DNA from: a phage
DNA length: 46,532 nucleotides
Sequence record: PZ379549.1
Reading direction: 5' to 3' (one strand)
Part shown: piece after piece, positions 1 to 46,532 of the stretch
How positions within the stretch are numbered: position 1 is the stretch's first letter
How the letters are laid out: each line of letters begins with the position of its first letter
Program-made: the position numbers and the translations under genes
The notes under the pieces: model-generated
The model's database searches: none
Told to the model about the DNA's origin: nothing
Seen by the model: only the letters and a program-made list of their open reading frames with translations

Positions 1-8
1 GTTGCCAT
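1..8 (-). CDS. 5' end (start codon) of tape measure gene, if window ends are joined
   Basis: Minus-strand ATG at 8..6 preceded by GGAGGA (17..12); in frame with ORF open to nt 46532; in-frame stop upstream at 44..42. Confidence 0.5.
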
Positions 9-99
9 TTTTCCTCCACTAGTAGCTAATAGCACCAAAAGTCAAAAACAATAAATCTCAGTATGTATAATACATTAACACTTCGACTTTGGGGGTAAA

Positions 100-585
100 A
101 TGTTTAAATATTTGTTTGATTATGATGGAATGAAATTGATATGGAAAAACCCAACATCACCTAGATTCACAAAGGGCGACGTTGCGGGAACTAAGCATAA
201 GAGAGGATACATTCAAGTTTGCTTTAATAGGAAGCTATACCTTGCTCATAGGATAATATGGGAGATGCATCATGGCGAGATACCTGAAGGGATGCAGATT
301 GACCATGTAAATCAGGACAAATCAGATAACAGGATTTCAAACCTAAGGCTAGTCACGCAGCAGGAAAACAAAAAGAACAAACCAAAGCAAGTAAGAAACT
401 CTAGCGGAGTTAATGGTGTATCTTGGAATAAATCAAATGGAAAATGGCAGGTAAGGATAGGTGTAGATGGAAAAGATGTTCATCTTGGGTATTTTGATAA
501 CATTTCAGACGCTAAAAAAGCAAGATTCGATGCTGACTTTAGATTTAAATACCATGAAAATCACGGTAACAAAAAGCGCCAGTAG
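100..585 (+). CDS. HNH homing endonuclease with AP2-like DNA-binding domain (free-standing)
   Basis: 161-aa ORF; HNH-type block DHVNQDKSDNRISNLRLVTQQEN followed by AP2-like block GVSWNKSNGKWQVRIGVDGKDVHLGYF; antisense between tail chaperone and tape measure genes; paralog at 28631-29110. Confidence 0.7.
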   Translation: MFKYLFDYDGMKLIWKNPTSPRFTKGDVAGTKHKRGYIQVCFNRKLYLAHRIIWEMHHGEIPEGMQIDHVNQDKSDNRISNLRLVTQQENKKNKPKQVRNSSGVNGVSWNKSNGKWQVRIGVDGKDVHLGYFDNISDAKKARFDADFRFKYHENHGNKKRQ

Positions 586-599
586 GCGCTTTATTTTTT
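576..599 (+). terminator. rho-independent terminator after HNH gene
   Basis: GCGCC-agta-GGCGC stem-loop followed by TTTATTTTTT. Confidence 0.55.
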
Positions 600-713
600 A
601 TCTCTCATCATATCTAAGGGCTTTAGCTTCCAGCACCCTGATATCGTTAAGTACCATTTCGTCTATCATCTGACTTCGTAAACATCAAACAAGAAAATTC
701 AAGGCAGTTGTAA

Positions 714-1007
714 TCAAGACCTGTGGCGCCGCATGTACCAACCCTCCACTGAGTAGACATGGCGCAGTACAAATCCCAACTTTGCATCATATGCCTCATC
801 GAAGTATAACTCTTCAGGCTCCTCACCGTCATAGTCTGATCTTTTCATTCCAATCGCTTCGAGTTCAGCGTCAGTTGGTGGTGATTGGTACTGCAAAAAT
901 ACAGCGCGCCTTAAATTTTTACCCTTTGTCCCGCTAACGCCTTCATGTATGAATCCATTAATGACGGAACTGCGGCAGGGAAAAGGTTCGCGAACTCTTC
1001 TACGTTC
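714..1007 (-). CDS. -1 frame extension of tail assembly chaperone (gpT-like part of a G-T fusion)
   Basis: -1 frame open from 1007 to stop at 714, overlapping the 3' end of the chaperone ORF; acidic C-terminal segment; position between major tail protein and tape measure. Confidence 0.4.
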   Translation of the reverse strand, partial: ERRRVREPFPCRSSVINGFIHEGVSGTKGKNLRRAVFLQYQSPPTDAELEAIGMKRSDYDGEEPEELYFDEAYDAKLGFVLRHVYSVEGWYMRRHRS

Positions 1008-1264
1008 TCATCGTTAAATGGTTCTTCTAAATCCCAATCAGAGCAGATTTCGTTAATCAATTCTTTGGTGCTGAAGTTCTCACGGTTAAGAATCTCCTGC
1101 AACTCAGATGATTTCTTGTGCTTAACTGTTAGCACTACTTCTGCATCATCGCCATTAGCTAACTGGAACTTAACTGGAAGTTTAAAGTCAGGCAGCGCCT
1201 TAAGTGAAAGTTTAAATTTTGCCATCTCGTTATCTCCTTTGTTTGTGTTTGTTGATTGTAGCAT
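911..1264 (-). CDS. tail assembly chaperone (lambda gpG-like)
   Basis: 117-aa acidic ORF directly downstream of major tail protein and upstream of tape measure, with overlapping -1 frame ORF. Confidence 0.55.
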   Translation of the reverse strand: MLQSTNTNKGDNEMAKFKLSLKALPDFKLPVKFQLANGDDAEVVLTVKHKKSSELQEILNRENFSTKELINEICSDWDLEEPFNDENVEEFANLFPAAVPSLMDSYMKALAGQRVKI

Positions 1265-1272
1265 AAAGTGCT

Positions 1273-1300
1273 ATCAATAAAAAACCCTCCGAAGAGGGTT
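1273..1300 (-). terminator. rho-independent terminator after major tail protein gene
   Basis: Minus-strand RNA AACCCUC-UUCG-GAGGGUU followed by UUUUAUUGAU. Confidence 0.7.
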
Positions 1301-1304
1301 AATT

Positions 1305-1964
1305 TTATACCAGTTCAGAAGCTACAGAACTCAGCCTACCACGGATAGATACTGCGATGGATACCGTTTCGATTTCGTTGACACCAATGCTAGGGGTGTC
1401 GTTGAAAGCGATAGTGCCAGACTGAAGGCGCATCTCACTAGCGCGAGGTACGAACAGACGAATAGCAACAACAGTACCAGCTTCGTCATAGTTACGCAGA
1501 ATCGGATATACCGGGTTGGTGTATTCGTGCGCAAACGTGTAGGTGTTGGTTACCGCAGACTTATAAGTTGGAATCTGCTGCTCACGATCATCAGATAAAC
1601 ACTGGAAGTTAACGAACTGCTGTTCGCCGCCATCAGTGGATACGTCCTGAACACAAGGAACTTCAAACCAAGTAAGAATCTTAACAACTTCACCAGTTAA
1701 GCCAGCTGGGAACTTAGTGGTGTTGGAGGTATCAATACCTTCAACAGTTACGGTTGAACCAGATACCTCGGTAACGCGAACTTGCTTATCAGCCAGCAGG
1801 GTCGAAGCTGAGCTGGTAAATAGCAGGTAATCACCGCGTGCAATATCAGCAACGCTGGACAAAGTTAAAACAGGAGTAACAGCATTGGAAATTGCAGTTA
1901 CGTCGATAGCAGCTCCGCGAGAGCCTTCTACGAACACCTGGGTGCCGTTTGATAAGTGAGCCAT
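1305..1964 (-). CDS. major tail (tube) protein
   Basis: 219-aa ORF with AAGGA RBS; immediately upstream of G/GT chaperones and followed by strong terminator. Confidence 0.6.
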   Translation of the reverse strand: MAHLSNGTQVFVEGSRGAAIDVTAISNAVTPVLTLSSVADIARGDYLLFTSSASTLLADKQVRVTEVSGSTVTVEGIDTSNTTKFPAGLTGEVVKILTWFEVPCVQDVSTDGGEQQFVNFQCLSDDREQQIPTYKSAVTNTYTFAHEYTNPVYPILRNYDEAGTVVAIRLFVPRASEMRLQSGTIAFNDTPSIGVNEIETVSIAVSIRGRLSSVASELV

Positions 1965-1979
1965 GTATTTTTCCTTTTG

Positions 1980-2381
1980 TTAGTCTAGACGAACATAAAA
2001 ACGAACCGGGATAAACCACCCAGACTTGGATTTGATAACGGGGTTAACAACTCCAGACTCATAAATGGTCCCGCTGTCAAGCATTGTACCATCAACGATA
2101 GATTCTGCCAATTTATTAGCGATTTGTCTGGGCCTGTCAATTCCAGTACCAGGACTGAAGAATACTGAAATTTGAACCATGCCTACGTAGTATTTGCACT
2201 TCCTGCTTAATCCGTAGGTTACGGTGTCAACCTCTGTATAGTCGTACTTAAGCCAGATTGATCCATCGGCAGGAGGAGTAAACTTACAGTTCTCCCAAGC
2301 GACTGGATATCTGACCGGAAATTCATTTACCAACAAATCGTTGACGAATTTCCTTGCTGCTAATGATAATTCATATTGCAC
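1980..2381 (-). CDS. putative tail terminator / neck protein
   Basis: 133-aa ORF between neck block and major tail protein; function inferred from position only. Confidence 0.35.
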   Translation of the reverse strand: MQYELSLAARKFVNDLLVNEFPVRYPVAWENCKFTPPADGSIWLKYDYTEVDTVTYGLSRKCKYYVGMVQISVFFSPGTGIDRPRQIANKLAESIVDGTMLDSGTIYESGVVNPVIKSKSGWFIPVRFYVRLD

Positions 2382-3927
2382 GACGTAGCCTCCTCTACAG
2401 CTTCCTGGAAATACCTGCCCAACCTTGCTTGCACCACGCCAAGAACGCCAGCCGGAGCCTGATTCGAAGCCCCATACTCAAGGTCAGCAGGCGTAATCAA
2501 GCCTGTTAGTTATGTAGATAACACTTTGTCGCTGGTGAATTAGCCACAGCTCGAGCTTGCCTTGCCAGATACCTTTTTGTATGCTCCACCTGTTTTGATC
2601 GTAATCATTCAGAGACTGAGCTGAGCTGGGGAGTTCGCTGTAATCTGCCAGTTAGCCTTAAACCTACCAGTATCAACAGGCGATAAATCCACGATGGCGT
2701 TAGCAGCCTTAATTACCGTGTCGGCAGACAACAATATCAGAGAAGTTATCATCAGCTCTATCAATCCAATCAGCAATAGCTATTCGTCAAAGGTAGCCAA
2801 CACCACCAATATTTCTAGCCATAGGTAGCCACCCTCCTTAGAATTGGTCTGTAAGCCAACTACTAGTTCCTGTTGGTTTGACTGGCCTCGGGTCGACTAC
2901 AGTGTAAGTTTCATCTTCAACTATAATCCTGATAGCCCTGCAAGATTGCGGACTTCAGACAGTGAAAATTCCACGCTTGTCACCAAACTGGATATATTCG
3001 CCATCAATATCTCTGCGTTTTAATCTCCCTCACCAAGCCCCTTGATTGAAATGCAGTTGCCGCCAGCTACAGGAACCTCAACGCCGTCAACGATTTCGAC
3101 ACCATCCTTTACCAGTATTCATCTCGTGAATGTACCATCTGCCATCACTAAAGATAGTTGATGCCCGTGCGCATTAATTGATTCTACTTGGGAGTAATTC
3201 ATTGGCAACCGCACTCACCGCCAGCAGCGGACGTAATCAAGCCAAATCCGCCGCCTTTCTTGCGCAGGAGATTCCTAGTAAAGTGCGGCCCCACGGCGTA
3301 GCTGATCAATGATGACCTTGAGTTTGCGAGGTGGATATCATAAGCTGATAGAAAATTCACCGCTCAGCGGAGTAACTTGCCACCTTCTATGGCCATATAT
3401 CATCCAGCGACTTCATTCTCGCCCTTAAGCGCGCCATCAAGAAAGGCATCATGTGCAGATGTGTATAGTCCGACAGCGCTTTATAAGCATCATGCACCAA
3501 ACTTACTGGTCGCAGATGTATAGACTTAGCTAACTCAAGCCATACGTCCAGCGATTCGTCATCTGGAATATTCTTAAGAGCAGGAACCAGCGACTTGCAT
3601 AAAGGCTAATGCTTGTATCGTTCATAAAACCTCCATACAATAAACGGACGCCGAAGCGCCCTGTTTGGTTATTTGTACTCGTTGACCAGTCTCAGCCTCG
3701 GCAGATGGTTTTCGGTTCTTTGCGCTTATATTCTTGCTAACAACTTCTTGCGACGATTTGTTTGGTTGCCTTGGTGTCACCCTCAACCTGGTGAGTTGAC
3801 CCTCTGCGATTAAACGCTTGAGCCCAGTCGCAAATTACCTCAACCTCGAATGAGTGTCACCAGGCAAATATTTCTCACCTTTGTAAACGATAATCGTGCA
3901 CGCTCCAGTGTGTTCTAAACGAATCAT
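2382..3927 (-). pseudogene. frame-disrupted block of head-tail connector/neck genes (at least 4 genes)
   Basis: No ORF >=60 aa on either strand over about 1.5 kb; good RBS+ATG starts at 3927 (AAGGAG) and 3625 (GGAGG, ATGA overlap with upstream stop) each run into stops within 15-30 codons while adjacent frames continue protein-like sequence. Confidence 0.45.
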
Positions 3928-3993
3928 TTATTGCTCTCCTTTTATTAATTGATGGTTGATTATAACCCAACAAATCCATTTAGGTACAGACGT

Positions 3994-4016
3994 AAAAAAG
4001 CCCTCCATAAGAGGGC
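3994..4016 (-). terminator. rho-independent terminator after major capsid gene
   Basis: Minus-strand RNA GCCCUC-UUAUG-GAGGGC followed by UUUUUU. Confidence 0.65.
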
Positions 4017-4098
4017 GATTTATTACGCGAAGGTGATGCCTTTGATTACAGCCATACAGTCAGCGGGCGATAAACAATCAATCCCGTCGCTTTTGAGG

Positions 4099-4977
4099 TT
4101 ACCGGGTAGCGTGAAATGCAGGTCCTTCGGCTGAGCCAGGTAGCACGTTCGTCACTTCTGGAATCTCAATACTCAGGTTGAGCGGATCCTTTTCAAACGC
4201 CAGTGCAGCTTTGCCACCAGCACCGTCGTAGTTATCCAGGAATTGCAGATAACGCAGAGTGATGCCGGAGTTATTGGTTGCAAACAACTGCGCGTAGCTG
4301 ATAGAGGTGTTCGGCACCAGTTCTTGCATCAGGCGGCGAGCGGAAGCAGGCAGCAGGATATCAGTCGCGGTGTGAGCACCATTGGTAGCTGTTTCGATAG
4401 CATCGATAAGCGCTGTGATATCAGTCATAGCAGCAGCCGCGGAGTTCCACGTACCAGCAACAACCTGGTTAACGTTCGGACGCATTGAATACGCCAGGAA
4501 TGCCGTGCGGTGCAGAGCCAGACCATACCAGTTTATCGAGCAGGTTGTCATGCGCTTCAAAAGCCAATGCCTGTTTACGAGCTGACAGTGACTGACCAGT
4601 TGCTGCGCCAGCTTTGATTTCGTCGGTGGAAATCAGGAACGCGTTACCAAAACGGAAAACTTTGCCTTGCTTCTCGGTCATGAACGCATCAACCAGCGGC
4701 AAGGTCATCAGAGTAATCAGCGATAATCTGAGCAATTACCAACACCATCAAACTCTGGATATTCGAAATACTTCGCGTGAGCCAGGAATTTCATTAGTTA
4801 CCGGGAAGATATTAACAACTGAGTTTTCTGCGATATTCTTTTTCGTAAGCGCGATGTCAGAGCTAGCGGTCAAGCTGGCTTAACGGTCCAGATACCAGCA
4901 GCATCAGCTTTATCTACACCCATTTGCTCAAGGTGAGCGGTGATTTTTGCTTGTTCTGCATCAAATTTAATGGCCAT
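4099..4977 (-). pseudogene. major capsid protein gene, interrupted by at least 3 frame changes
   Basis: ATG at 4977 (MAIKFDAEQAKITAHLEQMGVDKADAAGIWTVKPA then stop); capsid-like segments continue in other frames (ORFs 4469-4735 and 4099-4560); position between decoration gene and neck block. Confidence 0.55.
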
Positions 4978-5085
4978 TCTTGTTTATTCCTTTTCAGTTA
5001 GGTATGTACGAGTCAATTATACACGACTTTGTGGTTGTTACAATAGCATCATACATGAGGCTTAAATCTGGATGGCAAAATACAC

Positions 5086-5108
5086 AAAAAAAAACCTCCC
5101 GAAGGAGG
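5086..5108 (-). terminator. rho-independent terminator after decoration gene
   Basis: Minus-strand RNA CCUCC-UUCG-GGAGG followed by UUUUUUUUU. Confidence 0.7.
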
Positions 5109-5129
5109 CTTGTTTAATTAATGATAATC

Positions 5130-5627
5130 TTACTTCTGCTTAACCTGAACTTCTACCAGAGGACCATCAACGCTATCACCTTGAGTTGGCATTGCGCCAT
5201 CTGCGGTTGCTGCGGGAATGAATCCGCCAGCGAATGTCCAGCCAGTTGCCACTCCGCCAGCTGCTGCGTCTGCAACAACTACGCCAGTTGAATCCACCAA
5301 AACGGCAATACCGAAGTTTGGCGCTACTGTAAGGTTAGTGCGCATCCAGATTCGGCCAGCGGTCATTACGTTAACAGCCTCTTTCACTTTAGCGGTGCCA
5401 CCTGGAGTCTCGTAGTGAGAACGAACAACTACGCCATAAGCCGCGTTTGCAGCAATACCAGTTGCAACAACGGATTTGTGACCATCAACTAACGGTTCTA
5501 GCGTAGATACTCTAACAGCTACACCAACCGGAATTGCATCGCTGCCGCCAACCACGCAAGCTCCGTCGATGTTATACAGAGAAGTATCAGCCACCATACC
5601 TGCCAGTGCTACAGAACGAATTGCCAT
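5130..5627 (-). CDS. putative head decoration / cement protein
   Basis: 165-aa Gly/Ala/Val-rich ORF between scaffold/protease and major capsid genes, flanked by terminator. Confidence 0.45.
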   Translation of the reverse strand: MAIRSVALAGMVADTSLYNIDGACVVGGSDAIPVGVAVRVSTLEPLVDGHKSVVATGIAANAAYGVVVRSHYETPGGTAKVKEAVNVMTAGRIWMRTNLTVAPNFGIAVLVDSTGVVVADAAAGGVATGWTFAGGFIPAATADGAMPTQGDSVDGPLVEVQVKQK

Positions 5628-5674
5628 GTATCTATCTCCTTACTTTTTAATTTTTGCTAAACGAGCGCGCGGGT

Positions 5675-6748
5675 CTAATTTCTTAGGCTGCGTCGGCAGC
5701 TATCAGATTTGTCGGAAGCTGCGGTTGCCTTGCGAACTTCAGCCATTTTATCAGAATCTTTGGCAATGTCGAACGCTGCATCGATGTATGCGTCGGACTT
5801 CTCGGAAACATCAAGGCCGGAAACTTCTTTAACGTATAATACCTTAATGCCTTTAGCATCCAGGCCATCAGTCTTAACACCAGCTTCAGTGGCTACAGTA
5901 ACCAGAGCGGCAAGTGCTTCAGCGTCAGCTTTGGCAGCTTTGACTGCTTTCTCGATTTCAGCGGGCATTGCGTCTACTTTGGCTTTCAGTGCGTCACGCT
6001 CAGCTTCGATGGAATCAACCTTAGCTTTCTGTGCTTCAACAGCGGAGTTAATTTTGGAGATGTGGTCTGCAACCTCTTTAGACACCTCAACTTCAACAGA
6101 GTCAATCTTAATCTTAACTGTCATTTTGTTTTCCTTAGTATTTAAATCAACGTTGTCAGTATACGGGTTTTCTTGCTGCCCGTCCATATTTAGCTTAGCA
6201 ATTCCAGCCCTACCCCTGAAGACCATAGCTAAATGGTTTACCTTAATGTCTCTCTGGATTGCGTCGAACTCTTGCCAGTCAGGGGGTATATCCAAACCCT
6301 GCGTGTTGTCAGTCCTAAGAATGTACTTACCAGTTGCCGGGTCGCCCCAACCTGGAGTTTCATCAAGAACTGCCGAGTAACCTACAGATAATTCCTTAGC
6401 GTTACCTGAGCGAGCCTCGTCAATAGCTTCTTGAGAGTATACGACAATTGGCGCAATTACCGTACTTCCTAGAGCCTCAGCTTTACCAGTTACCGAGCCG
6501 ACCACTACGTCTTTAGCGTTATCGGAGTTTACAAAGACGTGGTCAAGAGTCATTGGCTTACCCTGGTAACTGGCTAGCGACTCCTCTTTGAAGACTTCTT
6601 CTGCTGGCCTGAACTCTCGAACAGTCGAACCATCCTCTGTGAAATAAACCTGCACACCAACCCTTGCTACTACTGGCGTATCGACGAGAAAACCATTCTC
6701 GTCAATGGTGGCTTTGAATGTTGCTGTATCAAAGCGATTCTTATACAT
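5675..6748 (-). CDS. putative prohead protease / scaffold protein
   Basis: N-terminal globular part plus C-terminal coiled-coil (KAKVDSIEAERDALKAKVDAMPAEIEKAVKAAKADAEALAAL); ATG 6748 with GAGGAG RBS preferred over GTG 6763. Confidence 0.45.
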   Translation of the reverse strand: MYKNRFDTATFKATIDENGFLVDTPVVARVGVQVYFTEDGSTVREFRPAEEVFKEESLASYQGKPMTLDHVFVNSDNAKDVVVGSVTGKAEALGSTVIAPIVVYSQEAIDEARSGNAKELSVGYSAVLDETPGWGDPATGKYILRTDNTQGLDIPPDWQEFDAIQRDIKVNHLAMVFRGRAGIAKLNMDGQQENPYTDNVDLNTKENKMTVKIKIDSVEVEVSKEVADHISKINSAVEAQKAKVDSIEAERDALKAKVDAMPAEIEKAVKAAKADAEALAALVTVATEAGVKTDGLDAKGIKVLYVKEVSGLDVSEKSDAYIDAAFDIAKDSDKMAEVRKATAASDKSDSCRRSLRN

Positions 6749-6796
6749 CCCAATTCTCCTCACTAAAATCCATCGAATTCATCTTTCATCCTCATG

Positions 6797-7525
6797 TTAT
6801 GACTCCCAATCCGGCACAGCCCAACAACGACAGCCGTATTCCTGACCAGGGAAGAGATCGTTACCGCCCAACCTGAAGCTTAGGCCCTCTTTCTTGAAAT
6901 GGGTCATTCGCTCCCTTTCATCAAGCATGCCGTGCCAAATGTAATGTGTAACACCAGCATCCTCTAGCCTCCTGCGCATGAACGTAGAGTTAATACTGGA
7001 CGTGATGCCTGAGGCTATATTAGCAGTTCTCTTGCGGTAAATCTTGTACCTTTCGTTAATCTTAAGGTAGTCACCACTCTGTATGATTGATGCAGACTGA
7101 ATAAAGTCGTCCTTGATATTGTTGAGTAACTTTTCAACGGACTTATTTGATGTGTAAAGCCACTGGTTTAAATCCGGCTGATACCAATCTTCATCTCCAT
7201 TTATACCGTTAAGTCTCAAGTCCATAACTGACTGGACCGAGCCGCCACCAGTCTTGATTGCCAGCACAAGAAACTGCGATGAATTATACCTGTATATTGA
7301 CGCTCCAATTGCCGGAAGTGTAGCTACAACAGAAGCTATAAGCGCTGCTATGATTGCGTCGAGATAATTATCTTCCTGCTCTAGCTCCTCGGCAGTGTCA
7401 ATCTTAAGCCGCGTAGCTGATTCTTTCATTGCAGATATTAGCTCAGTTACCGCAACGCTAAGGTTGCGGTTTACCTGATTCTCAATTGTCTGCGGGTACT
7501 TCCAGCGGGTCTTCACTGGTTTCAT
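6797..7525 (-). CDS. head morphogenesis protein (SPP1 gp7 / Mu F-like)
   Basis: C-terminal signature WHGMLDERERMTHFKKEG ... PGQEYGCRCW; follows portal. Confidence 0.65.
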   Translation of the reverse strand: MKPVKTRWKYPQTIENQVNRNLSVAVTELISAMKESATRLKIDTAEELEQEDNYLDAIIAALIASVVATLPAIGASIYRYNSSQFLVLAIKTGGGSVQSVMDLRLNGINGDEDWYQPDLNQWLYTSNKSVEKLLNNIKDDFIQSASIIQSGDYLKINERYKIYRKRTANIASGITSSINSTFMRRRLEDAGVTHYIWHGMLDERERMTHFKKEGLSFRLGGNDLFPGQEYGCRCWAVPDWES

Positions 7526-8759
7526 TGATTGTTACCTCTGTCTCAATTGAACCTTCACCAATCTTAACCTCAGGGGCTAATGCGCGCAAGGTATCTCGTG
7601 CTTCGTCTGCATCCATCACGCCGTTAGTGATAAGAGCAGTAATTGAATCAACGTTATTCTTCAGTACTTCAGCGCGGTCTTTCTTCGATTCCTGAGCTAG
7701 AGGGTTAAACTCAACTGACCATTCTTGCTCGGTTGTGACGAACGGGATTAAGAACCCAAGAACTGGAAGTAGCTCTTCGTTACGCTTGCGGTCAATCAAC
7801 TTATGGAATGTCTCTAGCGCTGTGTTTTGGCTAGATGATAACCCGCCAACGTTACGACCTTTGAGAATGATTTCATGGATACCGCTCAGAGCAACAATTC
7901 TGTCGAACTTCTTATCGAGGAATCCATCAATCCCACCAATATCCGAGTTAAGAACGCTGTACTCTTCAGCTTCAGCGTCGATACCAATCGCGCGACCAAC
8001 GCCAGAGTTATCATCAACCTGGGCAAGCCTCAACCTGGCCGCACCAAAACCTTCCGCGTCGTCACACAGTTCAGCAAGGCCTTTAGCCTTCCACACCGCC
8101 TGCTGCTTGCGGCGCAATAACTGAGTTGCCAGTTTCTCACACGTCTGATAATCCTTGATTGATTCAAGCAGGTCAGGAACCAGAACGCTAGCACCCCACC
8201 CGTCATTACCGCGACGCAATGAACTAGGAATCTTCTCGCCATCCATAATGTGAACTCGCGAGTAGTGCACATCATAAAACATGGCGCCACCTTCTGGCGT
8301 GATGCGGTACGTTAATGGCTTACCGAATCGCACATTGCGAGGGTTTTCCTCCTTAGTCTGAACTCTTACCTGGCTACGCTCATAAACGCGAAGTGATTCA
8401 AGTTCCGCGCCTTCACGTACCGGGCTAGTTAGCGCACGATTGTCCTTAGCGATAGCCACAATTGCAGAGCCGCCAAATAACCTCGCCCATGACCATGCGT
8501 CAGAGATTGACTCGTTAACCTTCAGGTAATCCCACCTGGACCAGAATTCACCTTCGTCATCAATACCATCGATATGGAAACCTGCGGCGATTGCTGTCTC
8601 CGGTATGGTGTCGACGATGCGGCGTACAATTGAGTTTGATGCGTACAGTGAATCAGCGAAAGGAGGTGTAAGATACGTGTTGCCAAAGTGCCCGTAAATC
8701 TCGCTACCATCACTGGAGCCACCAAGAAATTGCGTGGCGTATGAATCTGCTTTTACCAT
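7482..8759 (-). CDS. portal protein
   Basis: 425-434 aa ORF between terminase side and head morphogenesis gene; ATG 8759 with GGAG RBS preferred, since track start 8786 lies inside terminator stem. Confidence 0.8.
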   Translation of the reverse strand: MVKADSYATQFLGGSSDGSEIYGHFGNTYLTPPFADSLYASNSIVRRIVDTIPETAIAAGFHIDGIDDEGEFWSRWDYLKVNESISDAWSWARLFGGSAIVAIAKDNRALTSPVREGAELESLRVYERSQVRVQTKEENPRNVRFGKPLTYRITPEGGAMFYDVHYSRVHIMDGEKIPSSLRRGNDGWGASVLVPDLLESIKDYQTCEKLATQLLRRKQQAVWKAKGLAELCDDAEGFGAARLRLAQVDDNSGVGRAIGIDAEAEEYSVLNSDIGGIDGFLDKKFDRIVALSGIHEIILKGRNVGGLSSSQNTALETFHKLIDRKRNEELLPVLGFLIPFVTTEQEWSVEFNPLAQESKKDRAEVLKNNVDSITALITNGVMDADEARDTLRALAPEVKIGEGSIETEVTINETSEDPLEVPADN

Positions 8760-8772
8760 TTTATTTGCTCCA

Positions 8773-8795
8773 ATAAAAAGCCCCATTTAGGGGCT
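8773..8795 (-). terminator. rho-independent terminator between moron and portal
   Basis: Minus-strand RNA GCCCC-UAAAU-GGGGC followed by UUUUUAUUG. Confidence 0.65.
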
Positions 8796-8817
8796 TAGTT
8801 TAGCATAGCTTTTATGG

Positions 8818-9171
8818 TTACTCGAATTTTACTTCGAACTTGATTGATGATGTTTTCACTCCATTAAGTGTTAACTGGCGAACCTCCCTTCTGACTTCAT
8901 AAAATGCCTCTTTAGTTACTATGTCTTTGTTGATGAAGTATTTAATCCCAGCCTTTTCAACTTTAAAATTATCACCTTTAACGACAAAATCGGTAGGCTC
9001 TATAACTTCGAAATCATAAACACTAAGATTAATTACGCCCACATAGCCTTTATCATCCTTAACTTTGACGTATTCATTATTACTTTCAGACGTTCTTGAT
9101 AAGTCATAAATCTTACCAACGGTAAATTCAAAATAACCATATTTTTTATACCCTTTAAATACTGCTTTCAT
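8818..9171 (-). CDS. hypothetical protein (AT-rich moron)
   Basis: 117-aa Lys/Tyr/Phe-rich ORF with visibly lower GC than flanks; own box-promoter unit upstream and terminator downstream. Confidence 0.5.
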   Translation of the reverse strand: MKAVFKGYKKYGYFEFTVGKIYDLSRTSESNNEYVKVKDDKGYVGVINLSVYDFEVIEPTDFVVKGDNFKVEKAGIKYFINKDIVTKEAFYEVRREVRQLTLNGVKTSSIKFEVKFE

Positions 9172-9246
9172 TTTTTACTCCTCTCGTTTGCGTGAAGTAA
9201 CTATAAGCCATCCTTGGCGGCACGTCTTTAGCAAAACGTGCTATTT
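9172..9246 (-). promoter_or_regulatory. box-hairpin-(-10)-leader unit upstream of moron
   Basis: Box at 9226-9246 overlapping TerL stop (TAG), hairpin GCCAAGGATGGC, TATAGT, CACGCAAACGAGAGGAG, ATG 9171. Confidence 0.4.
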
Positions 9247-10824
9247 GATGCCAGCGAGGCGCATCATCCTCGATTTAGGGTCTTCTGCAATGTTCAGTAC
9301 CAGGTTTACGGCCATTGTCAAACAGTCTATCTGGTCATCGTGAACATGTGAATCATCTGCCGTGAATGCCGCAATCTCCGTTAGCAAGCCATTAAGCCAA
9401 GTAGCAGACTCCGGAAGGATTACGTTACCAGCTTTAATCTGCGGCAATGCACTCATTACGCGAGTCAGCTTATCGTTATCCGGAACGTACGGCTCGATAG
9501 GCGTTCGCATAACCCTTCCGGCTGATTGAATCAGGCCAATACCAGAGGCTTTCTTCTCGATGATGATTTTACGAAGGATGCCATCTATCTGATTGGATGC
9601 CCTAGCCATCTTCTCGAAATCCAATAACTCAGCCTCGAGCTCAGGAGCTTCAAATTTACCGCGCCGCTGGTCAAGCAGATAAATCTTCCCATCCTTATAA
9701 CCCCATAGCTGCATGACGCTAAAGTCGCTGTAACTTTTGGTTGTCATCGCAGTATCAAGGACCATAAACCTGTAATCGTACTTAGCTGGCGGTCGCAGAG
9801 TGTCGCTAATGCGTTGAAGCCAGTCTACGTTAATCAGGTTGCCGCCAAGTGCTACTGGTTCTTGCTGATACTGGCTAAGGAATGTATAGCTATCAGAATC
9901 CCACATTGCAACTAGGTCGTGAACAGATTCCTTGCCAGGGAAATAGCTATAGTACCTAACACCATCACGCTCAATATATTCGCTTGATAGAACGTCATCA
10001 ATGAATTGCCGCTTAATCCAGTCAGGAAGCGTGTCGACGTAATCCTCAGTTACGAGCGCCGGTATCTTAATCAAGTCGAAGCTAATACCCATACCGCCAT
10101 TCATCATGAACCACGTACTATCATTCACATGAAGGCGCTGTTGGATAGAGATAATCGGCGTCGCCTTTCCTTTTACGGAGCTCGCCCTACGAGAGCGTAT
10201 TGTATTCTTTAGCATCACGTGATTGTTAGCGCGAAAAACAGCAGAAAGCATGTCGGCTGGTTTGTCAAAATCATCTAACAGAACCGCTCCGCTATATGAA
10301 TCCGTTATATATCCACCCCTTGCGCCGGTTATTTGGCCTCCAGCAGCCTTAGATATTGACTCAAACCGAACCTTACCAGACTCATCCAGAACTTGAAGCT
10401 CATCATCCTTGCACGTACCGAACTTGCATGGGAATAACTCCTGGAACTCAACAGACTTAATCAGGTCCCGAACTCGCTTGGAGTTACGCTTAACAAGTGA
10501 GTCGGCAAACGAGATGTTCAGGTTCCTGACCTTCTTTAGCTTAACCATCGAGTAGGCCGGGAAGTGAATTGAAGCTATCTCTGTTTTTCCACTTCCTGGA
10601 GCGATGTTAATGATTGTGTCCTTGCGCTCACCAGCGATAATCTCGTCAATGATTCGACACAGGTATTTGTGATGCCAGTTAGGGATGTATCGCTCGCCCT
10701 GGGTAAGTTGGAACCACACCCGCAAGAATCCCTCGAAACTATGAGTGGATATAGCCTTAACTGCCATCTTTTCTGCTGGCGTCATTTCTTCCCATACTAA
10801 TGTTTCACTCATCCTACTCTCCAA
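9241..10824 (-). CDS. terminase large subunit
   Basis: 527-aa ORF with ATPase and nuclease-like halves; immediately upstream of portal module. Confidence 0.85.
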   Translation of the reverse strand: MESRMSETLVWEEMTPAEKMAVKAISTHSFEGFLRVWFQLTQGERYIPNWHHKYLCRIIDEIIAGERKDTIINIAPGSGKTEIASIHFPAYSMVKLKKVRNLNISFADSLVKRNSKRVRDLIKSVEFQELFPCKFGTCKDDELQVLDESGKVRFESISKAAGGQITGARGGYITDSYSGAVLLDDFDKPADMLSAVFRANNHVMLKNTIRSRRASSVKGKATPIISIQQRLHVNDSTWFMMNGGMGISFDLIKIPALVTEDYVDTLPDWIKRQFIDDVLSSEYIERDGVRYYSYFPGKESVHDLVAMWDSDSYTFLSQYQQEPVALGGNLINVDWLQRISDTLRPPAKYDYRFMVLDTAMTTKSYSDFSVMQLWGYKDGKIYLLDQRRGKFEAPELEAELLDFEKMARASNQIDGILRKIIIEKKASGIGLIQSAGRVMRTPIEPYVPDNDKLTRVMSALPQIKAGNVILPESATWLNGLLTEIAAFTADDSHVHDDQIDCLTMAVNLVLNIAEDPKSRMMRLAGIK

Positions 10825-10828
10825 ACTA

Positions 10829-11353
10829 TTACAGCTTACTAATCACAGACTCCAGCGCTTCCTTCATCGTATCGACGTCGTTAGCTGAAGAGTTGTTGCT
10901 GATGGTAATCTCCTGCGGCTTGTCGATTCCAAGCTCTTTGGAAATCATGCCAGGGTTAATGATGCCAGATGCTGCAAGCTGGTATTTCTGCTCGCGAATC
11001 ACGGAATCAATGAACGCAATCACCTCATCATAACCAGCCGACTTCCTCCATTTCTCGATGGCGCTATGGGTGACACCGCAGTAAAGGCAGAATCCGGTTA
11101 GCGTGAAGACTCGTGGTTTGTGCACCAGGCTCTCTTTTACCACACCCTGGAAGCTGGCTGTCTCGATTGCCTTGATTGCCTGGTTCTCAGCCCATGAGAA
11201 GTATTTCACGGCGAATTCAAATAGCTGTTCGGGTGTCATGCTTCGGTTTTTGGCTAGCGTTGTAATGTCTGAGTACTTTTTATTGTACATGGCTTTAAAG
11301 TTGCCAGAGCGGACCTTTTCTTGCGCCTGACTGGTGAAGTTTTCGTCTTTCAT
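10829..11353 (-). CDS. putative terminase small subunit
   Basis: 174-aa ORF immediately upstream of TerL, AAGGAGG RBS; assignment by position. Confidence 0.5.
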   Translation of the reverse strand: MKDENFTSQAQEKVRSGNFKAMYNKKYSDITTLAKNRSMTPEQLFEFAVKYFSWAENQAIKAIETASFQGVVKESLVHKPRVFTLTGFCLYCGVTHSAIEKWRKSAGYDEVIAFIDSVIREQKYQLAASGIINPGMISKELGIDKPQEITISNNSSANDVDTMKEALESVISKL

Positions 11354-11400
11354 TTTGTTACCTCCTTTGTTTAGAGATGCATTATATCATATAGCAAACG

Positions 11401-11424
11401 AAAAAAAGCCCTCAAGAAGAGGGC
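11401..11424 (-). terminator. rho-independent terminator upstream of TerS
   Basis: Minus-strand RNA GCCCUC-UUCUU-GAGGGC followed by UUUUUUU. Confidence 0.75.
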
Positions 11425-11477
11425 GAAGTATCGAACAACAACGAGAGATATGAAACAAACAGAGAGTAGAACTTCTT

Positions 11478-11666
11478 TTACTTTCGCTCACGAACGTAAG
11501 CTACTAGGAATTTGTGGTAATCCGGGTCGGCACCAGACATTACCTTAACTTTCGCTACTGCTTCCTCTGAGGACTTAGCAGTAACCGACGCGATAAATTC
11601 TTGAGTGCAACTTTTGCAACTACGACCCATTAATCGGATTGAAAGCTTAACATCCCAGAGCTGCAT
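11478..11666 (-). CDS. hypothetical protein
   Basis: 62-aa ORF; may be 3' part of a frame-shifted gene with 11647-11859. Confidence 0.3.
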   Translation of the reverse strand: MQLWDVKLSIRLMGRSCKSCTQEFIASVTAKSSEEAVAKVKVMSGADPDYHKFLVAYVRERK

Positions 11667-11859
11667 TTTTTATCTTCCCGCTCTGATTGCTATAGTTTTG
11701 AGTTTCTCTTTCAAGCTCGAGATAGCCTTTAATATCCGCGCTAACTGAAACCCCGCCAATCACACCCTTTAAGCATTTATGTTCACGGTCAAGTGTTGCG
11801 TTGAATTTTTGGGAAGTGCCGCTTTCAATATCTTTTACGATGATTGTTACTTTTTTCAT
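11647..11859 (-). CDS. hypothetical protein
   Basis: 70-aa ORF downstream of tRNA. Confidence 0.3.
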   Translation of the reverse strand: MKKVTIIVKDIESGTSQKFNATLDREHKCLKGVIGGVSVSADIKGYLELERETQNYSNQSGKIKNAALGC

Positions 11860-11890
11860 TTAATCCCCCAGGATTATTGGTTTCTTAATT

Positions 11891-11966
11891 TGGTGTTCCG
11901 CACTGGACTCGAACCAGTAACTAAGACTTAGGAGGTCTTTGCGTTATCCTGTTACGCCAGCAGAAC
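11891..11966 (-). tRNA. tRNA-Arg (anticodon CCU, reads AGG)
   Basis: Hand-folded 76-nt cloverleaf: acceptor GTTCTGC/GCGGAAC, D-arm GCGT-AACAGGATA-ACGC, anticodon arm AAGAC-CTCCTAA-GTCTT (U33, CCT, A37), variable AGTT, T-arm ACTGG-TTCGAGT-CCAGT, discriminator A, encoded CCA. Confidence 0.8.
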
Positions 11967-12154
11967 AAATCCTTGAGTAGCGATTGCGCTATTGAAGGAT
12001 TGCTGGTTACGCTTCCAGCGTCGAGTTTCTCGACCGATTTCGCCATATACGCTGCTTAGTGAGCTATGGACTTTGTGTTGCGCTCCGTGCGCCGTTGCCA
12101 CTTGGTGGCCTCGTCTGTCTACAGTTGTTAATGTACCAGTCAGGGTTAGATGTG

Positions 12155-12355
12155 TCAACTTACTCTTTCGAATTTCCCATAATTCTGGTCATACGGGTAG
12201 TCAATGCTCACCAATTCGCCATTATCGCTGTAGCAGAATACGTGGCCAGTCTTCGATACCTTTTCGACCTGGTAATCGCATCCATCCATGAAGTCATCAG
12301 ATACCGCCTTTGTGCACTTGATAGCATCGCCTTTCTTAATAATTTTATTCATCAA
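12155..12355 (-). CDS. hypothetical protein
   Basis: 66-aa ORF. Confidence 0.4.
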   Translation of the reverse strand: MMNKIIKKGDAIKCTKAVSDDFMDGCDYQVEKVSKTGHVFCYSDNGELVSIDYPYDQNYGKFERVS

Positions 12356-12543
12356 AACTCCTCAGTTATAAGCATCTTGCCACAATCTTTGCACTCGTAG
12401 AATGAACAGCTTTCACCAACAAATAGACTTTGTTTTGTTGACTCATGGTACTTGTCGTTTAGCGCTTTAATGTCAAAATCGTTAATATTTGATGTGAACA
12501 CGTAAACGTAGCGATGCTTGTGATTGATTTCTTTATTATTCAT
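12352..12543 (-). CDS. hypothetical protein (CxxC motif)
   Basis: ORF 12352-12567 trimmed to internal ATG (MNNKEINH...). Confidence 0.35.
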   Translation of the reverse strand: MNNKEINHKHRYVYVFTSNINDFDIKALNDKYHESTKQSLFVGESCSFYECKDCGKMLITEEF

Positions 12544-12775
12544 AAAGGCTATTCCCATTCTGATCATGGCCCACGCGCCCTCGTCGATAGCCCGCTATCC
12601 ACACAAACTTGTCTCGTGCGATTAGTCGTCGAATACCGGCCCCCACATCTTGAGTGATCAGCGCCGCCACTACCTTATCATCTTTCTTCTTTGCGCCAAG
12701 TTTGCCGTACTCTTCATTCAGCTTATCAGCCTGGCGCTTGACTGCGTTAAAGTATGCGTCGTTTAATCCGAACAT
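12536..12775 (-). CDS. hypothetical protein
   Basis: 79-aa ORF, start ATG overlaps upstream stop (TAATG). Confidence 0.35.
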   Translation of the reverse strand: MFGLNDAYFNAVKRQADKLNEEYGKLGAKKKDDKVVAALITQDVGAGIRRLIARDKFVWIAGYRRGRVGHDQNGNSLYE

Positions 12776-12912
12776 TATTCATCATCCTCCTGCATCCATG
12801 AGACTTCGCGATTATCACCATCGCAAATGAATTCGGTACCTTGTTTTTCGTGGAAGTAAATCAAGTCATCAATGAATTCAAATTCGTAAGGGAACCATCT
12901 CATTCGTTTCAT
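12775..12912 (-). CDS. hypothetical small protein
   Basis: 45-aa ORF MKRMRWFPYEFEFIDDLIYF... translated by hand; downstream of box unit. Confidence 0.3.
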   Translation of the reverse strand: MKRMRWFPYEFEFIDDLIYFHEKQGTEFICDGDNREVSWMQEDDE

Positions 12913-12990
12913 ATCTCTATCTCTCTTCGTTGTTTGATGGGTTAATTATATGGCATCCATGCCTGTCATGTTTAGCAATTCGTGCTATCC
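12913..12990 (-). promoter_or_regulatory. box-hairpin-(-10)-leader unit
   Basis: Box 12971-12990, hairpin GGCATGGATGCC, ATATAATT, CCCATCAAACAACGAAGAGAGA, ATG 12912. Confidence 0.4.
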
Positions 12991-13112
12991 ATTTTATCTT
13001 CACGCTCTTTCCATAGATTCATTAGCTCGAAGTACATCATGGCAACCTCGCCAGTCTTAGCCTCATCCATCATCCGTTTAGCCCACTGGCTTGGTGTTTC
13101 GTAGTTATCCAT
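12972..13112 (-). CDS. hypothetical small protein ending ...MDSTNC
   Basis: 46-aa ORF translated by hand; last 5 codons and stop encoded by the box. Confidence 0.3.
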   Translation of the reverse strand: MDNYETPSQWAKRMMDEAKTGEVAMMYFELMNLWKEREDKMDSTNC

Positions 13113-13273
13113 TAGTAAACAAGAGCCTCGTGGTTTGCTATGTAAAGCTCCTCATCGTGCTTGTTTTTAATGAAGTACCCATTGCCATCTTCGCTAGGCT
13201 CTGCATAGAATACGTCACCATGCTTCAAACAAGCCATATAATCATCCTCACCAATGAATACGATCTTAATCAT
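13112..13273 (-). CDS. hypothetical small protein
   Basis: 53-aa ORF MIKIVFIGEDDYMACLKHGDVFY... with GAGGTG RBS; TAATG overlap with next gene. Confidence 0.3.
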   Translation of the reverse strand: MIKIVFIGEDDYMACLKHGDVFYAEPSEDGNGYFIKNKHDEELYIANHEALVY

Positions 13274-13291
13274 GTAATCACCTCTTTTAAA

Positions 13292-13426
13292 TTATTGTTC
13301 GTTAGGATCGCTTTTAGCGTCATCTACGGCTGCTGAAATCATGTAAATAATCATGAAGCCCAATGACCAGAGTAACCATGGCAATGCTTCAACCAGAACT
13401 TCACCCATCACTAACCCAGTATGCAT
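13292..13426 (-). CDS. hypothetical small membrane protein
   Basis: 44-aa ORF with hydrophobic core LVEALPWLLWSLGFMIIYMISAAV, GAGGA RBS. Confidence 0.3.
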   Translation of the reverse strand: MHTGLVMGEVLVEALPWLLWSLGFMIIYMISAAVDDAKSDPNEQ

Positions 13427-13436
13427 TTCTCTATCC

Positions 13437-13859
13437 TCAGATTTTGTTAATTTGCTCAAACTTCTCAAACCAGAAAACAACTGGATCCTCAACTATGGAG
13501 ATGAGGCCGAACCGCTCTGCCGTGCGAAAATTCATGCTGCTCTTACGCCCGCGAGCGACTTGAAGAGACACCTGTTCCCTGAACATTTCAAGGGAATAGC
13601 AAGTTTTCATGAGGTTGCATGGAGCACATGCAGGGTAAAGGTTTTCCATTCGATCAGCTTGTGGTCGATTAAACTCACCTGTCGCCTTCAGCTTGAAAGT
13701 TCCTTTCTCCGCTGACTTCATGCATACCTCAGATTTACGTAGCACCGGTTCAACATGGTCAGCATGCCAGCCTTTCTCAGGTAGTTCACACCCACAATAA
13801 GCGCAGCGACCACCGAACTTGCCCTTCAACTCTTCCCTTTGAGATTTGCTTAATTTCAT
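13437..13859 (-). CDS. HNH endonuclease (classic CxxC...HxxH...N...CxxC type)
   Basis: CAYCGCEL...HADHVEP...NLYPACAPCN motifs. Confidence 0.7.
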   Translation of the reverse strand: MKLSKSQREELKGKFGGRCAYCGCELPEKGWHADHVEPVLRKSEVCMKSAEKGTFKLKATGEFNRPQADRMENLYPACAPCNLMKTCYSLEMFREQVSLQVARGRKSSMNFRTAERFGLISIVEDPVVFWFEKFEQINKI

Positions 13860-13869
13860 TTTATAAACC

Positions 13870-14049
13870 TTAAATTTTATTCAATTGATCAAGAATCTCG
13901 AAAGCCAGTTCTCGAGCTTGCTCTTCATTTAAGTGGATAGTATGAACCTTAGGTTCATCATGCAAACCGAAAGCCTGGGCGATGATAAATGTTGTGTAAC
14001 CATCGAAGTTGTTAGCCTGGAGCTTAGGGTTACTTTGCTGTAATTTCAT
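13870..14049 (-). CDS. hypothetical small protein
   Basis: 59-aa ORF translated by hand. Confidence 0.3.
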   Translation of the reverse strand: MKLQQSNPKLQANNFDGYTTFIIAQAFGLHDEPKVHTIHLNEEQARELAFEILDQLNKI

Positions 14050-14258
14050 TCTTCGACCACCTTGTACTCGCCTTCTTCAAAACTAACCATCTGTCCTATT
14101 GATACTAACTCAGTATCACGAATCGCTCGAGCTGATAAGCTACCACACCCGAACCGACCGGTTACTTCTAATACGTCACCAACCTTAAACCCGCATTCTT
14201 CAAGTGTCAGAACGCCTTCTTCTGGTATGTAGTTCACGTCGATAATTTTAATTTTCAT
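14046..14258 (-). CDS. hypothetical protein
   Basis: ORF 14046-14312 trimmed to ATG 14258 (MKIKIIDVNY...) with GGAG RBS. Confidence 0.4.
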   Translation of the reverse strand: MKIKIIDVNYIPEEGVLTLEECGFKVGDVLEVTGRFGCGSLSARAIRDTELVSIGQMVSFEEGEYKVVEE

Positions 14259-14335
14259 ATCTATACTCCATCTCGTTGTCGATGTGGTAATTATGCCGGA
14301 TTTCTCCGGCAATTGTTTAGCAATTCATGCTATTC
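14259..14335 (-). promoter_or_regulatory. box-hairpin-(-10)-leader unit
   Basis: Box 14315-14335, hairpin GCCGGAGAAATCCGGC, ATAATTAC, CACATCGACAACGAGATGGAG. Confidence 0.4.
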
Positions 14336-14482
14336 ACCGATTTCATCACGAAGAACATAACACTCAACACCCCCTCCAAGAACGTCCAGCTGAGATTTTG
14401 CATCTTCGTAACACTCATAAGCCCGAATATGCTTAACGCTGTTGAATTTTCCCGTATAGTATGTGTGAACGTAATAAATCAT
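14330..14482 (-). CDS. hypothetical small protein
   Basis: 50-aa ORF; stop TAG lies inside the box. Confidence 0.3.
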   Translation of the reverse strand: MIYYVHTYYTGKFNSVKHIRAYECYEDAKSQLDVLGGGVECYVLRDEIGE

Positions 14483-14712
14483 TTCTTTGTCGCCTTATCC
14501 CAGTTAGTGAGGTAGCCAGCATTCTGGATGCTTAGAGCTTCGTACTGGCGAGATGACTCGAAGTCTGATACGTCGAACTGCTGATTGTTGATTTGCGCGC
14601 TAGTCTCTTTTACGACACGCATCTGCTCAAAGGTGAGCGTAGAGTACATCGGCTTCATTATGATCGATTTAAGGATTGCTGCATCTTTCTCTGACAGGTT
14701 AATTGTAATCAT
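14479..14712 (-). CDS. hypothetical protein
   Basis: 77-aa ORF. Confidence 0.4.
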   Translation of the reverse strand: MITINLSEKDAAILKSIIMKPMYSTLTFEQMRVVKETSAQINNQQFDVSDFESSRQYEALSIQNAGYLTNWDKATKK

Positions 14713-14942
14713 TTCGTTTGTTCCAGGTAAGTTTTCATCTTGTTCAGTGAGTCTATTGCGTCATCAAGGTCAGTAATTACGTCCTTGTGGCCTCGCAAAC
14801 CCATGCATAGAAGCTTTTTAATTGCATGCTGACACGCCGGGTCTGTAACGTTGAACGCTGATAGCGTGCGATACACATCAACAATAGCACGCTCGCCATT
14901 AAGCCCGATAATCTCTCTTTCATATTTGCTCCTTTCCATCAC
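14709..14942 (-). CDS. hypothetical protein
   Basis: 77-aa ORF downstream of box unit. Confidence 0.4.
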   Translation of the reverse strand: MMERSKYEREIIGLNGERAIVDVYRTLSAFNVTDPACQHAIKKLLCMGLRGHKDVITDLDDAIDSLNKMKTYLEQTK

Positions 14943-15017
14943 ATCCTCTTTTGCTTTGCTTCAATAAGGCCACTATATCAAATGGCCTTGCGGAAGGTTT
15001 AGCAATTCGTGCTATTC
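14943..15017 (-). promoter_or_regulatory. box-hairpin-(-10)-leader unit
   Basis: Box 14998-15017 abutting stop of 15016-15201, hairpin AAGGCCA..TGGCCTT, TATAGT. Confidence 0.4.
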
Positions 15018-15201
15018 AAAACTTAACATCAATTATGACTTCAACCATCTCCTGCCCAAGCCGGTAGGAGTCGCCCCAAAGAAGTAGTCCCATAAACTCA
15101 TCCTTACTAAAAGTGTTGGCATTTACAGTTCTAAGATAGCCACGATGGATAACAGTATCGCCAATCTTAACTTCGCTCTTATGTACCATTTTAGTTTTCA
15201 T
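15016..15201 (-). CDS. hypothetical protein
   Basis: 61-aa ORF. Confidence 0.4.
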   Translation of the reverse strand: MKTKMVHKSEVKIGDTVIHRGYLRTVNANTFSKDEFMGLLLWGDSYRLGQEMVEVIIDVKF

Positions 15202-15256
15202 GCTGTTTCTCCAGTTGTCTTATTGAGGCACCCCGCGAGATGCCTTGTAAGATAAC

Positions 15257-15445
15257 TCAGTAGCAGGTAGCCAGGAAGTCGGCGATACCTTTTGAGGTTG
15301 CTTCCGGCATACTACGTACTGCAACATCGTAACCAGCCTCAACCTTTGCAATCGCTGACTCTTCGTTGTATCCGAACATTGTCAGGATGGTGATTACGTT
15401 TTCTTTATTCAGGACTTTAAGTTCTTTAGTGATGCGCTTAGCCAT
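15257..15445 (-). CDS. hypothetical protein
   Basis: ORF 15257-15517 trimmed to ATG 15445 (MAKRITKEL...) which follows the conserved leader. Confidence 0.35.
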   Translation of the reverse strand: MAKRITKELKVLNKENVITILTMFGYNEESAIAKVEAGYDVAVRSMPEATSKGIADFLATCY

Positions 15446-15530
15446 TTTCGTTTTCCTTTGTGCCTCTCGTTTCGATGAGATAATTATGCCATCCATGGCA
15501 TTATATGCGTTAGGCAAAAAGTGCTATTTC
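15446..15530 (-). promoter_or_regulatory. box-hairpin-(-10)-leader unit
   Basis: Variant box 15510-15530, hairpin GCCATGGATGGC, ATAATTAT, CTCATCGAAACGAG. Confidence 0.4.
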
Positions 15531-15634
15531 CATTCAGTAGTAATTTAGCTTTCCGATATAAATCCATAGCCACCCCAACCTCATCCTCATCCTCACTGTA
15601 CCGCGGATGGTATGGTAGTAGACTACCATACCCA

Positions 15635-16156
15635 CTATTTAGTCTCCTTAATCATTTCTTGGTATGCGTTAATCATTGATACTGCACCCTTAAGTTCATC
15701 ACCTTCAAGACCAGCGACGCTTGGTGATAGTTTCAACAATCGAGCCTTGAACCTTTCAATGGTAGCCCCCTCCTTCTCTTGCTCTGCTTTGCTTCTTGAG
15801 CCGGATTTTACAGCGCCAGGAACCAGGCTAAGTGATGCGCAGTATGTCTCACTCTCGCCCTCAAAGTCGGTAAAACTAAGTGAGAACCTTGAGCGCACGT
15901 CAGCCGCCTTAATCTCAGGCATTCGGCTTACGGTGTTTGAAACGTATGACGCTTTTAGTTTTGGCATGTGGTATTCACCACCAGGTAGAACCTCCTCACC
16001 ACTTAGCGATACGAACGTCTCACGACTCATGCCGAAGTATTGACGAGCAATCATGGTCACAGGGACTGTGCACACTTTGTCTTCTGACTTGAGCGCCTGA
16101 CTCGCCATGTATCGAATGATTTCACCCAAACTTACTGCTTCTTTATGTTCTGACAT
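15635..16156 (-). CDS. hypothetical protein (first gene of leftward unit)
   Basis: 173-aa ORF adjacent to AT-rich control region. Confidence 0.45.
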   Translation of the reverse strand: MSEHKEAVSLGEIIRYMASQALKSEDKVCTVPVTMIARQYFGMSRETFVSLSGEEVLPGGEYHMPKLKASYVSNTVSRMPEIKAADVRSRFSLSFTDFEGESETYCASLSLVPGAVKSGSRSKAEQEKEGATIERFKARLLKLSPSVAGLEGDELKGAVSMINAYQEMIKETK

Positions 16157-16277
16157 ATTCGTTACTCCTGATTGGTTGCTCTTCGTTAAGATGAAACCAT
16201 GGTATCATGAATATACGCGTTATCAAGTGTTATGTTGTGTTTATATCTGCATTGGTTACGCTTTTTGACCTCTCAGC

Positions 16278-16291
16278 CCAGCTATAGCTGG
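16278..16291. promoter_or_regulatory. perfect 14-bp palindrome CCAGCTATAGCTGG
   Basis: Read directly; core AGCTATAGCT recurs at 35217-35226. Confidence 0.4.
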
Positions 16292-16407
16292 TGTAATTAC
16301 CCTGTGTAAGATTTTACGCGGATTCGCCGGGGGTATGCATATGTATCTATATAGATAAAATTAGTAGTTTTCATAGAAAAACTATCGACCCATCCATACG
16401 ACCAATC

Positions 16408-16495
16408 TACACCATATACATACATATATATAATAATAATAATAATATAGTAAAAGGTTGATATATATAGATATTATTATGTAACCATTGCGTAA
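16408..16495. repeat. AT-rich control module copy A, includes (TAA)5 microsatellite at 16431-16447
   Basis: About 85 percent identical to 35357-35439 by eye. Confidence 0.6.
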
Positions 16496-16642
16496 TCTAG
16501 CGTGGTAGGCGTGTATGATTCTTCGGAAGCGCACCTCATATACACACCATAACTTCGATAACGTGTATATCCAAATTGGCTCAGCAAGAATCAAAATCAA
16601 CTTGTATGGTAGTCCATCCACCATTCATTCACCCCACATCGA

Positions 16643-16743
16643 TCATTGCAAATTCTGCAACAATCAAAAACATCATTGCATTCGATGCAATATTGCTATA
16701 TGTGCAATAATGATGATGAATCATTGCAATAGCTGCAACAATC
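16643..16743. promoter_or_regulatory. operator/iteron-like array of TTGCAA-family sites
   Basis: 23-bp direct repeats TCATTGCAA-N4-TGCAACAATC at 16643-16665 and 16721-16743 flanking inverted repeat ATTGCAT-tcg-ATGCAAT at 16675-16691. Confidence 0.4.
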
Positions 16744-16755
16744 TATAAATCCAAC

Positions 16756-16830
16756 GAATAGCACTTTTTGCTAATGCACAATCATTAGTAAGTTGCTACT
16801 ATGTATTCATCGAAACGGTGCTGGACTCTG
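16756..16830 (+). promoter_or_regulatory. box-(-10)-leader unit at head of rightward small-ORF cluster
   Basis: Variant box 16756-16776, then TATGTATT, CATCGAAACGG. Confidence 0.35.
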
Positions 16831-17005
16831 AGTCACTTCCGAAAGGAACCAAAAAGAGTGAACGACACCGCGCAATGTGAGGAAGCGTTACCTTACCCAC
16901 CAAAGCGCCTTGCGGGTCCTTTTGATAGGATGCCGGGCCGGGTTTAAAATCCCGAGTTGTAGTGAGTACGTTGAAGAGATTTCGATAACAAGAAAACATA
17001 GAGAG

Positions 17006-17176
17006 ATGACAGTGATGACAGAAAAAACAGTTGGTTACAGTTACAGTAATGGTCATTGGGTTGTTGAGTTAAAAGGGTTTCACAAGTACCCAAAATTAAG
17101 TTTCTTCATGACAGAAGATGATGCAAAGTCTTGGGTTCAGGTTCTTAAAGAAAGGTGGTTTAAAAATGAAACTTAA
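17006..17176 (+). CDS. hypothetical protein
   Basis: ORF 16877-17176 trimmed to internal ATG. Confidence 0.3.
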   Translation: MTVMTEKTVGYSYSNGHWVVELKGFHKYPKLSFFMTEDDAKSWVQVLKERWFKNET

Positions 17177-17351
17177 AGACGAAGCATTTGAGCAATTAAA
17201 GCAGGAATGTGCGCTGACTGGATTGAACAGTGACTATACTGATATGGTTTTACGCGGACGCATCGATATCGACCTTGCTAAGCAATTCCAGTCAGATGAT
17301 GAATATCTGTGCTGCGATGGCCTTGGCTGCGACGAATGTTTACCCTGGTAA
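17166..17351 (+). CDS. hypothetical protein (Cys-rich C-terminus)
   Basis: ORF 17118-17351 trimmed to ATG 17166 with GGTGG RBS. Confidence 0.4.
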   Translation: MKLKDEAFEQLKQECALTGLNSDYTDMVLRGRIDIDLAKQFQSDDEYLCCDGLGCDECLPW

Positions 17352-17362
17352 GGAGCCGAATA

Positions 17363-17554
17363 ATGAAAGTTAAGTGCTTAAATAATCTTAATGATGGAAC
17401 CTGGGAATTCAGTAGTGGAAAGCATTACAGTTATGATGAAATTTATGGTTACGTAGTTGGTGATAACTTCAAGCCAGTTTACTGCTACATTGAAAATGGC
17501 CTTGTTATTGCCGCTGTTAAGCGTCGATTGATTTTTGAAATTTTAGAGGATTAA
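17363..17554 (+). CDS. hypothetical protein
   Basis: ORF 17309-17554 trimmed to ATG 17363. Confidence 0.4.
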   Translation: MKVKCLNNLNDGTWEFSSGKHYSYDEIYGYVVGDNFKPVYCYIENGLVIAAVKRRLIFEILED

Positions 17555-17555
17555 C

Positions 17556-17759
17556 ATGAAACTTCTTTGCACTAACATAATTAAAGACTTTAACGACGCC
17601 TTCAATAAGGGCTCTGAATACAACGCTACCGAGTTTAAAGATGATATGTGCCTTGTTACCGGCGAACGTCCACACAAGCATCACGACACGTTCCAGGCGC
17701 TTAAATGCCTTGATTACGTAATCATCCACGGCATCGCAACTTTTAAGGTGATTGAATAA
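17556..17759 (+). CDS. hypothetical protein
   Basis: 67-aa ORF. Confidence 0.4.
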   Translation: MKLLCTNIIKDFNDAFNKGSEYNATEFKDDMCLVTGERPHKHHDTFQALKCLDYVIIHGIATFKVIE

Positions 17760-17923
17760 TGCTTTTACCATCTGATATAAACTATTTCGATCTGGAAATA
17801 ATTAGTGCTTACAGCGGAAAGGGTTGGCCTTGCGGGGACTGGTTTAACGAGGACCTGCTTGAGTCTCACGAGATTATGTTGAAGGCAATTGAGAAGGCCA
17901 GAAAAAATAGCACTAATTGCTAA
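17759..17923 (+). CDS. hypothetical small protein ending ...KNSTNC
   Basis: 54-aa ORF translated by hand; C-terminus and stop encoded by box. Confidence 0.3.
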   Translation: MLLPSDINYFDLEIISAYSGKGWPCGDWFNEDLLESHEIMLKAIEKARKNSTNC

Positions 17924-17982
17924 AACTCACCGCCACGGATGGCGTATATTTACTCCATCGAAACGAAAGAGAGCAAGAGATC
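17906..17982 (+). promoter_or_regulatory. box-hairpin-(-10)-leader unit
   Basis: Box 17906-17924, hairpin CGCCACGGATGGCG 17931-17944, TATATT 17945-17950, TACTCCATCGAAACGAAAGAGAG. Confidence 0.45.
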
Positions 17983-18102
17983 ATGTTCGACAACTTTTAT
18001 GACGAGATGGAAGAGGCGGTTTTCATGGCGTCGCTAGATGGTAAGATTTACGGTTTAGTTCAGAAGTTTGATAAGATTGTTGTGCGTATTGTGCGCAAAT
18101 AA
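17983..18102 (+). CDS. hypothetical small protein
   Basis: ORF 17917-18102 trimmed to ATG 17983 after conserved leader. Confidence 0.3.
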   Translation: MFDNFYDEMEEAVFMASLDGKIYGLVQKFDKIVVRIVRK

Positions 18103-18143
18103 GTACCAAACAAATTCATGTGGAAAACTAAGAGATTAAAATA

Positions 18144-18533
18144 ATGACTACTACGATAACCAAAAATTTCATTAGCAACGACAACAAGCTATTTAAAGCT
18201 CGCGTTAAAAAGATTCACCAGTGGGTTAACGGTGTCGCTGAGGAAGTTGAATTTGAGCAAATCAAAAAAGACGGCAAATGGATCAACCTGGAAGAACGTG
18301 GAAAATACATTAAAACCAAAACTCTTTACTGCACAAAGGTTAACCATAAGTCTGGCGTTAAGAAAGACTTCAAAGAAGGTAAGCGATACCAGGTCAACAT
18401 GCATAGCGGACTTGGTCAGTCAGCTGGATACATTTACGATGAAGATGGCAACGCCTGGCAGCTATATCGCAGCGAAGATGTTGGCTTTTATACGTTGTGT
18501 GAAACTTACCACTTTGAGGCTCAATACAAATGA
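18144..18533 (+). CDS. hypothetical protein
   Basis: 129-aa ORF. Confidence 0.45.
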   Translation: MTTTITKNFISNDNKLFKARVKKIHQWVNGVAEEVEFEQIKKDGKWINLEERGKYIKTKTLYCTKVNHKSGVKKDFKEGKRYQVNMHSGLGQSAGYIYDEDGNAWQLYRSEDVGFYTLCETYHFEAQYK

Positions 18534-18700
18534 AATTATACATTGTAAGTGGTTGCACACACTATGATGGAAGCGAAGTGATTGCCGCTTTCGATGAAGA
18601 ATTCAAAGCACAGGAGTTTAAATATAACAAAGAAATATCTTCAGAAAATCACTTTGACTACTACAAGATAGATTGCATCTTACTAAATAGCACTAATTGA
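18530..18700 (+). CDS. hypothetical small protein ending ...LNSTN
   Basis: 56-aa ORF translated by hand; ATGA overlap with upstream stop. Confidence 0.3.
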   Translation: MKLYIVSGCTHYDGSEVIAAFDEEFKAQEFKYNKEISSENHFDYYKIDCILLNSTN

Positions 18701-18760
18701 TAATGCATTATAAGCGGCTATTGATATAATGGCCGCTCAGAAACAATGCGGAGAGAAGTA
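18686..18760 (+). promoter_or_regulatory. box-hairpin-(-10) unit
   Basis: Variant box 18686-18703, hairpin GCGGC..GCCGC enclosing TATAAT. Confidence 0.4.
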
Positions 18761-20023
18761 ATGTTTGATTTCAATGAAGATAAACTATCTGTTGAGCAAG
18801 TTATGGCGATCGCTGCCAATGACAACCTACCACCGCTTCGCGTGGCTATTAATGCCAATGGCTATCGACAGTCTCAATCGTTCTGGAAAGCACCTGTCGA
18901 GATTGATACAGGTAATGATAAGTATCCAGTAATCTCACTCGGTAATGATATTGATGTTGTTGGTAAGCTATCGGCTAATATCGCTCGCTCGGTTCAGTTC
19001 CCTGAGTCGTCAGCTTACATGCACTTTCTTGGTTGTGTTTCTGCTGCAATGCTTGGGCGTTTTACTGTCGAGTATCATGGAACCCAACAGCCAACATCTT
19101 TGTACGTGGTAACAAGTCAGCCGCCTTCAACTGGTAAATCAGCCATTAACTCGCTATCAATTGCGCCGATGATTGCTGAGACTGAGCGGTTGAATGAAGT
19201 ACGTAAACGTGATCGAAAAAAGATTATGGCTAAACTGTCCGCTCTGGCTAAAGAGATGAAGCAGGAGAAATCACCTTCTGAAATGGCTTCACTTTTTGAG
19301 GAGAAGGAGGATTTAGAGGAGAAGCTCGAGAAGCTATGCGATATAGTATTCCCTGTCTCCGATACTACTCCGGAAGGTCTTGCGCGAATCAACAATCGCC
19401 AGGGTAATTTTGCGGTAATCTCTGATGAGGCTACTAGCGTCAACTCACTGTTAGGCATGACTTACGGTGATGGCTCGAAGAAAACGAACAGCGAGCTCGT
19501 GCTGAAAGCATGGGATGCAGGTAATGTGTCAATTGCCCGTGCGAACGCAGAAAATAACATGAGCTTTGTGGCTATGGGATGCATCTCCGTAATTGCTCAG
19601 GATGAAACAATCAATGCCATTATGAATGCTGGTGCGCGTGGTATTGGTGTATCTGAGCGTTTCCTTCTGGTGCGTGAAAAATCATTTCTTGGCGACCGTG
19701 TATTTGTTGATGAAAATGGTGATTCAACCTATGAGGCTATTGATGGCGGCCTGAAAGCAGACTATTTCCGTCTTGTTCATGAGATTATGAATGAAGTTGA
19801 AGTGAAACTTACTGTAAGCGCGTCATCAATGCGTTACCTTAACCGCGCTCGTCAAGAGATGGAGCCTCATCTTGGTGATGGTGGCAAGTATTCTCACACA
19901 ATGTTGCGCGGTGCTCTTGGTAAGTTTGATAAGCAAGCAATCCGCATCGCTTCTGTTCTGCACGTAATTCGTAACTGGTTCTCACCAGCCGGATCCAGCC
20001 CTCAAGAAGTCAAGAGAGATTGA
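18761..20023 (+). CDS. P-loop NTPase, DUF3987-like (replication-associated?)
   Basis: Walker A-like SQPPSTGKS and Walker B-like FAVISDEATS; ATG 18761 with GGAGAGAAG RBS (track start 18746). Confidence 0.45.
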   Translation: MFDFNEDKLSVEQVMAIAANDNLPPLRVAINANGYRQSQSFWKAPVEIDTGNDKYPVISLGNDIDVVGKLSANIARSVQFPESSAYMHFLGCVSAAMLGRFTVEYHGTQQPTSLYVVTSQPPSTGKSAINSLSIAPMIAETERLNEVRKRDRKKIMAKLSALAKEMKQEKSPSEMASLFEEKEDLEEKLEKLCDIVFPVSDTTPEGLARINNRQGNFAVISDEATSVNSLLGMTYGDGSKKTNSELVLKAWDAGNVSIARANAENNMSFVAMGCISVIAQDETINAIMNAGARGIGVSERFLLVREKSFLGDRVFVDENGDSTYEAIDGGLKADYFRLVHEIMNEVEVKLTVSASSMRYLNRARQEMEPHLGDGGKYSHTMLRGALGKFDKQAIRIASVLHVIRNWFSPAGSSPQEVKRD

Positions 20024-20033
20024 ACTGGATACA

Positions 20034-20246
20034 ATGCAGGAAGCGGTTATGATTTTCAACGAACTAAGCAAGACTTATTTATCATCCGCTAGTGCTGCTG
20101 GTCATGCTGGTGACAATGCCGAGATGAACAAGCTGGTTGATATCCTGATTAAGCAGGGCAAGAATGGTAAAGGTGTTGTTGGTGTTCGCTCGTTGTATGA
20201 GGCTGCACGCAAGGTTAAACCTTTTGAAGCTCAGGCTGGAATGTAA
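20034..20246 (+). CDS. hypothetical protein
   Basis: 70-aa ORF. Confidence 0.4.
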   Translation: MQEAVMIFNELSKTYLSSASAAGHAGDNAEMNKLVDILIKQGKNGKGVVGVRSLYEAARKVKPFEAQAGM

Positions 20247-20347
20247 TGACTCGCATTAAGGACCACTTGATTCCTATGCTTGATGAGAAAAACTACACAT
20301 GCCTGATTGGTGATAAAATTTACATTAATCCACGATTGCTGGGGTAA
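20246..20347 (+). CDS. hypothetical small protein
   Basis: 33-aa ORF between two overlapping-stop junctions. Confidence 0.25.
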   Translation: MTRIKDHLIPMLDEKNYTCLIGDKIYINPRLLG

Positions 20348-20350
20348 TTT

Positions 20351-20686
20351 ATGTACCTGCTCGACCTGTATAATTTCTGCGAAGGATACAAGAACTTCAA
20401 CCGCCAGCACCTGGCAAGATTCATCTATAAGCACAAGGATTGCGCAAGGATGGCCAAGGCTGCCGGGGTTGATGAAAGGTATTTTGCCTCAAGTTGCTCG
20501 AAGGAGTTTATGGCGAGAATGCTTACGGCTGGGTATCTTGATGGAGTTAATGGAGTGTACTGGTGTAAGGGTTCAATTAAGCGACCATTTCAGTTTGAAT
20601 TCATGAGCCTTGAAGGTAGGTCCAGTGATTACGTCAGTGAGATGATGAACATAGCCAACATGAGTGATGACGAATTGTTTGCATAA
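20351..20686 (+). CDS. hypothetical protein
   Basis: 111-aa ORF, last gene of rightward cluster. Confidence 0.4.
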   Translation: MYLLDLYNFCEGYKNFNRQHLARFIYKHKDCARMAKAAGVDERYFASSCSKEFMARMLTAGYLDGVNGVYWCKGSIKRPFQFEFMSLEGRSSDYVSEMMNIANMSDDELFA

Positions 20687-20691
20687 AAATA

Positions 20692-20712
20692 GCCCCATTA
20701 CGGGGCTTTTTT
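20692..20712. terminator. bidirectional rho-independent terminator
   Basis: GCCCC-attac-GGGGC then TTTTTT on plus strand; A-run on other side; sits between convergent genes. Confidence 0.8.
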
Positions 20713-21084
20713 GTTTTTCCTGAATATCATTAAGAGCAGAATGATGATGACGCAAAACATGATTCCACTCCCAATCCACGGGATTGCAGACGAATCATTG
20801 TTGGTGATTTCAATCTTCTCAGCCGTGATTGTTGATGCCTTGATTGAGTTATCAGAAGTCTTTTTACCGCTTGAACTATCAAGAGTGTCAACCTTAGAGT
20901 TCTTCACTTCAGCCTTTGCGCTGGAACTTGAATCAACCTTATTAGTTATCCCCACTCCAACCTTGTTATTCTCCGCACCTGCTTGAGCGCTAATCTCTGG
21001 CCTACTACCAATCAACCCGGTCAGCGCAGATGTTGCCGAGCAACCAGAAAGTATAATTACCGCAGCAATTAACGCAGCCTTCAT
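20698..21084 (-). CDS. unimolecular spanin (u-spanin)
   Basis: N-terminal lipoprotein signal with lipobox LSGC, Ser-rich periplasmic part, C-terminal transmembrane helix; last gene of lysis cassette. Confidence 0.55.
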   Translation of the reverse strand: MKAALIAAVIILSGCSATSALTGLIGSRPEISAQAGAENNKVGVGITNKVDSSSSAKAEVKNSKVDTLDSSSGKKTSDNSIKASTITAEKIEITNNDSSAIPWIGSGIMFCVIIILLLMIFRKNKKAP

Positions 21085-21567
21085 TTACCCACCCCACTTA
21101 AGCATAATTTAATCTCCTCGTTGCGCCTGTTGACGAGGCCTTTAACAACTTTTAGCTTGCCATTTACTCGAGCTTTATTCCAGGAGGCGAGAGCATTACA
21201 ACCCTGCTTCAATCTTGCCCTGATTAATCAGCCTTACTGCCGTTGACTTCCTCATTGCAGCGCCACCAACGTTGTAGCTAAAGCTGATTAACGCCGCCCT
21301 TGTCTGTGGAGAGATTGGGTAAGTTACTGCATCCTGCACATACTTTCCATGAATCTGGATGTGTTTCTCCAGTAAGTTCCTGCACTCCCTTGCACTGTAC
21401 TTTTTACCCCACACCACATCAGGACCAGTGATACCTGAACAAACCGTAGGAATGCCTGCAATGTCCATGTAAGGCTTGTATTCCACACCTTCTACTAGCT
21501 CAATAATCGGCGCTGCGATGTATATTGCCACAGCCGTCGCTGCACTAATTACCAGCTTCTGCTTCAT
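21081..21567 (-). CDS. SAR endolysin (phage lysozyme), apparent frame change near 21196-21215
   Basis: N-terminal SAR-like hydrophobic segment, catalytic region LVEGVEYKPYMDIAGIPTVCSGITG; C-terminal 34 codons (WNKARVNGKLKVVKGLVNRRNEEIKLCLSGVGK) lie in another frame ending at TGA overlapping spanin ATG. Confidence 0.6.
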
Positions 21568-21782
21568 TACTTACTCCTAATATTGATAGCTGTCTTTAAA
21601 TCACCCGACTCTAGAGCCTTCCTGATTGCCTGACTGTCCTTAAACTTCCAATATGCTCCCCACAGCCCGAAAACAACAAGAGCCACAAGGCTGATTATTG
21701 CTATAGTCATTTGACCAGTTGCGGCACCAGTTACAGCGGCTCCGCCGGTTGATGCCGTGGCGGCGTTAATTACTTCCCTCAT
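21567..21782 (-). CDS. holin
   Basis: 71-aa protein with one hydrophobic helix and charged C-terminus; directly upstream of endolysin; ATG 21782 preferred. Confidence 0.5.
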   Translation of the reverse strand: MREVINAATASTGGAAVTGAATGQMTIAIISLVALVVFGLWGAYWKFKDSQAIRKALESGDLKTAINIRSK

Positions 21783-21909
21783 GTGATCACCTTTAAATCC
21801 TAATTTGTCAATACATAGTGCAAATATCATACATTAGGCGGTGGCAAATTATAAGCAAAAAAAGGGGAGCCAAAAGGCCCCCCGCATGCAAATCTATGTT
21901 TTTGATGTG

Positions 21910-22083
21910 TTAATCTGCGATAATAAATTCCACCAAAGAGCCATCAATCGGCGCAAGGATGTGAGTCATATCGTCACCGTAAACTTTGTAGTAACCGTCA
22001 CCTAGAGACTCTGCGCTGTACGGCTGGTTTTCGGTGAACGGCAGTGTCTTTGAGTTGTTTTTAACGCAGTATAATTTAGTCAT
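21910..22083 (-). CDS. hypothetical small protein
   Basis: 57-aa ORF translated by hand, GAGGA RBS, downstream of box unit. Confidence 0.3.
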   Translation of the reverse strand: MTKLYCVKNNSKTLPFTENQPYSAESLGDGYYKVYGDDMTHILAPIDGSLVEFIIAD

Positions 22084-22160
22084 TTTTGAATCCTCTGTTG
22101 TTTTCGATGTAGTAATTATGCCGGATTACTCCGGCGATTGTTTAGCAATTCGTGCTATTT
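22084..22160 (-). promoter_or_regulatory. box-hairpin-(-10)-leader unit
   Basis: Box 22140-22160 (encodes kinase C-terminus NSTNC), hairpin GCCGGAttacTCCGGC 22120-22135, ATAATTAC, CATCGAAAACAACAGAGGA. Confidence 0.45.
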
Positions 22161-22696
22161 ATTACGTGCATTACCAAAGCAGAGGTTCCATCAATATCAC
22201 CATCTACAACATGAACGTCAATTTCTCTTGCGCAGACACCGCGAATGTAGGAGCGGCTATCTCCATCAAAAGTATAGCCAGGCCTAAAAAGTCTAATCAA
22301 AGTAACTTCAACCCCTGAATCAATGAGAGTATTAATCTCGCTAGCGAAGCCACCATCAGCACAGATATAGCAACCATCACCAAGTGATTGCGCTAGCCTT
22401 TTACCGAAAACATCATCACCAAAGACTGGCTTCATAACTGACTCACTAATCCAAATCATAAATTCACGAACCGTCATTCCACCAAGAAATTCATGTGGTG
22501 ATTCTTTGTACTCTCGGTCATCGTAATTCTTAATAAATTCATCAAACTCATCGCTTGATAGTATTCCTTTTGCAACATTAAACATTGGTGACTTGAATGA
22601 AACCTTATCCTTGCAAATTCCAAGATTAACAATGATATCTGCAACTGTATCTTTTCCAGCACCAGGGGGTGCATTAAGGATGATTAACTTTTTCAT
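22142..22696 (-). CDS. P-loop nucleotide/polynucleotide kinase
   Basis: Walker A LNAPPGAGKDT; ATG 22696 right after upstream stop; track start is upstream alternative. Confidence 0.55.
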   Translation of the reverse strand: MKKLIILNAPPGAGKDTVADIIVNLGICKDKVSFKSPMFNVAKGILSSDEFDEFIKNYDDREYKESPHEFLGGMTVREFMIWISESVMKPVFGDDVFGKRLAQSLGDGCYICADGGFASEINTLIDSGVEVTLIRLFRPGYTFDGDSRSYIRGVCAREIDVHVVDGDIDGTSALVMHVINSTNC

Positions 22697-22697
22697 T

Positions 22698-23171
22698 TTA
22701 TTCTCCGTGAGATTCGCAGTCTTTTGGTAATTCTTTATATTCACAAACTGACATTACAGTATATCCGCAATTCCTTAGGTGACTGATAACATTAGGATTA
22801 TCCTCAAAGATTATCACACTTGCTTTGTCACCATTACACAAATCATTTAGCCACATCTCTTTAATGATATAGTCATTTCTGTTATCCAATCTACTCCTCA
22901 TATATATTCCATCATAATTAATATTATTATACTGAAGCCATTCAAGCGTCATACATTCGACTTCGTCACTTCTTGAAGTCATGATGTAAACTGGCGATAA
23001 CTCAGCTAACGCATTCATCATGTTTATCATTGGAATTATCGGTGAATCTCCAGAACAGGCTCTATTGTAATCACTCCAACTTGAAGTCAAGTGAAGGTCA
23101 CTAGATGGTAAGAGGTGGCTTCTATGTTCATTGTTAGCAATAGTTCCATCAATATCAAACACGTAAATCAT
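22698..23171 (-). CDS. HAD-superfamily phosphatase
   Basis: N-terminal DxDGT motif (VFDIDGT); adjacent and co-oriented with kinase. Confidence 0.55.
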   Translation of the reverse strand: MIYVFDIDGTIANNEHRSHLLPSSDLHLTSSWSDYNRACSGDSPIIPMINMMNALAELSPVYIMTSRSDEVECMTLEWLQYNNINYDGIYMRSRLDNRNDYIIKEMWLNDLCNGDKASVIIFEDNPNVISHLRNCGYTVMSVCEYKELPKDCESHGE

Positions 23172-23250
23172 TACAACTCCTCATCTCGTTATCGTTTATT
23201 CATTTTGCCTCAATCCTTTGAGGCTTTATTAACAAAAAATGCTATTACTT
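23172..23250 (-). promoter_or_regulatory. box-hairpin-leader unit (variant box)
   Basis: AATAGCATTTTTTG box 23231-23250, 7-bp-stem hairpin GCCTCAA-tcct-TTGAGGC 23207-23224, leader TAAACGATAACGAGATGAGGAG. Confidence 0.35.
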
Positions 23251-24378
23251 AAACATTTCAGGTCGGCAAGTGAATCGACCAACTTCACCGTACTCTGAGC
23301 TATAGATAATTACTGAGGCCTGACGATAAGAGCGATACCCTCCGTTTGCGCTGTACGCATCTTTAGCACCCAACTGACCGTGTGACTCATCAATTCCAAG
23401 ATTACCCTCAGTAACCGTCTGATGATGATAATGGCCACTATGTGTATAAACGTATTCAGCATTACCAAATGCTTTGCGATGGTCGCGCGCAAGAGTTGAA
23501 AGACGAGTGTCAGGCTTTCGCAATTCATGACCATGGCAGTAACCCAACAATGTTTTACCAAACTCCGTCACGTGAAGAGCGGCTGGTGAGGCATCAACAT
23601 TTACACGAGGCTCATCCATGTAGAAGGCAGCCATTGCAGCTCGAAGCCAAATCATCCCAGAAAGGTCGTGGTTGCCTGGTATAATCTGAACCTCAACCTC
23701 TTTATGCTTGTCAAGCATCTTACTGACGGCGCGGCGAGTTGCACGAACAGCTACGTAGACAAGTTTATGATAACGGCTATCTTGATCAAGTACGTGCTTG
23801 CTGGTTGGAGTTACAGCTTCCATTCCATCCGAGTGAAGGAAGTCTCCACCAATCAGTAATACGGCTTTTGATGAATTCGGGGCCTTAGCAACTGCATAAT
23901 CAAAGTATTGGTTAAGCACTCGCTCTGCAATTTCTGTACTGTAGTTCTCCCCACACTCTGCATGGTGAGCCATTGCGCCAATATGCATATCAAACACGGG
24001 GTAGAGGCTCAAGGTGTCCTCATAGCTTGATTCACTGAGTGGTTTCGGAGTCTCTCGAGGGAGCTCATCTGTAAGCGCCTGAACAATCTGCTGAAGCATC
24101 TCTTCTTGTTTCTGTTCGTCGATGGAAGTTTTAACCCAGCGAAGCTTCTCATTACCATCCGCATCAATCATTGTTGAAGTGCCTTTAACAAGATAGCCAT
24201 CAGGAACTAGCTTCTTGATGCCTTCATTACCATGCCCAACCCCACTCTTAGCCAACTTGCTACGACGAAGCTCAACGTTTCGAATGTTCATTCCGTACTT
24301 CTCTGCAATCGCCTTGTTAGTCAGGCCGTTTTTCAGTTCTTCGATCAACTGCTCGGTGGTAATTTTTGCTGCTGCCAT
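23245..24378 (-). CDS. calcineurin-like metallophosphoesterase with N-terminal HTH
   Basis: HTH-like LTNKAIAEKYGMNIRNVELRRSKL; phosphoesterase motifs DMHIG, GGDFLH, GNHD, GHE, GHYHH. Confidence 0.55.
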   Translation of the reverse strand: MAAAKITTEQLIEELKNGLTNKAIAEKYGMNIRNVELRRSKLAKSGVGHGNEGIKKLVPDGYLVKGTSTMIDADGNEKLRWVKTSIDEQKQEEMLQQIVQALTDELPRETPKPLSESSYEDTLSLYPVFDMHIGAMAHHAECGENYSTEIAERVLNQYFDYAVAKAPNSSKAVLLIGGDFLHSDGMEAVTPTSKHVLDQDSRYHKLVYVAVRATRRAVSKMLDKHKEVEVQIIPGNHDLSGMIWLRAAMAAFYMDEPRVNVDASPAALHVTEFGKTLLGYCHGHELRKPDTRLSTLARDHRKAFGNAEYVYTHSGHYHHQTVTEGNLGIDESHGQLGAKDAYSANGGYRSYRQASVIIYSSEYGEVGRFTCRPEMFK

Positions 24379-24463
24379 TTTTAAGTCCTTAGTTCATCAC
24401 GATAAAATATAAGATAGTAAAGCTAACCAGTGGTGCTAATGCTACTAGGGCTACATATTTCAT

Positions 24464-24712
24464 TCAACCTCTTTCAACCAAAAGTCCAACAAAGTCAGCA
24501 CAAATTGCTAATTTCTTGTCCAGGTCAGTCATGCACAGGTTTCCACATGATGGTGAATAATAAATCTGTACCCACTTGCCATCTTTAGTCTTCGCATTAA
24601 CATCTACGTAGTCAGGAGGAAACCAGTCAGAAATAGGGATTGCTCTAAACTTATTCCCACTACTACCATGTACTAAGTCATAATGCCCAGGCTGAAAATC
24701 TAATCCCAACAT
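24464..24712 (-). CDS. hypothetical protein
   Basis: 82-aa ORF. Confidence 0.35.
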   Translation of the reverse strand: MLGLDFQPGHYDLVHGSSGNKFRAIPISDWFPPDYVDVNAKTKDGKWVQIYYSPSCGNLCMTDLDKKLAICADFVGLLVERG

Positions 24713-24714
24713 AA

Positions 24715-24957
24715 CTAAACCTTCGTTATCTTAAATTTGAATCCCTGTTCTTTCAGGAACTCATTCGTGTTTATCGTGACGCCAGGTTTAACACTGACAT
24801 ACTTGCGCGGCCTTTCATCCATGTACGTAAACTTACCGTTGAAGATGACACTGATATCTTTTATATCGAAGTACTTAGATATCATCTTAATGTCGTCCTG
24901 AATGCCAGCCTCTGCGCAGTGGGCCCAGACTGCGGCCCGTCCTGTTTCAACTATCAT
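24715..24957 (-). CDS. hypothetical protein
   Basis: 80-aa ORF. Confidence 0.35.
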   Translation of the reverse strand: MIVETGRAAVWAHCAEAGIQDDIKMISKYFDIKDISVIFNGKFTYMDERPRKYVSVKPGVTINTNEFLKEQGFKFKITKV

Positions 24958-25083
24958 AAGCCGTATGCCAATTTCAGGTATTCACGCGCACACATCCAAT
25001 GACTCATTCTGATTGAAACTCAACTGCATCAACTCAGTATAAATGTTGGGCAATCCTAAACATCTCCTTATCTACGATTTTCA

Positions 25084-25305
25084 TTATTCAAAATCCTCCG
25101 GGCAATCTTTTTTCATTTCCGCAATGTCTGCAACCATGCGTTCGCGCCATGTTTCGATGTCCGTTCGCAAGTAATCTTCTTCAAAGCTGTAATCAAGGCA
25201 TCCTGCTAAAAACCATGAGTCACCTTTATAACCAGCATTGTGTAGCTCCTGAACCCCCATTGCCTGAAATAGTTCCCATTGTTTGTCAAATGTTAAAATT
25301 GCCAT
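25084..25305 (-). CDS. hypothetical protein
   Basis: 73-aa acidic ORF. Confidence 0.4.
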   Translation of the reverse strand: MAILTFDKQWELFQAMGVQELHNAGYKGDSWFLAGCLDYSFEEDYLRTDIETWRERMVADIAEMKKDCPEDFE

Positions 25306-25310
25306 TACTC

Positions 25311-25505
25311 TTATACCTCATCAAATTTTTCGCCGAATTCGTTTTTAACAGTTTCCAGATCATATCTGTAAGTTGGGCTAACTTCGAATGCATATGTGCA
25401 GTCTTCAATGTCAACCAAAACATAACCATCTTCAGTTACTTGCATCTCGTAGATGTAGCCAGTCTTGCGTGATTCGTAGAATTTACCAGTATAGATAGTA
25501 GCCAT
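25311..25505 (-). CDS. hypothetical protein
   Basis: 64-aa ORF downstream of box unit. Confidence 0.4.
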   Translation of the reverse strand: MATIYTGKFYESRKTGYIYEMQVTEDGYVLVDIEDCTYAFEVSPTYRYDLETVKNEFGEKFDEV

Positions 25506-25590
25506 TTTCTTTCTCTCTTTGTGTGTTTCGTTTCGATGAGTTGATAATACACCAACTCACCAATTCGTCTTTAGCAATTCGTGCTATTTT
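25506..25590 (-). promoter_or_regulatory. box-(-10)-leader unit
   Basis: Box 25570-25590 overlapping upstream stop TAG, TATTAT, CTCATCGAAACGAAACACAC. Confidence 0.4.
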
Positions 25591-26007
25591 CTTATCATCT
25601 CTGCGAATGCCGCAAGAAAACCCTCTCTTCCATAAGCCACCGCTGCGAAACCGCCTGATTCCCTTACGCTTTTTAGGAATGACTTTTGCTCATTGCTAAC
25701 TGGGCTTGCTTGCGTTTTACCAGCCCTCTTTAACTCTATGGCGCCAAATGGATAACCGCCACGCAATGACTCAGGTATCAGAAATAAGCAGTCTGACACA
25801 CCTTTGAGAAGCCCCTTGGCTTGGTCTTTTCTTGCTTGACCAATGCTCTTTTTATTGATTCGTTAACTCGTGTGCCAGTAAACAATCTGCGGATAGTTGA
25901 TATTTCACCCAATCAGAGCAGAAGATTTGTTCATCGTCTTCCTTTGGGCATGACTTCACCGGTCCGCCATAGAACTCGAGGTAATCACCTTTGTCTGTGA
26001 TTTTCAT
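25584..26007 (-). pseudogene. VRR-NUC-type nuclease gene with about 3 frame changes
   Basis: ATG 26007 with GGAGG RBS gives EDDEQIFCSDWVKYQ; continuation YPQIVYWHT, NESIKRALVKQEKTKPRGFSK and GVSDCLFLIPESLRGGYPFGAIELKRAG...NEQKSFL lie in three other frames within about 150 nt. Confidence 0.45.
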
Positions 26008-26008
26008 A

Positions 26009-26263
26009 TCAATCCTCCATCGTAAATGATTTGTTGGCGATAATATCTTGCGACTTCTGATTCTTGCGGTGCGTAATCCTTAGCGGCGCACGGAAAAGAT
26101 GTGCATTTGTCATAATCATTTTAGCATTACGCAATCTGCCAATCCTAAAAGCCTCAGTCCTGTTCTCGATGTGAGTTGAGCAAAACGCCTTCCATTTGAC
26201 AGAACAAACACGATGGTCTGACTCCGGGAAGAATGTTTCATAAGCTCGGAATCTTGTCACCAC
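26009..26263 (-). CDS. hypothetical ORF (possible frame-shifted helicase tail or separate small gene)
   Basis: 84-aa ORF overlapping helicase 3' end. Confidence 0.25.
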   Translation of the reverse strand: MVTRFRAYETFFPESDHRVCSVKWKAFCSTHIENRTEAFRIGRLRNAKMIMTNAHLFRAPLRITHRKNQKSQDIIANKSFTMED

Positions 26264-28006
26264 TGTGAGCCATTACCTCATATGAAGCAACGATCCCTGA
26301 CTGGTTCTTTGTTAACCCAATCTTGAAGTCATAAACTCGCAACCAGTCCCCCTTACGATACATTTTTCCTGATAACTTAGCATTCGGGTCTATGAGCATC
26401 TCACCACAGCATCTGCAATTCTTAGCTGCAATATCATTCTTCTCACCGCATCCTTTCTTAATGATAGCTTTGGTCTGTGGGTCCGCTATATCTTCACACA
26501 GTCTAAACTGAAAGAAGTGCTCACAGCGCTTCCAGTCAATTACGTTATTGCAGCGCCTGGCTAATTGAGAGTTCACATAAGAGCATGCCGGACAGATTCT
26601 TGGCTTATCACCACGCTTTCTTGCTGACCTAAATTTCTGGTCTTGTACCTCTTCTATAATTGGGTCGAAGTAAAGTTCAGCCATATCATCAAGCGTTCCA
26701 GCAAAATCAAGAACAACATGGTCATCTTTTACCATTCCAGCTTCTTTGTGCTTCTTCTTAAGGATACGCATACCACGACCAAGCAACTGAATGAGTAGAG
26801 TAATGCTACCAACCTTCCTCAGGATAATGCTTGTATCCCACGGGGGGCAGTTTACGCCAGTTGTGAGGCAACCAATCTGAAATATGAACTTATATTCTCC
26901 GTTGGCTGCCTTCTCAAGTATCTCTCTACGCTTCTTCTCACCAGTGGAGTTGGTAACTATCGCCCAAGTAACACCTTCTAGGAAGTGCGGCTGCCGCCTC
27001 CATCGCAATGCTGTTTGCCAGCGCAAGTTACCAATGCAGCATTCCTTGTTTCCATAAACTTAGCAGCAAATCCCATTATCTTTTGTGTCATCGTTTGGTT
27101 TTCGTGAATCTTTGCAGCCATCGCATCCATTTCTTTCTTGCTGAAGTCCTTAACCCCATCACTTCCATCAGGAGTGAACTCACTAAGGTCGTAGCCCAAA
27201 TCACCAACTTCACCGTAGACAGTAGGAACAACGAACCCCAAGTCAACAAGGTAGCTGGTTGGCACTTGCATTACAGTTTTGCGCCAGAATCCACGGACAT
27301 TTGGGTTACTAACTACAATGTGGTCGTTGTTACGGTACGGGCTGCCAGTCAAACCGAAGATGCGTAGTTCGCGACCATACTTCTCTTTGCAGCGTCTCTT
27401 CATCTCAGTAATGATTAGCGTGTACTGCGCACGACCAGTTCCGAGCAATCCGGTATTCACTCCATCCTTGAAAACCATCTCACCCTTCTTCGTGCTCATC
27501 TGCTCGAATGTTTCCTCGTTCTCTTCAGCTTCTACGATATCCATATGGTCAACCATATGACATTCATCTATCGCAATAACGGCAGGAACATAGTCACCAA
27601 GGCCCTTAAACAAGCCGTTAGCAGCCGTGCCCTCACTAGCCACTATGGTTGGGTAGTAAACTGATTTAACGTTAAGGCCAGCGCAATAGACGCTATTACG
27701 GATGCCGAAGTTACGAAGCTCTTCAGCGTTCTGGCTGATAATTTCTGACTGGCGAGAAAGCACCATGTAAGGAAGCCCAAGCTGTTCCATGCGCTTTCCA
27801 ATCATGGCAAGAATAATTGTCTTACCAGCAGATACAGACAGGTCTGCGATGAATGGGGCCTCGTACTTTCCAATAGCCTTCCCAATTGCATCAAATGTCA
27901 CACACTGGAATGGGTAAGGAGTGATTTCTCCAAACTGGTAATCTCTCTGAATCTGCTTAATCTTCTCTTGATCGAAGTTGGCTACTAAGCGCTCTACTGG
28001 AAGCAT
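26238..28006 (-). CDS. SF2 DEAH-box helicase with C-terminal Cys-rich region, one frame change near 26978-27026
   Basis: N-part ORF 26978-28006 has Walker A SAGKT and DECH; C-part ORF 26238-27026 has motif VI QLLGRGMR; the two overlap in different frames. Confidence 0.65.
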
Positions 28007-28090
28007 TTTAAATATCCCGACATTTTGTTAGTTCGTTGCATTGCTGTATAATAACAACTATCGACCCTATTGTTTAACAAAAAATGCTAT
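28007..28090 (-). promoter_or_regulatory. box-(-10)-leader unit upstream of helicase
   Basis: Variant box 28073-28090, TATTAT, CAGCAATGCAACGAACTAAC. Confidence 0.35.
28024..28051 (+). promoter_or_regulatory. sigma70-like promoter for HTH gene
   Basis: TTGTTA (28024-28029), 16-nt spacer, TATAAT (28046-28051). Confidence 0.35.
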
Positions 28091-28102
28091 TGAGGTAATG
28101 AG

Positions 28103-28492
28103 ATGTGTGAAATTGACAAGCGAACTATCAACGGCAATAACGGAACCATCCGCACGCAAGACAAGAAACAGCGCAAACGACCGTCAGGCTACTACGTATT
28201 GAAAGATGAAGTAAAGGCTGGGCTAAGAGCTCGTCTGGAGATGGTTCTTGACTTCTACGGCACGAAGGCCAATATCGCCAAGCAGTTAAATGTATCTCAC
28301 CAGACTGTAGAACAATGGTTTGATCGCGGTATGATTTCGGCTCGAGGCGCCCAGCGAGCACATAATGCGTACAAGAGAAATAAGGGAGGGTTCCGAGCTA
28401 CTTTCTGCCGACCAGACCTGCAATTTGACGGTAACGGTAAGCCTCTGACGCTTACGATGCAAGAAGCGCCACATGCTACGCGTGGTTACTGA
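28103..28492 (+). CDS. HTH DNA-binding protein (candidate regulator)
   Basis: HTH-like GTKANIAKQLNVSHQTVEQWF; first gene of rightward unit; a +1 frame continues 36 codons past the stop. Confidence 0.45.
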   Translation: MCEIDKRTINGNNGTIRTQDKKQRKRPSGYYVLKDEVKAGLRARLEMVLDFYGTKANIAKQLNVSHQTVEQWFDRGMISARGAQRAHNAYKRNKGGFRATFCRPDLQFDGNGKPLTLTMQEAPHATRGY

Positions 28493-28585
28493 GGCTGAAC
28501 TAGCAACTAAAGCCACCTTGTCGACTCGTGGCGCAAGAATAAGATTGCCAACGAAGCCGCACGAAAAGCTAAAGAGTAAATAATT

Positions 28586-28618
28586 GGATGTGCCATAATC
28601 GGTACATCCTTTTTTATT
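28586..28618 (+). terminator. putative terminator before HNH-AP2 gene
   Basis: GGATGT...ACATCC stem with 12-nt loop followed by TTTTTTATT. Confidence 0.4.
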
Positions 28619-28630
28619 GGAGAGAAGAAA

Positions 28631-29110
28631 ATGAACTGGCATGATTATTTTTACTATGTAGATGGCAAATTGCATTGGAAGATTAGCACTGCAAGACGTG
28701 TTAAGGTTGGCGATGAGTGCAACTCACTATCTACATCTGGCTATTACAAAGTGTCTGTTAATGGCTTTAGGACTTATGTACATAGAGTTGTGTGGGAGAT
28801 GTTTAATGGAGAACTTCAAAATGGCGACTACATTGATCATATAAACCATAACAAATTAGATAACAGAATAGAAAACCTAAGAGTAACAACAAATCAAGGT
28901 AACTCAAGAAATTGCAAGCTTAGCGTTTTATCAACAACTGGTTATTGTGGAGTGGCAAAGCTAAATCACGGAAAATTTAAGGCTCACATCAAGGTTGACG
29001 GCAAGCAGCTACACCTTGGGAACTTCGATACTCCAGAGCGGGCGTATAAAGTAAGAATTGAAGCAGAGGGAAAATACAACTTTCACGAAAATCACGGGTT
29101 AAGCAAATGA
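28631..29110 (+). CDS. HNH homing endonuclease with AP2-like domain (paralog of 100-585)
   Basis: Same architecture: DHINHNKLDNRIENLRVTTNQGN then GVAKLNHGKFKAHIKVDGKQLHLGNF. Confidence 0.7.
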   Translation: MNWHDYFYYVDGKLHWKISTARRVKVGDECNSLSTSGYYKVSVNGFRTYVHRVVWEMFNGELQNGDYIDHINHNKLDNRIENLRVTTNQGNSRNCKLSVLSTTGYCGVAKLNHGKFKAHIKVDGKQLHLGNFDTPERAYKVRIEAEGKYNFHENHGLSK

Positions 29111-30030
29111 ATTACGATAAGAATGAAGTTATACCTAAGATGGCCGGATTGTGGAAATCATTTTATGCAAAGGAACTTGGTTGGAATGATAGACACCTAA
29201 GTAAGAAGCACGGACCATGCCCATACTGCTTTGGCACTGACAGATTCAGATTTACCGACGAAATAGGCAGTGAAAAAGGAAATGGCGCGGCAGTTTGTTC
29301 GAAATGCGGAAGTGACTCCGGTATAGGATGGGTCATGAAGTGCACTGGATTGTCCTTCGCTGATTCAGTAAATTTGCTTGGTGACTGGCTGAACTTAATA
29401 CCAATTGAGGTTATAGTTAAAGCAAACAAGCAAGCATCAAGAACGCAGCGTTATAAAATTTGCGCTCAAGTAGACCACAAGAAAGTTCTTGAGGTCATGG
29501 AGAGGACTCAGCGAGTTGAATCTAGTCCACTCACGACATACGAGGGTATTTATGACGAGTTTGGTTTTGATGTTGGTATAGCTAAAAATTGTTCAATGAT
29601 TCACGCAATCCCTTGTTCGATGGTTTATGAAGATGGGCTTAGTGATGAGTTCTGTAACGTAATGTTTATTGATGAGGATTCAAATGTTAAGTTCCTTGCT
29701 GGTGATTACACTCGTGATTCTGTTTCCGTTATTGGTTCTAAGCTGGATGATAGTTATACTTATGTTGTTGACAATTATATTGATGGCATACGTGTTCACC
29801 TTGCTACTGGTGGGCGCGAAGTGTTTGTTGCTTTCTCCTGTTACAATATGGAGATGGTTATCCACCGCGACAAGTCAAGGAAGTTCAGAATTGCTTGCCG
29901 TGATTCTGATAGCGATATACTCGCTGTTGCTGACGATAGGGGTGTTGATGTTGTAGTTCCTAATGACGGTGAGTCATTTAAAACAGGCATACGAAAGAAA
30001 GTGTACAAAGCAAACGACTTGCTAAACTAA
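29107..30030 (+). CDS. DNA primase (zinc-finger plus TOPRIM-like)
   Basis: CPYCFG...CSKCGSDSG zinc-binding motif, acidic TOPRIM-like C-terminal half. Confidence 0.65.
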   Translation: MNYDKNEVIPKMAGLWKSFYAKELGWNDRHLSKKHGPCPYCFGTDRFRFTDEIGSEKGNGAAVCSKCGSDSGIGWVMKCTGLSFADSVNLLGDWLNLIPIEVIVKANKQASRTQRYKICAQVDHKKVLEVMERTQRVESSPLTTYEGIYDEFGFDVGIAKNCSMIHAIPCSMVYEDGLSDEFCNVMFIDEDSNVKFLAGDYTRDSVSVIGSKLDDSYTYVVDNYIDGIRVHLATGGREVFVAFSCYNMEMVIHRDKSRKFRIACRDSDSDILAVADDRGVDVVVPNDGESFKTGIRKKVYKANDLLN

Positions 30031-30051
30031 CCTCCTTCGGGAGGTTTTTTA
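30030..30051 (+). terminator. rho-independent terminator after primase
   Basis: ACCTCC-ttcg-GGAGGT followed by TTTTTT. Confidence 0.8.
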
Positions 30052-30115
30052 TTGCCTGAAAGATGGTAGAATGAATTTTGGCAATTAGTGCTACTTTACA
30101 AATGGAGACTTTACA

Positions 30116-32647
30116 ATGGCAATTTATGACTTAGGAACAGCATCACTAGCCTCAAATGGCGAGGTTACTGGCGTAGGTACTACATGGAAAGCACCTCTTA
30201 CACTGATTCGTGTAGGTGCTACTATCATTTTCAAAACCAGCCCTCTGAAAATTTACACCATCTCTGAAATCATCAGCGATACTCAGGTTAATGTTTATAA
30301 TCCAAGTTCTGAAACTGTTCCCGCTGGTACTGGTTACGCAATTCTTGCTCATGATGGAATTACTGTTCAGGGGTTGGCGCAGGATGTTGCGGAAACATTG
30401 CGTTACTACCAGTCAAAAGAGACTTCTATTGAAAGTCTACTGCAATTTATCGGGCAAGATACTTTCGATTGGCCTCGCTTCGAGCAGCTTGCAACCCAAT
30501 CAACCACTGGGGCTGCTGAGGCGCTAGCTAGTCAGATCGCTGCCGCTGAAAGTGCGAGTGCAGCCGCCTCAGCAAGAGACGCTACGACAGAGGCACGCGA
30601 TGCTACTATTAGCGCAATTAATAATGCTGGTGACGCCGGAACATTAGCAACGCTTGCATCTTACAATATAGCAAACTCAGTAGCAATTAGAGCTACCTCA
30701 TTTGATTGGCAAACTTACGCATTTAAAAACGGCTCAAAAGTTTTAGTGTCAAAGTCAGCAATGGTAAACACTCCTTCTAGTGTAAATGACCTTATATCAA
30801 GTGCCGGTGCTAGTCTTGATTATGTAATTGAGTGCAAGATTGTTACAGCAGGAACTGGAGAGTTGCTTTTATCATCAGCAACAACATCAAATGCAAACTA
30901 CTATAACTTATCTATTAGATACTCAGTGTCAAACTCAGTAAGAACGTTTTATACAAGGGAGATTTTATCAATTCCATCAGGAGGTATAAGTGGAGGAGCA
31001 AGCTCATCAAGGGTTAGGGATTTGATTGATGTTTATTCAAAATCCGAGACGTTTCAAAAATCATTGAATCTTTCAGACATTGCAGATAAGTCCGTGGCAA
31101 GAACCAACCTTGATGTTTACTCAAAGGGTGAGGTGTCATCAATTTTAAATACAGATTCAAAAAGCACATCAAGCTATAGCGGCTCAATATCTTCAGCAAT
31201 AAAAGCCGCTGGCGATGGCGGGTCGGTAGTTATAAGTCCGGGAACTTATGAGAGTAATAACTACTCCTTTGCTGGCAGGAACATATCAGGCTCTGGATAT
31301 AATACCGTAATAAGTGTTAAACCTTTTGAAACCGGACTCACCTCAACGCTATCGGTTCCTCACTGGAGGCAAAAGCATTTATCGGATTTGCAGTTTACAG
31401 GTACTGCAATACAAGGTAATAACGGCTTTCAATTCCCGAATGACCCTTATGCTGGCAGGATTGTGATGGATAGGCTGTACTTCAGCGACATTGATGTTGG
31501 TATACGTAAAAACGCTGGCAACATTGGAAATACCTACAGAAACGTAAGTGTTAGAAATGCGAATTACGGGTATAGAGCAAAAGCTCATGACAAAATGCAT
31601 ATAGGAGCGGACACTTTATACGGATACCACTCAGATACAATCTCTCAATATTCAGTAATGCTAGATGCGACAAGCACAAGTAGCGCAACGAACCCTGGTG
31701 CTGGAGGAATTGGTGGGTGGTGGATTAGGGATTCAATAATGGAGGCCTCTGCTGGCGGCGGTATAAGGTTAAAGAATAAACCTGGAGATTGCCCAACATC
31801 ACCTTGCGGATTGTCTAACGTATGGTTTGAAGCGATAGCAACTGGTGGGGCAATTAACGTAGGTGAGGGAGCTGAACTCCCAAGGGTTTTGAAGCTCATC
31901 GATACGTCCGTTTTCTTTGCTGAGCATTCTTATATTAATAACATTGAGTTATCAAATTCAAACCTTGTAACTTATGGGTGCAGGTTTGATAACGCTGATG
32001 GGCACCAAAGTTTCTCTCTTGATTCGAACAGTATTATTTTTGCTAAGGATGCATACCTGAATGGATCTTCAACATCAAACGTTATAGTTGAGTCGCTGGT
32101 ATCACAGACAGCCAAGATAACTGGCACTTCAAACCTATCTGTTAGAGGATATGTTACTAAGGGTCGAGTTTTTAATCCCGATTCCGGAACTGTTTTAGTC
32201 AGGAGGCCTTTTGGTACTGGTGGGAACAACTTTGGTGGAACAGGGTCGGCAAGTGAAGGTTCTGATACAAGGGGTATACACTCGCAATCATCTGGATACT
32301 ACGAATTGGCTGGTGCGGCTCAGTACGAATTGATAAATGGTGGCTTTAATATAACTTCCGGCAAATGGTATGCTTGGGGTATTTCTGCAAACAGGATTCA
32401 AGGCGGTGCTGATGGTATTATAAACATTTTTGGTAGCGCATCATTAGGAACTGTATTCACAGAAGCTGGTAAGTGGGTTCATACATTTGGCGTTGGTAAG
32501 GCTTCGGTTTCTGGCGTTGCAAACCTTAACATTAACCTCAATGGATTAACTGGTATGGTATTAAGCCTTGCTGATTATTTTGTTGTAAAATTTGATAATC
32601 AAAGGGACGCCTTGATATTTGCAAACTCAAGAGTTTCTCTTGCATAA
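30116..32647 (+). CDS. tail fiber / tailspike with probable beta-helix (depolymerase-like) domain
   Basis: 843-aa ORF, Ser/Thr/Gly/Asn-rich; central region resembles right-handed beta-helix carbohydrate-active domains. Confidence 0.6.
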   Translation: MAIYDLGTASLASNGEVTGVGTTWKAPLTLIRVGATIIFKTSPLKIYTISEIISDTQVNVYNPSSETVPAGTGYAILAHDGITVQGLAQDVAETLRYYQSKETSIESLLQFIGQDTFDWPRFEQLATQSTTGAAEALASQIAAAESASAAASARDATTEARDATISAINNAGDAGTLATLASYNIANSVAIRATSFDWQTYAFKNGSKVLVSKSAMVNTPSSVNDLISSAGASLDYVIECKIVTAGTGELLLSSATTSNANYYNLSIRYSVSNSVRTFYTREILSIPSGGISGGASSSRVRDLIDVYSKSETFQKSLNLSDIADKSVARTNLDVYSKGEVSSILNTDSKSTSSYSGSISSAIKAAGDGGSVVISPGTYESNNYSFAGRNISGSGYNTVISVKPFETGLTSTLSVPHWRQKHLSDLQFTGTAIQGNNGFQFPNDPYAGRIVMDRLYFSDIDVGIRKNAGNIGNTYRNVSVRNANYGYRAKAHDKMHIGADTLYGYHSDTISQYSVMLDATSTSSATNPGAGGIGGWWIRDSIMEASAGGGIRLKNKPGDCPTSPCGLSNVWFEAIATGGAINVGEGAELPRVLKLIDTSVFFAEHSYINNIELSNSNLVTYGCRFDNADGHQSFSLDSNSIIFAKDAYLNGSSTSNVIVESLVSQTAKITGTSNLSVRGYVTKGRVFNPDSGTVLVRRPFGTGGNNFGGTGSASEGSDTRGIHSQSSGYYELAGAAQYELINGGFNITSGKWYAWGISANRIQGGADGIINIFGSASLGTVFTEAGKWVHTFGVGKASVSGVANLNINLNGLTGMVLSLADYFVVKFDNQRDALIFANSRVSLA

Positions 32648-32677
32648 AAAAAAGCCCCGAAAGGGGCTTTATCTTTT
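32646..32677. terminator. bidirectional rho-independent terminator
   Basis: A8-AGCCCC-gaaa-GGGGCT-TTATCTTTT between convergent tail fiber and SSB genes. Confidence 0.8.
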
Positions 32678-32678
32678 A

Positions 32679-33116
32679 TCAGAATGGAATATCTCCGTCG
32701 AATGTGTTTTGCTGTTGTTGTTGTTGTTGTTGCTGTTGATGTTGCGGTTGATGGCGCTGTTGTTGCTCTGTATTTTTATGTTGCTGTGCACCCTCACCAC
32801 GCTGACTAAACTCAAGACGAGGATTGTTCATGTTAATTGTTATGTAAGTCTTGCCATCTTTATCTCGAACATCTAATGCTAACGTCTCACAACTTACGCT
32901 AACAATCTTCCCTTCCTGAAACGCTTCGTTATACCATGTAAGCATTGATTCCTTTGCGAAGAAGACGGCACGATAGTTGCTATACTGAGATTGACCATCT
33001 TTATCCTTGTAACGCTCACTTAAATCAACCGCGTACATCTTCCAACTGCCATTTGCATTCTGACCTTCTTTAGTGAACGGAGCGCGACGGATAACACCAG
33101 TGATTACATGACTCAT
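32679..33116 (-). CDS. ssb: single-stranded DNA-binding protein
   Basis: OB-fold-like N-terminus, Gln-rich linker, canonical acidic C-terminal tail ending DGDIPF. Confidence 0.8.
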   Translation of the reverse strand: MSHVITGVIRRAPFTKEGQNANGSWKMYAVDLSERYKDKDGQSQYSNYRAVFFAKESMLTWYNEAFQEGKIVSVSCETLALDVRDKDGKTYITINMNNPRLEFSQRGEGAQQHKNTEQQQRHQPQHQQQQQQQQQQNTFDGDIPF

Positions 33117-33156
33117 TTTCTTTCTCTCTTAATGTTGGGGCCGCAGCCCCGTTAAA

Positions 33157-33807
33157 TTAGAATGTGTCGATTTCTTGAGATTGTACTTCAACTTTTTCTT
33201 CTTGAACAGACTTTTGTGCAACCTGTTTAGGTTTTGCAGGATTGAAGCCGTTAGTTGCATTAGCCTGAATTTCTGCCTTACGCTCAATGATGTGAGGTTC
33301 AATCACCAGCCAACCAGCTGAATCAAGAGACTGCTTGGCTTCTTTGTATACATCACGCAGGTCATCAAGAGTGTTGCACTTAGCTAAATCTTTCTTAAAT
33401 GAGTTGATACCCTTAACTGCAAGCTGACCATCATCATCTGCCTGGCTCAATCCTAATGCCGCTGTAATTGCATAACGGCGAGCATATGTAAGTGATGAGC
33501 CGTAACCTTGAGCATCTTGCTTGCTGATTGGGACGATTGTCAGGAAGCTGACCCACTCTCCAGATTCTGCATGATAGACAGTTGTTTCAACCTTAATTCT
33601 AGTTGTGGCTTCATCATCAATCATGCCTTGAAACATGACCAGGCCGCTATCTGCAAGGCCAGGCTCTACAGCCGCCAGTACGTCTTCCAGGGTGGCGTAC
33701 CTGTTCTTTAGGTGCGAGTTCTGCTTTGACTTTTCAGCCTTTGCAAACTTTGATTTGGCCTCAAATAAAGCCTTCAATACTTGCTTGTTTTGATCTGAAG
33801 TTTTCAT
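33157..33807 (-). CDS. Erf-family single-strand annealing protein
   Basis: Erf-like core ...QGYGSSLTYARRYAITAALGLSQADDD... Confidence 0.65.
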   Translation of the reverse strand: MKTSDQNKQVLKALFEAKSKFAKAEKSKQNSHLKNRYATLEDVLAAVEPGLADSGLVMFQGMIDDEATTRIKVETTVYHAESGEWVSFLTIVPISKQDAQGYGSSLTYARRYAITAALGLSQADDDGQLAVKGINSFKKDLAKCNTLDDLRDVYKEAKQSLDSAGWLVIEPHIIERKAEIQANATNGFNPAKPKQVAQKSVQEEKVEVQSQEIDTF

Positions 33808-33884
33808 TAACTATCTCTCTTTCGTTTAAGTGGGGCAATCATACCTCACCTTTTGATTTTGTCTTTAGCAATTAGTGCTATTTT
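33808..33884 (-). promoter_or_regulatory. box-(-10)-leader unit upstream of erf
   Basis: Box 33863-33884 containing exonuclease stop TAG, TATGAT, CACTTAAACGAAAGAGAGA. Confidence 0.4.
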
Positions 33885-34849
33885 AGAAGTTCTTGATACT
33901 GCTTACTTACCCACTCAGGAATCATCAAATCTTGCTCTGTAATCCCATTGCTATACCCAGGCCATACATCAAGCTCCTTGCACTGTTTGTATGTTGCTAG
34001 TGCCTCACAATATTGTAAACGACCAATGCGAAGCTGTTCATCTGTAAGCGTGTAGCTCATTGGTAAGTAAGGCTCCGTTTTTTCCTGCGCCAGAAGTCGA
34101 ACCACAACCTTACGCTTCTCGTTAAATGCCTTCACGAACAAGTCACGCTGAAGGCTCATTTTGCACAGGTATCCATGGTCATAAGCTGACTTGCCAAATC
34201 CTCTCGGGCTTGCGTCCGCCGTCGTCTTGTAGTCAGTAATGAAAACCACGCCATCAACAACATCCACGTGATCAAGCCTAACCTTAACACCACACCCAAG
34301 AATCTCACCAAAGATTGATAGCTCTTTCTGTGCTGTTGGTGAGTTAATAATCGCATCGTAAGCTGGGATATTAGTAAGAACCTCGCGCATTGAGATTACC
34401 TTATCGTAATCTTTCGCAGTAACGAGCTCTTTGCCACTAATTAACGCCTCAGCGCTCTCCTGCTGCTCAATTAACCATTTAACAGGCCAATCCTCACCAG
34501 ATTTATACATCATCTCCACGAGCTCGCTATATCCCTTCCCTGACGTGCCTGAAACTCCAACTTTTTTAAGCGCTGCGGATAAAGCCGTTTGGCTAGTAAT
34601 CAATCCTTCCACTTCGTCAAAGTCAGTAGCTCGCATGTATGTTGAGTCAAATACCTCGCGCTCTAGCATCATGCAGTGACTTAGTGTGCCAAATTTAAGT
34701 GCTGCGCTAGAGTTATTGCGCTGCTTAAACTTCCATTTAGCTGGTGAGGTAGCAAGAATCTCAGCCAGTGAAGAGCCAGAGATATGGTCTTGCTCTTCGT
34801 GATAGGATTCATTTGTTAGCTCGTCGTTCGTATAAACTTTAAATGTCAT
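33878..34849 (-). CDS. PD-(D/E)XK-type recombination exonuclease
   Basis: 323-aa ORF upstream of erf with D...ITDYKT nuclease-like motif. Confidence 0.5.
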   Translation of the reverse strand: MTFKVYTNDELTNESYHEEQDHISGSSLAEILATSPAKWKFKQRNNSSAALKFGTLSHCMMLEREVFDSTYMRATDFDEVEGLITSQTALSAALKKVGVSGTSGKGYSELVEMMYKSGEDWPVKWLIEQQESAEALISGKELVTAKDYDKVISMREVLTNIPAYDAIINSPTAQKELSIFGEILGCGVKVRLDHVDVVDGVVFITDYKTTADASPRGFGKSAYDHGYLCKMSLQRDLFVKAFNEKRKVVVRLLAQEKTEPYLPMSYTLTDEQLRIGRLQYCEALATYKQCKELDVWPGYSNGITEQDLMIPEWVSKQYQELLK

Positions 34850-34852
34850 GGT

Positions 34853-35047
34853 TCAATCCTTAATTTTAACAATCTTAACTGTTTTCAAATCTTCCTCAGT
34901 GAAGTACCCGGTCAGCAACTCCTTGGCCTCTTCCTTTGTCTCGAATTGGTCGGCTTCAGATTTGTTGGTAGTGTATCCAGCTGGGCCACCAAAGTAGCAG
35001 TCTCCGAACAGTGGGTTGTTTTTCTCTTTGATAATGTAGTAGGTCAT
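34853..35047 (-). CDS. hypothetical protein
   Basis: 64-aa ORF. Confidence 0.4.
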   Translation of the reverse strand: MTYYIIKEKNNPLFGDCYFGGPAGYTTNKSEADQFETKEEAKELLTGYFTEEDLKTVKIVKIKD

Positions 35048-35356
35048 TTCTGTATCTCTCTGTTTGCTTGCTTGCTTGCTTTCGATGGTTTAACTATATA
35101 TTCAGCGCCGCACCCAGTCCAATTGGTTTCGCCAATCGTTGATTTAAGTTTACGCGTGAATTCTTGTAATTCCGTGTGTACATTGGAACTAGTTACGTTT
35201 TTTGGTACCTGAGCCAAGCTATAGCTCAATGTAAATAGTGCGTATATCATGTATATCATTTATTGCTGAGGGTGCATTGGTATAGCTACCGCGCAATACT
35301 GTATAAATCCACATGATATTAAAATTATAACCGAAACACTCCATAAGAGCAGTTAC

Positions 35357-35439
35357 ATGATATACATAGTAATATATATAATAATAATAATAAGAGTAAA
35401 AGGTTGATATATATATATATTTTAATGTAACCAATGCGT
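35357..35439. repeat. AT-rich control module copy B, includes (TAA)n and (TA)n tracts
   Basis: About 85 percent identical to 16408-16495 by eye. Confidence 0.6.
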
Positions 35440-35515
35440 AAATTGGCGTAACATTGCGTATATCATTTTTCGCGGATGAGATTGCATACATCGAGTTACA
35501 TCGGTTACGCGTAAA

Positions 35516-35591
35516 CATAGCACTAATTGCTAAAACTGATCCGCAAAACCGGGTATAGTTAGCAACACAAACAACGAGAGAGAATTTTAAA
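35516..35591 (+). promoter_or_regulatory. box-(-10)-leader unit upstream of methyltransferase
   Basis: Box 35516-35535, TATAGT, CACAAACAACGAGAGAG. Confidence 0.4.
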
Positions 35592-36282
35592 ATGGTTATC
35601 TGGTCTTTATTTGATGGTTCTGGTCTGGCGGTAAAGGATTGGGCTGAAGCTGGCCACACTTGCTACTGTTTCAACTTTGATGAGTCTGACCACGGCAGCT
35701 ACAGTGACTTAAATGCAAAGGTTGAGCATGAGAACATCACATACGTTAACGCATGGATAGATGCTGACTTCGATTTTGATGTGAAACCTGATTTTATAAT
35801 GGCGTTCCCTCCATGCACTGACTTAGCCGTGAGCGGATCAAGACACTTTGAACGCAAGTGTACTAGCTAACCCTAACTTCCAAATTGAAGCTGCGGAGAC
35901 GTGCAAGATTGCTTTTAATCTTGCTGAAAAATACGGAGTACCATACATGATCGAGAACCCAATCAGCGTACTGTCATCACTTTGGCGAAAACCTGATAAC
36001 ACCTTCCACCCATATGAATACGGAGGCTATTTGCCGGAAGATGATTTACACCCGTTTTTTAGCGACCTAATAAAGCCAAAAGACGCATATCCCAAGAAGA
36101 CATGCATTTGGTATGGCAATGGGTTTAAATGGCCAGAGGCAATTCCAGTGGACGTTAACGGTGGATTCTCTGACCAATACAAGAAGCTAGGCGGGAAGAG
36201 CAATAAGACAAAGGTAATTCGCAGCCTAACTCCTCGCGGTTTTGCAAAAGCCGTCTTCATTGCAAATAGCACCAATTGCTAA
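35592..36282 (+). CDS. C5-cytosine DNA methyltransferase-like, one frame change near 35848-35870
   Basis: Motif I LFDGSGLA, PC motif FPPCTDLAVSG, ENV-like MIENP; two overlapping ORFs in different frames. Confidence 0.5.
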
Positions 36283-36350
36283 AGACAAATCTCAAGGATG
36301 AGATATCATTACTCCATTGAAACGAAACACACCTTCTAAGGAATACGAAA
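36264..36350 (+). promoter_or_regulatory. box-hairpin-(-10)-leader unit upstream of cor-like gene
   Basis: Box 36264-36284 encoding MTase C-terminus NSTNC and stop, hairpin ATCTCAaggaTGAGAT, TATCAT, ACTCCATTGAAACGAAACACACC. Confidence 0.4.
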
Positions 36351-36596
36351 ATGACTAACTTAATCAAACTTTCAATCATCGCAGCAGCAGCAATCATGAT
36401 GGTGGGTTGTTCTTCTGCTCCGCGTCCTGACGGATGGTGTGCAACGCAAGCAAACGGCGTGTGCGTGGCTAAATGGGAAAATGGTGTGGTTGTACCGTCT
36501 GGTGAAGTTGATGTGCGATACGCTGGTATTGAGAGCAAGGCTGGCGGCGGTTACGGTGGCTCTGTTGCTGACCATGGGTCTAAGGAGTGGAAATAA
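36351..36596 (+). CDS. cor: Cor-like outer-membrane lipoprotein (superinfection exclusion)
   Basis: 81-aa ORF with lipoprotein signal and lipobox MMVGCSS; adjacent to tail fiber genes. Confidence 0.55.
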
Positions 36597-37558
36597 TGCC
36601 TCAAGGAATATTGATTGACCTTAATGATGGAAGGCCACCTATGGAAATAACGGCAGGATTAAGAGCGCCCGCTGTGACTGGCTCAATAAATACCAATGGA
36701 CTTTCGACGCCAGCATCATCATGGGATTTTGGTTTAACCATGTCCCCAGGCTCAACAGCATTCTGCCTTCCAACAAAGGCTGTGCACGTTGACGCTTATG
36801 ATGTTGTACCTGAAGTTTATTATATGAACGGGTTCCAGAAGGTAAATGACGGAACTGGCAGGATAACGCTTAGTGACTTCAATGGCGCAAGAGGTCGTAT
36901 AATTGACTTTGCTGGAAATTGCTTTGAAATACTCCCAGCCTCGTCTTCATCAAGCCCAGGAATACTGGTTGAGAACTCAACTGACTTTTTGGCAATTTCA
37001 AGCAATTCGCGGTTAATGTCTGCGGCATGGGTTGGTGGAATACAGGTTAACGGCGCCGCCTCACTACCAGTCAGTGGGATTCCATTTGGTAAATGGGATA
37101 ACCCAAACGTTTCTCTGGAGAGCGACGGTAATACAATTTGGTGCCGCAACATAAACTACAGCGGCATAGATGACGTTGCAGCAAGTACTTACGTACAGTT
37201 AGTGATATTCAGGAATGACCCTCCAGTAGCTGGCCCAGGACTCACAATGTCTAATAGTTCTGGACAGATTGTTTTTTCAAGCGTCAGGCGACCGTTCGTG
37301 CTTGGTGGCTTTATACAAATAACCAATGGTTTCCAGTCAATAAATGGAGGGTTCTTCCCACTGCTCAGGTGCGGCGCTACAACAAGAGTTACTGGAGGGT
37401 ATAACAACTTAAGGTACAAGGGAATATGCATGTCTGGTGGTGCCGTAAGGGCAGTTCCAGGCACTGTGATAGGGAACTACTCAACGCAGACGGGGGCCCA
37501 ATTCCCATTCGACACAAACATATCAATGGCTCTACCATTCATACCAAACTTCTACTAA
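36596..37558 (+). CDS. hypothetical tail-associated protein
   Basis: 321-aa Gly/Ser/Asn-rich ORF convergent with J; TAATG overlap with cor stop. Confidence 0.4.
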   Translation: MPQGILIDLNDGRPPMEITAGLRAPAVTGSINTNGLSTPASSWDFGLTMSPGSTAFCLPTKAVHVDAYDVVPEVYYMNGFQKVNDGTGRITLSDFNGARGRIIDFAGNCFEILPASSSSSPGILVENSTDFLAISSNSRLMSAAWVGGIQVNGAASLPVSGIPFGKWDNPNVSLESDGNTIWCRNINYSGIDDVAASTYVQLVIFRNDPPVAGPGLTMSNSSGQIVFSSVRRPFVLGGFIQITNGFQSINGGFFPLLRCGATTRVTGGYNNLRYKGICMSGGAVRAVPGTVIGNYSTQTGAQFPFDTNISMALPFIPNFY

Positions 37559-37565
37559 AAGAAAA

Positions 37566-37581
37566 GGCCCCGAAAGGGGCC
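37566..37581. terminator. bidirectional terminator hairpin
   Basis: GGCCCC-gaaa-GGGGCC flanked by A/T runs between convergent genes. Confidence 0.75.
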
Positions 37582-37588
37582 TAATCAT

Positions 37589-40500
37589 TTACCACACTCC
37601 AACTACAACCCTTCCACCATTCGGTAAATTAACTGTAATTCCATTATTGTTAATCTGAACAGTGTTGTTGGTTCCGTTAAACGCAAAGTTGCCGTTACTT
37701 GCGTACAGACTACCCCTTACAGTTGCATTGTTAAGTTCCGCACTGCCTGACTTATCAATGGCCCAACCCTGAGAACCAGCCACGTAGTTATTAGATTGAA
37801 TCCGGTTACCAATCTTCGCGTTAGTGATTGAACCATCCTGAATCACTGCGCTTTGAATGAATACCTGATTACCTTCAACTACGAAAGGCAATGACCACTG
37901 ACCGGATCCAGAGCTAATGCCGTTACTGATTGCTAACCTGTTAGCATCAAAGATGACCTGACTACGAACATTGCCATCAGAACCAGTTAGCTCCATACTC
38001 ATGCCAGAACTGTACTCAACGCCATTGTATTTGAGGCCAAGTTTAATCCCGTACTGAGCACCAATTGAATCGGCAGTAACGTAAGTGTCCAACTTCTCAT
38101 TTAACGCAGCCTCATTATCACCTAGCCTTGCAGATAAAGCAGTGTCCGCAGTGGTCCTTGCTTGCGTCTCTTCCGCTAGCGCCGTATCAATCCTTGTCAA
38201 TGAAGCTACAATCTCATCATCAATCTGCGCCTTAAGCTGCGTCAGAGCCTCTACGCGAGCCCTTTCTTCATCGGCGATAAGATTCACAGCCTGAACAAAT
38301 TCGGCCTTCCTCTTGCCGTTTTCCTTCGTCATTCTACGCACGTCACCATCATTAGCCAGGGCGTTCTCAATTATTGATTCCGCTTGCGCCTGAATAGCTC
38401 CGTTTGACTCAATGGCATTCTGTTGGAGATACTTGAACCCATCTGAGTTTTCTATATCAACCTTAATATCACCAATGATTGACGACACATCATCGCTTGC
38501 CATACCCCTTACAAAATCAGTCCATGGTGAGACGTTACCAATCTTGTCAATCAGTCGCGCCCTGTACCAGATGACCTTTCCAGCAGGAAGTGTAGTATGC
38601 CAGTACTCGTAACTCGGGTAAGGCACCAGAGTCAGAAGGCTAGCATTCTCTGGTGTATAAGTACCATCACCATTGTCGGCTACTTGCTGCAATTCAGTGT
38701 ATGACGTATCGGCTGAGTTTTCAGGAAATCCCCACTTAACCCTAATGCCGAATATTTCATCATCTGAAGCGGTGATTACTGTAGGTGAAGAAGGGGTCCC
38801 AATCTTGCCTGTGAGGCTTACTGAAACAATGTCAGACCATGCGGATACGTTTTCAGTATCAGAAACGGCCCTTACGCGAACCTGGTAAATTCCGGCATAG
38901 ATACCTTCAATATCAACCTCTGTGCTTGCTGTGCGCGGCACGTTAATCCAGTTTCCGTTCTCCTTGCGCCACTGTACCGTGTAGGTTTTCGCGTACTGAA
39001 CCTTGTCCCACGTGATTACCATTGTCTCAACTGATAAACCCTGAACAACCTTACTGTAACTGCTAACCTGAACATTCTCGGGTGCCAGTAATGTATCTGG
39101 CTCCACGATTGAAGTTGGCCTGTCCTGAATGTTTACGCCGTAATCAATCTCGTCGTATTTGTTCGGGTCGTACTCAACTGCGGTAATCGTGTAACCAAAC
39201 GCATCATCTCCATCGCTGTCTGCTTTTTGAATACCGGTCACAACATATTGCTGAAGAGCAAGATTTTCCTTATCAATCGCAAATACTGTGTCAGGCTGAG
39301 GAGTAAAGCTAAACGCTGTATTAAGTTGCAGCGTCATACCATCTTCAGATACAGATGCAATGGTCCTGTACTCCGGCATTCCATCAGGCTTGTTTATTAG
39401 AATCCTGTCGCCAGCAGTAGCATCAATCTTAAATGGCACAAAAACTTGCAACCCACTTACTGACTCGATACGACCAGAAAGGTTAAGGGTGTAGTTGCTA
39501 GACCATGCCTGGTCATTAACTGCAATAACCTCACCAATCATTGGAATCATACCTTCCAGACCAGTAGTGAAACTAATAGTCTCGCTGCGAATGTTCGTCT
39601 TTAATAACCAGCGCCCGCGGCGGTTTGCCTCACTCCTGCGAGTACATCCAATAGCTGTAAGGTCGACCGGGTTGTAACCAAAACGCCTTGTTGCCTCTAA
39701 CTCGAATACTGGCTCAACATCCTGTTGGTATGAGTTTTCAACGTCATCAAACTGAACGTTGGCAACCGTGTAAAGTGACTTATCGCTACCAAATGTACGG
39801 TTGAACAATCCATCAACAACGTTGTCATTGGTGAATACGTACGATGGTTGACGCGGCTTATCGACAACAATCCCTATCTGCTCGCCGTCATAGAATGTCA
39901 GCCCACGGAAGATAGAGCAAATATCACGGATTACCTGATATGCTTCAACTTTCTGCTGAATGACAACATCACACAGGTAGCGCGGCTCAACTCCACCCTT
40001 ACCATCTGGAACCATCTGGTCACAGAATTGCGCCGCCTCATACAGACCCCACTTATCAATAGTAATGCCAAGCTCTCGCTGGTCAAGTCCGTAACGCTGA
40101 TTCGTCACCAAGTCGTAAAGAACCCACGCCGGGTTATTGGAATACGCCATCTTAAAGGTGCCGTTCCAGGTTCCGCTGTAAGTCCTTGTCTCTGGGTTGT
40201 AGTTAGTTGGAACGCGAATCAACTTCCACTTCTTCTTGATTGAAATCGTCGGGATTCCGTTAGGGAAGAGGTCAGAACTGAACTCAACGTAAACCAGCGC
40301 TGTAAGTGGGTAGCGGAATTTCGCATCAATTACTTCCTGATAGGTCGTAATTTGCATATTGTTAACCAGCGTCGAACTTTCTGAATCTGCCGTGATCTTA
40401 CGAACCCTCACCAACGCACTCGAGAACTCAGCAGGAAGGTTAACCCTGATACTTCTGTCGTACCCGCTAGTTGTCTTGCCATTAGCTACTCCGCGCGTGT

Positions 40501-41014
40501 ACTCAGTGTATGTAGCGCCATCAACGGACAGGTCAATCGCATACTCGCAAGTGGTACCGTTAAGATCTCCGTTACTTTCCTGATTAATCAGACGAGGCCA
40601 AAACAGCTTAACCCTAATCGCTGATAGCTGGGTGTTATTAACAGCAATGATGTAAGGAGTTGAGTTTTTAATCTCCCTGTTCACTTGCACTTCCGAGTTA
40701 GCACCCTCTAGCCCGGCAATGTAATCCTGACTCTGTGTGCCAGGGCGAAACTCTGCCGTTACACCCTCGTAGTTGTATGTGCCATTCTGGTTCTGTACAG
40801 GAACGTCAGCAAGGTAAAGGTCCTTTAGGGAGAATGAGCTATCAACCTCACCATCAGAAACAGCTAGCAAAACCTTAACCTTGTTTACGGATATCAGGTT
40901 ATCAGGCTGCTCTACAGGTTGGTGCTGCTTTGGCTGTCCGCCCTTACTTCCATAAATCTTAATTTCTTCCGCCATATCACATAGCTCCGCATTTGTTTTG
41001 ACCATTTGTGCCAT
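37589..41014 (-). CDS. host specificity / central tail fiber protein (lambda J-like)
   Basis: 1141-aa ORF at distal end of lambda-like tail module after I, K, L, M. Confidence 0.8.
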   Translation of the reverse strand: MAQMVKTNAELCDMAEEIKIYGSKGGQPKQHQPVEQPDNLISVNKVKVLLAVSDGEVDSSFSLKDLYLADVPVQNQNGTYNYEGVTAEFRPGTQSQDYIAGLEGANSEVQVNREIKNSTPYIIAVNNTQLSAIRVKLFWPRLINQESNGDLNGTTCEYAIDLSVDGATYTEYTRGVANGKTTSGYDRSIRVNLPAEFSSALVRVRKITADSESSTLVNNMQITTYQEVIDAKFRYPLTALVYVEFSSDLFPNGIPTISIKKKWKLIRVPTNYNPETRTYSGTWNGTFKMAYSNNPAWVLYDLVTNQRYGLDQRELGITIDKWGLYEAAQFCDQMVPDGKGGVEPRYLCDVVIQQKVEAYQVIRDICSIFRGLTFYDGEQIGIVVDKPRQPSYVFTNDNVVDGLFNRTFGSDKSLYTVANVQFDDVENSYQQDVEPVFELEATRRFGYNPVDLTAIGCTRRSEANRRGRWLLKTNIRSETISFTTGLEGMIPMIGEVIAVNDQAWSSNYTLNLSGRIESVSGLQVFVPFKIDATAGDRILINKPDGMPEYRTIASVSEDGMTLQLNTAFSFTPQPDTVFAIDKENLALQQYVVTGIQKADSDGDDAFGYTITAVEYDPNKYDEIDYGVNIQDRPTSIVEPDTLLAPENVQVSSYSKVVQGLSVETMVITWDKVQYAKTYTVQWRKENGNWINVPRTASTEVDIEGIYAGIYQVRVRAVSDTENVSAWSDIVSVSLTGKIGTPSSPTVITASDDEIFGIRVKWGFPENSADTSYTELQQVADNGDGTYTPENASLLTLVPYPSYEYWHTTLPAGKVIWYRARLIDKIGNVSPWTDFVRGMASDDVSSIIGDIKVDIENSDGFKYLQQNAIESNGAIQAQAESIIENALANDGDVRRMTKENGKRKAEFVQAVNLIADEERARVEALTQLKAQIDDEIVASLTRIDTALAEETQARTTADTALSARLGDNEAALNEKLDTYVTADSIGAQYGIKLGLKYNGVEYSSGMSMELTGSDGNVRSQVIFDANRLAISNGISSGSGQWSLPFVVEGNQVFIQSAVIQDGSITNAKIGNRIQSNNYVAGSQGWAIDKSGSAELNNATVRGSLYASNGNFAFNGTNNTVQINNNGITVNLPNGGRVVVGVW

Positions 41015-41023
41015 TCTACACTA

Positions 41024-41048
41024 AATAAAAAACCCGCACTAGGCGGGT
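41024..41048 (-). terminator. rho-independent terminator between I and J
   Basis: Minus-strand RNA ACCCGC-CUAGU-GCGGGU followed by UUUUUUAUUU. Confidence 0.7.
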
Positions 41049-41054
41049 CTTAAT

Positions 41055-41630
41055 TTAAGCGATATCTTCTGAGTAACTCCCAGCACTAAATACAGAGCCG
41101 CCAACACTTCGATAACCGTATGGCAAACATATTGGGTATCCAGCAGCTACAGTGTTAACAGCCGACCCGAATGCGTATGAAGCCCTGTTTTGCGCAGACT
41201 CCTGCGTCTTTAATCCAGTTGCTTGTGGGGAAAGTAACTGAGCTACACCGCCAGCAGCTAGTGAGATACCAGCACCAAGAACAGCGGTTGCAATACCACC
41301 AGTAAGGAAGAAGCTAGCACCAATGAGCGCCGCACCTAGTACTGTCTGGAATAACCCTCCGCTTTTTCTTCCTTGAGGTATTGGCATAATACGAATCTCA
41401 CCAACTGCCTTAAAATCCTTGATACGATGTTCATTAAGGTTCTTCCCGTCAGCAAATATTGCGAACCTAGTCCTTTGTCCAGCATGGCTTTGCATGAACT
41501 CTTTAAATGCTGGAATGTTTACCGATAATGCTCGAAGTGCTTCCGGTACAGACTCCACGCACAACTCATGGACTTTCCCGTACCTTCTGCCAAGTGACAA
41601 GCCCAGCTTAACCTTAATCAGTCTCTGCAT
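41055..41630 (-). CDS. tail assembly protein (lambda gpI-like)
   Basis: Hydrophobic Gly/Ala-rich C-terminal half; ATG 41630 with AAGGAG RBS preferred. Confidence 0.55.
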   Translation of the reverse strand: MQRLIKVKLGLSLGRRYGKVHELCVESVPEALRALSVNIPAFKEFMQSHAGQRTRFAIFADGKNLNEHRIKDFKAVGEIRIMPIPQGRKSGGLFQTVLGAALIGASFFLTGGIATAVLGAGISLAAGGVAQLLSPQATGLKTQESAQNRASYAFGSAVNTVAAGYPICLPYGYRSVGGSVFSAGSYSEDIA

Positions 41631-42372
41631 TGTAATTTGCTCCTTCTGGTAAATCTTTGTGGCGAACGATTCGAACGGTACGCTCACGCCAGTAATCACT
41701 ATAGGTATCCACTTTACTCATCTTGCCGTAAAGATGGTGCAAGAACTTATTGTCTCCAATGTAGATTCCTGCGTGGTTTGTGGCCTCACTTTGAATCTGC
41801 ATCATAATCATGGAGCCAACTGGAATATCATCAGTTTCGACTAGCTCAAATCCTTCCTTAATCCAGTTGTCATCATAGATATTTTCTCCATACTCCTTGT
41901 TCCACCATGGGTAATTAACGCGGTAGTCAGCCAGTTTGACGCCGTGCTTTGCGTGGAATGACATTATCAATCCCCAGCAATCGAAGCTACCCAAACCCCA
42001 CGGTCTTCCTGCTAGCGGCATATCAACTGGTTCAAGGATTCGCAGATCTCCTTCCGGGTAACTAACGATGACATATGGAATCTCGCACTCATTGCAACTG
42101 CATATGTCTGCCGGGCTAGGCCTTGTAGTTGCACCATCTCCAGTGTGTGAGTGAGCTACGTAAACAATTGACTCGCTGTAGCCAAGATTAAAGACAATAT
42201 TCATGTACTCACTGGCGTCAAGAATGAACTCATTTTCAGGGTCTTTCGATGCGTTGGTGATTCTATGGTATTTTTGTGCCATGCCTTTTTGGGTGACTAC
42301 GCCGCAGCACTCGTTTGGGTAATCCTCTTTTGCGTGGCGCATGATTTCTAGTTTAACTTTTGGTGTAAGCAT
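41614..42372 (-). CDS. tail assembly protein (lambda gpK-like, MPN/JAB plus NlpC/P60)
   Basis: JAB/MPN-like HAKEDYPNECCGVV...AHSH and NlpC/P60-like Cys/His region; ATG 42372 with AAGGAG RBS. Confidence 0.7.
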   Translation of the reverse strand: MLTPKVKLEIMRHAKEDYPNECCGVVTQKGMAQKYHRITNASKDPENEFILDASEYMNIVFNLGYSESIVYVAHSHTGDGATTRPSPADICSCNECEIPYVIVSYPEGDLRILEPVDMPLAGRPWGLGSFDCWGLIMSFHAKHGVKLADYRVNYPWWNKEYGENIYDDNWIKEGFELVETDDIPVGSMIMMQIQSEATNHAGIYIGDNKFLHHLYGKMSKVDTYSDYWRERTVRIVRHKDLPEGANYNAETD

Positions 42373-42382
42373 TTTATACTCC

Positions 42383-43138
42383 TTAGTTCTGGTTATTCTT
42401 GGCTTGCAAGCTAGCAGAGGCACAACCTCCAAATGATAGCTGGTTGTTTTCACCAAACCTTAACTTACATGCATCAACAGTTCCGGCGCAGAAATCCAGG
42501 CCAGGGTCATCAACCGGATTATTGTCTTTATCAAAGTATCGATTCCCGGCATAATCACAACCGTTACCACTACGATACCAGCCACGGGAAGCGAAGTAGC
42601 ATACTGACTGGACTAACCTCGCTGGAATATAAATGCCATCCATATCAATTGGGCTAGATAACTCAAAAGAGGCAGTTTTGTAGTCAACCTGCTTTGGACG
42701 CTCAATAAAGTAAACCATCTTACGATAATCACCATCTGCAATGCTGCCGTCCTCATTGATATTATCCCTGATAGTAACCCAAATTGTCACCTTAGCCTTA
42801 ACCATGCCATTATACTGACGTATTAGCGCGGAAACAGCCTGGTCTACGTTTGATAAAATTAGCGTGAGCTTGTTTGCTTTGCCGTCAGAAGTAAGATTAA
42901 TGCCGCTAATACCGAAAGGCCTGGCTCCATACTCTTCTCCACGGAAAGTGATTGTCTTGGATGGTAGTGGCTGGCCGGACGCTTGGGCTTGCATGATTTC
43001 TTCAGGCGTGTATGAGATGTTCTCCCCATGAAACCTGTAAACCCTTGCCCCGAATTTACTTCCGTCAACCTCAATAAGCGTAACCACTTCACCAGGAAAA
43101 AGTGATTGAAGCTGGTTTTCAAACTTTAAACTTGCCAT
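42383..43138 (-). CDS. minor tail protein (lambda gpL-like)
   Basis: 251-aa ORF with C-terminal conserved cysteines; GGAGAG RBS. Confidence 0.65.
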   Translation of the reverse strand: MASLKFENQLQSLFPGEVVTLIEVDGSKFGARVYRFHGENISYTPEEIMQAQASGQPLPSKTITFRGEEYGARPFGISGINLTSDGKANKLTLILSNVDQAVSALIRQYNGMVKAKVTIWVTIRDNINEDGSIADGDYRKMVYFIERPKQVDYKTASFELSSPIDMDGIYIPARLVQSVCYFASRGWYRSGNGCDYAGNRYFDKDNNPVDDPGLDFCAGTVDACKLRFGENNQLSFGGCASASLQAKNNQN

Positions 43139-43149
43139 ATTCTCTCCAA

Positions 43150-43171
43150 TAAAAAAGGCCCTCTATGGGCC
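43150..43171 (-). terminator. rho-independent terminator between M and L
   Basis: Minus-strand RNA GGCCC-AUAGA-GGGCC followed by UUUUUUAUUGG. Confidence 0.65.
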
Positions 43172-43176
43172 TTAGT

Positions 43177-43527
43177 TTAACTCATTGAAGTAAAAACTTC
43201 AGTAAATTGCATGCTAACAGTCTGGACTTCTTTTGTGCTAGGAGTGACGCTGATACTATCCTGCTGAATAACAAACAGCTTTAATTCACCCTGTGGCGTA
43301 GTCCATGCGAAAGGTTTTACAATGTGATCAAAGCAGAAGTTCATTACTGCCTCCCACTCACGACCAACGTAGCTAACCGTATACGTCCTTTTGTTTGTCC
43401 TGTATCCTCCAGTACCCCTTTGTTCAAAGCCGTTGCCAAAGGATACAATTCTAACGTTGTTCTTGTTACTAAATAATGATCCACCGTTGAGAACGTTCAA
43501 GCACCAGTTAAATGTTTGCAATGCCAT
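43177..43527 (-). CDS. minor tail protein (lambda gpM-like)
   Basis: 116-aa ORF immediately downstream of tape measure. Confidence 0.55.
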   Translation of the reverse strand: MALQTFNWCLNVLNGGSLFSNKNNVRIVSFGNGFEQRGTGGYRTNKRTYTVSYVGREWEAVMNFCFDHIVKPFAWTTPQGELKLFVIQQDSISVTPSTKEVQTVSMQFTEVFTSMS

Positions 43528-43558
43528 TTAAAATCCTTAGGGGCCGAAGCCCCGTTAA

Positions 43559-46532
43559 TTAGTTGTAACCCCTCAGATAAGCAAAGGCTCTTCCGCCCTG
43601 CTGGAATGACTTGCTGATTTCCTCAGCAACGATAACCTTGACTCCAGATTCTATCGCCTTAGCATCATTTCCGCCACCAATTCCAGAGTTTACGTTAACC
43701 GTCACGCCGCCAACACTGACATTCGTGCCACCAACAACTCCACCATTAGCATAGCCAGAGGGCCCACCAACAGCGCCGCCATTTGCATAACCTCGCATTA
43801 GCTTGTACAGGTTCTTAACGCCAATCCTGCTTGTAGCTTCTTTTGTGAATACAAACTCACCGCGGTGCACAGTTCCAGCAGGTTGATACTTCCCGCCGTC
43901 TCCAGTGTAGCCGCCACCAGCAAAGCCAATTGCTGACTTTATTGACTCAAAGGCACTACCTGCTCCAGTGTCACCACCAAAGCTCTTAATTGTAGATTCA
44001 ATAGCCTTTACCAAAAGTAGCTGAGTTGCAATTTTCGCAATCATTTTCAGTATGTTTGCCGTGAACTCCCTGAAATTAGTCTCTCCAGTGGTTACAAGGT
44101 TTGTAATCTGGTCGGTAATTCCATCAAAAGCTGCGACAGTCAAATCCTTAGCAATTTGGTTGAAGTCAGTGTACTTCTCAGTTAAGTCAGCAAGCGTTGA
44201 AGTTACACCAGCTTGCCAGTCTGACCTTAGGTTATCTTCCTGCCTGTAGTATTCTTTTCTTGCTTCCAGCAGATTTTGGAAATCAACATCATTTACAGAG
44301 CCACCCTTGTTTACCTGATTGGACTCTAGCGCCTGAAGTTCTCCTGCCCTTTGCCGCTCCCTTTCGGATAGACCCGCAGCAAGTGAAACATTCTTCGCCT
44401 CATTGGTAATCTGTATTGTCTTCTTAAGGTTGTCATCAAGTAACTTGTTTGACCTCTCCTGAAGCACAATCTGGTCACCAAGTTCAGCCTTCTGTTTAGC
44501 CTGTTCAAGAATGATATTCTTCTGCGCAAGTAGCTTAGCCTGTGATTTTGTAAGCGTACCATCCGCTTGTCTTTGTTCAAGTATTGCAAACTTCGCTTCT
44601 TCCTGGAATAACTGCTTTCTTTCATTGCTTATTACATCATTTATCGTTCTGTGCTCTTGTAAGACCTTTAACTGAGCCTGAAGTGCAAGAACGCCAGATT
44701 CATAAGATAAAGTTAAATCACTTTCTTCTTTTACAGCCTTTTTCCTCTCACTCCTTGCTTTCTTTATCGCATCATACTCATCGGCAAGAGCCTTCTTCCT
44801 TGCTGCAAACTCCTTATCGGTTGATGCATTATTGCCGCTAAGGTTGGTGTTATTGTTGTTCTCGACATAACCAAGCTCACCCTTCCTGATTCTCGCATCT
44901 CGCTCAGCTATGCTTTTTGCTAACTCCTCATTTTGCTTCTTAGCTGCATCAACAATCTTTTGCTGCTCAGCGATTGCTTCATTGCCTAAATCGCCAAGTC
45001 CAGGTATTGACTGAAGTGTCTTGGTTGCTGCTATTGCAAACTCGCCCAATAGGATATCACCGGAGTTTATTAACGACCTTATCTGCTCAATAGTCCCAGC
45101 AACAACGTCAGTTATTAAGTTAAGCGCCCCAAGCGTCCTTTTGCTTATATCATCCCAAATCTCACTTACAAACTTCCTGAAGCTATTCCATGCGCTCTCA
45201 AGAGGGTTAAGGCTTAGTGCTACGTCTGCTAGCCTGTTTTCCATAACGTTAGCGAATAGCTCAGTAGCTGCGGTTACAGCCTCTGTTTCTCCAGCCGTCT
45301 TCCTGATATTCTCAATGTATTTCAATTGCCCAGACTGAAGGAAGTTGAACTGCTTATCGAGTGCAATCAGACCTTGAATTGGGTCCTTTGTAATCTGATC
45401 AAAGTATCCAAGAATAGTTTTCGAGTCTGTTGATGTTACAGTTGCCCATTGTGCTGTCGCCTTGGTTATCTTATCTATCTGCGTAAGAGTCAGATTACCG
45501 TTTGCTACCAGGCTGTTAGCTATCTCCTGGATAAGTCCGCGCGTGGCTAGTGTTGAACTCTCAATTCCATCAACAACCTGATTTATCTGCGCTGTCGACG
45601 TGATAGTTGAGTTGCCAACCAATGTTATCGTTGATGCTAGTCCGCGAGTGTTCTTGTCAGCCTGATAAGCAGCAACACCAAGAGCGCCGAGGGCCAAGCC
45701 CAAAGTCCCAACAACTGCCGTTAATGGGTTAATGGCTGCCAGTGCGAACCTTGCGGTGTTAGCAATACCACCAAAGCTATCCTTAATCTGCCCACCCTGC
45801 TGAATTGCAATTAGCCAGATTGGGATACCACCAGCTAGAGAGGTTCCGATATCTGTAATCTGCGCTGGAAGCTGTCGAATTGCTTGCTTGTATTGACCGG
45901 CACTAAGCCCAGACTTAACAAAAGCGGAGCTTTGCTTCTGCAATTGTACCGCAGATGCCTCGGCAGCCTTTCCAATCCTGTCGATAATCGGTGCAGCCTG
46001 GTCACCAACTCCTAGCTGAGCAGCCTTAAGCTGAAGAAGTTCAGTCCTTGTCAGGCTTGCTGCATTCGCCTCGTTCTCAAGAGATTGAATGAACTTTTGC
46101 GCTGCTGTTGTTGCTTTCTCTTTATCTATTGATGCCTGTAGTGCAGCCCTGCCTTCTTCGCTAAGAGCGGCTTTAGACCTGTTTAGCTTATTGATTTGAG
46201 TTTCAATAACAGAGCCAAGCCTGAAGAATTCATCATCAGGAACTATCCCGGATTCAAATGCTTTGTCCAAATCTGTTGCTGCTTTCTGCAACTTCAGGAA
46301 TTTAGCAGCGGTTGGGTCTATGGCTTGCTGAAGTGATGCGAAAGATTTGCGCTGCTCCTCAAGCTGCCTTGCAGTGTCCCTTGCTTGAGTCTTGGCTACA
46401 AGTTCGGCGTTGACGAAGCTATTAATGCCTGTTGCAGCTTGCTCGTTTGCTTGCCTGAATTTCTGTAAGGATTGCGTACCCTTATCGACCTGAGCTACGT
46501 CGACGGCTAGCGTGATACCAGCAATTTCGTTA
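43559..46532 (-). CDS. tail tape measure protein, 5' end runs off window
   Basis: Long alpha-helical Ala/Gln/Lys-rich ORF; track start 46291 is TTG; hand translation shows frame open from 46291 to 46532. Confidence 0.8.
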   Translation of the reverse strand, partial: NEIAGITLAVDVAQVDKGTQSLQKFRQANEQAATGINSFVNAELVAKTQARDTARQLEEQRKSFASLQQAIDPTAAKFLKLQKAATDLDKAFESGIVPDDEFFRLGSVIETQINKLNRSKAALSEEGRAALQASIDKEKATTAAQKFIQSLENEANAASLTRTELLQLKAAQLGVGDQAAPIIDRIGKAAEASAVQLQKQSSAFVKSGLSAGQYKQAIRQLPAQITDIGTSLAGGIPIWLIAIQQGGQIKDSFGGIANTARFALAAINPLTAVVGTLGLALGALGVAAYQADKNTRGLASTITLVGNSTITSTAQINQVVDGIESSTLATRGLIQEIANSLVANGNLTLTQIDKITKATAQWATVTSTDSKTILGYFDQITKDPIQGLIALDKQFNFLQSGQLKYIENIRKTAGETEAVTAATELFANVMENRLADVALSLNPLESAWNSFRKFVSEIWDDISKRTLGALNLITDVVAGTIEQIRSLINSGDILLGEFAIAATKTLQSIPGLGDLGNEAIAEQQKIVDAAKKQNEELAKSIAERDARIRKGELGYVENNNNTNLSGNNASTDKEFAARKKALADEYDAIKKARSERKKAVKEESDLTLSYESGVLALQAQLKVLQEHRTINDVISNERKQLFQEEAKFAILEQRQADGTLTKSQAKLLAQKNIILEQAKQKAELGDQIVLQERSNKLLDDNLKKTIQITNEAKNVSLAAGLSERERQRAGELQALESNQVNKGGSVNDVDFQNLLEARKEYYRQEDNLRSDWQAGVTSTLADLTEKYTDFNQIAKDLTVAAFDGITDQITNLVTTGETNFREFTANILKMIAKIATQLLLVKAIESTIKSFGGDTGAGSAFESIKSAIGFAGGGYTGDGGKYQPAGTVHRGEFVFTKEATSRIGVKNLYKLMRGYANGGAVGGPSGYANGGVVGGTNVSVGGVTVNVNSGIGGGNDAKAIESGVKVIVAEEISKSFQQGGRAFAYLRGYN

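Follow-up and report, generated by a model that had tools for sequence, protein, structure and literature searches.

A T1-like Escherichia coli siphophage genome whose record ends join within the tape measure gene

T1-like members of the Drexlerviridae are established as packaging their DNA by a headful mechanism that starts at pac and yields terminally redundant, circularly permuted molecules (PMC7718038, PMC8421802, PMC13164509, PMC5238451). Permutation without a cos site is seen in restriction and PFGE data for SU57 (PMC7718038), PhageTerm returned a headful/pac result for MSK (PMC8421802) and found KanT1 to have no fixed termini (PMC13164509), Rtp is described as a pac/headful phage (PMC8421802), and the packaging mechanism of T1 has been summarised (PMC5238451). 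T1 itself (NC_005833), of the subfamily Tunavirinae, is the prototype phage for headful packaging from a pac site with limited permutation, and its record is oriented from the region of terminal redundancy, whereas the record examined here opens inside the tape measure gene. HNH genes are also known to be sporadically distributed in the family (PMC13164509).

Here, we analysed the whole 46,532-bp stretch of record PZ379549.1 (the window). All of its best matches are to Drexlerviridae, subfamily Braunvirinae, and its length (about 43-51 kb expected), T1/Rtp gene order and orthologous large terminase (TerL), portal, major tail, tape measure and J-like proteins place it there. The nearest genomes in our collection are those of Escherichia phages ES (OR466728) and AN_ECEAS (PP944860), which are colinear with the window over ~90% of its length. 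Identity ranges from roughly 77 to 99% between individual segments, with the longer, better conserved blocks at about 91-96%, and the tape measure protein is 92% identical. Rtp (NC_007603), the type of Rtpvirus, shows whole-genome synteny at about 70-80% nucleotide identity; protein identities to Rtp mostly lie between 64 and 97% for conserved structural and replication proteins, the few lower values falling partly where frames in the window are broken. T1 has the same order of modules, with the tape measure gene placed after a G/T chaperone and a terminator between T and tape measure, but its DNA similarity to the window is only patchy. Gene content also separates the window from its closest relatives: a Mu-F-like head morphogenesis gene is found in the window, Rtp and T1 and is absent from ES and AN_ECEAS, while the HNH gene of the latter two lies between the small (TerS) and large terminase genes, where the window has none. 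The phage would stand at or near genus level with ES and AN_ECEAS and represent a different species, which would add a species-level relative to both.

The sequence-only reading had proposed that the two ends of the window join within the tape measure gene, and this was confirmed. Frame 1 of the reverse complement is free of stops from position 46532 down to a stop at 43559-43561 (ORF 43562-46532), so that 43559..46532 on the minus strand holds all of the gene from the third base of codon 3 through its stop. The remaining 8 nt of the coding sequence (ATG GCA AC) lie at 1..8, also on the minus strand. Within the first 20 nt of the window, GTTGCCATTTTTCCTCCACT, CAT at 6-8 is the ATG and TCCTCC at 12-17 is a Shine-Dalgarno-like GGAGGA, and further on, TCA at 42-44 gives an in-frame TGA, which ends the open frame upstream of the start codon. 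Across the join the frame thus reads, after this stop, LLVLLATSGGK-MATNEIAGITLAVDV..., and the joined coding sequence amounts to 2971 + 8 = 2979 nt, or 993 codons plus stop, exactly as had been read. The earlier description of the initiation region as textbook is slightly generous: both GGAGGA and ATG are present, but the spacer between them is only 3 nt (AAA), shorter than optimal. At the homologous start ES has GGAGACAACATG, with GGAGAC in place of GGAGGA.

The joined product has the domains (Pfam TMP_2, 164 bits; Tape_meas_lam_C, 59.6 bits), the position between G/T chaperones and an M-like gene, and the full-length homology of a lambda-H-type tape measure protein, and it matches PHROG 24 (tape measure). 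Its residues 1-993 align with the 990-aa tape measure proteins of ES (92.3% identity) and of Escherichia phage CY1 (93.8%). The first 40 residues, beginning MATNEIAGITLAVDV, are identical in ES and CY1 and near-identical in Rtp, whose protein likewise starts MATNE... and has diverged in its middle. Directly downstream lies the minor tail protein gene (43177..43527, minus strand), 68% identical to rtp38 and similar to lambda M.

At the DNA level, the 168 nt spanning 46532|1 align without gaps to contiguous DNA of ES (165/168, E = 3e-81; 3 differences) and of CY1 (158/168), and in blastn against relatives a single uninterrupted 3.2-kb HSP passes through the junction; the ends therefore abut with no base missing or duplicated relative to contiguous homologous DNA. 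Colinear HSPs with ES cover 42.1 of the 46.5 kb, and Rtp is colinear round the entire circle, with 42 of its proteins found in order. Position 1 of ES corresponds to about 11635 of the window and position 1 of Rtp to 16697. Taken together, the gapless junction alignments and the colinearity with ES and Rtp confirm the join far beyond chance: the ends meet seamlessly, the tape measure gene is full-length, and the circle is colinear with complete relatives throughout. The record carries no repeat between head and tail, and therefore holds exactly one genome unit. In our view, the window is very probably one unit length of the dsDNA genome of a T1-like E. coli siphophage, its circle cut at an arbitrary point that falls 8 nt into the tape measure gene. 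No exact match to the 41-mer at the junction was found in IMG/VR, and no independent contig with the exact junction, the HNH protein or the TerL of this phage was found.

The genome had also been called complete, which holds for its extent (unit length, colinear round the circle) and does not hold for its sequence. Compared with relatives, the window carries ~120 insertions of 1-2 nt of its own, of which ~75 fall within 2489..4875, a zone so dense in single-base insertions that the frames of the head-tail connector and major head proteins are destroyed. The major head protein, the rtp29 and rtp31 homologues, the T part of the tail assembly chaperone, both helicases, VRR-NUC and endolysin are split over two or three frames only in the window. 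As at least 8 genes are frame-broken, several of them expected to be essential, the sequence as written could not encode a viable phage and is not that of a finished genome.

One could take these breaks at face value, as those of a degenerate or defective genome or of a chimeric consensus of mixed strains, and the number of split genes that are intact in ES, AN_ECEAS, Rtp and T1 might be read in that way (ES and AN_ECEAS have only their own split rtp53-type helicase gene as an exception). We consider this very unlikely, since the disruptions are nearly all insertions of 1-2 nt: against ES the window shows 121 insertions and 30 deletions, while the control comparison of ES with Rtp gives 102 and 119. 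The inserted bases are used uniformly (A29, C26, G28, T27) and have no link to homopolymers, homology persists in the shifted frames, as does divergence of the synonymous type in the T region, and deletion of the window-only columns restores a major head ORF of 315 codons. Such a pattern of insertions with surviving homology is the signature of technical noise rather than of decay. In extent the sequence is full-length, but its quality is that of a draft with numerous spurious insertions of 1-2 nt. As these break essential genes, conclusions about individual genes should wait until it has been polished.

The tail assembly chaperone illustrates this. Its G-like part (911..1264, minus strand; 117 aa; Phage_TAC_4, 109.9 bits; 73% identical to rtp35) is intact and lies next to the major tail tube protein gene (1305..1964, minus strand; Phage_tail_3; 87% identical to rtp33), whereas the T-like (DUF1799) part (592..905, minus strand) is split over three frames by five insertions of +1, +2, +1, +1 and +1 nt. 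In ES, CY1, Rtp and T1 the T part is continuous in the -1 frame, with the continuation KKLKRAVY..., and the end of G reads A_AAA_AAC in ES and CY1 and A_AAA_ATT in the window. As written, the window therefore has neither the slippery heptamer nor the continuous -1 T frame of a programmed -1 G/G-T frameshift. Because insertion noise is genome-wide, this broken signature is most likely a sequence error as well.

The circular closure had further been taken to fit headful packaging. It does, given the terminase homologies and the literature on relatives, but closure by itself is not indicative of headful packaging, since cos phages and phages with direct terminal repeats also assemble as circles. 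Among the packaging proteins, TerL (9241..10824, minus strand; Terminase_6C; PHROG 38) is 79% identical to that of Rtp and 56% to that of T1, TerS (10829..11353, minus strand; GP3_package, P22 gp3-like; PHROG 606) 68% and 57%, and the portal protein (7482..8786, minus strand; Phage_portal_3, 224 bits) 77% identical to that of Rtp, with all three orthologous to their T1 counterparts at 55-57%. Headful phages of this family whose packaging has been studied by experiment thus have terminases orthologous to that of the window, and by this orthology to Rtp and T1, together with the published work on relatives, pac/headful packaging is probable for this phage too. By synteny with the start of the Rtp record and with the T1 record, the pac neighbourhood would lie in the divergent early-gene intergenic zone near 16.2-17.1 kb (16160..17100), away from the ends of the window. 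The T1 record begins, in the corresponding divergent region, with a repeat_region annotated at 1..2800 (a 2.8-kb terminal repeat); comparison of the window with the left end of T1 showed no DNA similarity.

On such a model, the phage would form concatemers in the cell, on which the terminase, with its P22-gp3-like TerS and a TerL orthologous to those of Rtp and T1, would start at a pac site. Each head would take up slightly more than one genome, giving virion DNAs with terminal redundancy and a limited circular permutation, and reads from these DNAs would assemble into a circle that software or submitters may open anywhere. Permutation of the T1 type is limited, starting at the pac site, rather than random. 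The finding as such neither challenges nor extends the current understanding of phage packaging.

That the circle is real while packaging proceeds by cos or by fixed direct terminal repeats collapsed by assemblers, with no circular permutation, is a reading with which both the closure and the absent terminal repeat are equally compatible, as these cannot separate modes of packaging, and pac is placed here only to a neighbourhood, by synteny. We nevertheless regard it as highly improbable in view of the orthology of both terminase subunits to those of Rtp and T1 and the P22-gp3-like TerS, the experimental exclusion of cos and demonstration of permutation in SU57 (PMC7718038), the PhageTerm results of headful/pac for MSK (PMC8421802) and of no fixed termini for KanT1 (PMC13164509), and the terminal redundancy annotated for T1.

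The earlier suggestion that the circle had been opened arbitrarily gains support from the records of relatives, which start at many differing points. Twelve MK907xxx records of 44,091-44,219 bp contain the same segment at different offsets and on different strands, the record of AN_ECEAS is cut inside its own portal gene, and those of DTL and phiA2-1 are flagged circular. Like the window, the AN_ECEAS and MK907xxx records present a unit-length genome cut at a biologically meaningless point; AN_ECEAS has kept a 75-bp terminal overlap from the assembler, whereas the window is trimmed to exactly one unit. An opening inside the tape measure gene is therefore an ordinary consequence of assembling such phage genomes.

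Close to this opening lies an HNH gene (100..585, plus strand; 161 aa), and its placement between the G/T chaperone and the start of the tape measure gene, as originally read, is borne out by gene order and Pfam domains. It is antisense to the surrounding tail genes and encodes a protein with HNH_3 (84 bits; cutoff 24.8) that belongs to PHROG 99 (E = 1e-67). AP2 scores 20.8 bits, below its cutoff of 33.3, while homologues are annotated as 'AP2 domain protein'. In blastn the alignment to ES and CY1 breaks at window position 18 and resumes at 592, delimiting a cassette of 573 bp (19..591), and a terminator-like hairpin with a T-run (573..600, plus strand) marks the 3' end of the gene. ES and CY1 lack the cassette and have a 28-bp spacer between the same conserved flanks, lying within the 37-nt intergenic region from T to tape measure and holding a terminator hairpin; AN_ECEAS, like ES, has no HNH gene at this position, and those of Rtp are found elsewhere (rtp20, rtp40). 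In domain content, size and the small cassette with its own terminator, the gene resembles the free-standing HNH_3/AP2-type homing endonucleases of PHROG 99, which likewise occur sporadically between conserved genes, but it shares at most 57% amino acid identity with any homologue in the phage collection. These best homologues sit at other genome positions, and none among them was seen at the chaperone/tape-measure spacer. The gene is thus predicted to form a free-standing homing-type endonuclease cassette that replaces the terminator in the spacer between T chaperone and tape measure, and its presence/absence polymorphism suggests that the cassette is mobile. Drexlerviridae are already known to carry a mosaic of homing endonucleases, and this site would be one more in it.

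The opening of the record is 18 bp away from the left boundary of this cassette and 99 bp away from the start codon of the HNH gene, and this nearness could be chance or not. Some phage HNH homing enzymes of the I-HmuI type nick near their own insertion site, even in element-bearing alleles. The adjacent enzyme might similarly nick or cut its own locus site-specifically in replicating or packaged DNA and so leave a real discontinuity at the record ends, halting reads and assembly; were this the case, a T1-like phage would have, where its tape measure gene starts, a specific site marked by a free-standing HNH enzyme. We find this extremely unlikely, given that the records of relatives are opened at many unrelated points, that the opening coincides with no recognisable sequence boundary, and that, with so many features that could count as nearby, a single coincidence carries little weight. 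That the join is itself coincidental, with sequence missing between the two ends of an incomplete contig, has next to no probability in the face of gapless junction alignments in two independent relatives, a tape measure protein aligned end to end and synteny round the full circle.

With the window understood as a circle cut arbitrarily, the genome can safely be rotated, for instance to start near 16.7 kb of the window as in the Rtp/T1 convention. Left unrotated, the record would have its tape measure gene annotated as truncated, or as beginning at a false internal TTG start at 46291.

The two ends of the window, nucleotides 46532 and 1, join within the tape measure gene on the minus strand, as the sequence-only reading had proposed. 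This observation is confirmed, and the interpretation attached to it, that of a complete, circularly permuted headful genome, is supported. The numbers given for the gene proved correct without exception: window bases 1-20 are GTTGCCATTTTTCCTCCACT, and the minus strand carries an ATG at 8..6, GGAGGA at 17..12 and an in-frame stop codon (TGA) at 44..42, while the reverse-complement frame runs unbroken from 46532 to the stop codon at 43559-43561. Read across the join from the upstream stop, the translation is LLVLLATSGGK-MATNEIAGITLAVDV..., and the joined gene spans 2979 nt, or 993 codons. The initiation region, with its SD motif and ATG, had been called textbook, a description that is slightly generous because only 3 nt separate the two. 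An ORF lister, which cannot see across the window ends, wrongly placed the start at a TTG (46291), shortening the product to 910 aa. The product matches Pfam TMP_2 and Tape_meas_lam_C as well as PHROG 24 (tape measure), and its gene is flanked on one side by the Phage_TAC_4 chaperone (911..1264) with its DUF1799 T-like region, and on the opposite side by an M-like minor tail gene (43177..43527).

The join is equally evident in comparison with related phages. The joined protein aligns along its whole length, residues 1-993, with the tape measure proteins of Escherichia phage ES (92.3%) and CY1 (93.8%), each of 990 aa; the first 40 residues do not differ between the three, and the Rtp protein likewise begins MATNE. 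At the DNA level, one 3.2-kb HSP crosses the artificial junction, reaching window position 18, and the 168 nt across 46532|1 align without gaps to ES (165/168, E = 3e-81) and CY1 (158/168), with neither a missing nor a duplicated base at the join. The exact 41-nt junction string had 0 matches in IMG/VR.

Circular closure itself fits a cos or DTR genome as well as a headful one; a cos or DTR genome was considered as a rival and is very improbable. The headful packaging claimed for this phage draws on homology and on the literature on its relatives. TerS is P22-gp3-like (GP3_package) and is 68% identical to that of Rtp and 57% to that of T1, the corresponding values for TerL being 79% and 56%. 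The T1 record has a 2.8-kb repeat_region annotated at its left end, and T1 permutation, according to what Ramsay & Ritchie reportedly found in 1983, is limited rather than random because the packaging series is short. The terminase of T1 recognises pac and fills heads by the headful mechanism, so that the packaged DNA is terminally redundant and permuted (PMC5238451). Among other relatives, the Braunvirinae phage SU57 has restriction and PFGE patterns that follow a circular map, and no cos site (PMC7718038), MSK was assigned headful/pac packaging by PhageTerm, with Rtp and T1 cited as the same (PMC8421802), and KanT1 has no fixed termini (PMC13164509). From these homologies and reports we infer headful/pac packaging for the window phage. 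By synteny, its candidate pac neighbourhood should be the divergent early region at ~16.2-17.1 kb, ~16.7 kb from the window ends.

Arbitrary opening of the record is routine in the Drexlerviridae. In twelve MK907xxx records (44,091-44,219 bp) one and the same segment of 20.8 kb appears at a dozen offsets, on one strand or the other. The record of AN_ECEAS is cut within the portal gene (residues 1-363 at 46993-48081, residues 339-432 at 1-276) and retains a 75-bp exact terminal overlap, and those of DTL and phiA2-1 were deposited as circular. Nothing about the junction goes beyond what headful T1-like phages and assemblers are known to do, and the finding of joined ends is ordinary; its practical upshot is that the record needs rotating and its sequence polishing. 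Within the final ~310 bp deposited for ES (48005-48315), the segment 48005-48160 matches window 11558-11713 in one orientation, and ES 48005-47098 matches window 11637-12544 in the opposite one, so that the end of that record looks like an assembly artefact.

Polishing is called for by a large number of broken frames. In ES, CY1, Rtp and T1 the T part of the G/T tail assembly chaperone is an unbroken -1 frame (KKLKRAVY... beyond the end of G), whereas five insertions (+1, +2, +1, +1, +1) interrupt it in the window (592-925); the slippery heptamer at the end of G is A_AAA_AAC in ES and CY1 and A_AAA_ATT in the window. Tblastn searches with Rtp proteins show that, in the window alone, two or three frames are needed to cover the T region, the major head protein, two head-tail connector proteins, the rtp67-like DNA helicase (18761-20344), the endolysin (21090-21567), the VRR-NUC protein (25587-26007) and the rtp53-like ATP-dependent helicase (26012-28006); ES, AN_ECEAS and T1 are unbroken at these points. 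In the helicase, endolysin and VRR-NUC genes the breaks are isolated +1/+2 insertions that ES, AN_ECEAS, Rtp and T1 do not have; several of the insertion groups there happen to total 3. No such break affects the tape measure, HNH, TerL, TerS or portal ORF. Measured against ES, short insertions in the window number 121 and short deletions 30, compared with 102 and 119 in the control comparison of ES with Rtp; the ~120 insertions of 1-2 nt fall at 600-900, 2489-4875, 18.7-20.3 kb, 21.2 kb and 25.5-28.5 kb. Most affected is 2489-4875, where the major head and connector genes are disrupted by ~75 window-specific insertions of 1-2 nt, a density of about one in 30 nt; the only ORF of at least 60 aa in 2381-4099 is a short one on the plus strand (3949-4134), and the segment 2302-5023 is 86-88 nt longer than in phiA2-1, DTL and G8.

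Two special explanations of the broken chaperone, an HNH-associated rearrangement and expression of the DUF1799 core in an alternative, split form, were rejected, as similar single-base insertions occur genome-wide. A degenerate genome was considered as well; against it stands the pattern of the insertions, which points to technical error. They exceed deletions, the window-only bases of a five-way alignment are evenly used (A/C/G/T = 29/26/28/27) with no tie to homopolymers, and deleting them restores a major head ORF of 315 codons (phiA2-1, 315; DTL, 314). The simplest reading of this pattern is technical noise in an unpolished or poorly covered stretch, and not biology.

In extent, the genome is complete, as had been claimed. 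ES HSPs cover 42.1 of the 46.5 kb in a single colinear circular order; ES position 1 corresponds to window ~11635, and ES ~12599 to the junction of the window ends. Rtp is also colinear around the circle, its position 1 aligning to window 16697, and 42 Rtp proteins were located in order. The stretches left uncovered by HSPs are mosaic replacements and not end gaps. No terminal direct repeat or head/tail similarity was found within the window, which is therefore exactly one unit. An incomplete contig is dismissed by the gapless alignments to ES and CY1, in which no base is lost at the join. Segments with no DNA match in ES, again mosaic replacements, lie at 28619-29376 (primase/regulator region), 30556-30987 (tail-fibre body), 35535-36264 (upstream of the lipoprotein gene) and 16782-17165 (divergent early intergenic zone).

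The HNH gene (100..585, plus strand) had been placed between the chaperone and the tape measure start, and the 573-bp cassette carrying it (19..591) does sit in the spacer between these genes. Neither ES nor CY1 has anything corresponding to the cassette; there its site is filled by 28 bp (L001 4219-4246), part of the spacer from the T stop codon to the tape measure start. In both phages this spacer holds a hairpin and T-run (rho-independent terminator), and in T1, too, a terminator is annotated at this position. The cassette has a terminator of its own (573-600), whose hairpin (573-592) could partially substitute for the lost one on the minus strand. Its ORF of 161 aa, which lies on the strand opposite to the tail operon, matches HNH_3 (84 bits) and, below threshold, AP2. 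A promoter scan of the plus strand found no sigma-70-type promoter upstream; a TATAAT lies at 66-71 but lacks a good -35.

The best HNH homologues in the phage collection, mostly from other T1-like phages, are at most 57% identical and adjoin head genes rather than the T/tape-measure site, which appears to be new to that collection. A DNA search with the cassette gave no match, IMG/VR held no close protein relative and one distant locus only (42% identity), and exact-sequence searches of the public assemblies for the HNH protein and for TerL gave no match. ES, AN_ECEAS and Rtp carry an HNH gene between TerS and TerL, which in the window are adjacent, 4 nt apart (10824-10829); cassette sites therefore differ among family members. 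Sporadic occurrence of this kind is usual for free-standing homing endonucleases, and the cassette is predicted to be mobile and to encode an active nuclease. The window opens just 18 bp from its left boundary. This closeness may be coincidence, or reflect an assembly or physical discontinuity nearby; a causal connection, for instance through a nick made by the HNH enzyme, is very improbable.

By megablast and blastn, the window belongs to the Drexlerviridae, subfamily Braunvirinae, with Escherichia phages ES and AN_ECEAS as nearest records. Roughly 90% of its length aligns to these at 77-99% identity per segment, and the genome as such is absent from the phage collection; it is a new species-level relative of the two. 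It shares with Rtp and T1 a Mu-F-like head morphogenesis gene (6797-7525; 77% identical to rtp24), whereas ES and AN_ECEAS have no tblastn match to it, the protease gene coming straight after the portal gene in these two. On the minus strand at 11891-11966, just upstream of the terminase genes, there is a single tRNA-Arg (anticodon CCT); a tRNA-Arg is annotated in related MK907xxx records too.

Follow-up and report, generated by a model that had tools for sequence, protein, structure and literature searches.

Two probable HNH-AP2 homing endonuclease genes at separate loci in the genome of a T1-like coliphage

The genome of the T1-like coliphage deposited as PZ379549.1 contains two genes, here termed gene 1 and gene 2, that probably are homing endonuclease genes (HEGs) of a large phage HNH_3-AP2 family and entered this genome separately by recombination during co-infection. 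The homing reading is strong for gene 2, which is located directly upstream of the DNA primase gene, and circumstantial but consistent for gene 1, which resides between the genes for the T chaperone and the tape-measure protein. The window, i.e. the whole stretch of DNA analyzed here, comprises all 46,532 bp of the record and represents a complete, circularly permuted genome from the Braunvirinae (Drexlerviridae). Escherichia phages ES and AN_ECEAS are its closest relatives in the databases, with 91-96% identity across much of the genome, followed by TR2, TR3, Rao1, CY1 and IMM-001 with ~85% identity. Coordinates of the features treated below are collected in Table 1.

Table 1. Features of PZ379549.1 at and around the two HNH_3-AP2 genes
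Feature	Position	Strand	Description and basis
Tape-measure start	1..18	-	ATG at 8..6, continues from 46532 downward; RBS CCTCC at 13-17 on the + strand
Gene 1 cassette	19..591	+	573 bp, 36.8% GC; blastn and boundary inspection against TR2 and ES
TATAAT hexamer, possible -10	66..71	+	Perfect; 28 nt upstream of gene 1 ATG; no acceptable -35
Gene 1 RBS	91..95	+	GGGGG; sequence
Gene 1	100..585	+	161 aa, ATG to TAG; HNH_3 at aa 47-91, AP2-like at aa about 103-148; antisense to tail operon
Hairpin AAAGCGCC-AGTA-GGCGCTTT	573..592	both	G+C-rich, T-runs on both strands; terminator scan
T / TfmS chaperone frame (DUF1799)	592..950	-	Pfam; tblastn in three frames; homologue of the relatives' intact 83-aa TfmS
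Chaperone G (Phage_TAC_4)	911..1264	-	Intact; Pfam; 96% aa identical to TR2
Third HNH protein	13437..13859	-	140 aa, zinc type CxxC...HxxH...N...CxxC; Pfam HNH 21.3 bits
~99% identity tract vs DTL and EC3a	28550..29444	+	Gene 2 plus 335 nt of primase 5' sequence; identity profile, mismatch list
Terminator hairpin of upstream regulator	28586..28615	+	Also in the HEG-less ES allele; gene 2 inserted just downstream
Gene 2	28631..29110	+	159-aa HNH_3-AP2 endonuclease; TGA stop overlaps primase ATG (ATGA)
DNA primase, chimeric	29107..30030	+	First third (~335 nt) ~99% DTL/EC3a-like; rest 63-70% identical to every relative compared
Tape-measure body (TMP_2 and Tape_meas_lam_C)	43559..46532	-	Pfam; joined to 8..1 by circular permutation

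Domain architecture of the two proteins

Both proteins match the Pfam profile HNH_3 (PF13392) well above its gathering cut-off of 24.8 bits, gene 1 with 84 bits and gene 2 with 65.3 bits, and the gene 1 product falls into phrog_99 with an E-value of 1e-67. For the AP2 domain (PF00847), gene 1 yields a Pfam match of 20.8 bits, under the gathering cut-off of 33.3, and no match was returned for gene 2 at E<=0.01 in a single-sequence Pfam search; PF00847 is present in the precomputed annotations of some family members. In a profile of 40 family sequences, the N-terminal 98 positions match I-HmuI (1U3E, E 2.9e-8), and positions 100-150 match the AP2 domains of WRI1 (7WQ5, E 1.1e-5) and TEM1 (E 4.5e-3). 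The AlphaFold (AF2) model, with a pLDDT of 89, features strands at residues 107-110, 115-122 and 125-132 and a helix at residues 135-148, making up a three-stranded sheet plus helix. Its top match in the PDB is again 1u3e, with a Foldseek probability of 1.00, though with an E-value of only 7e-3, while the AP2 matches to TEM1, WRI1 and AtERF1 have the same probability and rmsd values of 1.3-2.1 A, though E-values of 0.014-0.09. The HNH plus AP2 architecture that the initial annotation had assigned to both genes is thus borne out by the HNH_3 Pfam matches, the family-profile AP2 match and the AlphaFold model, the latter two carrying the AP2 part.

D68, H69, N81, N90 and N93 as well as every other invariant column of the 40-sequence alignment are retained in both proteins, and either predicted nuclease would be expected to nick or cleave DNA in a metal-dependent manner. 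In their N-terminal 100 residues, the two proteins share the beta-beta-alpha-metal core and the DH...N...N motif with the HNH_3 enzyme I-HmuI from the SPO1 phage of Bacillus. I-HmuI nicks one strand and by analogy a nicking mechanism is plausible for the proteins encoded by genes 1 and 2. I-HmuI is intron-encoded and uses C-terminal helical and HTH modules for binding DNA, whereas genes 1 and 2 are intergenic and encode AP2 domains instead.

The GC content of both genes (37-38%) is below that of the genome (44%). No further HNH_3 copies besides genes 1 and 2 were detected when the whole 46,532 bp were searched by tblastn. A weak AP2-like match at 17030-17128 lacks PHROG support and was treated as a chance hit.

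Gene 2 at the primase locus

Orthologues of gene 2 with 97-98% amino acid identity are found directly upstream of the primase gene in ten records from several genera, some of these records being RefSeq duplicates; the carriers include DTL, EC3a, IME542, TR1, RobRod40, AugustePiccard and phiA2-1. ORF 60 of DTL, Ec3a_47 of vB_EcoS_CEB_EC3a and the other orthologues occupy the same site and show the same overlap with the primase gene, and there is no material difference between the DTL/EC3a-type genes and gene 2, which is another copy. Compared with these primase-adjacent orthologues, gene 1 reaches an identity of only about 42-48%. Phage ES provides the empty allele of the primase site, in which the RBS and ATG of primase come immediately after the terminator hairpin that also precedes gene 2. 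ES primase is 59% identical to the primase encoded here over its whole amino acid sequence.

The most informative feature of this locus is the stretch 28550-29444. Its 895 nt show 6-7 differences from DTL, and identity to DTL/EC3a drops to 65-90% in the flanks. Judging from this identity profile, the stretch is a co-conversion tract, the classic signature of homing, and shows a recent transfer of gene 2. The tract extends asymmetrically into the primase gene, which suggests that the cleavage site of the gene 2 enzyme lies in the 5' region of that gene. The proposal that the two genes are selfish homing endonucleases is therefore supported, for gene 2 by this tract of ~99% identity within flanks of 65-90% and for both genes by the existence of empty alleles.

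The earlier statement that both genes adjoin essential genes agrees with the coordinates, gene 1 being a neighbor of the tape-measure gene and gene 2 being linked to primase by the overlap of stop and start codons. Owing to this overlap, gene 2 lacks a separate terminator and is not autonomous; it is probably co-translated with primase. Its description as a free-standing gene with its own signals consequently does not apply, and for gene 1 the same description holds for the terminator, its promoter being putative (see below). Co-translation with primase would also be in line with a different view, according to which both proteins are not mobile at all and act as phage transcription regulators or as general nucleases of the core genome, and AP2 domains do serve as transcription factors in plants and apicomplexans, as illustrated by the PDB matches. 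We give this view hardly any credence, as close relatives lacking them grow normally, both proteins retain the complete HNH catalytic motif and gene 2 lies in a tract of lateral transfer.

The third HNH nuclease that had been noted in the genome as unrelated to the other two indeed belongs to another subfamily and is encoded on the minus strand. The protein falls into phrog_2118 (E 7e-55), with weaker matches to endonuclease VII families, and is 99% identical at the amino acid level to a protein encoded at the same locus in ES; the GC content of its gene (46.8%) is in line with that of the genome. It is a conserved core gene and not a mobile element or HEG, and may encode a junction-resolving or packaging-related nuclease rather than a restriction-like enzyme. 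An assignment as a terminase-associated HNH protein resembling HK97 gp74 finds no support, as the gene is located about 2 kb from terS (10829-11353) with ORFs in between.

Genes of the HNH_3 family are also present at other sites in the relatives. ES contains one in the spacer between terS and terL (L004:875-1351), a site that is empty in the genome studied here (10824-10829), and TR2 and IMM-001 each contain one downstream of the capsid gene (L001:7752-8348; L003:12508-12981), where the site is likewise empty here, so that the clade shows additional presence/absence polymorphism. Further homologues reside between terL and portal, portal and protease, exo and recombinase, and tail J and exo genes in IMG/VR contigs, again at sites unoccupied in the present genome. 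Families of HEGs typically display such a scattered distribution over many sites.

Gene 1 at the junction of T and the tape-measure gene

The minus strand encodes, in this order, the major tail protein (1305-1964), chaperone G, the T frame and the tape-measure protein. The tape-measure ORF is uninterrupted across the record ends when translated on the minus strand from position 8 and specifies a protein of 990 residues. The alignment to ES and TR2 is unbroken over the record ends up to position 18, and positions 1 to 18 constitute the last left-hand stretch common with HEG-less relatives. The continuity of this ORF confirms the proposed antisense placement of gene 1, with the T chaperone gene on one side and the tape-measure start on the other. 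The record ends at 1 and 46532 probably are an arbitrary cut of a circular assembly; the cut falls within the tape-measure ORF, 8 nt from its beginning, and a mere 18 nt separate it from the left edge of the gene 1 cassette.

Two further observations concern the neighborhood of chaperone G. In TR2, ES and IMM-001, chaperone G and the major tail gene are separated by an extra ORF for 82 amino acids, the N-terminus of which is hydrophobic (L001:4651-4899, L002:4651-4899), in place of which only a two-way terminator (1283-1300) is found at 1264-1305 in our genome. Inspection by eye of the overlap of G and T (911-950) revealed no convincing canonical -1 slippery heptamer, and in the relatives T (TfmS) is annotated as an ORF in its own right. 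A G-T frameshift in this genome is to be regarded as putative.

The junction of T and tape measure is contiguous in TR2, ES and IMM-001, and the claim that gene 1 interrupts a normally contiguous arrangement is correct. In these three phages, 37 nt separate the stop codon of T (TfmS) from the tape-measure ATG, and the cassette at 19-591 stands in place of 28 nt of this spacer. The tape-measure RBS and start are preserved on one side of the cassette and the stop codon of T on the other. The native spacer of the relatives consists of a UUCG-tetraloop hairpin (DNA sequence GCCACCCCGAAGGATGGC), followed by a U-run and then the RBS. In TR2 and ES (L001:3950-3990 / L002:3945-4000) it has the appearance of a strong intrinsic terminator with the T stop codon within the stem and the tape-measure RBS ~10 nt downstream, and a terminator is annotated at the matching position of this spacer in some GenBank records. 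Possibly, the native hairpin is an attenuator setting the ratio of chaperone to tape-measure protein.

The hairpin at 573-592, with folding z-scores of -5.1 on the + strand and -4.4 on the - strand, is the predicted terminator of gene 1 and is sited where the native post-T hairpin was. A consensus scan of the + strand upstream of gene 1 detected no sigma-70-like promoter. On the minus strand, a sigma-70-like match (TTTCCA-17-CATAAT, 147..119) is situated inside the gene 1 ORF and faces the tape-measure start; in the scan it scores at chance level.

The comparison with related phages that had been suggested as a check finds empty sites for both genes, contrary to the outcome named as refuting, namely the same genes at the same loci in all relatives. 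For gene 1, a query representing the empty allele matches 445 phage records, with a query coverage of 80% or more in 85 of them, and in the 60 best rows as well as in a 60-row spread of the 445 records all junction-spanning alignments are single pieces of equal span. The T/tape-measure site is empty in every relative seen, including the carriers of gene 2. Homologues of gene 1 are themselves abundant, as about 4000 of 50,697 phage records searched by tblastn contain them, often several per genome, with a best identity of 57%; among 5.8 billion proteins, the closest relative is 59% identical. Neither IMG/VR, searched with exact DNA patterns for the junction and the interior of gene 1, nor the JGI metagenomes returned a match, and no homologue of gene 1 was found at a T/tape-measure junction among the contexts of the closest homologues and the 80 best IMG/VR loci. 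Gene 1 is thus a divergent insertion in the T/tape-measure spacer of which no second example has come to light so far.

These relationships also bear on the origin of the pair. The proteins encoded by genes 1 and 2 are 42% identical from end to end (E 8e-39) and belong to the same family, and to this extent their description as paralogs is justified. They are not in-genome duplicates, as closer relatives of each exist elsewhere. A duplication within the genome was rejected because gene 2 has orthologues of 97-98% identity in other phages while the pair share only 42%. Relatives of up to 59% identity for gene 1 and the much closer orthologues of gene 2 are indicative of separate acquisitions.

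A sharp mosaic break coincides with gene 1. On the tape-measure side, nucleotide identity to ES is 100% from 60 to about 650 nt off the insertion, and on the T side it is ~80%. What meets at the break are extensive regions of distinct ancestry, 592-6763 on one side and 36265-46532 on the other, and not the edges of a short conversion tract; ordinary recombination could be its source. As no close copy of gene 1 is present anywhere we searched, its recent mobility is putative, and the gene could be an old, stranded insertion. It is thus conceivable that gene 1 is a stranded or domesticated relic, which arrived as an HEG or by illegitimate recombination, no longer homes and is either neutral cargo or kept for a benefit such as the cutting of co-infecting competitors or the supply of a terminator between the chaperone and tape-measure genes. 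Its singleton status, 59% being the highest identity to any relative and the site not being seen occupied a second time, and the position of its hairpin exactly at that of the native terminator would fit. On the other hand, neither the ORF nor any invariant catalytic residue is damaged even though an error-rich stretch lies beside them, the GC content is still foreign (37% versus 44%), and a beneficial gene should appear in relatives. On balance, we regard a relic as unlikely and prefer to see gene 1 as an HEG in its own right.

The quality of the record deserves consideration in this context. In 592-5100, about 77 additions of one or two bases set the record apart from ES and IMM-001 alike, most densely at 2480-5000, and smaller clusters of insertions are found at 12627-12653, 25004-25047, 25857-25900, 26252-27002 and 28454-28525. 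Almost all events are insertions, their base composition is even and 20 of the 77 equal a neighboring base compared with an expected 44%, so they are not linked to homopolymers. The T frame (592..950) is broken three times, five insertions of +1 or +2 spreading it over three frames, and the genes for T/TfmS, the capsid protein, neighboring head-tail proteins, a helicase and the regulator upstream of gene 2 are all split across frames. Since a viable phage cannot bear such lesions, we read the insertions as errors of the record, and a sequence-quality artefact looks like the economical explanation for them. A broken T frame as a biological result of the insertion of gene 1 was rejected, as the same random insertions riddle the capsid gene and neighboring essential genes. 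Both HEG ORFs are intact despite the patchy errors right beside them; as these errors adjoin both genes, inferences at the nucleotide level on the flanks are weakened.

Dense random insertions of 1-2 nt in several stretches of the record may raise the suspicion that gene 1 itself stems from a chimeric assembly, that is from a join to DNA of another phage in the sample, the more so as no more than 18 nt lie between the end of the record and the left edge of the cassette and no independent copy of the gene 1 junction was found. We consider this very improbable. Both junctions fall exactly on functional boundaries, namely the RBS and start of the tape-measure gene and the stop codon of T, the insert is a complete gene with RBS and terminator, the circular closure aligns seamlessly with ES, and gene 2 constitutes an analogous, independently confirmed HEG in the same genome.

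Proposed mechanism and relation to known systems

For both genes, homing would start when the AP2 domain binds its specific DNA sequence, located in or close to the empty allele of a related phage that infects the same cell. The bound DNA would then be nicked or cut by the I-HmuI-like HNH domain, and repair templated by the HEG-carrying genome would copy in the HEG together with some flanking sequence. Gene 2 would be expressed in line with primase. The nuclease activity and target sites of both enzymes as well as the present-day mobility and timing of expression of gene 1 are matters that we infer. The gene 1 cassette took out the native terminator hairpin, maybe part of the target site, which would render the carrier immune, and provides a two-way hairpin in its place. 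Transcription of the tail operon consequently has to cross ~570 nt of antisense HEG sequence in order to reach the tape-measure gene. One may go further and imagine the gene 1 cassette as more than cargo, with an AP2 domain that recognizes the G+C-rich DNA of the terminator hairpin and with the cassette's own hairpin and antisense transcription resetting the chaperone-to-tape-measure ratio; this extension is speculative and we deem it quite improbable. If the AP2 domain of gene 1 did recognize the native hairpin, intergenic terminators would represent a class of homing site.

Free-standing HEGs of phages T4 and T5 (seg, mob, F-Tfl) are intergenic beside conserved genes, display presence/absence polymorphism and cause co-conversion of flanking markers. 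They possess other modules (GIY-YIG, or HNH without AP2) and have been characterized experimentally, whereas genes 1 and 2 are known from sequence. The 'IPA-HNH' HEGs of vibriophage ICP1 (gp59, gp115/116 and gp209; PMC10448857) combine an N-terminal HNH with a C-terminal AP2 domain just as genes 1 and 2 do, a likeness of architecture; the ICP1 proteins escape the HNH_3 Pfam profile, while genes 1 and 2 match it strongly. HNH-AP2 HEGs have been reported to cluster beside essential phage genes, tape-measure and chaperone genes among them, and to sit where regions of genetic exchange begin and end (PMC10448857). The combination of an N-terminal HNH and a C-terminal AP2 domain is also that of the homing endonucleases from phages, cyanobacteria and protists treated by Magnani et al. 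(2004, cited in PMC10448857).

Taken together, genes 1 and 2 are genuine yet unexceptional representatives of a very widespread kind of phage parasite gene, and nothing about them challenges current understanding. Local identity at the primase locus, and putatively also at that of gene 1, is driven by HEG-associated gene conversion, and both loci should be left out of phylogenies. Gene 2 is a clean natural example, as the comparison of alleles with and without the HEG confines the probable cleavage region to the first ~335 nt of the primase gene. The T/tape-measure spacer adds one more insertion site to the many used by this HEG family in T1-like phages. Should the gene 1 enzyme prove active, mapping its target within a short conserved intergenic hairpin would be easy and might yield a useful new specificity.

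Follow-up and report, generated by a model that had tools for sequence, protein, structure and literature searches.

The window, a stretch of 46,532 nucleotides (sequence record PZ379549.1), finds its best DNA matches in Escherichia phages TR2, CY1, Rao1 and ES and in the relatives of phage Rtp, with an identity of 78-95% depending on the region. These matches place the phage among the T1/Rtp-like coliphage siphophages of the family Drexlerviridae, with a Braunvirinae-like affinity. The upstream neighbor of the locus studied here is an ORF for the major tail (tube) protein (1305..1964, minus strand, 219 aa), which the major tail protein of phage ES matches in one frame by tblastn, and whose counterparts in CY1, SU57 and Rtp carry the annotation of major tail protein. 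A terminator-like hairpin with a T-run (1283..1300, minus; seven pairs, AACCCTCTTCGGAGGGTT then TTTTATTG) lies between this gene and the ORF of a tail assembly chaperone, the equivalent of lambda 'G', which occupies positions 911..1225 of the minus strand, begins with the ATG at 1225, encodes 104 aa and ends with the TAA at 913..911. Further along the same strand comes the region of a second, 'T'-like reading frame, bounded by another terminator-like hairpin (573..592, minus) that directly follows and overlaps the natural T stop. The stem of this hairpin was detected on the plus strand; it is palindromic (AAAGCGCC...GGCGCTTT), and on the minus strand, too, a T-run comes after it. The tape measure protein gene (43559..46532, minus) has its ATG at 8..6 and its ORF resumes at 46532, which identifies the window as a circular permutation. 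Residues 4-990 of the ES tape measure protein align in a single frame to 46531..43562, and the start of the gene, ATGGCAAC with a GGAGG Shine-Dalgarno (SD) sequence at 17..1 of the minus strand, matches the ATGGCAACTAACGAA start of the relatives. The pair of reading frames is thus situated where a G/GT pair belongs, with the gene for the major tail protein on one side and that for the tape measure protein on the other, all on the same strand. An HNH/AP2 endonuclease gene of the homing type is interposed on the opposite strand (100..585, plus), just downstream of the T region and before the tape measure gene.

The chaperone belongs to the Pfam family PF08748, Phage_TAC_4 (E 7.5e-32; 110.6 bits, the cutoff being 21.1), and also matches phrog_569 and phrog_17368. 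It is 96% identical to the chaperones of CY1 and ES, and its orthologues across Drexlerviridae span 46-96% identity; a sequence search against solved structures gave no meaningful match. The phrog_17368 profile (213 positions) is matched by the chaperone at positions 1-107, by the junction peptide of the window at 107-148 and by the T proteins of relatives at 131-211, so that chaperone, junction and T align to one profile. No frame breaks affect the window's genes for the chaperone, the major tail protein and the tape measure protein.

On the minus strand the 3' end of the chaperone gene reads ...CAA AGG GTA AAA ATT TAA. An earlier note on this DNA had proposed that a -1 frameshift at this point produces a G-T fusion, placing the end of the chaperone ORF (..AGG GUA AAA AUU UAA) at 911 and an open -1 frame from 1007 to 714. 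Both sets of coordinates are correct: the -1 frame is already open at 1007, 29 codons ahead of the slip codon, and closes with the TGA at 716..714. The putative shift site is A_AAA_AUU at 914..920 (minus), with a conserved core A_AAA at 920..917 and the UAA directly after it. The note had described the heptamer as non-canonical and the exact site as uncertain, and rightly so: A_AAA_ATT at 920..914 does not fit the X_XXY_YYZ pattern, as against the A_AAA_AAC found in most relatives. A tetramer of the Z_ZZN type is present, since A_AAA stands in frame 0 at 920..917.

The same junction was sought in other sequence collections. The junction of the window had no match in IMG/VR, and its 66-nt form had none in INPHARED. 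A scan of metagenome_contigs returned three matches with blastn alignments to the window of only 19-28 nt, which we took as chance. An exact-protein look-up identified the ENA metagenome scaffold MUNK22-1 scaffold_152180 (MUNK22-1_152180; 1,029 bp; hereafter L060), which encodes a chaperone identical in protein sequence to that of the window, the two genes differing in 16 codons, all of them synonymously. This independent scaffold also carries A_AAA_AUU_UAA, and the junction common to both is CAAAGGGTAAAAATTTAAGGCGCGC. The AUU variant of the site is real, since L060 has the same junction and the differences downstream of it are predominantly synonymous in the -1 frame.

The earlier note had named an alignment of G/GT junctions in related phages as a check on its proposal, and we compared 49 loci that have this pair of genes, drawn from phage records in GenBank, from IMG/VR and from a single ENA metagenome. 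About 1,100 phage records match the fusion. In 38 of the 49 loci, including Rtp and Tunavirus LHE71, the junction is (GTA or GCA) AAA AAC TAA, that is, the canonical heptamer A_AAA_AAC plus the stop. Seven loci have GCA AAG GTC TAA and retain the A_AAG tetramer only; among them is the isolate Rogunavirus AHP42, whose viability indicates that the family can do without the 3' half of the heptamer. GTA AAA ATT TAA occurs in two loci, the window and L060. The remaining two (L044 and L049) have one A missing from the run and other frame breaks besides; they were considered as natural in-frame variants and dropped, as five A instead of six together with frame breaks elsewhere point to poor assemblies. 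The first three site types all occur at the same codon position, with one sense codon and then UAA. The -1 extension comprises 104-107 codons in untruncated loci, even where the chaperone is only 46% identical to that of the window. As judged from these alignments, the conservation of site, frame and protein over 49 loci is more than chance.

The pattern of variation was analyzed in 39 unique junction sequences. Upstream of the site, the variable positions are the third positions of frame 0, where 12-25 of the 39 sequences differ, and immediately after the heptamer the variation shifts to the third positions of frame -1—the coding frame switches at the heptamer. The 4-fold-degenerate third base of the Val or Ala codon before AAA is an invariant A in all 39 unique junctions. 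The stop after the site is UAA in each of the 39, never UAG or UGA. Conservation of the -1 peptide, K-[KNG]-L-[KR]-RAVYLQYQ..., extends through the family and starts at its first codon. Taken together, the family-wide pattern is strongly suggestive and of the kind classically left by programmed -1 shifting, which here would make a fusion of the G-T type.

A similar signal is seen at a smaller evolutionary distance, between the window and L060. Downstream of the site 18 codons differ between them in the -1 frame, 15 synonymously and 3 non-synonymously; the same differences read in frame 0 would give 0 synonymous and 19 non-synonymous changes. The stretch that leads from the shift site to the first in-frame ATG (KNLRRAVFLQYQSPPTDAELEAIG, 849..919, minus) is translated only if ribosomes shift, and it includes AVFLQYQSPPTDAELEAIGMK, obtainable only from -1 translation upstream of the ATG at 848. 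In the 24 codons from the slip site to this ATG, the two sequences show 8 synonymous differences and 1 non-synonymous difference in the -1 frame, compared with 0 and 9 in frame 0. The 8:1 synonymous bias implies that the stretch is translated in -1, and that this happens within the lineage that lacks the heptamer. Protein-level selection in the -1 frame thus starts at the shift site.

The extension itself is interrupted in the sequence of the window. The literal -1 ORF (714..920, minus) has 68 codons followed by the TGA at 716..714; about the first 43 of them are homologous to T, only residues 1-43 match phrog_17368 (positions 107-148), and the ORF has no Pfam match. In relatives the -1 ORF is Pfam PF08809, DUF1799. 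The full T homologue of the window (DUF1799; 591..920, minus) is broken by inserted bases and has its natural stop, TAA, at 593..591. Alignment to CY1, ES and SU57, combined with a blastn indel map, locates the extra bases at 791 (one), 697-696 (two), 672 (one), 664 (one) and 620 (one), with no deletions. The T protein of ES accordingly matches the window in three different frames. The insertion at 791 moves the DUF1799 core into frame 0, where the ORF fragment 832..650 matches PF08809 over profile positions 20-50 with 37.5 bits (gathering threshold 26 bits). Removing the six bases at the five sites yields a -1 ORF of 107 codons that ends with the TAA at 593..591, at the terminator stem. The repaired T matches PF08809 with 54.7 bits over positions 2-80 of 80 and is identical to that of CY1 in 91 of 107 residues (85%), with 34 synonymous and 16 non-synonymous differences. 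As written, then, the window does not have an intact T, and the domain is restored only by deleting six bases. Position 714, which the earlier note had given as the end of the -1 frame, is the literal stop; judging from the aligned relatives, the extension naturally ends farther on, at 593..591 beyond the inserted bases.

Extra bases are not restricted to T. Compared with ES over 1259-5061 of the window, there are 85 insertion events and 14 deletions; the insertions, for the most part of single non-homopolymer bases, fall predominantly between about 2416 and 5000. They spread the head-tail connector genes over several frames and leave the region homologous to ES 7942-8886, a putative capsid gene, without a long ORF. 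The six extra bases in T and the pattern in 2416-5000 are probably localized insertion errors in the assembly, because a viable phage cannot carry such breaks and because the repaired T is under purifying selection. A literal 170-aa fusion with the broken T would be non-functional. The insertion-rich patches make any ORF-based reading of 600-800 and 2400-5000 unreliable.

We propose that the two reading frames form a pair of the lambda G/GT type, in which tRNA-Lys slips on A_AAA and the DUF1799 T domain is appended to the chaperone. Most ribosomes would terminate at the UAA at 913..911 and release the 104-aa chaperone, and a small fraction would slip back by one base at GU-A_AAA (920..917). 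In this step the peptidyl- or aminoacyl-tRNA-Lys (anticodon mnm5s2UUU) would re-pair from AAA 919..917 to AAA 920..918, and the shifted ribosomes would go on to read AAU-UUA-AGG... in the -1 frame, adding the T domain. The product in the real phage would be about 209 aa long with the junction ...QRVK-NLRRAVF..., and the predicted junction would retain the V-K-N-L of the A_AAA_AAC product of canonical relatives. By analogy with lambda, the G part may bind the tape measure protein and the T part may recruit the major tail protein. The ancestral site was presumably A_AAA_AAC, with the second codon mutated to AUU in the lineage of the window and an A_AAA tetramer left behind. Re-pairing of tRNA-Lys one base back had already been suggested in the earlier note and appears to be the most likely mechanism, as A_AAR is the single element that the three site types share. 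We infer the shifting itself from comparative evidence—synteny, the Phage_TAC_4 family, the switch of frame and L060—which supports the G-T fusion put forward in that note. That the -1 fusion is made in this phage seems to us probable on this evidence, and the account as a whole, with its particular mechanism and domain, reasonably so.

We expect few ribosomes to shift by this route, from a fraction of a percent up to a few percent, with no help from RNA structure. In E. coli, Z_ZZN tetramers, A_AAA included, can direct -1 shifting; in reporters, tetramers that lack a stimulator are barely above background, A_AAG being the most prone to shift and A_AAA the weakest of the six active ones (PMC4066793). 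The canonical A_AAA_AAC is itself a low-efficiency site, and one cluster of IS elements that uses it has proven frameshifting with no established stimulator (PMC4066793). Lambda needs merely a G:GT ratio of about 30:1 (PMC5009743). Folding of the 48 nt after the site revealed no significant structure relative to shuffled sequences in the window (-7.8 kcal/mol, z 0.01), L060 (z 1.65) or CY1 (z 0.48), and a consensus prediction with RNAalifold on 14 junctions contained no pairs. Among the relatives, a significant hairpin occurs in the Tuna- and Tempevirinae only; it is strong (-15.5 kcal/mol, z -3.7) and lies 6-7 nt beyond the site. In the window lineage a rare AGG Arg codon makes an SD-like AAGGG that ends 1-2 nt before the shift site. 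Upstream SD sequences are known to stimulate -1 shifting at a spacing of 10-14 nt, and the spacing of AAGGG is therefore too short for stimulation of the known kind. Neither type of stimulator was thus found at the site of the window: there is no downstream structure, and AAGGG is merely 1-2 nt upstream. Whether the lineage of the window and MUNK22-1_152180, having lost A_AAA_AAC but kept its -1 T domain under purifying selection, makes an essential tail fusion by an unaided slip of tRNA-Lys on A_AAA beside the stop is a proposition we regard as evenly balanced. If true, it would mean, together with the Rogunavirus group that has A_AAG only, that A_AAR is the true conserved shift element of the family, and it would provide a natural test of the minimum signal for a functional programmed frameshift.

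An alternative without frameshifting is that T is made as a separate protein of 83 aa ('TfmS') from the in-frame ATG at 846..848 (minus), by re-initiation or coupling after 911. Braunvirinae and Rogunavirinae relatives have this ATG and T is annotated there as a CDS of its own; the annotators of CY1 and ES start an 83-aa 'TfmS' or 'minor tail protein' at the equivalent position. Loss of the canonical heptamer in the window and the feeble activity of lone tetramers (PMC4066793) would also suit such an arrangement. The ATG at 848 has no usable SD, however, as the only candidate, GGA, abuts it, and in Tuna- and Tempevirinae relatives its position is occupied by Leu codons, so that it is not a family-wide start. 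Nor would a start at this ATG account for the -1 protein selection on the 24 codons that precede it in the AUU lineage (8 versus 1), for a coding periodicity that switches at the heptamer and not at the ATG, or for the alignment of phrog_17368 across the junction. The pre-ATG stretch offers a single potential start codon, TTG 896, and L060, the closest relative, has TTA at that position. The second ORF thus lies in -1, overlaps the end of the chaperone gene and has no conserved start or SD of its own. The earlier note had held that the downstream ORF has no plausible start: this stands for the TTG, which is not conserved, and needs amending for ATG 848..846, which exists, though it lacks an SD and is not found throughout the family. 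We consider separate synthesis of T unlikely. It is also quite doubtful, and a little more so, that both tRNAs slip on A_AAA_AUU, or that a P-site tRNA-Ile slips with UAA in the A site (a 'shifty stop'), to give the junction ...VKI-LRR.... The canonical relatives permit two-tRNA slippage, and the UAA that is invariant in 39 of 39 junctions could be part of the signal; the overlapping -1 codons, for Leu and then Lys or Arg, nevertheless account for much of this invariance. Two-tRNA slippage is unlikely on the site of the window, because moving tRNA-Ile(GAU) from AUU to AAU creates a mismatch at the middle position. Re-pairing from GUC to GGU in Rogunavirus would be equally poor, which leaves A_AAR alone as common to the three site types.

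Two further explanations would dispense with the shift as proposed or move it elsewhere. The GT function could be decaying in this genome, with a degenerate slip site, real insertions and T as a pseudogene: the literal sequence does combine a non-canonical site with five insertion events in T, and an HNH gene of the homing type has entered the genome immediately downstream. Against this, L060 has the AUU site with a clean -1 frame and synonymous-dominated differences, and the repaired T, 85% identical to that of CY1 and separated from it by 34 synonymous and 16 non-synonymous differences, is unlike a decaying sequence. The excess of insertions over deletions (85 versus 14) moreover breaks connector and capsid genes that a viable phage cannot do without, and decay appears to us very improbable. 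We find it hardly credible that the shift takes place at another position or at another level of expression. An in-frame U_UUC_CCU at 983..977 fits X_XXY_YYZ in frame 0, within the part of the -1 frame that is open from 1007; it is missing in ES, SU57 and L060, and the -1 frame in CY1 and ES opens merely 12 codons before the stop. As a shift site it was rejected for want of conservation. Transcriptional slippage could be invoked for the run of six A in relatives, but runs of five or six A are too short, being well below the lengths known for slippage of RNA polymerase.

The preferred reading, a -1 slip of tRNA-Lys on A_AAA, would be a further case of a known kind; the G/GT frameshift is a textbook mechanism, and its presence here is expected. 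None of ten sampled GenBank records annotates a slippage join at this position; T is given as a separate CDS or omitted. Literature searches found no paper describing a GT frameshift in Drexlerviridae or T1, and 'TfmS' was found as an annotation label only. A search of a large protein database with the repaired 209-aa fusion gave nothing at E<=1e-10, a result that is uninformative, the chaperone being known to be in the collection. The main value of the analysis is for annotation, as it shows where the slippage join belongs in Drexlerviridae. The reduced sites, A_AAA in the window and A_AAG in Rogunavirus, could in addition serve to calibrate how much frameshifting tail assembly needs and could show whether tetramers work unaided in vivo.

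The lambda G/GT frameshift was reportedly worked out by Levin, Hendrix & Casjens (1993) and by Xu, Hendrix & Duda (2004, 2013, 2014). The lambda studies are summarized in PMC5009743. The present pair resembles that of lambda in its place between the genes for tail tube and tape measure, in a -1 shift close to the 3' end of the upstream ORF that would yield a minor fusion, in requiring no stimulatory structure and in that neither protein is expected in virions. It differs in the Pfam families involved, Phage_TAC_4 and DUF1799, and in the site, which is the canonical G_GGA_AAG in lambda, A_AAA_AUU in the window and A_AAA_AAC in relatives. Unlike in lambda, the site of the window is directly followed by the stop codon; the extension, of ~106 codons, is the shorter of the two, and the system is known from sequence alone. 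Closer to the window, the Drexlerviridae relatives (Rtp rtp35/rtp36, T1 gp40/gp39, TLS 'TfmS', CY1, ES and SU57) have an orthologous chaperone and a -1 DUF1799 ORF that begins at the same codon position, but with the canonical A_AAA_AAC and an uninterrupted T ORF. The closest precedent for the window is provided by LD32_gp17/gp18 of Rogunavirus AHP42 and six similar loci, which likewise lack the full heptamer and retain A_AAG only. Their A_AAG is, however, the most shift-prone tetramer, whereas the A_AAA of the window is the weakest active one (PMC4066793). IS elements use an A_AAA_AAC that is the same as the ancestral heptamer, yet the product there is a transposase fusion and not a structural chaperone, and the window is without the AAC (PMC4066793). 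The gp12/gp13 pair of Acinetobacter phage Loki, an unrelated phage, differs from the window in having a canonical motif and is a prediction only; as in the window, the predicted site abuts the stop codon (PMC5313236).

The chaperone gene of the window reads CAA AGG (window 923-931) directly 5′ of the putative −1 slip site A_AAA_AUU, a codon pair shared with the ENA metagenome scaffold L060; relatives carry CAG CGN. In both sequences, the pair creates the rare arginine codon AGG and an SD-like AAGGG, located 1-2 nt 5′ of A_AAA.

On the 3′ side of the slip site, Tuna- and Tempevirinae relatives (loci L028-L046, L050 and L051) display a stable hairpin, GGGCGG...CCGCC(C/G), which starts 6-7 nt past A_AAA_AAC (e.g. 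L030:1520-1549) and has a folding energy of −15.5 kcal/mol with a z-score of −3.7. This hairpin, not found in Braunvirinae or Rogunavirinae, is likely a frameshift stimulator. The Rogunavirinae junction (loci L022, L024-L027, L055 and L061; AHP42 record 11002-11633) reads GCA AAG GTC TAA and contains an A_AAG tetramer without a second slippery codon; this A_AAG-only junction is found in phages that have been cultured and are viable. In two IMG/VR genomes (L044:1500-1520 and L049:1500-1520), the slippery run consists of five A instead of six, and additional frame breaks interrupt the chaperone or its −1-frame extension T. Homopolymer sequencing errors are the most likely explanation, in preference to natural in-frame fusions.

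The surroundings of the chaperone and T also differ between the window and its relatives. Window 1226-1304 lacks the small ORF that in relatives separates the chaperone gene from the major tail protein gene and measures 249 nt in CY1, ES and L060 and 387 nt in its Rtp counterpart, rtp34. All that is left there is a terminator-like hairpin and the SD of the chaperone gene. A homing-endonuclease-type gene with HNH_3 and AP2 domains (100-585, plus strand, 161 aa) separates the terminator of T from the start of the tape measure gene and is encoded on the opposite strand. Since the tape measure gene begins ~35 nt past T in CY1, ES, SU57 and Rtp, the endonuclease gene is an insertion particular to the window genome.

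Comparison with relatives reveals a dense and one-sided excess of bases in window 2416-5000 and 620-791. Against phage ES, window 1259-5061 shows 85 insertion events and 14 deletions; the insertions are mostly single non-homopolymer bases spaced ~20-40 nt apart. They split the head-tail connector genes into short ORFs and likewise fragment the homologue of ES 7942-8886, which is likely the capsid gene. Neighbouring stretches (800-2400, the tape measure and portal genes) are clean. The insertions resemble the errors of unpolished long reads.

As a circular permutation, the window is cut after the second codon of the tape measure gene, which is split by the window ends (1-8 and 43559-46532, minus strand): its start, ATG GCA AC, occupies 8..1, preceded by a GGAGG SD at 17..13, and the ORF resumes at 46532.

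Follow-up and report, generated by a model that had tools for sequence, protein, structure and literature searches.

Programmed frameshifting and translational bypassing are known in phages, for example the -1 frameshift of the tail-chaperone genes G/GT and the bypass in T4 gene 60, and in these systems the ribosome has to leave the written frame for a full-length protein to be made. The known cases have one site per gene, a defined slippery or take-off signal and conservation in relatives. Decaying defective-prophage and pseudogene regions also combine several frame-disrupting lesions with genes that can still be recognised, and in such regions the lesions include deletions together with nonsense and missense changes, accompanied by a relaxed codon-position bias. 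In bacteria and phages, indels that arise spontaneously are biased towards deletion and tied to repeats and homopolymers, and the Drexlerviridae are virulent phages. Among technical errors, the raw errors of PacBio-CLR reads are rich in insertions, yet deletions make up a substantial share of them. Apparent frameshifts and false pseudogenes result from indels introduced in assembly or consensus calling and from the collapse of neighbouring variants (PMC8445201; PMC12007338). Long-read and flow-chemistry sequencing errs mostly at homopolymers, with deletions among the errors (PMC12007338).

The window analysed here, a stretch of 46,532 nucleotides (sequence record PZ379549.1), comes from a phage that, judged from its sequence, is a T1-like (Braunvirinae, Rtp-like) coliphage. 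Its head-neck module is like that of the Braunvirinae (Rtp-like, Drexlerviridae) phages vB_Ec-G8, vB_EcoS_CEB_EC3a, phiA2-1 and Rtp in gene order and content, junctions and terminators. The shared order is protease, cement protein, major capsid protein (MCP), DUF7444, DUF4054 adaptor, Hc1, Neck1, tail terminator and major tail protein (MTP), and the nucleotide alignment shows 3.7 kb of collinearity with four annotated relatives. The relatives have plain open frames, whereas the window has a divergent neck allele carrying insertions. Five minus-strand head and neck genes between 2371 and 4977 (Neck1, Hc1, DUF4054 adaptor, DUF7444 and MCP; Table 1) have intact homologues in Braunvirinae coliphages, and not one of the five is a full-length open reading frame in the window, each being split across frames.

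A close examination of this block confirmed much of what the first-pass annotation had described. As it claimed, ORFs of at least 60 aa are missing from about 1.5 kb on both strands, namely from positions 2382-3948, and at 1567 nt this gap exceeds the window's next largest one (315 nt) five-fold. The vB_Ec-G8 proteins MCP, Neck1, Hc1, DUF4054 protein and DUF7444 match the block in pieces lying in different frames, and the MCP gene, said to survive only as fragments, is indeed found in 4-5 such pieces. The expression signals reported as intact can also be recognised, with RBS, start codons and the ATGA overlap at 3202-3199 readable in the block and terminators detected after the MCP gene (4016-4000), after the DUF7444 gene (3661-3646) and after the decoration gene (5111-5092).

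Table 1. Features of the frame-broken block and its flanks, with positions in the window and lengths compared with the relatives.
Feature	Position	Strand	Observation
Tail terminator gene	1980..2381	-	Intact, 0 insertions; PF13554
Tail-completion / Neck1 gene	2371..2822	-	452 nt vs 438 in relatives; 14 extra nt
Head-closure Hc1 gene	2815..3202	-	388 nt vs 372; 16 extra nt
DUF4054 head-tail adaptor-like gene ("virion structural protein")	3199..3625	-	427 nt vs 402; 25 extra nt
DUF7444-DUF4054 intergenic region	3645..3668	-	Two single-base insertions, at terminator 3661-3646
DUF7444 small gene	3669..3927	-	259 nt vs 246; 13 extra nt, 8 events
Non-coding DNA downstream of the MCP gene	3982..4008	-	Two single-base insertions; 4008 in the loop of terminator 4016-4000
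MCP gene	4023..4977	-	955 nt vs 942; 13 extra nt, 11 events
Cement/decoration protein gene	5130..5627	-	ORF intact; PF22758
Prohead protease/scaffold gene, C-terminus	5643..5702	-	Frame lost via 2-3 single-base insertions (about 5688, 5698, 5702)

The five genes contain about 58 frame-changing events with 81 extra nt, and four further extra bases are intergenic. All events are insertions of 1-4 nt and there are no deletions. This is consistent across the alignments used. The MAFFT alignment with four relatives placed 56 window-specific events between 2386 and 4877, 56 of 56 being insertions; the protein-guided frameshift alignment of the five genes gave 44 (+1) and 14 (+2) insertions, 3 codon insertions and 0 missing-base events; and pairwise blastn against phiA2-1 over kb 2-4 gave 68 insertions and 0 deletions. 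The sign test for 58 frame-changing insertions against no deletion gives P about 2^-58. The earlier estimate of "roughly ten or more indels" was thus right in that events are many, but its count was about five-fold too low and the events are insertions only rather than mixed. By length, the block has 36 insertions of one, 13 of two, 5 of three and 2 of four nt, and the multi-base ones are commoner than independent single insertions would yield.

Skipping the extra bases returns five full-length, stop-free proteins that match the intact orthologues, with PF09950, PF13262 and PF24231 covered end to end, in agreement with the earlier view that the block is real coding sequence. The Neck1 gene (7 x +1, 2 x +2 and 1 codon insertion) restores to a stop-free protein 88% identical to G8 Neck1, and the Hc1 gene (8 x +1, 4 x +2) to one also without stops and 76% identical to G8 Hc1. 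The DUF4054 gene has the densest insertion load in the block, and its restored protein covers positions 1-105 of the 105 in PF13262 (E = 9e-20). The restored DUF7444 protein matches PF24231 (E = 2e-19), and the underlying DNA of this gene is 93-97% identical to phage EC3a. The restored MCP, of 313 aa, covers positions 1-251 of the 251 in PF09950 and many database MCPs share 93-94% identity with it at 100% coverage. Its insertion events are grouped at 4877-4704 and 4135-4058, with a single one (4483) in the intervening 568 nt.

Mismatches at codon positions 1/2/3 number 16/9/105 in MCP and 14/5/67 in Neck1, and the intact neighbour MTP shows a like bias (21/14/82). No substitution noise accompanying the insertions is detectable in the restored ORFs, in which the third-position bias is intact and stops are absent. 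This bias indicates that the block was coding sequence under purifying selection until the insertions appeared, and the underlying head-neck allele, as read from its substitutions, is natural and selected. Natural decay of a pseudogene region was considered and rejected, as it requires mixed lesions and relaxed selection, while the block has only insertions and a third-position bias as strong as that of MTP.

The insertions bear no mark of selection or of a recoding signal. Their codon phase is uniform (12/11/10), the inserted bases are balanced (C11 G9 T7 A6), and no common motif or carry-forward pattern was found at offsets -6 to +6, with 20 trinucleotide contexts among the 36 single insertions. 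The first-pass annotation had suggested inspecting the homopolymer context of the indels, and the result is negative: homopolymers are avoided, the inserted base equalling a neighbour in 13 of 55 cases (24%) compared with 24 (44%) expected at random (P = 0.001), and no insertion extends a run of 3 or more. Two error types were rejected as candidates on these figures, namely homopolymer or flow-chemistry-type errors (454, Ion Torrent, Nanopore, PacBio CCS), given the avoided homopolymers and the lack of deletions, and a PacBio-CLR-like raw error profile, which cannot be reconciled with about 58 events that include no deletion.

The distribution of the insertions is patchy. Dense stretches (4877-4704 and 4135-2386) have about 29 insertions per kb, compared with one in the 568 nt at 4136-4703, and the intergenic density, terminator loop included, equals the coding density. 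The tail terminator gene forms a sharp boundary of the damaged zone, and the adjoining 1081 nt (1305-2385) have 0 insertions, although the dense-zone rate predicts about 31. A single extra base is found at position 5628, between the RBS and the ATG of the cement gene, and damage is also present at 5628-5702 and 616-791. Elsewhere in the genome the damage is again insertion-only, at about 0.4 per kb; outside the block there are about 19 unpaired 1-2-nt insertions and 0 unpaired deletions, with small clusters at 12627-12653, 16716-16777, 25867-25899, 26979-27002 and 28452-28524 and further scattered sites at 15505, 20004-20241, 21206 and 26252. The genes broken outside the block are both helicases, the endolysin, VRR-NUC, the tail chaperone and the protease C-terminus. 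The density within 2382-4977 is thus far above that elsewhere, as was claimed, but the damage is not confined to that block. A dependence of the insertions on divergence from a mapping or polishing reference was also tried and rejected: DUF7444, at 93-97% to EC3a, has 8 events, and MTP, 83-88% identical to anything, is clean.

From this pattern, it is very probable that the extra bases are spurious and were added in sequencing, consensus calling or data handling. A normal, selected Braunvirinae (Rtp-like) head-neck module would lie underneath, and a step between the DNA and the file would have added the insertions of 1-4 nt. The likeliest such step would be a base-calling or consensus procedure that retained extra or alternative calls rather than voting them out, for instance a consensus ignoring gap columns or one built from over-called low-quality single-pass reads. 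Steps of this kind would turn read-level noise into insertions only, with a density that varies between read-sized patches. The block holds what a consensus that keeps extra calls would leave, insertions unaccompanied by residual substitutions or deletions, and patchiness on a read-sized scale (a few hundred nt) is consistent with a density following local read quality or coverage. The locus also resembles described false frameshifts from assembly and consensus indel errors in its intact homologues, in breaks that vanish on single-base removal, in the many unrelated genes hit, in the lack of a selection signature and in its patchiness (PMC12007338; PMC8445201). Its error spectrum fits no common platform and differs from the published long-read and flow-chemistry spectra, which are mostly homopolymer-linked and include deletions, and the technical cause would be atypical here because deletions are lacking and homopolymers avoided.

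Two other technical origins would also give insertions only. The bases may stem from collapsed variants, two co-assembled phage haplotypes or the sample and a mapping reference, with both alleles of a SNP kept in tandem (A/T written as "AT"); false frameshifts are known to arise when neighbouring allelic variants are collapsed (PMC8445201). This predicts about 25% neighbour-equal insertions, close to the 24% observed; at several N-terminal MCP sites one relative has the "inserted" base at the adjacent column; and a synonymous-SNP reading is possible for 17 of 33 events compared with 11.4 expected (simulation, P = 0.03). That excess is only marginal, however, and natural SNPs fall mostly at third positions, so few insertions would be expected between codon positions 1 and 2, whereas the phases are 12/11/10. 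Insertion density also does not track divergence from any available relative, and no second haplotype is identifiable. We consider true SNPs rather unlikely; doubled "alleles" that are read-level miscalls beside the true base fit better and are folded into the preferred explanation of spurious bases, a version that stays alive because of the neighbour-avoidance statistic. Alternatively, the file may have been altered, on purpose or by accident, or generated in silico (spiked random insertions, a format or merging bug, or the output of a generative model), in which case the extra bases would be in no read and the picture would be a similar one. The roughly geometric lengths of 1-4 nt (36, 13, 5, 2), the uniform phase, the balanced base composition without a motif, and the fact that no exact protein or DNA of the window is on record except the tail terminator would all suit such an origin. 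A simple uniform inserter, on the other hand, should produce neighbour-equal bases in 44% of cases and not 24% (P = 0.001), and the read-sized patches and small clusters elsewhere resemble local read quality more than a designed block, which makes this origin unlikely; if true, it would lead to the same practical verdict as a sequencing or consensus artefact, that is, not biology.

The biological readings take the extra bases at face value. A defective genome (dead-end or helper-dependent) or one with insertion-biased damage may have been faithfully sequenced: the given sequence does contain the insertions and read-level error was not directly seen, the damage is concentrated in one module as after a localised event, and the allele is unique, with no intact twin contradicting it. 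About 75 insertions with no deletion and with homopolymers avoided are nevertheless unlike spontaneous indels, and we know of no natural process that gives such a number with no deletions and no extra substitutions. Since the substitutions record full purifying selection, all insertions would have to be essentially simultaneous if real. At least 11 essential genes would be broken, including both helicases and the endolysin, so that unaided replication to sequencing depth would be impossible; as written, a genome with these genes broken could not propagate. No resident defective copy was found in E. coli genomes and plasmids, and where decaying prophage regions accumulate mixed lesions, the block has insertions only and a strong third-position bias. 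Real mutations are thus very unlikely, and it is more improbable still that the bases were physically added to packaged or environmental phage DNA by a one-burst, insertion-only process (untemplated addition or repair, acting in patches) that left a head-neck hotspot in a dead genome. Between the two sources offered by the first-pass annotation, a defective genome or indel-prone sequence, the evidence favours faulty sequence, as the lesions are insertion-only, selection is not relaxed and other essential genes are hit, and it speaks against the defective genome. Recoding by programmed +1/+2 frameshifting, translational bypassing or removal of extra nucleotides from the mRNA would explain why all five proteins return when the extra nucleotides are skipped and why RBSs, starts and terminators are in place. 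It would require about 58 sites in 2.5 kb, each working at near-100% efficiency, and no slippery or take-off/landing motif is shared by them (20 trinucleotide contexts for 36 single insertions). In the relatives these proteins are encoded in plain open frames, and none of the block insertions is present in G8, phiA2-1, EC3a, N35, L009 or L010, in contrast to the known frameshift and bypass sites conserved in relatives. Recoding, whose probability we regard as negligible, is ruled out because the events fall without regard to codon phase and are found in non-coding DNA too (four are intergenic or in a terminator loop, where translation plays no part), which upholds the earlier judgement that it is very unlikely. 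A literature search found no paper on a Braunvirinae frameshift. Most likely, the frame breaks are neither mutations of a replicating phage nor a recoding system, and they would represent no real biological feature.

The underlying neck-gene allele, as restored here, is otherwise absent from databases. The cleaned block reaches at best 81% nucleotide identity to any of 50,697 phage records, and the neck genes at most 81% to any of 125 database phages. A protein-guided locus search for an insertion-free twin gave 88% aa identity at best, the restored MCP was compared with 5.8 billion proteins with a best identity of 93-94%, and exact-protein look-ups with the MTP, portal and cement proteins gave no match. 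Exact 41-mer, 30-mer and 35-mer matching in IMG/VR and JGI metagenome contigs returned neither an insertion-free nor an insertion-bearing copy, and no copy of the block is present in E. coli genomes and plasmids; an insertion-free copy of the same allele was thus not found in the phage, metagenome, E. coli or protein searches. An identical tail terminator protein is encoded on two ENA contigs, which carry intact, though divergent, neck genes.

These results have consequences for the use of the record. Automatic annotation will overlook the MCP and four neck genes, and at least six further genes will come out split. Divergence is overstated as well, the raw block being at most 84% identical to relatives, partly through about 85 bases that are very probably spurious. 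The error signature (insertions only, homopolymers avoided, patchy) provides a useful fingerprint for flagging faulty records. The restored proteins are usable approximations of a neck-gene allele without a close database relative, and the capsid and neck genes of the phage itself are almost certainly ordinary and intact.

The 46.5-kb genome belongs to a T1-like, Rtp-like coliphage (Drexlerviridae, subfamily Braunvirinae), with its structural genes on the minus strand. The closest database relatives are Escherichia phages ES and AN_ECEAS (~91-93% identity across most of the window), and the head and neck block at 2371-4977 reaches only 78-84% identity to ~96 phage records. Annotated relatives (vB_Ec-G8, hereafter G8; phiA2-1; CEB_EC3a, hereafter EC3a; and 2725-N35) share the order prohead protease, cement/decoration protein, major capsid protein (MCP), the small protein DUF7444, the DUF4054 "virion structural protein", head closure (Hc1), tail completion (Neck1), tail terminator and major tail protein (MTP), all as plain open frames. 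Searching the window with the G8 proteins by tblastn detected Neck1, Hc1, DUF4054, DUF7444 and MCP, each scattered over several reading frames. The ORF desert described in the first-pass annotation is real: positions 2382-3948 (1567 nt) hold no ORF of at least 60 aa on either strand, and elsewhere in the window no such gap exceeds 315 nt. The expression signals that it called intact are likewise legible, including start codons, ribosome-binding sites (RBSs), the ATGA overlap at 3202-3199, and rho-independent terminators 3′ of the MCP, DUF7444 and cement genes.

In a MAFFT alignment of window 1305-5000 with the four relatives, the window departs in length from all of them at 56 sites between 2386 and 4877, and all 56 are insertions (36 × 1 nt, 13 × 2 nt, 5 × 3 nt and 2 × 4 nt); at no aligned position is a base common to all four relatives absent from the window. 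Pairwise blastn against phiA2-1 likewise counts 68 insertions and 0 deletions in kb 2-4. A custom protein-guided alignment of the five genes to their G8 counterparts, in which both extra and missing nucleotides are permitted, required 44 (+1), 14 (+2) and three whole-codon insertions and no missing-nucleotide event, and the tail terminator and MTP needed zero frame corrections. The gene lengths are consistent with this count, with a surplus of 81 nt over the five genes and four further intergenic nucleotides at 4008, 3982, 3668 and 3645.

Positions, insertion sites and lengths of the genes considered (window coordinates)
Feature	Position	Strand	Insertion site	State	Length in window vs comparison (nt)
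MTP	1305-1964	-		intact	
Tail terminator	1980-2381	-		intact	
Neck1					452 vs 438
Hc1					388 vs 372
DUF4054					427 vs 402
DUF7444					259 vs 246
MCP					955 vs 942
Cement protein	5130-5627	-		intact	
Cement gene RBS-ATG spacer			5628	window-specific single-base insertion	
Protease C-terminus			5688-5702	broken by insertions	
Tail assembly chaperone	within 616-986	-	~664, ~791	broken by insertions	
527-aa helicase	18725-20344	+	20004, 20241	split by 1-2-nt insertions	
Endolysin			21206	broken by single-base insertion	
VRR-NUC nuclease			25899	broken by single-base insertion	
664-aa helicase	26012-28006	-	26252, 26979, 27002	split by 1-2-nt insertions	

When the extra bases are skipped in the protein-guided alignment, five full-length proteins without stops are regained, with identities to G8 of 88% (Neck1), 76% (Hc1), 68% (DUF4054), 86% (DUF7444) and 93% (MCP). 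Many database capsid proteins match the restored MCP at 93-94% identity over 100% of its length. This protein spans the whole PF09950 model, the restored adaptor (DUF4054) spans all of PF13262, and the restored small protein matches PF24231. Differences from relatives at codon positions 1/2/3 number 16/9/105 in MCP and 14/5/67 in Neck1, like those of the undamaged neighbor MTP (21/14/82). Because of this third-position bias and the restored full-length proteins, the allele beneath the insertions is judged a natural sequence under selection, on which the insertions are superimposed.

The neck allele is divergent from all available sequences (its best match reaches 81% in nucleotides across 125 phage records and 88% in amino acids in IMG/VR). 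Without its insertions, the segment 2386-3660 (Neck1, Hc1, DUF4054) is at most 81% identical in nucleotides to any of the 125 records, which share 85-95% identity among themselves, and it is a mosaic piece from an unsampled lineage. Of the sequences searched for, only the tail-terminator protein was found elsewhere, in two ENA metagenome contigs (ERZ28616444 and ERZ27280749, 100% identical), in which the adjoining neck genes are intact and only 67-85% identical to the window in nucleotides, a comparison that shows a recombination junction at about 2386-2500.

The single-base insertions fall evenly over the codon phases (12/11/10) and are balanced in composition (C11, G9, T7, A6). Insertions are as dense in intergenic DNA as in coding DNA, and one lies in the loop of the MCP terminator. 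No common motif surrounds them: 20 distinct trinucleotide contexts occur, and offsets -6 to +6 show no enrichment. Homopolymer context, a check proposed in the first-pass annotation, was examined, and homopolymer errors do not explain the insertions: 13 of 55 inserted bases match a neighbor, versus ~24 expected if random (P = 0.001), and no run of three or more is lengthened. They are also patchy. Two dense stretches (4877-4704 and 4135-2386) hold 55 insertions within 1.9 kb, the 568 nt between them hold one (Poisson P ~1e-6), and the stretch 2385-1305 (1081 nt) holds none (P ~1e-13), the expectations being derived from the dense-stretch counts. This patchiness is independent of divergence, as DUF7444 is 93-97% identical to EC3a yet carries eight events, and MTP, at 83-88% identity to any available sequence, carries zero.

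The phenomenon spans the whole genome, beyond the region first flagged. Outside the block there are ~19 unpaired window-specific insertions of 1-2 nt, backed by every relative covering each site, and only two deletions, each adjoining a compensating insertion; the claim of a far higher density in the block holds, at ~22-29 versus ~0.4 per kb. Both split helicases are single ORFs in relatives (527-539 and 664-675 aa). Small clusters at 12627-12653, 16716-16777 and 28452-28524, each with two or three single-base insertions inside 30-75 nt and with surroundings otherwise 80-97% identical to relatives, may be low-quality read ends; the 12627-12653 trio (net +3 nt) could alternatively be natural divergence. 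A separate observation in the tail module is an HNH_3 endonuclease ORF at 100-585 (+) (E = 5e-24; its C-terminus gives a weak AP2-like match), lying antisense between the tape-measure and chaperone genes, which looks like a homing-endonuclease insertion.

The first-pass reading, real coding sequence broken by indels through either faulty sequence or a defective genome, is supported, with faulty sequence strongly favored over a defective genome. Recoding, already judged very unlikely, is excluded, because ~58 sites without a motif, lacking in relatives and partly in non-coding DNA, cannot be programmed. A truly defective genome, faithfully sequenced, is very unlikely. Natural indels are biased to deletion and tied to repeats, and we know of no natural process giving tens of insertions, zero deletions and no added substitutions. 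The substitution pattern lacks relaxed selection, no resident copy was found in the E. coli genomes or plasmids searched, and sequencing depth would be out of reach for a molecule whose capsid, neck, endolysin and both helicase genes are all broken. What remains is that the extra bases arose in the course of producing the sequence.

False frameshifts have been documented to arise from indel errors and from collapsed variants (PMC12007338, PMC8445201). The usual long-read or flow-chemistry errors are homopolymer-linked and include deletions, which does not fit the spectrum here. Extra or alternative base calls may instead have been retained at some step, possibly by a consensus ignoring gap columns or from over-called low-quality single-pass reads; this would reproduce the observed pattern, with insertions only, in random phase, unlike the partner base and without leftover substitutions, at a density that would track local read quality. 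A two-haplotype version, in which both natural SNP alleles were kept, is unsupported, given the even codon phases and a synonymous excess that is no more than marginal (P = 0.03). In-silico alteration of the file would look similar, and the pattern does not tell it apart from a laboratory artefact; the significant avoidance of neighbor-identical bases speaks against a naive random inserter. Neither an insertion-free twin nor an independent insertion-bearing copy was found in phage records, IMG/VR, JGI metagenome contigs, E. coli genomes, plasmids or a 5.8-billion-protein collection.

Further records of this phage group may have quality problems. The sequences of PP134917 (Pseudomonas phage PsgS01F) and MG065688 (Campylobacter phage A110b) are Braunvirinae coliphage-like despite their labels, and PsgS01F agrees exactly with Escherichia phage vB_EcoS_UALMA_PCEc3 in length (44,679 bp) and in its scores in the cleaned-block search. 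Both host labels look doubtful. The annotation of phage IMM-001 (MF630922) is odd, with 98 features in 32 kb and many small overlapping ORFs, as is that of phage ES (OR466728), where product names are mismatched to gene positions and a helicase ORF has 575 codons versus 675 in G8.

The frame breaks are not a biological feature; their practical use lies in caution over record PZ379549.1 and in a recognizable error fingerprint.

What the first reader, a model, noticed from the sequence alone, without database searches (positions are those of the whole stretch)
8818..9171. AT-rich moron with its own box promoter and terminator between TerL and portal
This ORF has visibly lower GC than the flanking genes and splits the usually contiguous terminase-portal pair. 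It is preceded by a box unit whose box overlaps the TerL stop, and followed by a strong terminator before the portal RBS. An independently transcribed cargo gene of unknown function in the late operon is a typical slot for anti-defence or exclusion functions.
Basis: seen in the sequence. Interest (0 to 1): 0.55.

Follow-up and report, generated by a model that had tools for sequence, protein, structure and literature searches.

The report
Swappable accessory gene between terminase and portal
A small, AT-rich, optional gene of unknown function sits in a variable slot between the terminase and portal genes of a T1-like coliphage; it is a real candidate host-interaction gene, but its "own" promoter box and terminator are standard features of this phage family.

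Summary
A 117-codon ORF lies at 8818-9171 on the minus strand, between TerL (9241-10824) and portal (7482-8759). It is the lowest-GC stretch of the whole window (32% against 44%). A 21-nt box unit overlapping the TerL stop precedes it, and a hairpin terminator follows it.

The window is a T1-like (Drexlerviridae) coliphage. Of 55 related loci, 46 have TerL and portal adjacent, 5 carry this gene family and 4 carry an HNH homing endonuclease. Near-identical relatives differ at the slot: Rao1 is empty, and IMM-001 (TerL 98%, portal 96% identical) carries an allele only 34% identical.

The terminator is not the gene's own. It precedes portal in gene-less relatives too, T1 included. The box is a repeat already described in phage TLS.

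Family copies also occur between tail genes of JulesPiccard and in an rV5-like 140-kb phage, each with a promoter-like element directly upstream.

The protein is soluble and has an SH3-like N-domain, a small C-domain, conserved termini and a variable middle. No informative homologue was found. The label "virion structural protein" appears only in RefSeq and PHROG records, and I found no evidence behind it.

Verdict: a moron-like accessory cassette. Its function, anti-defence included, is untested.

The parts
9226..9246 (-). 21-nt box (AAATAGCACGTTTTGCTAAAG), with dyad TAGCA-N5-TGCTA at 9243-9229. It contains the TerL stop codon TAG (9243-9241).
   Evidence: (repeat families D6 and D18). Same element as the TLS direct repeat (PMC11447400).
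9200..9205 (-). -10-like hexamer TATAGT, 23 nt downstream of the box. The inferred transcription start is near 9193.
   Evidence: 21-23 nt spacing in 14 of 15 box units, and a hexamer matching at least 5 of 6 positions in 12 of 15. In the rV5-like copy a canonical TTGACA-17-TATAAT sits at the same distance (27-28 nt) from the start codon. Function as a promoter is inferred, not shown.
9178..9185 (-). Shine-Dalgarno sequence GAGAGGAG, 6 nt before the ATG.
   Evidence: Sequence. The leader CACGCAAACGAGAGGAG is 90-93% identical to that of other family members.
8818..9171 (-). ORF117: a 117-aa, 13.7-kDa, pI 8.9 soluble protein. It belongs to PHROG 14592. It has an SH3-like N-domain (residues 1-57), a low-confidence linker (61-71) and a beta-beta-alpha-beta C-domain (76-116).
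8770..8796 (-). Intrinsic-terminator-like hairpin AAGCCCC-TAAAT-GGGGCTT plus a T-run. It is the resident TerL-portal junction element.
   Evidence: Present in gene-less relatives and annotated in T1.
8797..8850 (-). Conserved right edge of the cassette. It comprises the last 10 codons (SSIKFEVKFE), TAA, and CCATAAAAGCTATGCTAAACT.
   Evidence: Nucleotide identity to other alleles is 0.83-1.0 here, against 0.2-0.6 inside the gene.
9241..10824 (-). Terminase large subunit (left flank of the slot).
7482..8759 (-). Portal protein (right flank of the slot). RBS GGAG at 8771-8768, start ATG at 8759.

Best explanation
ORF117 is a non-essential accessory gene cassette, moron-like, in a variable slot of a virulent T1-like coliphage.

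In this sub-lineage the cassette is a box-type promoter unit plus the ORF. It sits between the TerL stop codon and the resident junction terminator.

Shown: alleles are gained, lost and replaced between almost identical flanks, and the family also occurs at other sites and in an unrelated phage.

Inferred: exchange happens by recombination through the conserved edges. These are the box and leader on the 5' side, and the last 10 codons plus the terminator on the 3' side.

Inferred: the gene is transcribed from its own promoter-like unit and strongly translated. Most of its transcripts would stop at the hairpin, and read-through would continue into portal.

Inferred, and the weakest step: the product is a soluble intracellular two-domain protein. 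Its SH3-like domain and constrained terminal strands bind a partner that is not specific to T1-type virions. That partner is most likely a host factor or a component of a competing element, so the gene would act in host interaction, counter-defence or exclusion rather than in building the particle.
For: Presence and absence:
- 46 of 55 IMG/VR loci have an empty junction, 5 carry the family and 4 carry an HNH endonuclease.
- At least 38 of 839 phage records with this portal type hold a family member.
- T1 is empty, and so is Rao1, whose portal is 94% identical.

Allele swap: IMM-001 has TerL 98% and portal 96% identical, but its slot protein is only 34% identical.

Sharp edges: nucleotide identity is about 0.9 in the leader, 0.2-0.6 inside the gene, and 0.87-1.0 in the last 30 nt.

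Mobility:
- JulesPiccard has a second copy between minor tail genes, with the same layout.
- A 140-kb rV5-like contig has a copy among replication-region genes, behind a consensus sigma-70 promoter.

It is a real protein:
- Strong RBS.
- Synonymous sites are saturated across the family (pS about 0.75), while pN is 0.32 for residues 1-25 and 0.15 for the last 10 residues.
- The family is small, with only 30 cluster representatives among 1.84 billion proteins.

Fast change: within the 99.2%-identical block shared with phage ES, ORF117 has 6 nonsynonymous and 0 synonymous differences, against 6 and 6 in about 2 kb of flanks. This is suggestive only.

Soluble: no hydrophobic segment.

Composition: the other low-GC genes of the window are also accessory or mobile types, namely HNH endonucleases, a polynucleotide kinase and a dNMP kinase.

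The conserved termini persist in the rV5-like copy, whose virion proteins are unrelated. This argues against a T1-specific virion anchor.
Against: - There is no functional evidence of any kind.
- Pfam, NCBIfam and PADLOC give nothing. PDB sequence and profile searches give nothing.
- RefSeq and PHROG records name the family 'virion structural protein', and one GenBank record says 'putative minor outer capsid protein'. I could not reach the phiEB49 or Rtp papers to check whether virion proteomics lies behind the name.
- A conserved anchor with a variable exposed middle is also what a surface decoration protein would look like.
- Promoter activity of box units has never been shown. The TLS authors also consider stoperator and enhancer roles.
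- Rtp-type alleles have normal GC (0.43-0.44), so low GC is not a family trait.
- The phiEB49 allele is frameshifted. Its loss is therefore tolerated, unless the frameshift is a sequencing error.
Confidence: 0.55

Rival explanations
1. It is an optional virion-associated protein, such as a decoration, neck or 'minor outer capsid' protein. The conserved N- and C-terminal strands would anchor it to the particle, and the variable middle would be exposed and diversify.
For: - PHROG 14592 and RefSeq records say 'virion structural protein'. AN_ECEAS says 'putative minor outer capsid protein'.
- It sits inside the head-gene block. The second JulesPiccard copy sits inside the tail block.
- The pattern of conserved ends and a variable middle fits.
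Against: - All primary GenBank submissions call it hypothetical.
- The two T1-like virion proteomics papers I could read, on Rogue1 and the AHP24 group (JK06-like phages), did not report it. Those analyses were gel-band based and not sensitive, and I did not check whether those phages carry the gene.
- It is absent from about 95% of phages with the same portal, capsid and cement proteins.
- Alleles only 34% identical sit beside 96-98% identical TerL and portal.
- A copy with the same termini lives in an rV5-like myovirus, next to a DNA polymerase gene.
- No fold similarity to known decoration or head-completion proteins was found.
Confidence: 0.2
2. It is a selfish or neutral passenger of a recombination hotspot. 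The cassette persists because its conserved regulatory edges make it easy to copy between phages, not because the protein helps the phage.
For: - HNH homing endonucleases use the same slot.
- The distribution is patchy, and there is a frameshifted copy in phiEB49. The matches in ACG-M12-type records are split or truncated.
- All six differences from phage ES are nonsynonymous, which would fit relaxed constraint.
- It lies in the most AT-rich stretch of the genome, as do other mobile genes.
Against: - Protein-level purifying selection acts on the termini while synonymous sites are saturated.
- The reading frame is intact in nearly all members across deep divergence.
- A strong RBS and a promoter-like unit are kept at every location, even when the promoter type differs.
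- There is no nuclease or transposase motif.
Confidence: 0.13
3. It is a modulator of DNA packaging or head assembly. It would act on TerL, portal or their expression, for example by tuning transcription into portal or assisting portal-terminase docking.
For: - Its position is exactly between TerL and portal, and other phages have small assembly genes in this place. Lambda gene W lies between A and B (my own knowledge).
- The insertion adds a promoter-like unit upstream of the junction terminator. Read-through could therefore change portal transcript levels.
Against: - Most relatives do without it.
- The allele does not co-vary with TerL or portal.
- Copies exist at a tail-gene site and in an unrelated phage.
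Confidence: 0.07

Closest known systems
Morons of lambdoid phages (Juhala/Hendrix concept; recalled from my own knowledge)
   Same: An extra gene lies between two late genes that are adjacent in relatives. It has a promoter-like element upstream, a terminator downstream and deviant base composition.
   Different: The host phage is virulent, so there is no prophage expression or benefit to a lysogen. The terminator is the resident junction terminator. The promoter-like unit is the phage family's generic box unit.
21-nt direct repeat of phage TLS, and the proposed T1 'transcriptons' (German et al. 2024, PMC11447400)
   Same: The sequence (aaATAGCACnnnTTGnTAAAA), orientation and distance to start codons are the same (about 76 nt there, 72-84 nt here). 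Terminator-flanked modules are also a shared feature.
   Different: That paper does not discuss the TerL-portal slot gene. The function of the repeat is still open.
Accessory regions of phage genomes (Silas et al. 2023, bioRxiv 10.1101/2023.04.06.535777)
   Same: It is a hotspot bounded by conserved core genes, with variable, fast-evolving, non-essential content.
   Different: I found no sign that this slot or family was screened there. The paper's text mentions no T1-like phages.
PeSL promoter/stem-loop cassettes of T4-type phages (Arbiol et al. 2010; recalled from my own knowledge, not checked here)
   Same: ORFan genes are bracketed by conserved regulatory sequences. These sequences seem to serve as recombination handles for module shuffling.
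   Different: The motifs, the phage family and the promoter class are all different.
HNH homing endonuclease insertions at the same junction
   Same: They use the same slot, and in L013 and L023 the same box unit overlaps the TerL stop.
   Different: ORF117 has no nuclease motif and is a different protein.
Small SH3-like phage proteins: DUF7244 of the Drexlerviridae lysis module (PMC13164509), and Gp54 of Bas11 (PDB 9axb)
   Different: There is no detectable sequence relationship, the genomic location differs, and ORF117 has an additional conserved C-terminal domain.

Membership tests
Moron (independent transcription unit inserted in a late operon) | An extra gene between two genes that are adjacent in related phages | tested here: met
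   46 of 55 related loci are empty. Rao1 (portal 94% identical) and T1 are empty.
Moron (independent transcription unit inserted in a late operon) | Its own promoter | tested here: inconclusive
   A typical box unit with a -10-like TATAGT is present and is absent from the closest gene-less relatives. The rV5-like copy has a consensus sigma-70 promoter at the same place. Promoter activity of box units has not been demonstrated.
Moron (independent transcription unit inserted in a late operon) | Its own terminator | tested here: not met
   A terminator follows the gene. It is the junction terminator, which is also present in gene-less relatives.
Moron (independent transcription unit inserted in a late operon) | Base composition different from its neighbours | tested here: met
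   It has the lowest GC and GC3 in the window. Rtp-type alleles do not share this.
Moron (independent transcription unit inserted in a late operon) | Expression independent of the late operon, classically from the prophage | not testable with these tools
   The phage is virulent and no transcript data are available.
PHROG 14592 | Full-length profile match | tested here: met
   E = 3.5e-28, residues 1-117 against profile positions 2-116 of 116.
Virion structural protein (the label of PHROG 14592 and RefSeq) | Physical presence in purified particles | not testable with these tools
   No proteomic evidence was found in the papers I could read. The phiEB49 and Rtp papers are not held.
Virion structural protein (the label of PHROG 14592 and RefSeq) | Conserved together with the virion module it would belong to | tested here: not met
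   It is absent from about 95% of phages with this portal type. The allele does not co-vary with TerL or portal. A copy lies in an unrelated myovirus.
Homing endonuclease (the other occupant of the slot) | HNH, GIY-YIG or LAGLIDADG nuclease domain | tested here: not met
   No Pfam or NCBIfam hit. The predicted fold is SH3-like plus beta-beta-alpha-beta.
SH3-like fold | Five-stranded small barrel with structural matches to SH3 domains | tested here: inconclusive
Known anti-defence proteins | Homology to a characterised inhibitor, or a defence-inhibition phenotype | not tested
   No anti-defence library was available. PADLOC holds defence systems, not inhibitors, and gave no hit.

The most novel reading that the evidence does not exclude
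The family is a fast-diversifying counter-defence or immune-decoy protein. It travels among unrelated coliphages (Drexlerviridae and rV5-like myoviruses) as a promoter-equipped cassette. The conserved box/leader and the ORF-end/terminator edges act as landing pads for allele swapping. The SH3-like domain would bind a host immune sensor or a competing element's protein.
Probability: 0.25. Interest if true: 0.65.

Novelty: new member of a known kind. Interest (0 to 1): 0.35.

Why it matters
If the protein proves to act on the host or on rival elements, this small family would be a new counter-defence or exclusion factor of T1-like phages. These phages are widely used in defence-system studies (BASEL phages, ZL19).

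The slot would also be a convenient, naturally permissive site for engineering cargo into these phages.

The database name 'virion structural protein' looks unsupported and could mislead annotation pipelines.

The cassette edges give a concrete example of how regulatory repeats can guide gene shuffling in virulent phages.

Tried and rejected
- Homology searches: Pfam, NCBIfam and PADLOC gave no hit for ORF117. PDB sequence searches with the single protein and with a 38-sequence profile gave only chance-level hits.
- Weak profile hits to four large repeat proteins (P0041-P0044) fell on unrelated beta-rich domains of different kinds (Big_13, He_PIG, galectin; P0041 carries only a Por secretion tail). 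I dismissed them as beta-strand noise.
- No second copy of the family exists in the window.
- The first pN/pS comparison with phage ES used whole TerL and portal genes. It was confounded by mosaic blocks. I redid it inside the shared 7900-10350 block. The result (6:0 against 6:6) is only suggestive.
- I considered that 'TGnTAAACT' just upstream of the junction hairpin is an extended -10 promoter for portal. Other terminators in the window show similar A-rich or stop-codon sequences there. I therefore treat the idea as unsupported.
- I looked for target-site duplications at the two JulesPiccard insertion sites and at the TerL-portal site. There is only ambiguous microhomology (TTAA/AAATA).
- The phiEB49 (Battaglioli 2011) and Rtp (Wietzorrek 2006) papers could not be read. 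The origin of the 'virion structural protein' label remains unresolved.
- Papers on ZL19 trigger screens and on accessory-gene screens gave no statement about this gene.

Full report
**What is at the coordinates.** The ORF 8818..9171 is real but lies on the minus strand. It encodes 117 aa, with ATG at 9171 and TAA at 8820-8818. On that strand the order is TerS (10829-11353, GP3_package), TerL (9241-10824, Terminase_6C and PHROG 38), ORF117, portal (7482-8759, Phage_portal_3), a Mu-F-like protein and a DUF2213 protein. The window is a T1-like coliphage of the Drexlerviridae, subfamily Braunvirinae. In this region it is 98.9% identical to Escherichia phages ES and AN_ECEAS.

**Composition.**
- ORF117 has 31.9% GC. 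The lowest-GC 354-nt window of the whole 46.5 kb starts at 8824, and only 0.1% of such windows are as low (mean 44.1%, sd 3.7%).
- Among 55 ORFs of at least 80 aa it has the lowest GC and the lowest GC3.
- Its synonymous-codon likelihood under the genome's own usage is slightly better than average. The gene is therefore extreme in AT content rather than foreign in codon preference.
- The other low-GC genes of the window are two HNH endonucleases, a polynucleotide kinase and a dNMP kinase. These are also accessory or mobile types.

**The flanking signals.**
- Upstream, the 15-nt dyad TAGCACGTTTTGCTA (9243-9229) contains the TerL stop codon. After 23 nt comes TATAGT (9205-9200), then the leader CACGCAAACGAGAGGAG, and the ATG 28 nt after the hexamer.
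- The motif TAGCA-N5-TGCTA occurs 18 times in the window against 2.2 expected. Fourteen of 15 oriented copies have a 21-23-nt spacer to a -10-like hexamer, and the start codon usually lies 72-84 nt from the box. The ORF117 copy is therefore a typical unit.
- This element is already published. German et al. 2024 describe a 21-nt direct repeat, aaATAGCACnnnTTGnTAAAA, about 76 nt upstream of start codons in TLS. They note it in T1, Rtp and Rogue1, and leave its role open as stoperator, enhancer site or UP-like element. They also recall that the T1 late region appears to be built of terminator-flanked 'transcriptons', and add that they could not confirm this for TLS (PMC11447400).
- Downstream, a hairpin of 7 bp with 5 G-C pairs (8796-8778) plus a T-run is followed by the portal RBS and ATG.

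**Comparative survey of the slot.**
- I collected 57 related loci from IMG/VR with the portal protein as query. In the 55 where both TerL and portal were located, I measured the distance from the end of TerL to the start of portal.
- Forty-six loci have no gene there, five carry a homologue of ORF117, and four carry an HNH homing endonuclease, one of them frameshifted.
- In the GenBank phage collection, 839 records have this portal type and at least 38 hold a family member.
- T1 itself has TerL, an annotated terminator and portal, with nothing in between.
- The hairpin, T-run and GGAG are present directly before portal in all the gene-less junctions listed. The terminator therefore belongs to the junction, not to ORF117.
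- The box overlapping the TerL stop is also present in many of the more distant gene-less relatives. There a TATAAT lies only 8 nt downstream, followed by the hairpin.
- The closest gene-less relatives have no box. Rao1 and L010-L022 read TAA-GCGTGATAAACTAG-hairpin. In this sub-lineage the inserted DNA is therefore the box unit plus the ORF plus about 14 nt, placed between the TerL stop and the resident terminator.

**Allele replacement and mobility.**
- Phage IMM-001 has TerL 98% and portal 96% identical to the window. Its slot protein is only 34% identical to ORF117.
- Nucleotide identity between alleles is about 0.9 in the leader. It falls to 0.2-0.6 inside the gene and returns to 0.87-1.0 in the last 30 nt of the ORF and just beyond. 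The megablast hits that end about 30 nt inside the 3' end of the ORF show the same edge.
- JulesPiccard (Bas03) carries two copies. One is in the slot. The other lies between two minor tail protein genes and has the same layout: a box over the upstream stop codon, the leader, the ORF, a TAAACTA-hairpin, and ATTGGAG before the next gene. The window has that tail-gene junction empty, with a similar hairpin.
- A 140-kb contig related to rV5-like myoviruses carries a copy next to a DNA polymerase gene and small genes of unknown function. That copy is preceded by a consensus TTGACA-17-TATAAT, placed 27 nt from the ATG. It is followed by a T1-type box unit and another small gene.
- Two different promoter types thus sit at the same distance from the start codon. 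This is indirect support that the family is individually promoted wherever it resides.
- Three divergent metagenomic members that I looked up all sit in the TerL-portal slot.

**The protein.**
- The family is tiny. A word-indexed search found 18 proteins, and an exhaustive profile search of 1.84 billion proteins found 30 cluster representatives.
- Alignments show a nearly invariant N-terminus (MKAVFKGY) and C-terminus (SSIKFEVKFE). The middle is highly variable and has indels.
- Across seven diverse members, synonymous sites are saturated (pS about 0.75). pN is 0.32 for residues 1-25, 0.50 for the middle, 0.49 for residues 73-107 and 0.15 for the last ten residues. This is a translated gene, and its two terminal strands are under protein-level constraint.
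- Within the 99.2%-identical block shared with phage ES (7900-10350), ORF117 carries six nonsynonymous and no synonymous differences. About 2 kb of flanking coding sequence carries six of each. This hints at fast protein change, but the numbers are small.
- The protein is 13.7 kDa, has pI 8.9, is hydrophilic and has no membrane segment.
- AlphaFold2 with the 38-sequence alignment gives pLDDT 83.8. The model has a five-stranded N-domain (residues 1-57), a low-confidence linker (61-71) and a beta-beta-alpha-beta C-domain.
- Pfam, NCBIfam, PADLOC and PDB sequence or profile searches find nothing.

**The database label.** PHROG 14592 matches full-length (E = 3.5e-28) and is labelled 'virion structural protein'. 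The same name appears in the RefSeq versions of EC3a, phiEB49, ACG-M12, Sd1, JK06, Rtp and IME253. All the corresponding primary GenBank records say 'hypothetical' or give a bare gene name. The virion proteomics papers I could read did not report this protein. The ACG-M12 paper contains no proteomics. The phiEB49 and Rtp papers are not in the library. The label is therefore unverified.

Three observations argue against a core structural role:
- Most phages with the same head genes lack the gene.
- The allele does not co-vary with TerL or portal.
- A copy with the same conserved termini sits in a phage with unrelated virion proteins.

An optional surface protein cannot be excluded.

**Interpretation.** The best-supported reading is an accessory, moron-like cassette in a recombination hotspot that also takes up homing endonucleases. 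The cassette is exchanged through conserved regulatory edges. It encodes a soluble adaptor-like protein whose partner is not specific to T1-type virions.

A role in host interaction, counter-defence or exclusion is the most likely one. It fits the published picture of phage accessory regions. It rests on inference only.

Both are standard features of T1-like genomes, and the terminator is resident at the junction.

**Novelty.** The box, the transcripton layout and the gene family (as a PHROG) are all on record. The following appear to be new but incremental:
- the slot survey;
- the allele swap between near-identical flanks;
- the second insertion site;
- the cross-family copy;
- the doubt about the database name.

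Noticed in passing
window, 18 sites (e.g. 12973, 14318, 15000, 17908, 18688, 22143, 25572, 33866, 35518, 36267): The box dyad TAGCA-N5-TGCTA keeps a fixed spacer of 22 nt (range 21-23) to a -10-like hexamer. Its centre therefore falls near -42, the position of class II activator sites. TTGCTA is 5 nt too far upstream to serve as a normal -35. This suggests a dimeric activator-dependent promoter class. The TLS paper leaves the function open.
   Followed up: partly
window, spacers of box units (e.g. 14294-14311, 17931-17944, 22119-22136, 23207-23224): Most box units carry a short inverted repeat between the box and the -10-like hexamer, or around the hexamer. Examples are GCCGGAGAAATCCGGC, CGCCACGGATGGCG and GCCTCAAAGGATTGAGGC. 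The stem sequences differ between units while pairing is kept, so a structure seems to be selected. No explanation so far.
   Followed up: no
window 16408-16503 and 35354-35449: Two copies of a very AT-rich repeat of about 96 nt, 76% identical. Both lie in the other deep GC minima of the window, near points where transcription direction changes. They may be origin or regulatory regions.
   Followed up: no
window 100-585 (+) and 28631-29110 (+): Two HNH homing endonuclease genes (PHROG 99), both of low GC. Phage ES has a further HNH gene between TerS and TerL, which the window lacks.
   Followed up: partly
L003/L006 (phiEB49) 3001-3330 of L003; ACG-M12-type records: The phiEB49 slot gene is broken by a frameshift in an A-run and is annotated as a 68-aa 'virion structural protein'. 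In ACG-M12-type records the tblastn match stops at residue 102 or comes in two pieces. This is either decay of a dispensable gene or a sequencing error.
   Followed up: partly
L007 4380-4460 (rV5-like 140-kb contig IMGVR_UViG_3300045988_159287): A complete T1-type box unit (ATAGCACTTTTTGCTAAAGAC, a 22-nt spacer, TATATT, leader, GAGGAG) sits in a myovirus-like genome, directly after the family member and before another small gene. More than one T1-type module seems to have moved between phage families.
   Followed up: partly
L042 and L062, TerL-portal junction: Here the HNH gene starts at or overlapping the TerL stop, and the HNH gene's own end carries the box. It ends in ...AAGAAATAGCAC, much like the ...GAAGAAATAGCAC TerL ends of related gene-less junctions. 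The endonuclease therefore inserted upstream of the box, unlike in L013 and L023, where the box unit precedes the HNH gene.
   Followed up: no
window 8757-8786: The mechanical ORF call for portal starts at 8786, inside the terminator hairpin. The real start is the ATG at 8759, which lies behind GGAG and matches the annotated relatives.
   Followed up: yes
window 7400-7900 and 10350-10900 compared with phage ES (L001): The window and ES share a 99.2%-identical block from about 7900 to about 10350. The sequences diverge sharply on both sides, inside the portal and TerL genes. Mosaic joints therefore fall within essential genes.
   Followed up: partly

Follow-up and report, generated by a model that had tools for sequence, protein, structure and literature searches.

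A tRNA-Arg(CCU) gene in a T1/Rtp-like coliphage and its probable role in AGG decoding for late genes

Introduction

The tRNA-Arg of T1-like coliphages is already known, with publications from 2012 onwards. An arginyl-tRNA for the rare codon AGG was described in Rogue1 and JK06 (Kropinski et al., 2012; PMC3496638), and AHP24, AHS24, AKS96 and AHP42 were each listed with "1 arginyl-tRNA" (Niu et al., 2014; PMC4070988). The paper on TLS makes no mention of a tRNA. T5 is likewise a virulent coliphage with tRNAs of its own, and two reports document that these neutralize tRNA-cleaving defences, tRNA-Lys acting against PARIS (PMC11464382) and tRNA-Tyr against retron effectors (PMC11555353).

Here we describe a tRNA-Arg(CCU) locus in sequence record PZ379549.1, a stretch of 46,532 nucleotides that we refer to as the window, and compare it with the corresponding loci of related phages and with the host genes argW and argU.

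Results

Genome context of the tRNA

The sequence identifies the window as a T1/Rtp-like coliphage of the family Drexlerviridae. About 75% of it aligns with Rtp and JeanPiccard (Braunvirinae) at ∼75% identity, 55% aligns with Rogue1 at 71.5%, and 16% with T1. Around the tRNA locus the nearest public records are AN_ECEAS and ES (98.9%). None of the complete relatives T1, Rtp, Rogue1, JeanPiccard, ESCO41 and BUCT-XGG-1 has an annotated integrase. Using ARAGORN, we found a single tRNA in the 46,532-base window, a minus-strand tRNA-Arg (anticodon cct) that spans 11891-11966. These are exactly the coordinates at which a first-pass annotation of the sequence had placed a 76-nt cloverleaf. That annotation had also put a small-ORF cluster on one side of the gene and the packaging genes on the other, and the ORF list agrees: in minus-strand order the cluster lies upstream of the tRNA, and two small ORFs, terS, terL and the portal gene follow downstream. 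The tRNA and the packaging genes are:

11891..11966, minus strand: tRNA-Arg(CCU), 76 nt, CCA encoded (ARAGORN, Rfam RF00005, MFE fold, covariation)
10829..11353, minus strand: terS, terminase small subunit, first late gene 3′ of the tRNA-containing unit (Pfam GP3_package, E 1.2e-12), 68% amino acid identity to Rtp terS
9241..10824, minus strand: terL, terminase large subunit, an AGG client (AGG 9, AGA 0)
7482-8786, minus strand: portal, the gene downstream of terL

The tRNA structure is under selection

The Rfam tRNA model RF00005 matched positions 11894-11966 (minus strand) over its full length with 58.9 bits, well above the gathering score of 29 (E = 2.6e-10), and no other Rfam family passed its threshold anywhere in the window. 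The MFE fold of the 76 nt is an exact cloverleaf of −21.8 kcal/mol with a 7-bp acceptor stem, a 4-bp D stem, a 5-bp anticodon stem, a 4-nt variable loop and a 5-bp T stem. The anticodon loop reads CUCCUAA (U33, C34-C35-U36, A37), the T-loop is the 7-nt UUCGAGU, the discriminator is A73 and the CCA end is encoded in the gene; each of the features named in the first-pass annotation (CCU, U33, A37, T-loop TTCGAGT, discriminator A, encoded CCA) is thus present in the sequence. The thermodynamic z-score of the fold is only −1.6, and the weight therefore rests on the covariance-model score and on comparative data.

For the comparative analysis we aligned 12 homologues, of which 11 are distinct, with 78–97% identity. 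Across the 11 distinct sequences 98.3% of the stem cells hold standard pairs, as opposed to 26–48% in controls in which the 3′ partners were slid by 1–3 columns. Six pairs have changed on both sides, for instance U2-A71 to C2-G71 and A27-U43 to G27-C43, and the observed covariation score was reached by none of 500 shuffles. The high pairing relative to the slid controls, together with the six two-sided changes, leads us to conclude that the structure is under selection and does not represent a chance match. The nucleotides engaged in tertiary interactions (U8, A14, G18-G19, A21, U33, G53-U54-U55-C56, A58 and C61) are all present and are invariant in the 12-sequence alignment. By every sequence and structure measure applied, the tRNA is a bacterial-type elongator (RF00005).

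Arginine identity for the E. coli arginyl-tRNA synthetase (ArgRS) is set by A20, C35, U36 or G36, and A73 or G73. All of these are found in the window tRNA, as A20 (in the D-loop AACAGGAUA), C35, U36 and A73, and position 73 is A or G only among the homologues. On the basis of these nucleotides it would be accepted by E. coli ArgRS as a tRNA-Arg.

The tRNA is widespread among T1-like phages

With the 76-nt tRNA as query we obtained matches in 121 phage records, of which 103 cover at least 80% of the tRNA and count as full-length. The full-length homologues span Rogunavirinae, Braunvirinae and Nouzillyvirus. Identities to the window tRNA are as follows:

100%: AN_ECEAS, ES, IMM-001
96–97%: JK06, Rogue1, AKS96, C119, phiKP26, TR1-3
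92–95%: Sf12, phiEB49, AHP24, AHS24, Sd1
82–84%: Phleasolo, IME253, CEB_EC3a, JeanPiccard, the Veterinaerplatzvirus series

Many of the matching records carry a tRNA-Arg annotation. It is missing from the nearest relatives AN_ECEAS, ES and IMM-001, the last of which has a hypothetical protein placed over the tRNA. This protein and Rogue1_0013, which both cover the tRNA/leader region, are probably over-calls. In the annotated regions of 12 relatives the position of the tRNA is syntenic: it follows a promoter and a leader and precedes the small ORFs and terS. ARAGORN found no tRNA in T1. The first-pass annotation had regarded tRNA genes as atypical of T1-like phages; this is true of T1 only and is wrong for the group, since the tRNA is already published (2012 and 2014) and widely annotated.

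Relationship to phage and host tRNAs

The closest described relatives are the tRNA-Arg(CCU) genes of the Rogunavirus phages Rogue1, JK06 and AKS96, with 96–97% identity over 76 nt (AHP24, 92%). They share with the window tRNA the anticodon, the place before the small ORFs and terS, and the type of promoter and leader. The window differs from them in its backbone, which is nearer to Braunvirinae, and in its leader, where the 5′ hairpins are of Braunvirinae type and one more hairpin (H6 below) precedes the tRNA.

Homologous tRNAs with anticodon UCU occupy the same slot, behind the same leader, in Rtp, JeanPiccard, CEB_EC3a, 12210I, DTL, IME253 and ESCO41. Their identity to the window tRNA is 78–82%, which is also the range for the Rtp and JeanPiccard forms. 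They have the same T arm, and their acceptor stem differs only by the compensated change of U2-A71 to C2-G71. Unlike the window tRNA they are 77–78 nt long, read AGA (and AGG by wobble) and have argU-like D and anticodon arms.

The host CCU tRNA, argW (MG1655), resembles the window tRNA in its anticodon, 7-nt anticodon loop, 4-nt variable loop, A73 and encoded CCA, but the identity is only 64%. The host UCU tRNA, argU, is 61% identical to the window's CCU form and differs from it in anticodon, anticodon stem and D arm. A recent capture of host argW was considered and ruled out, given this identity and the absence of any blastn match of the tRNA (E ≤ 0.01) in 5,426 complete E. coli genomes. The phage UCU forms, on the other hand, are 76–82% identical to argU and have the whole anticodon stem-loop ACGAC-CUUCUAA-GUCGU in common with it, which points to an argU-like origin of the phage tRNA lineage. 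The simplest reading of these sequences would be a single argU-like phage lineage with anticodon switches between UCU and CCU in its history.

The CCU allele is found in Rogunavirinae, in the Braunvirinae-like lineage of the window and in Nouzillyvirus BUCT-XGG-1, and the UCU allele in Braunvirinae and in Nouzillyvirus ESCO41. The window locus itself is a mosaic, as the 5′ half of its leader and the downstream ORF are Braunvirinae-like and its tRNA is the Rogunavirus-type allele. Such a mosaic, and alleles on different backbones, suggest that the tRNA acts as a cassette that moves by recombination. Other tRNAs are gained and lost at this slot as well, with a tRNA-Val(AAC) in phiEB49, a tRNA-Trp in Sd1 and a 93-nt tRNA-like remnant in Phleasolo.

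A conserved promoter-like site and a structured leader precede the tRNA

A consensus scan located a σ70-type promoter-like site ∼165 nt upstream of the tRNA, with 10 of 12 consensus matches and the TG of an extended −10. Promoter-like sites are about as many in shuffled sequence as in this region, so it is conservation and not the scan that carries weight: the −35/−10 pair is kept with its 17-nt spacing at each of the 17 distinct homologous loci, and T1 has it too. The elements of the unit, apart from the tRNA, are:

12130..12158, minus strand: σ70-type promoter-like site (TTGACA, 17 nt, TACATT, extended −10 TG)
11967..12123, minus strand: structured 5′ leader of ∼157 nt, tandem hairpins, conserved across subfamilies
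H1 12110-12097, H2 12092-12080, H3 12069-12043, minus strand: leader hairpins from the fold
H4 12034-12020, H5 12019-12002, H6 12001-11968, minus strand: leader hairpins from the fold
11647..11859, minus strand: 70-aa ORF directly 3′ of the tRNA (phrog_16862, E 1.8e-8, unknown function)
11478..11666, minus strand: 62-aa ORF, the final gene in the unit (phrog_2919, unknown function, E 5e-28)
11401..11424, minus strand: terminator-like hairpin GCCCTC-TTCTT-GAGGGC with a T run, from a scan, between the 62-aa ORF and terS

The leader folds into five or six tandem hairpins with −48.4 kcal/mol (z = −2.79), and the T1 leader shows the same hairpin architecture when folded. RNAalifold returned no structure for the whole L-INS-i leader alignment, because variable insertions misalign the hairpins, and MAFFT did not register the 5′ arm of H5, as the loop lengths differ. 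We therefore checked stem complementarity by explicit reverse complements in each sequence. The stems vary by lineage yet remain complementary:

H5: GCTGG/CCAGC, CCCGC/GCGGG, CCCGG/CCGGG, GCCGG/CCGGC; in T1 GCCGC/GCGGC; the loop ends in CGTAA or GGTAA
H2: GCGC/GCGC, CATC/GATG, CGAT/GTCG, GCGG/CCGC
H4: CGAG/CTCG, GAGG/CCTC, GAGC/GCTC, AGGC/GCCT

The leader matched no Rfam family. A permissive Rfam scan of 11400-12400 for a second RNA family gave the tRNA and "sar" with 19.3 bits (threshold 43; E 0.6), which we took as chance. Two ORFs in the leader, 11921-12046 and 11952-12158, were rejected as genes, as they overlap the tRNA and the leader indels are not multiples of three.

The 70-aa ORF, for which no Pfam hit was found, has a ribosome binding site (RBS), GGGGGA at 11869-11864, 21 nt after the tRNA. 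Terminators are annotated at the place equivalent to that of the terminator-like hairpin in T1 (8322-8344) and in EC3a. In T1 there is no tRNA, and the leader is followed directly by the RBS of ST57. Hence the unit can exist without the tRNA, which was either inserted into it or lost from it in T1. The window's unit of leader, tRNA, ORFs and terminator matches the "transcripton" organization of the T1 late region (PMC11447400), the only description found in the literature on late transcription and antitermination in T1. The leader appears to be the only element of the locus that is undescribed.

AGG usage is high in late genes and tends to follow the anticodon

E. coli has one gene for an AGG decoder, argW, and the argW tRNA is among the least abundant tRNAs of the host. 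To compare codon usage we applied the same crude caller to each genome (greedy longest ORFs of at least 100 aa), with 50 kb of E. coli MG1655 as the host sample. Frequencies per 1000 codons were:

Window (CCU): AGG 12.5–12.8, AGA 6.6–7.3 (the higher values with a looser overlap cut-off)
Rogue1 (CCU): AGG 12.4, AGA 7.4–7.7
Rtp (UCU): AGG 8.6, AGA 11.7
JeanPiccard (UCU): AGG 8.5, AGA 11.4
T1 (no tRNA): AGG 5.0, AGA 7.1
E. coli MG1655, 50 kb (host): AGG 0.7, AGA 2.2

AGG is indeed rare in the host sample, as the first-pass annotation had it, and the phage uses it ∼18 times as often. It makes up ∼27% of the Arg codons in window ORFs of at least 100 aa and 1.2% in the host sample. To sort the window genes into late and early we mapped Rtp proteins onto them. 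Structural and packaging genes have 15.8 AGG per 1000 codons and replication/early genes 4.8 at equal total Arg, a 3.3-fold enrichment (odds ratio 3.3, p = 2e-6). The main AGG clients are:

37589..41014, minus strand: J-like tail-tip protein, AGG 21–22, AGA 2
43559..46291, minus strand: tape-measure protein, AGG 23, AGA 6

The supplementation of late translation proposed in the first-pass annotation is in agreement with these values, and a heavy late-gene demand for AGG that the tRNA would serve fits the codon counts. Tandem AGR codons were considered as strong stall sites and dismissed, as only three occur in eight large genes, which is not notable.

The preference between AGG and AGA differs between the CCU phages (window, Rogue1) and the UCU phages, Rtp and JeanPiccard, which prefer AGA (Fisher p ∼1e-5, from few, phylogenetically related genomes with crude gene calls). 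With a looser overlap cut-off the two UCU phages have 11.4–11.9 AGA and 8.5–8.9 AGG per 1000. We also aligned reciprocal-best orthologues and counted codon switches where an Arg residue is conserved:

Window (CCU) to Rtp (UCU): AGG to AGA 32, AGA to AGG 7 (p = 7e-5)
Window (CCU) to JeanPiccard (UCU): AGG to AGA 35, AGA to AGG 9 (p = 1e-4)
Window to Rogue1 (both CCU, control): AGG to AGA 15, AGA to AGG 12 (n.s.)
Rtp to JeanPiccard (both UCU, control): AGG to AGA 18, AGA to AGG 16 (n.s.)

The clearest case is the J-like protein, whose Rtp orthologue has 5 AGG and 20 AGA at 83% amino acid identity.

A universal rule by which the anticodon sets the codon bias is ruled out by several observations. 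Nouzillyvirus BUCT-XGG-1 (CCU) and ESCO41 (UCU), at 85% amino acid identity, showed no codon difference (AGG 6.2 and 6.7, AGA 6.8 and 7.3 per 1000; switches 2:5). Partial genomes are mixed, with Sf12, Sd1 and phiKP26 being AGG-biased and the CCU phages phiEB49 and e4/1c not, and an unrelated group of ∼46-kb IMG/VR contigs has a CCU tRNA but AGA-rich genes. The link between anticodon and codon bias thus appears as a tendency, confined to AGR-rich lineages.

The AGG load of T1, which lacks a tRNA, is the lowest in the family, as tabulated above. T1 copes with ∼12 AGR codons per 1000, which suggests that the tRNA is helpful but not essential; in the window phage, too, it is probably beneficial rather than essential.

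Discussion

We consider it probable that the window encodes a functional phage elongator tRNA-Arg(CCU) that supplements AGG decoding for late genes. What the sequences show is the gene itself, its conservation and syntenic place, a structure under selection, the nucleotides for ArgRS identity, the codon usage and a promoter and leader conserved in sequence; transcription, processing, charging and a benefit to the phage are what we infer. Host RNA polymerase would transcribe the leader, the tRNA and the two small ORFs from the conserved σ70-type promoter. Host enzymes would then excise the tRNA, with RNase P acting at the 5′ end and endo- and exonucleases at the 3′ end; addition of CCA would not be needed. 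Charged with arginine by host ArgRS, the tRNA would raise the supply of AGG decoders beyond that from the single E. coli gene argW, and would thereby speed or safeguard late protein synthesis. That AGG stands at ∼18 times the host level, mainly in late structural and packaging genes, is what leads us to expect that an extra tRNA aids late protein synthesis. The published interpretation for Rogue1 agrees with this AGG-decoding reading (PMC3496638).

The first-pass annotation had offered a second role alongside AGG supplementation, the replacement of a host tRNA targeted by an anticodon nuclease. In such a counter-defence, a nuclease-resistant phage tRNA would stand in for a host tRNA-Arg that is cut or depleted by colicin D-, PrrC- or Schlafen-like effectors or by effectors of the PARIS/retron type. 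The T5 tRNAs set a precedent. For E. coli, the tRNA-Arg-cleaving colicin D was put forward as a candidate source of such pressure (PMC10264068). The tRNA body, being only 64% identical to argW, could differ enough to alter nuclease recognition. Polynucleotide kinase genes occur in the family (T1 ST64, Rtp rtp4), the window has a PNKP phosphatase domain at 22704-23168, and the Rtp annotation includes an Stp-like "PrrC activator"; as weak context, these genes hint that tRNA damage matters to these phages. However, the anticodon loop CUCCUAA and G39 are identical to those of host argW, just as the stem-loop of the UCU homologues equals that of argU. The loop-mutation signature of nuclease evasion, that is, differences in the anticodon loop from the host isoacceptor (van den Berg et al., 2023; PMC10264068), is therefore absent here. 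A literature search found no phage-defence nuclease specific for tRNA-Arg, and counter-defence predicts neither the enrichment of AGG in late genes nor AGG/AGA switching that follows the anticodon. Unlike T5, the window has a single tRNA with a host-identical anticodon loop and no known cognate nuclease, and in contrast to the T5 case it is the codon statistics that appear to explain its presence. We therefore regard counter-defence as improbable; of the two roles first suggested, AGG supplementation is well supported and nuclease replacement is not.

Two further explanations do without a benefit from decoding, or make it secondary, and we find both highly improbable. The tRNA could act mainly as an RNase P/RNase E cleavage signal between leader and mRNA. 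Its place between the conserved leader and the closely following RBS of the next ORF would suit such punctuation, and so would the extra or degenerate tRNA-like elements in the slot of relatives. Yet promoter, leader and downstream ORFs all recur in T1, where the tRNA is missing, so cleavage is not required there, and punctuation has no need of conserved ArgRS identity nucleotides and a conserved anticodon loop, nor of a codon usage that follows the anticodon in AGR-rich lineages. The other explanation takes the tRNA for a non-functional relic, carried along as T1-like phages recombine with one another. It could account for the Rogunavirus-type tRNA between Braunvirinae-like flanks, for the swapping of CCU and UCU between close relatives with no change in codons, and for the missing gene in T1. 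A relic would hardly be expected, though, to keep 98.3% of its stem pairs, with six compensatory pairs, among homologues of 78–97% identity, to retain invariant canonical tertiary and identity positions, and to persist in more than 100 genomes of three or more subfamilies.

Beyond the supply of AGG decoders to late genes, which remains our preferred reading, we put forward a tentative and rather unlikely idea on the unit as a whole. In it, the tRNA would be an exchangeable cassette within an undescribed, family-wide cis-acting RNA unit, comprising the σ70-type promoter and a ∼130–245-nt leader of 5–6 covarying hairpins. CCU and UCU alleles would be swapped in this unit, and the AGG/AGA usage of the late genes would then drift to the resident anticodon. 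Since it lies just upstream of the terminator-rich late region, the leader could be a new regulatory RNA, possibly a put-like processive antiterminator or a platform for processing or stability. The put-like role is speculation, prompted by the many terminators annotated in the late region.

The tRNA-Arg is annotated in dozens of GenBank records, and finding it once more matters little in itself. What is modestly new is the argU-like, anticodon-switched origin suggested above, the cassette-like exchange of alleles, a codon usage that tracks the anticodon with exceptions, and the conserved structured leader. T1-like phages contaminate E. coli production strains, in which AGG decoding capacity is a bottleneck. 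Of practical value is that the tRNA is missing from the annotations of AN_ECEAS, ES and IMM-001. With homologous tRNAs that carry either CCU or UCU, and with reversals of AGG and AGA such as that in the J-like gene, the family would be a compact natural system in which to study the co-evolution of a phage's codon usage with the anticodon of its own tRNA.

Promoter and leader upstream of the tRNA gene

In all relatives the tRNA gene is preceded by a conserved sigma-70-type promoter, followed by a structured leader of ~130–245 nt. The leader consists of five or six hairpins, the stems of which covary between lineages. In phage T1 the equivalent unit is found at a locus from which the tRNA is absent.

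Window 11967–12158 (-): sigma-70-type promoter and structured non-coding leader, preceding the tRNA
T1 (locus L049) 7588–7750: equivalent promoter and leader unit, tRNA absent

The leader matched no Rfam family, and the unit is without annotation in all public records inspected. One could speculate that it acts as a put-like antiterminator or as a processing platform.

Mechanical ORF calling places reading frames of 41 and 68 aa over the tRNA and leader (window 11921–12046 and 11952–12158, both on the minus strand). Public records contain similar calls: a hypothetical protein is annotated across the tRNA of IMM-001 (MF630922 4427–4502), and the Rogue1 record places a 40-aa CDS within the leader. 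In the AN_ECEAS and ES records the tRNA is wholly unannotated. These calls and missing tRNA features in public records are probably annotation errors.

A sar RNA match at window 11557–11612 (+) scored 19.3 bits against an Rfam gathering score of 43 (E 0.6). This sub-threshold hit falls within a 62-aa ORF on the opposite strand and is most likely a chance match.

Other tRNA genes, polynucleotide kinase and endonuclease genes

In relatives, the slot occupied by the tRNA-Arg also houses additional tRNA genes or their remnants.

phiEB49 (L007) 1578–1654: tRNA-Val(AAC)
Sd1 (L024) 5966–6039 (-): tRNA-Trp(CCA), between the leader and the tRNA-Arg
Phleasolo (L004) 3091–3183: tRNA-like element, 93 nt long, whose anticodon loop is abnormal
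EC3a (L010), just downstream of 1576: sequence resembling the Phleasolo element

An ORF with a PNKP HAD (polynucleotide kinase/phosphatase) domain lies at window 22704–23168 (-) (Pfam E 1.1e-14; phrog_415 E 4.6e-48). Polynucleotide kinase is also encoded by T1, Rtp, ESCO41 and BUCT-XGG-1, and the Rtp record describes rtp6 as a PrrC activator of the Stp-like type. All this could be linked to tRNA repair. An HNH or homing endonuclease gene separates terS from terL in AN_ECEAS (L001 4206–4682), Rtp (L050 6388–6864) and JeanPiccard (L052 576–1052). This gene is absent from the window, where terS directly adjoins terL (10824–10829).

Codon usage and anticodon alleles

Comparison with Rtp proteins by tblastn showed that several conserved window genes are interrupted by frame changes or in-frame stops.

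Window 2487–3596: affected head-tail genes
Window ~4137: disrupted major capsid gene
Window ~20004 and 20243: disrupted helicase gene
Window ~25897: disrupted VRR-NUC gene
Window ~26978–27002: disrupted helicase gene

The disrupted genes are presumably essential. In the same search the rtp29–31 homologues showed only 35–39% identity. The pattern resembles assembly indels more than a biological feature, and it leaves slightly fewer genes for counting codons.

A second tRNA-Arg(CCU) group (ACTCTGTTAGCTCAAC...), with 75% identity to the window tRNA, was found in IMG/VR contigs of ~22–47 kb (L018, L020, L027, L029, L032, L033 and L048). It lacks the Drexlerviridae leader. These genomes are AGA-rich (AGG 3 and AGA 11–20 per 1000 codons), and the group thus breaks the correspondence of codon bias with anticodon.

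Within Drexlerviridae a single homologous tRNA lineage carries either anticodon, depending on the phage: CCU in the window, L002, L004–L008 and L012, and UCU in L003, L009–L011 and L050. The UCU forms share the entire anticodon stem-loop with the host argU. Both alleles occur in Nouzillyvirus, CCU in BUCT-XGG-1 and UCU in ESCO41, which suggests that the tRNA-Arg is exchanged as a cassette by recombination.
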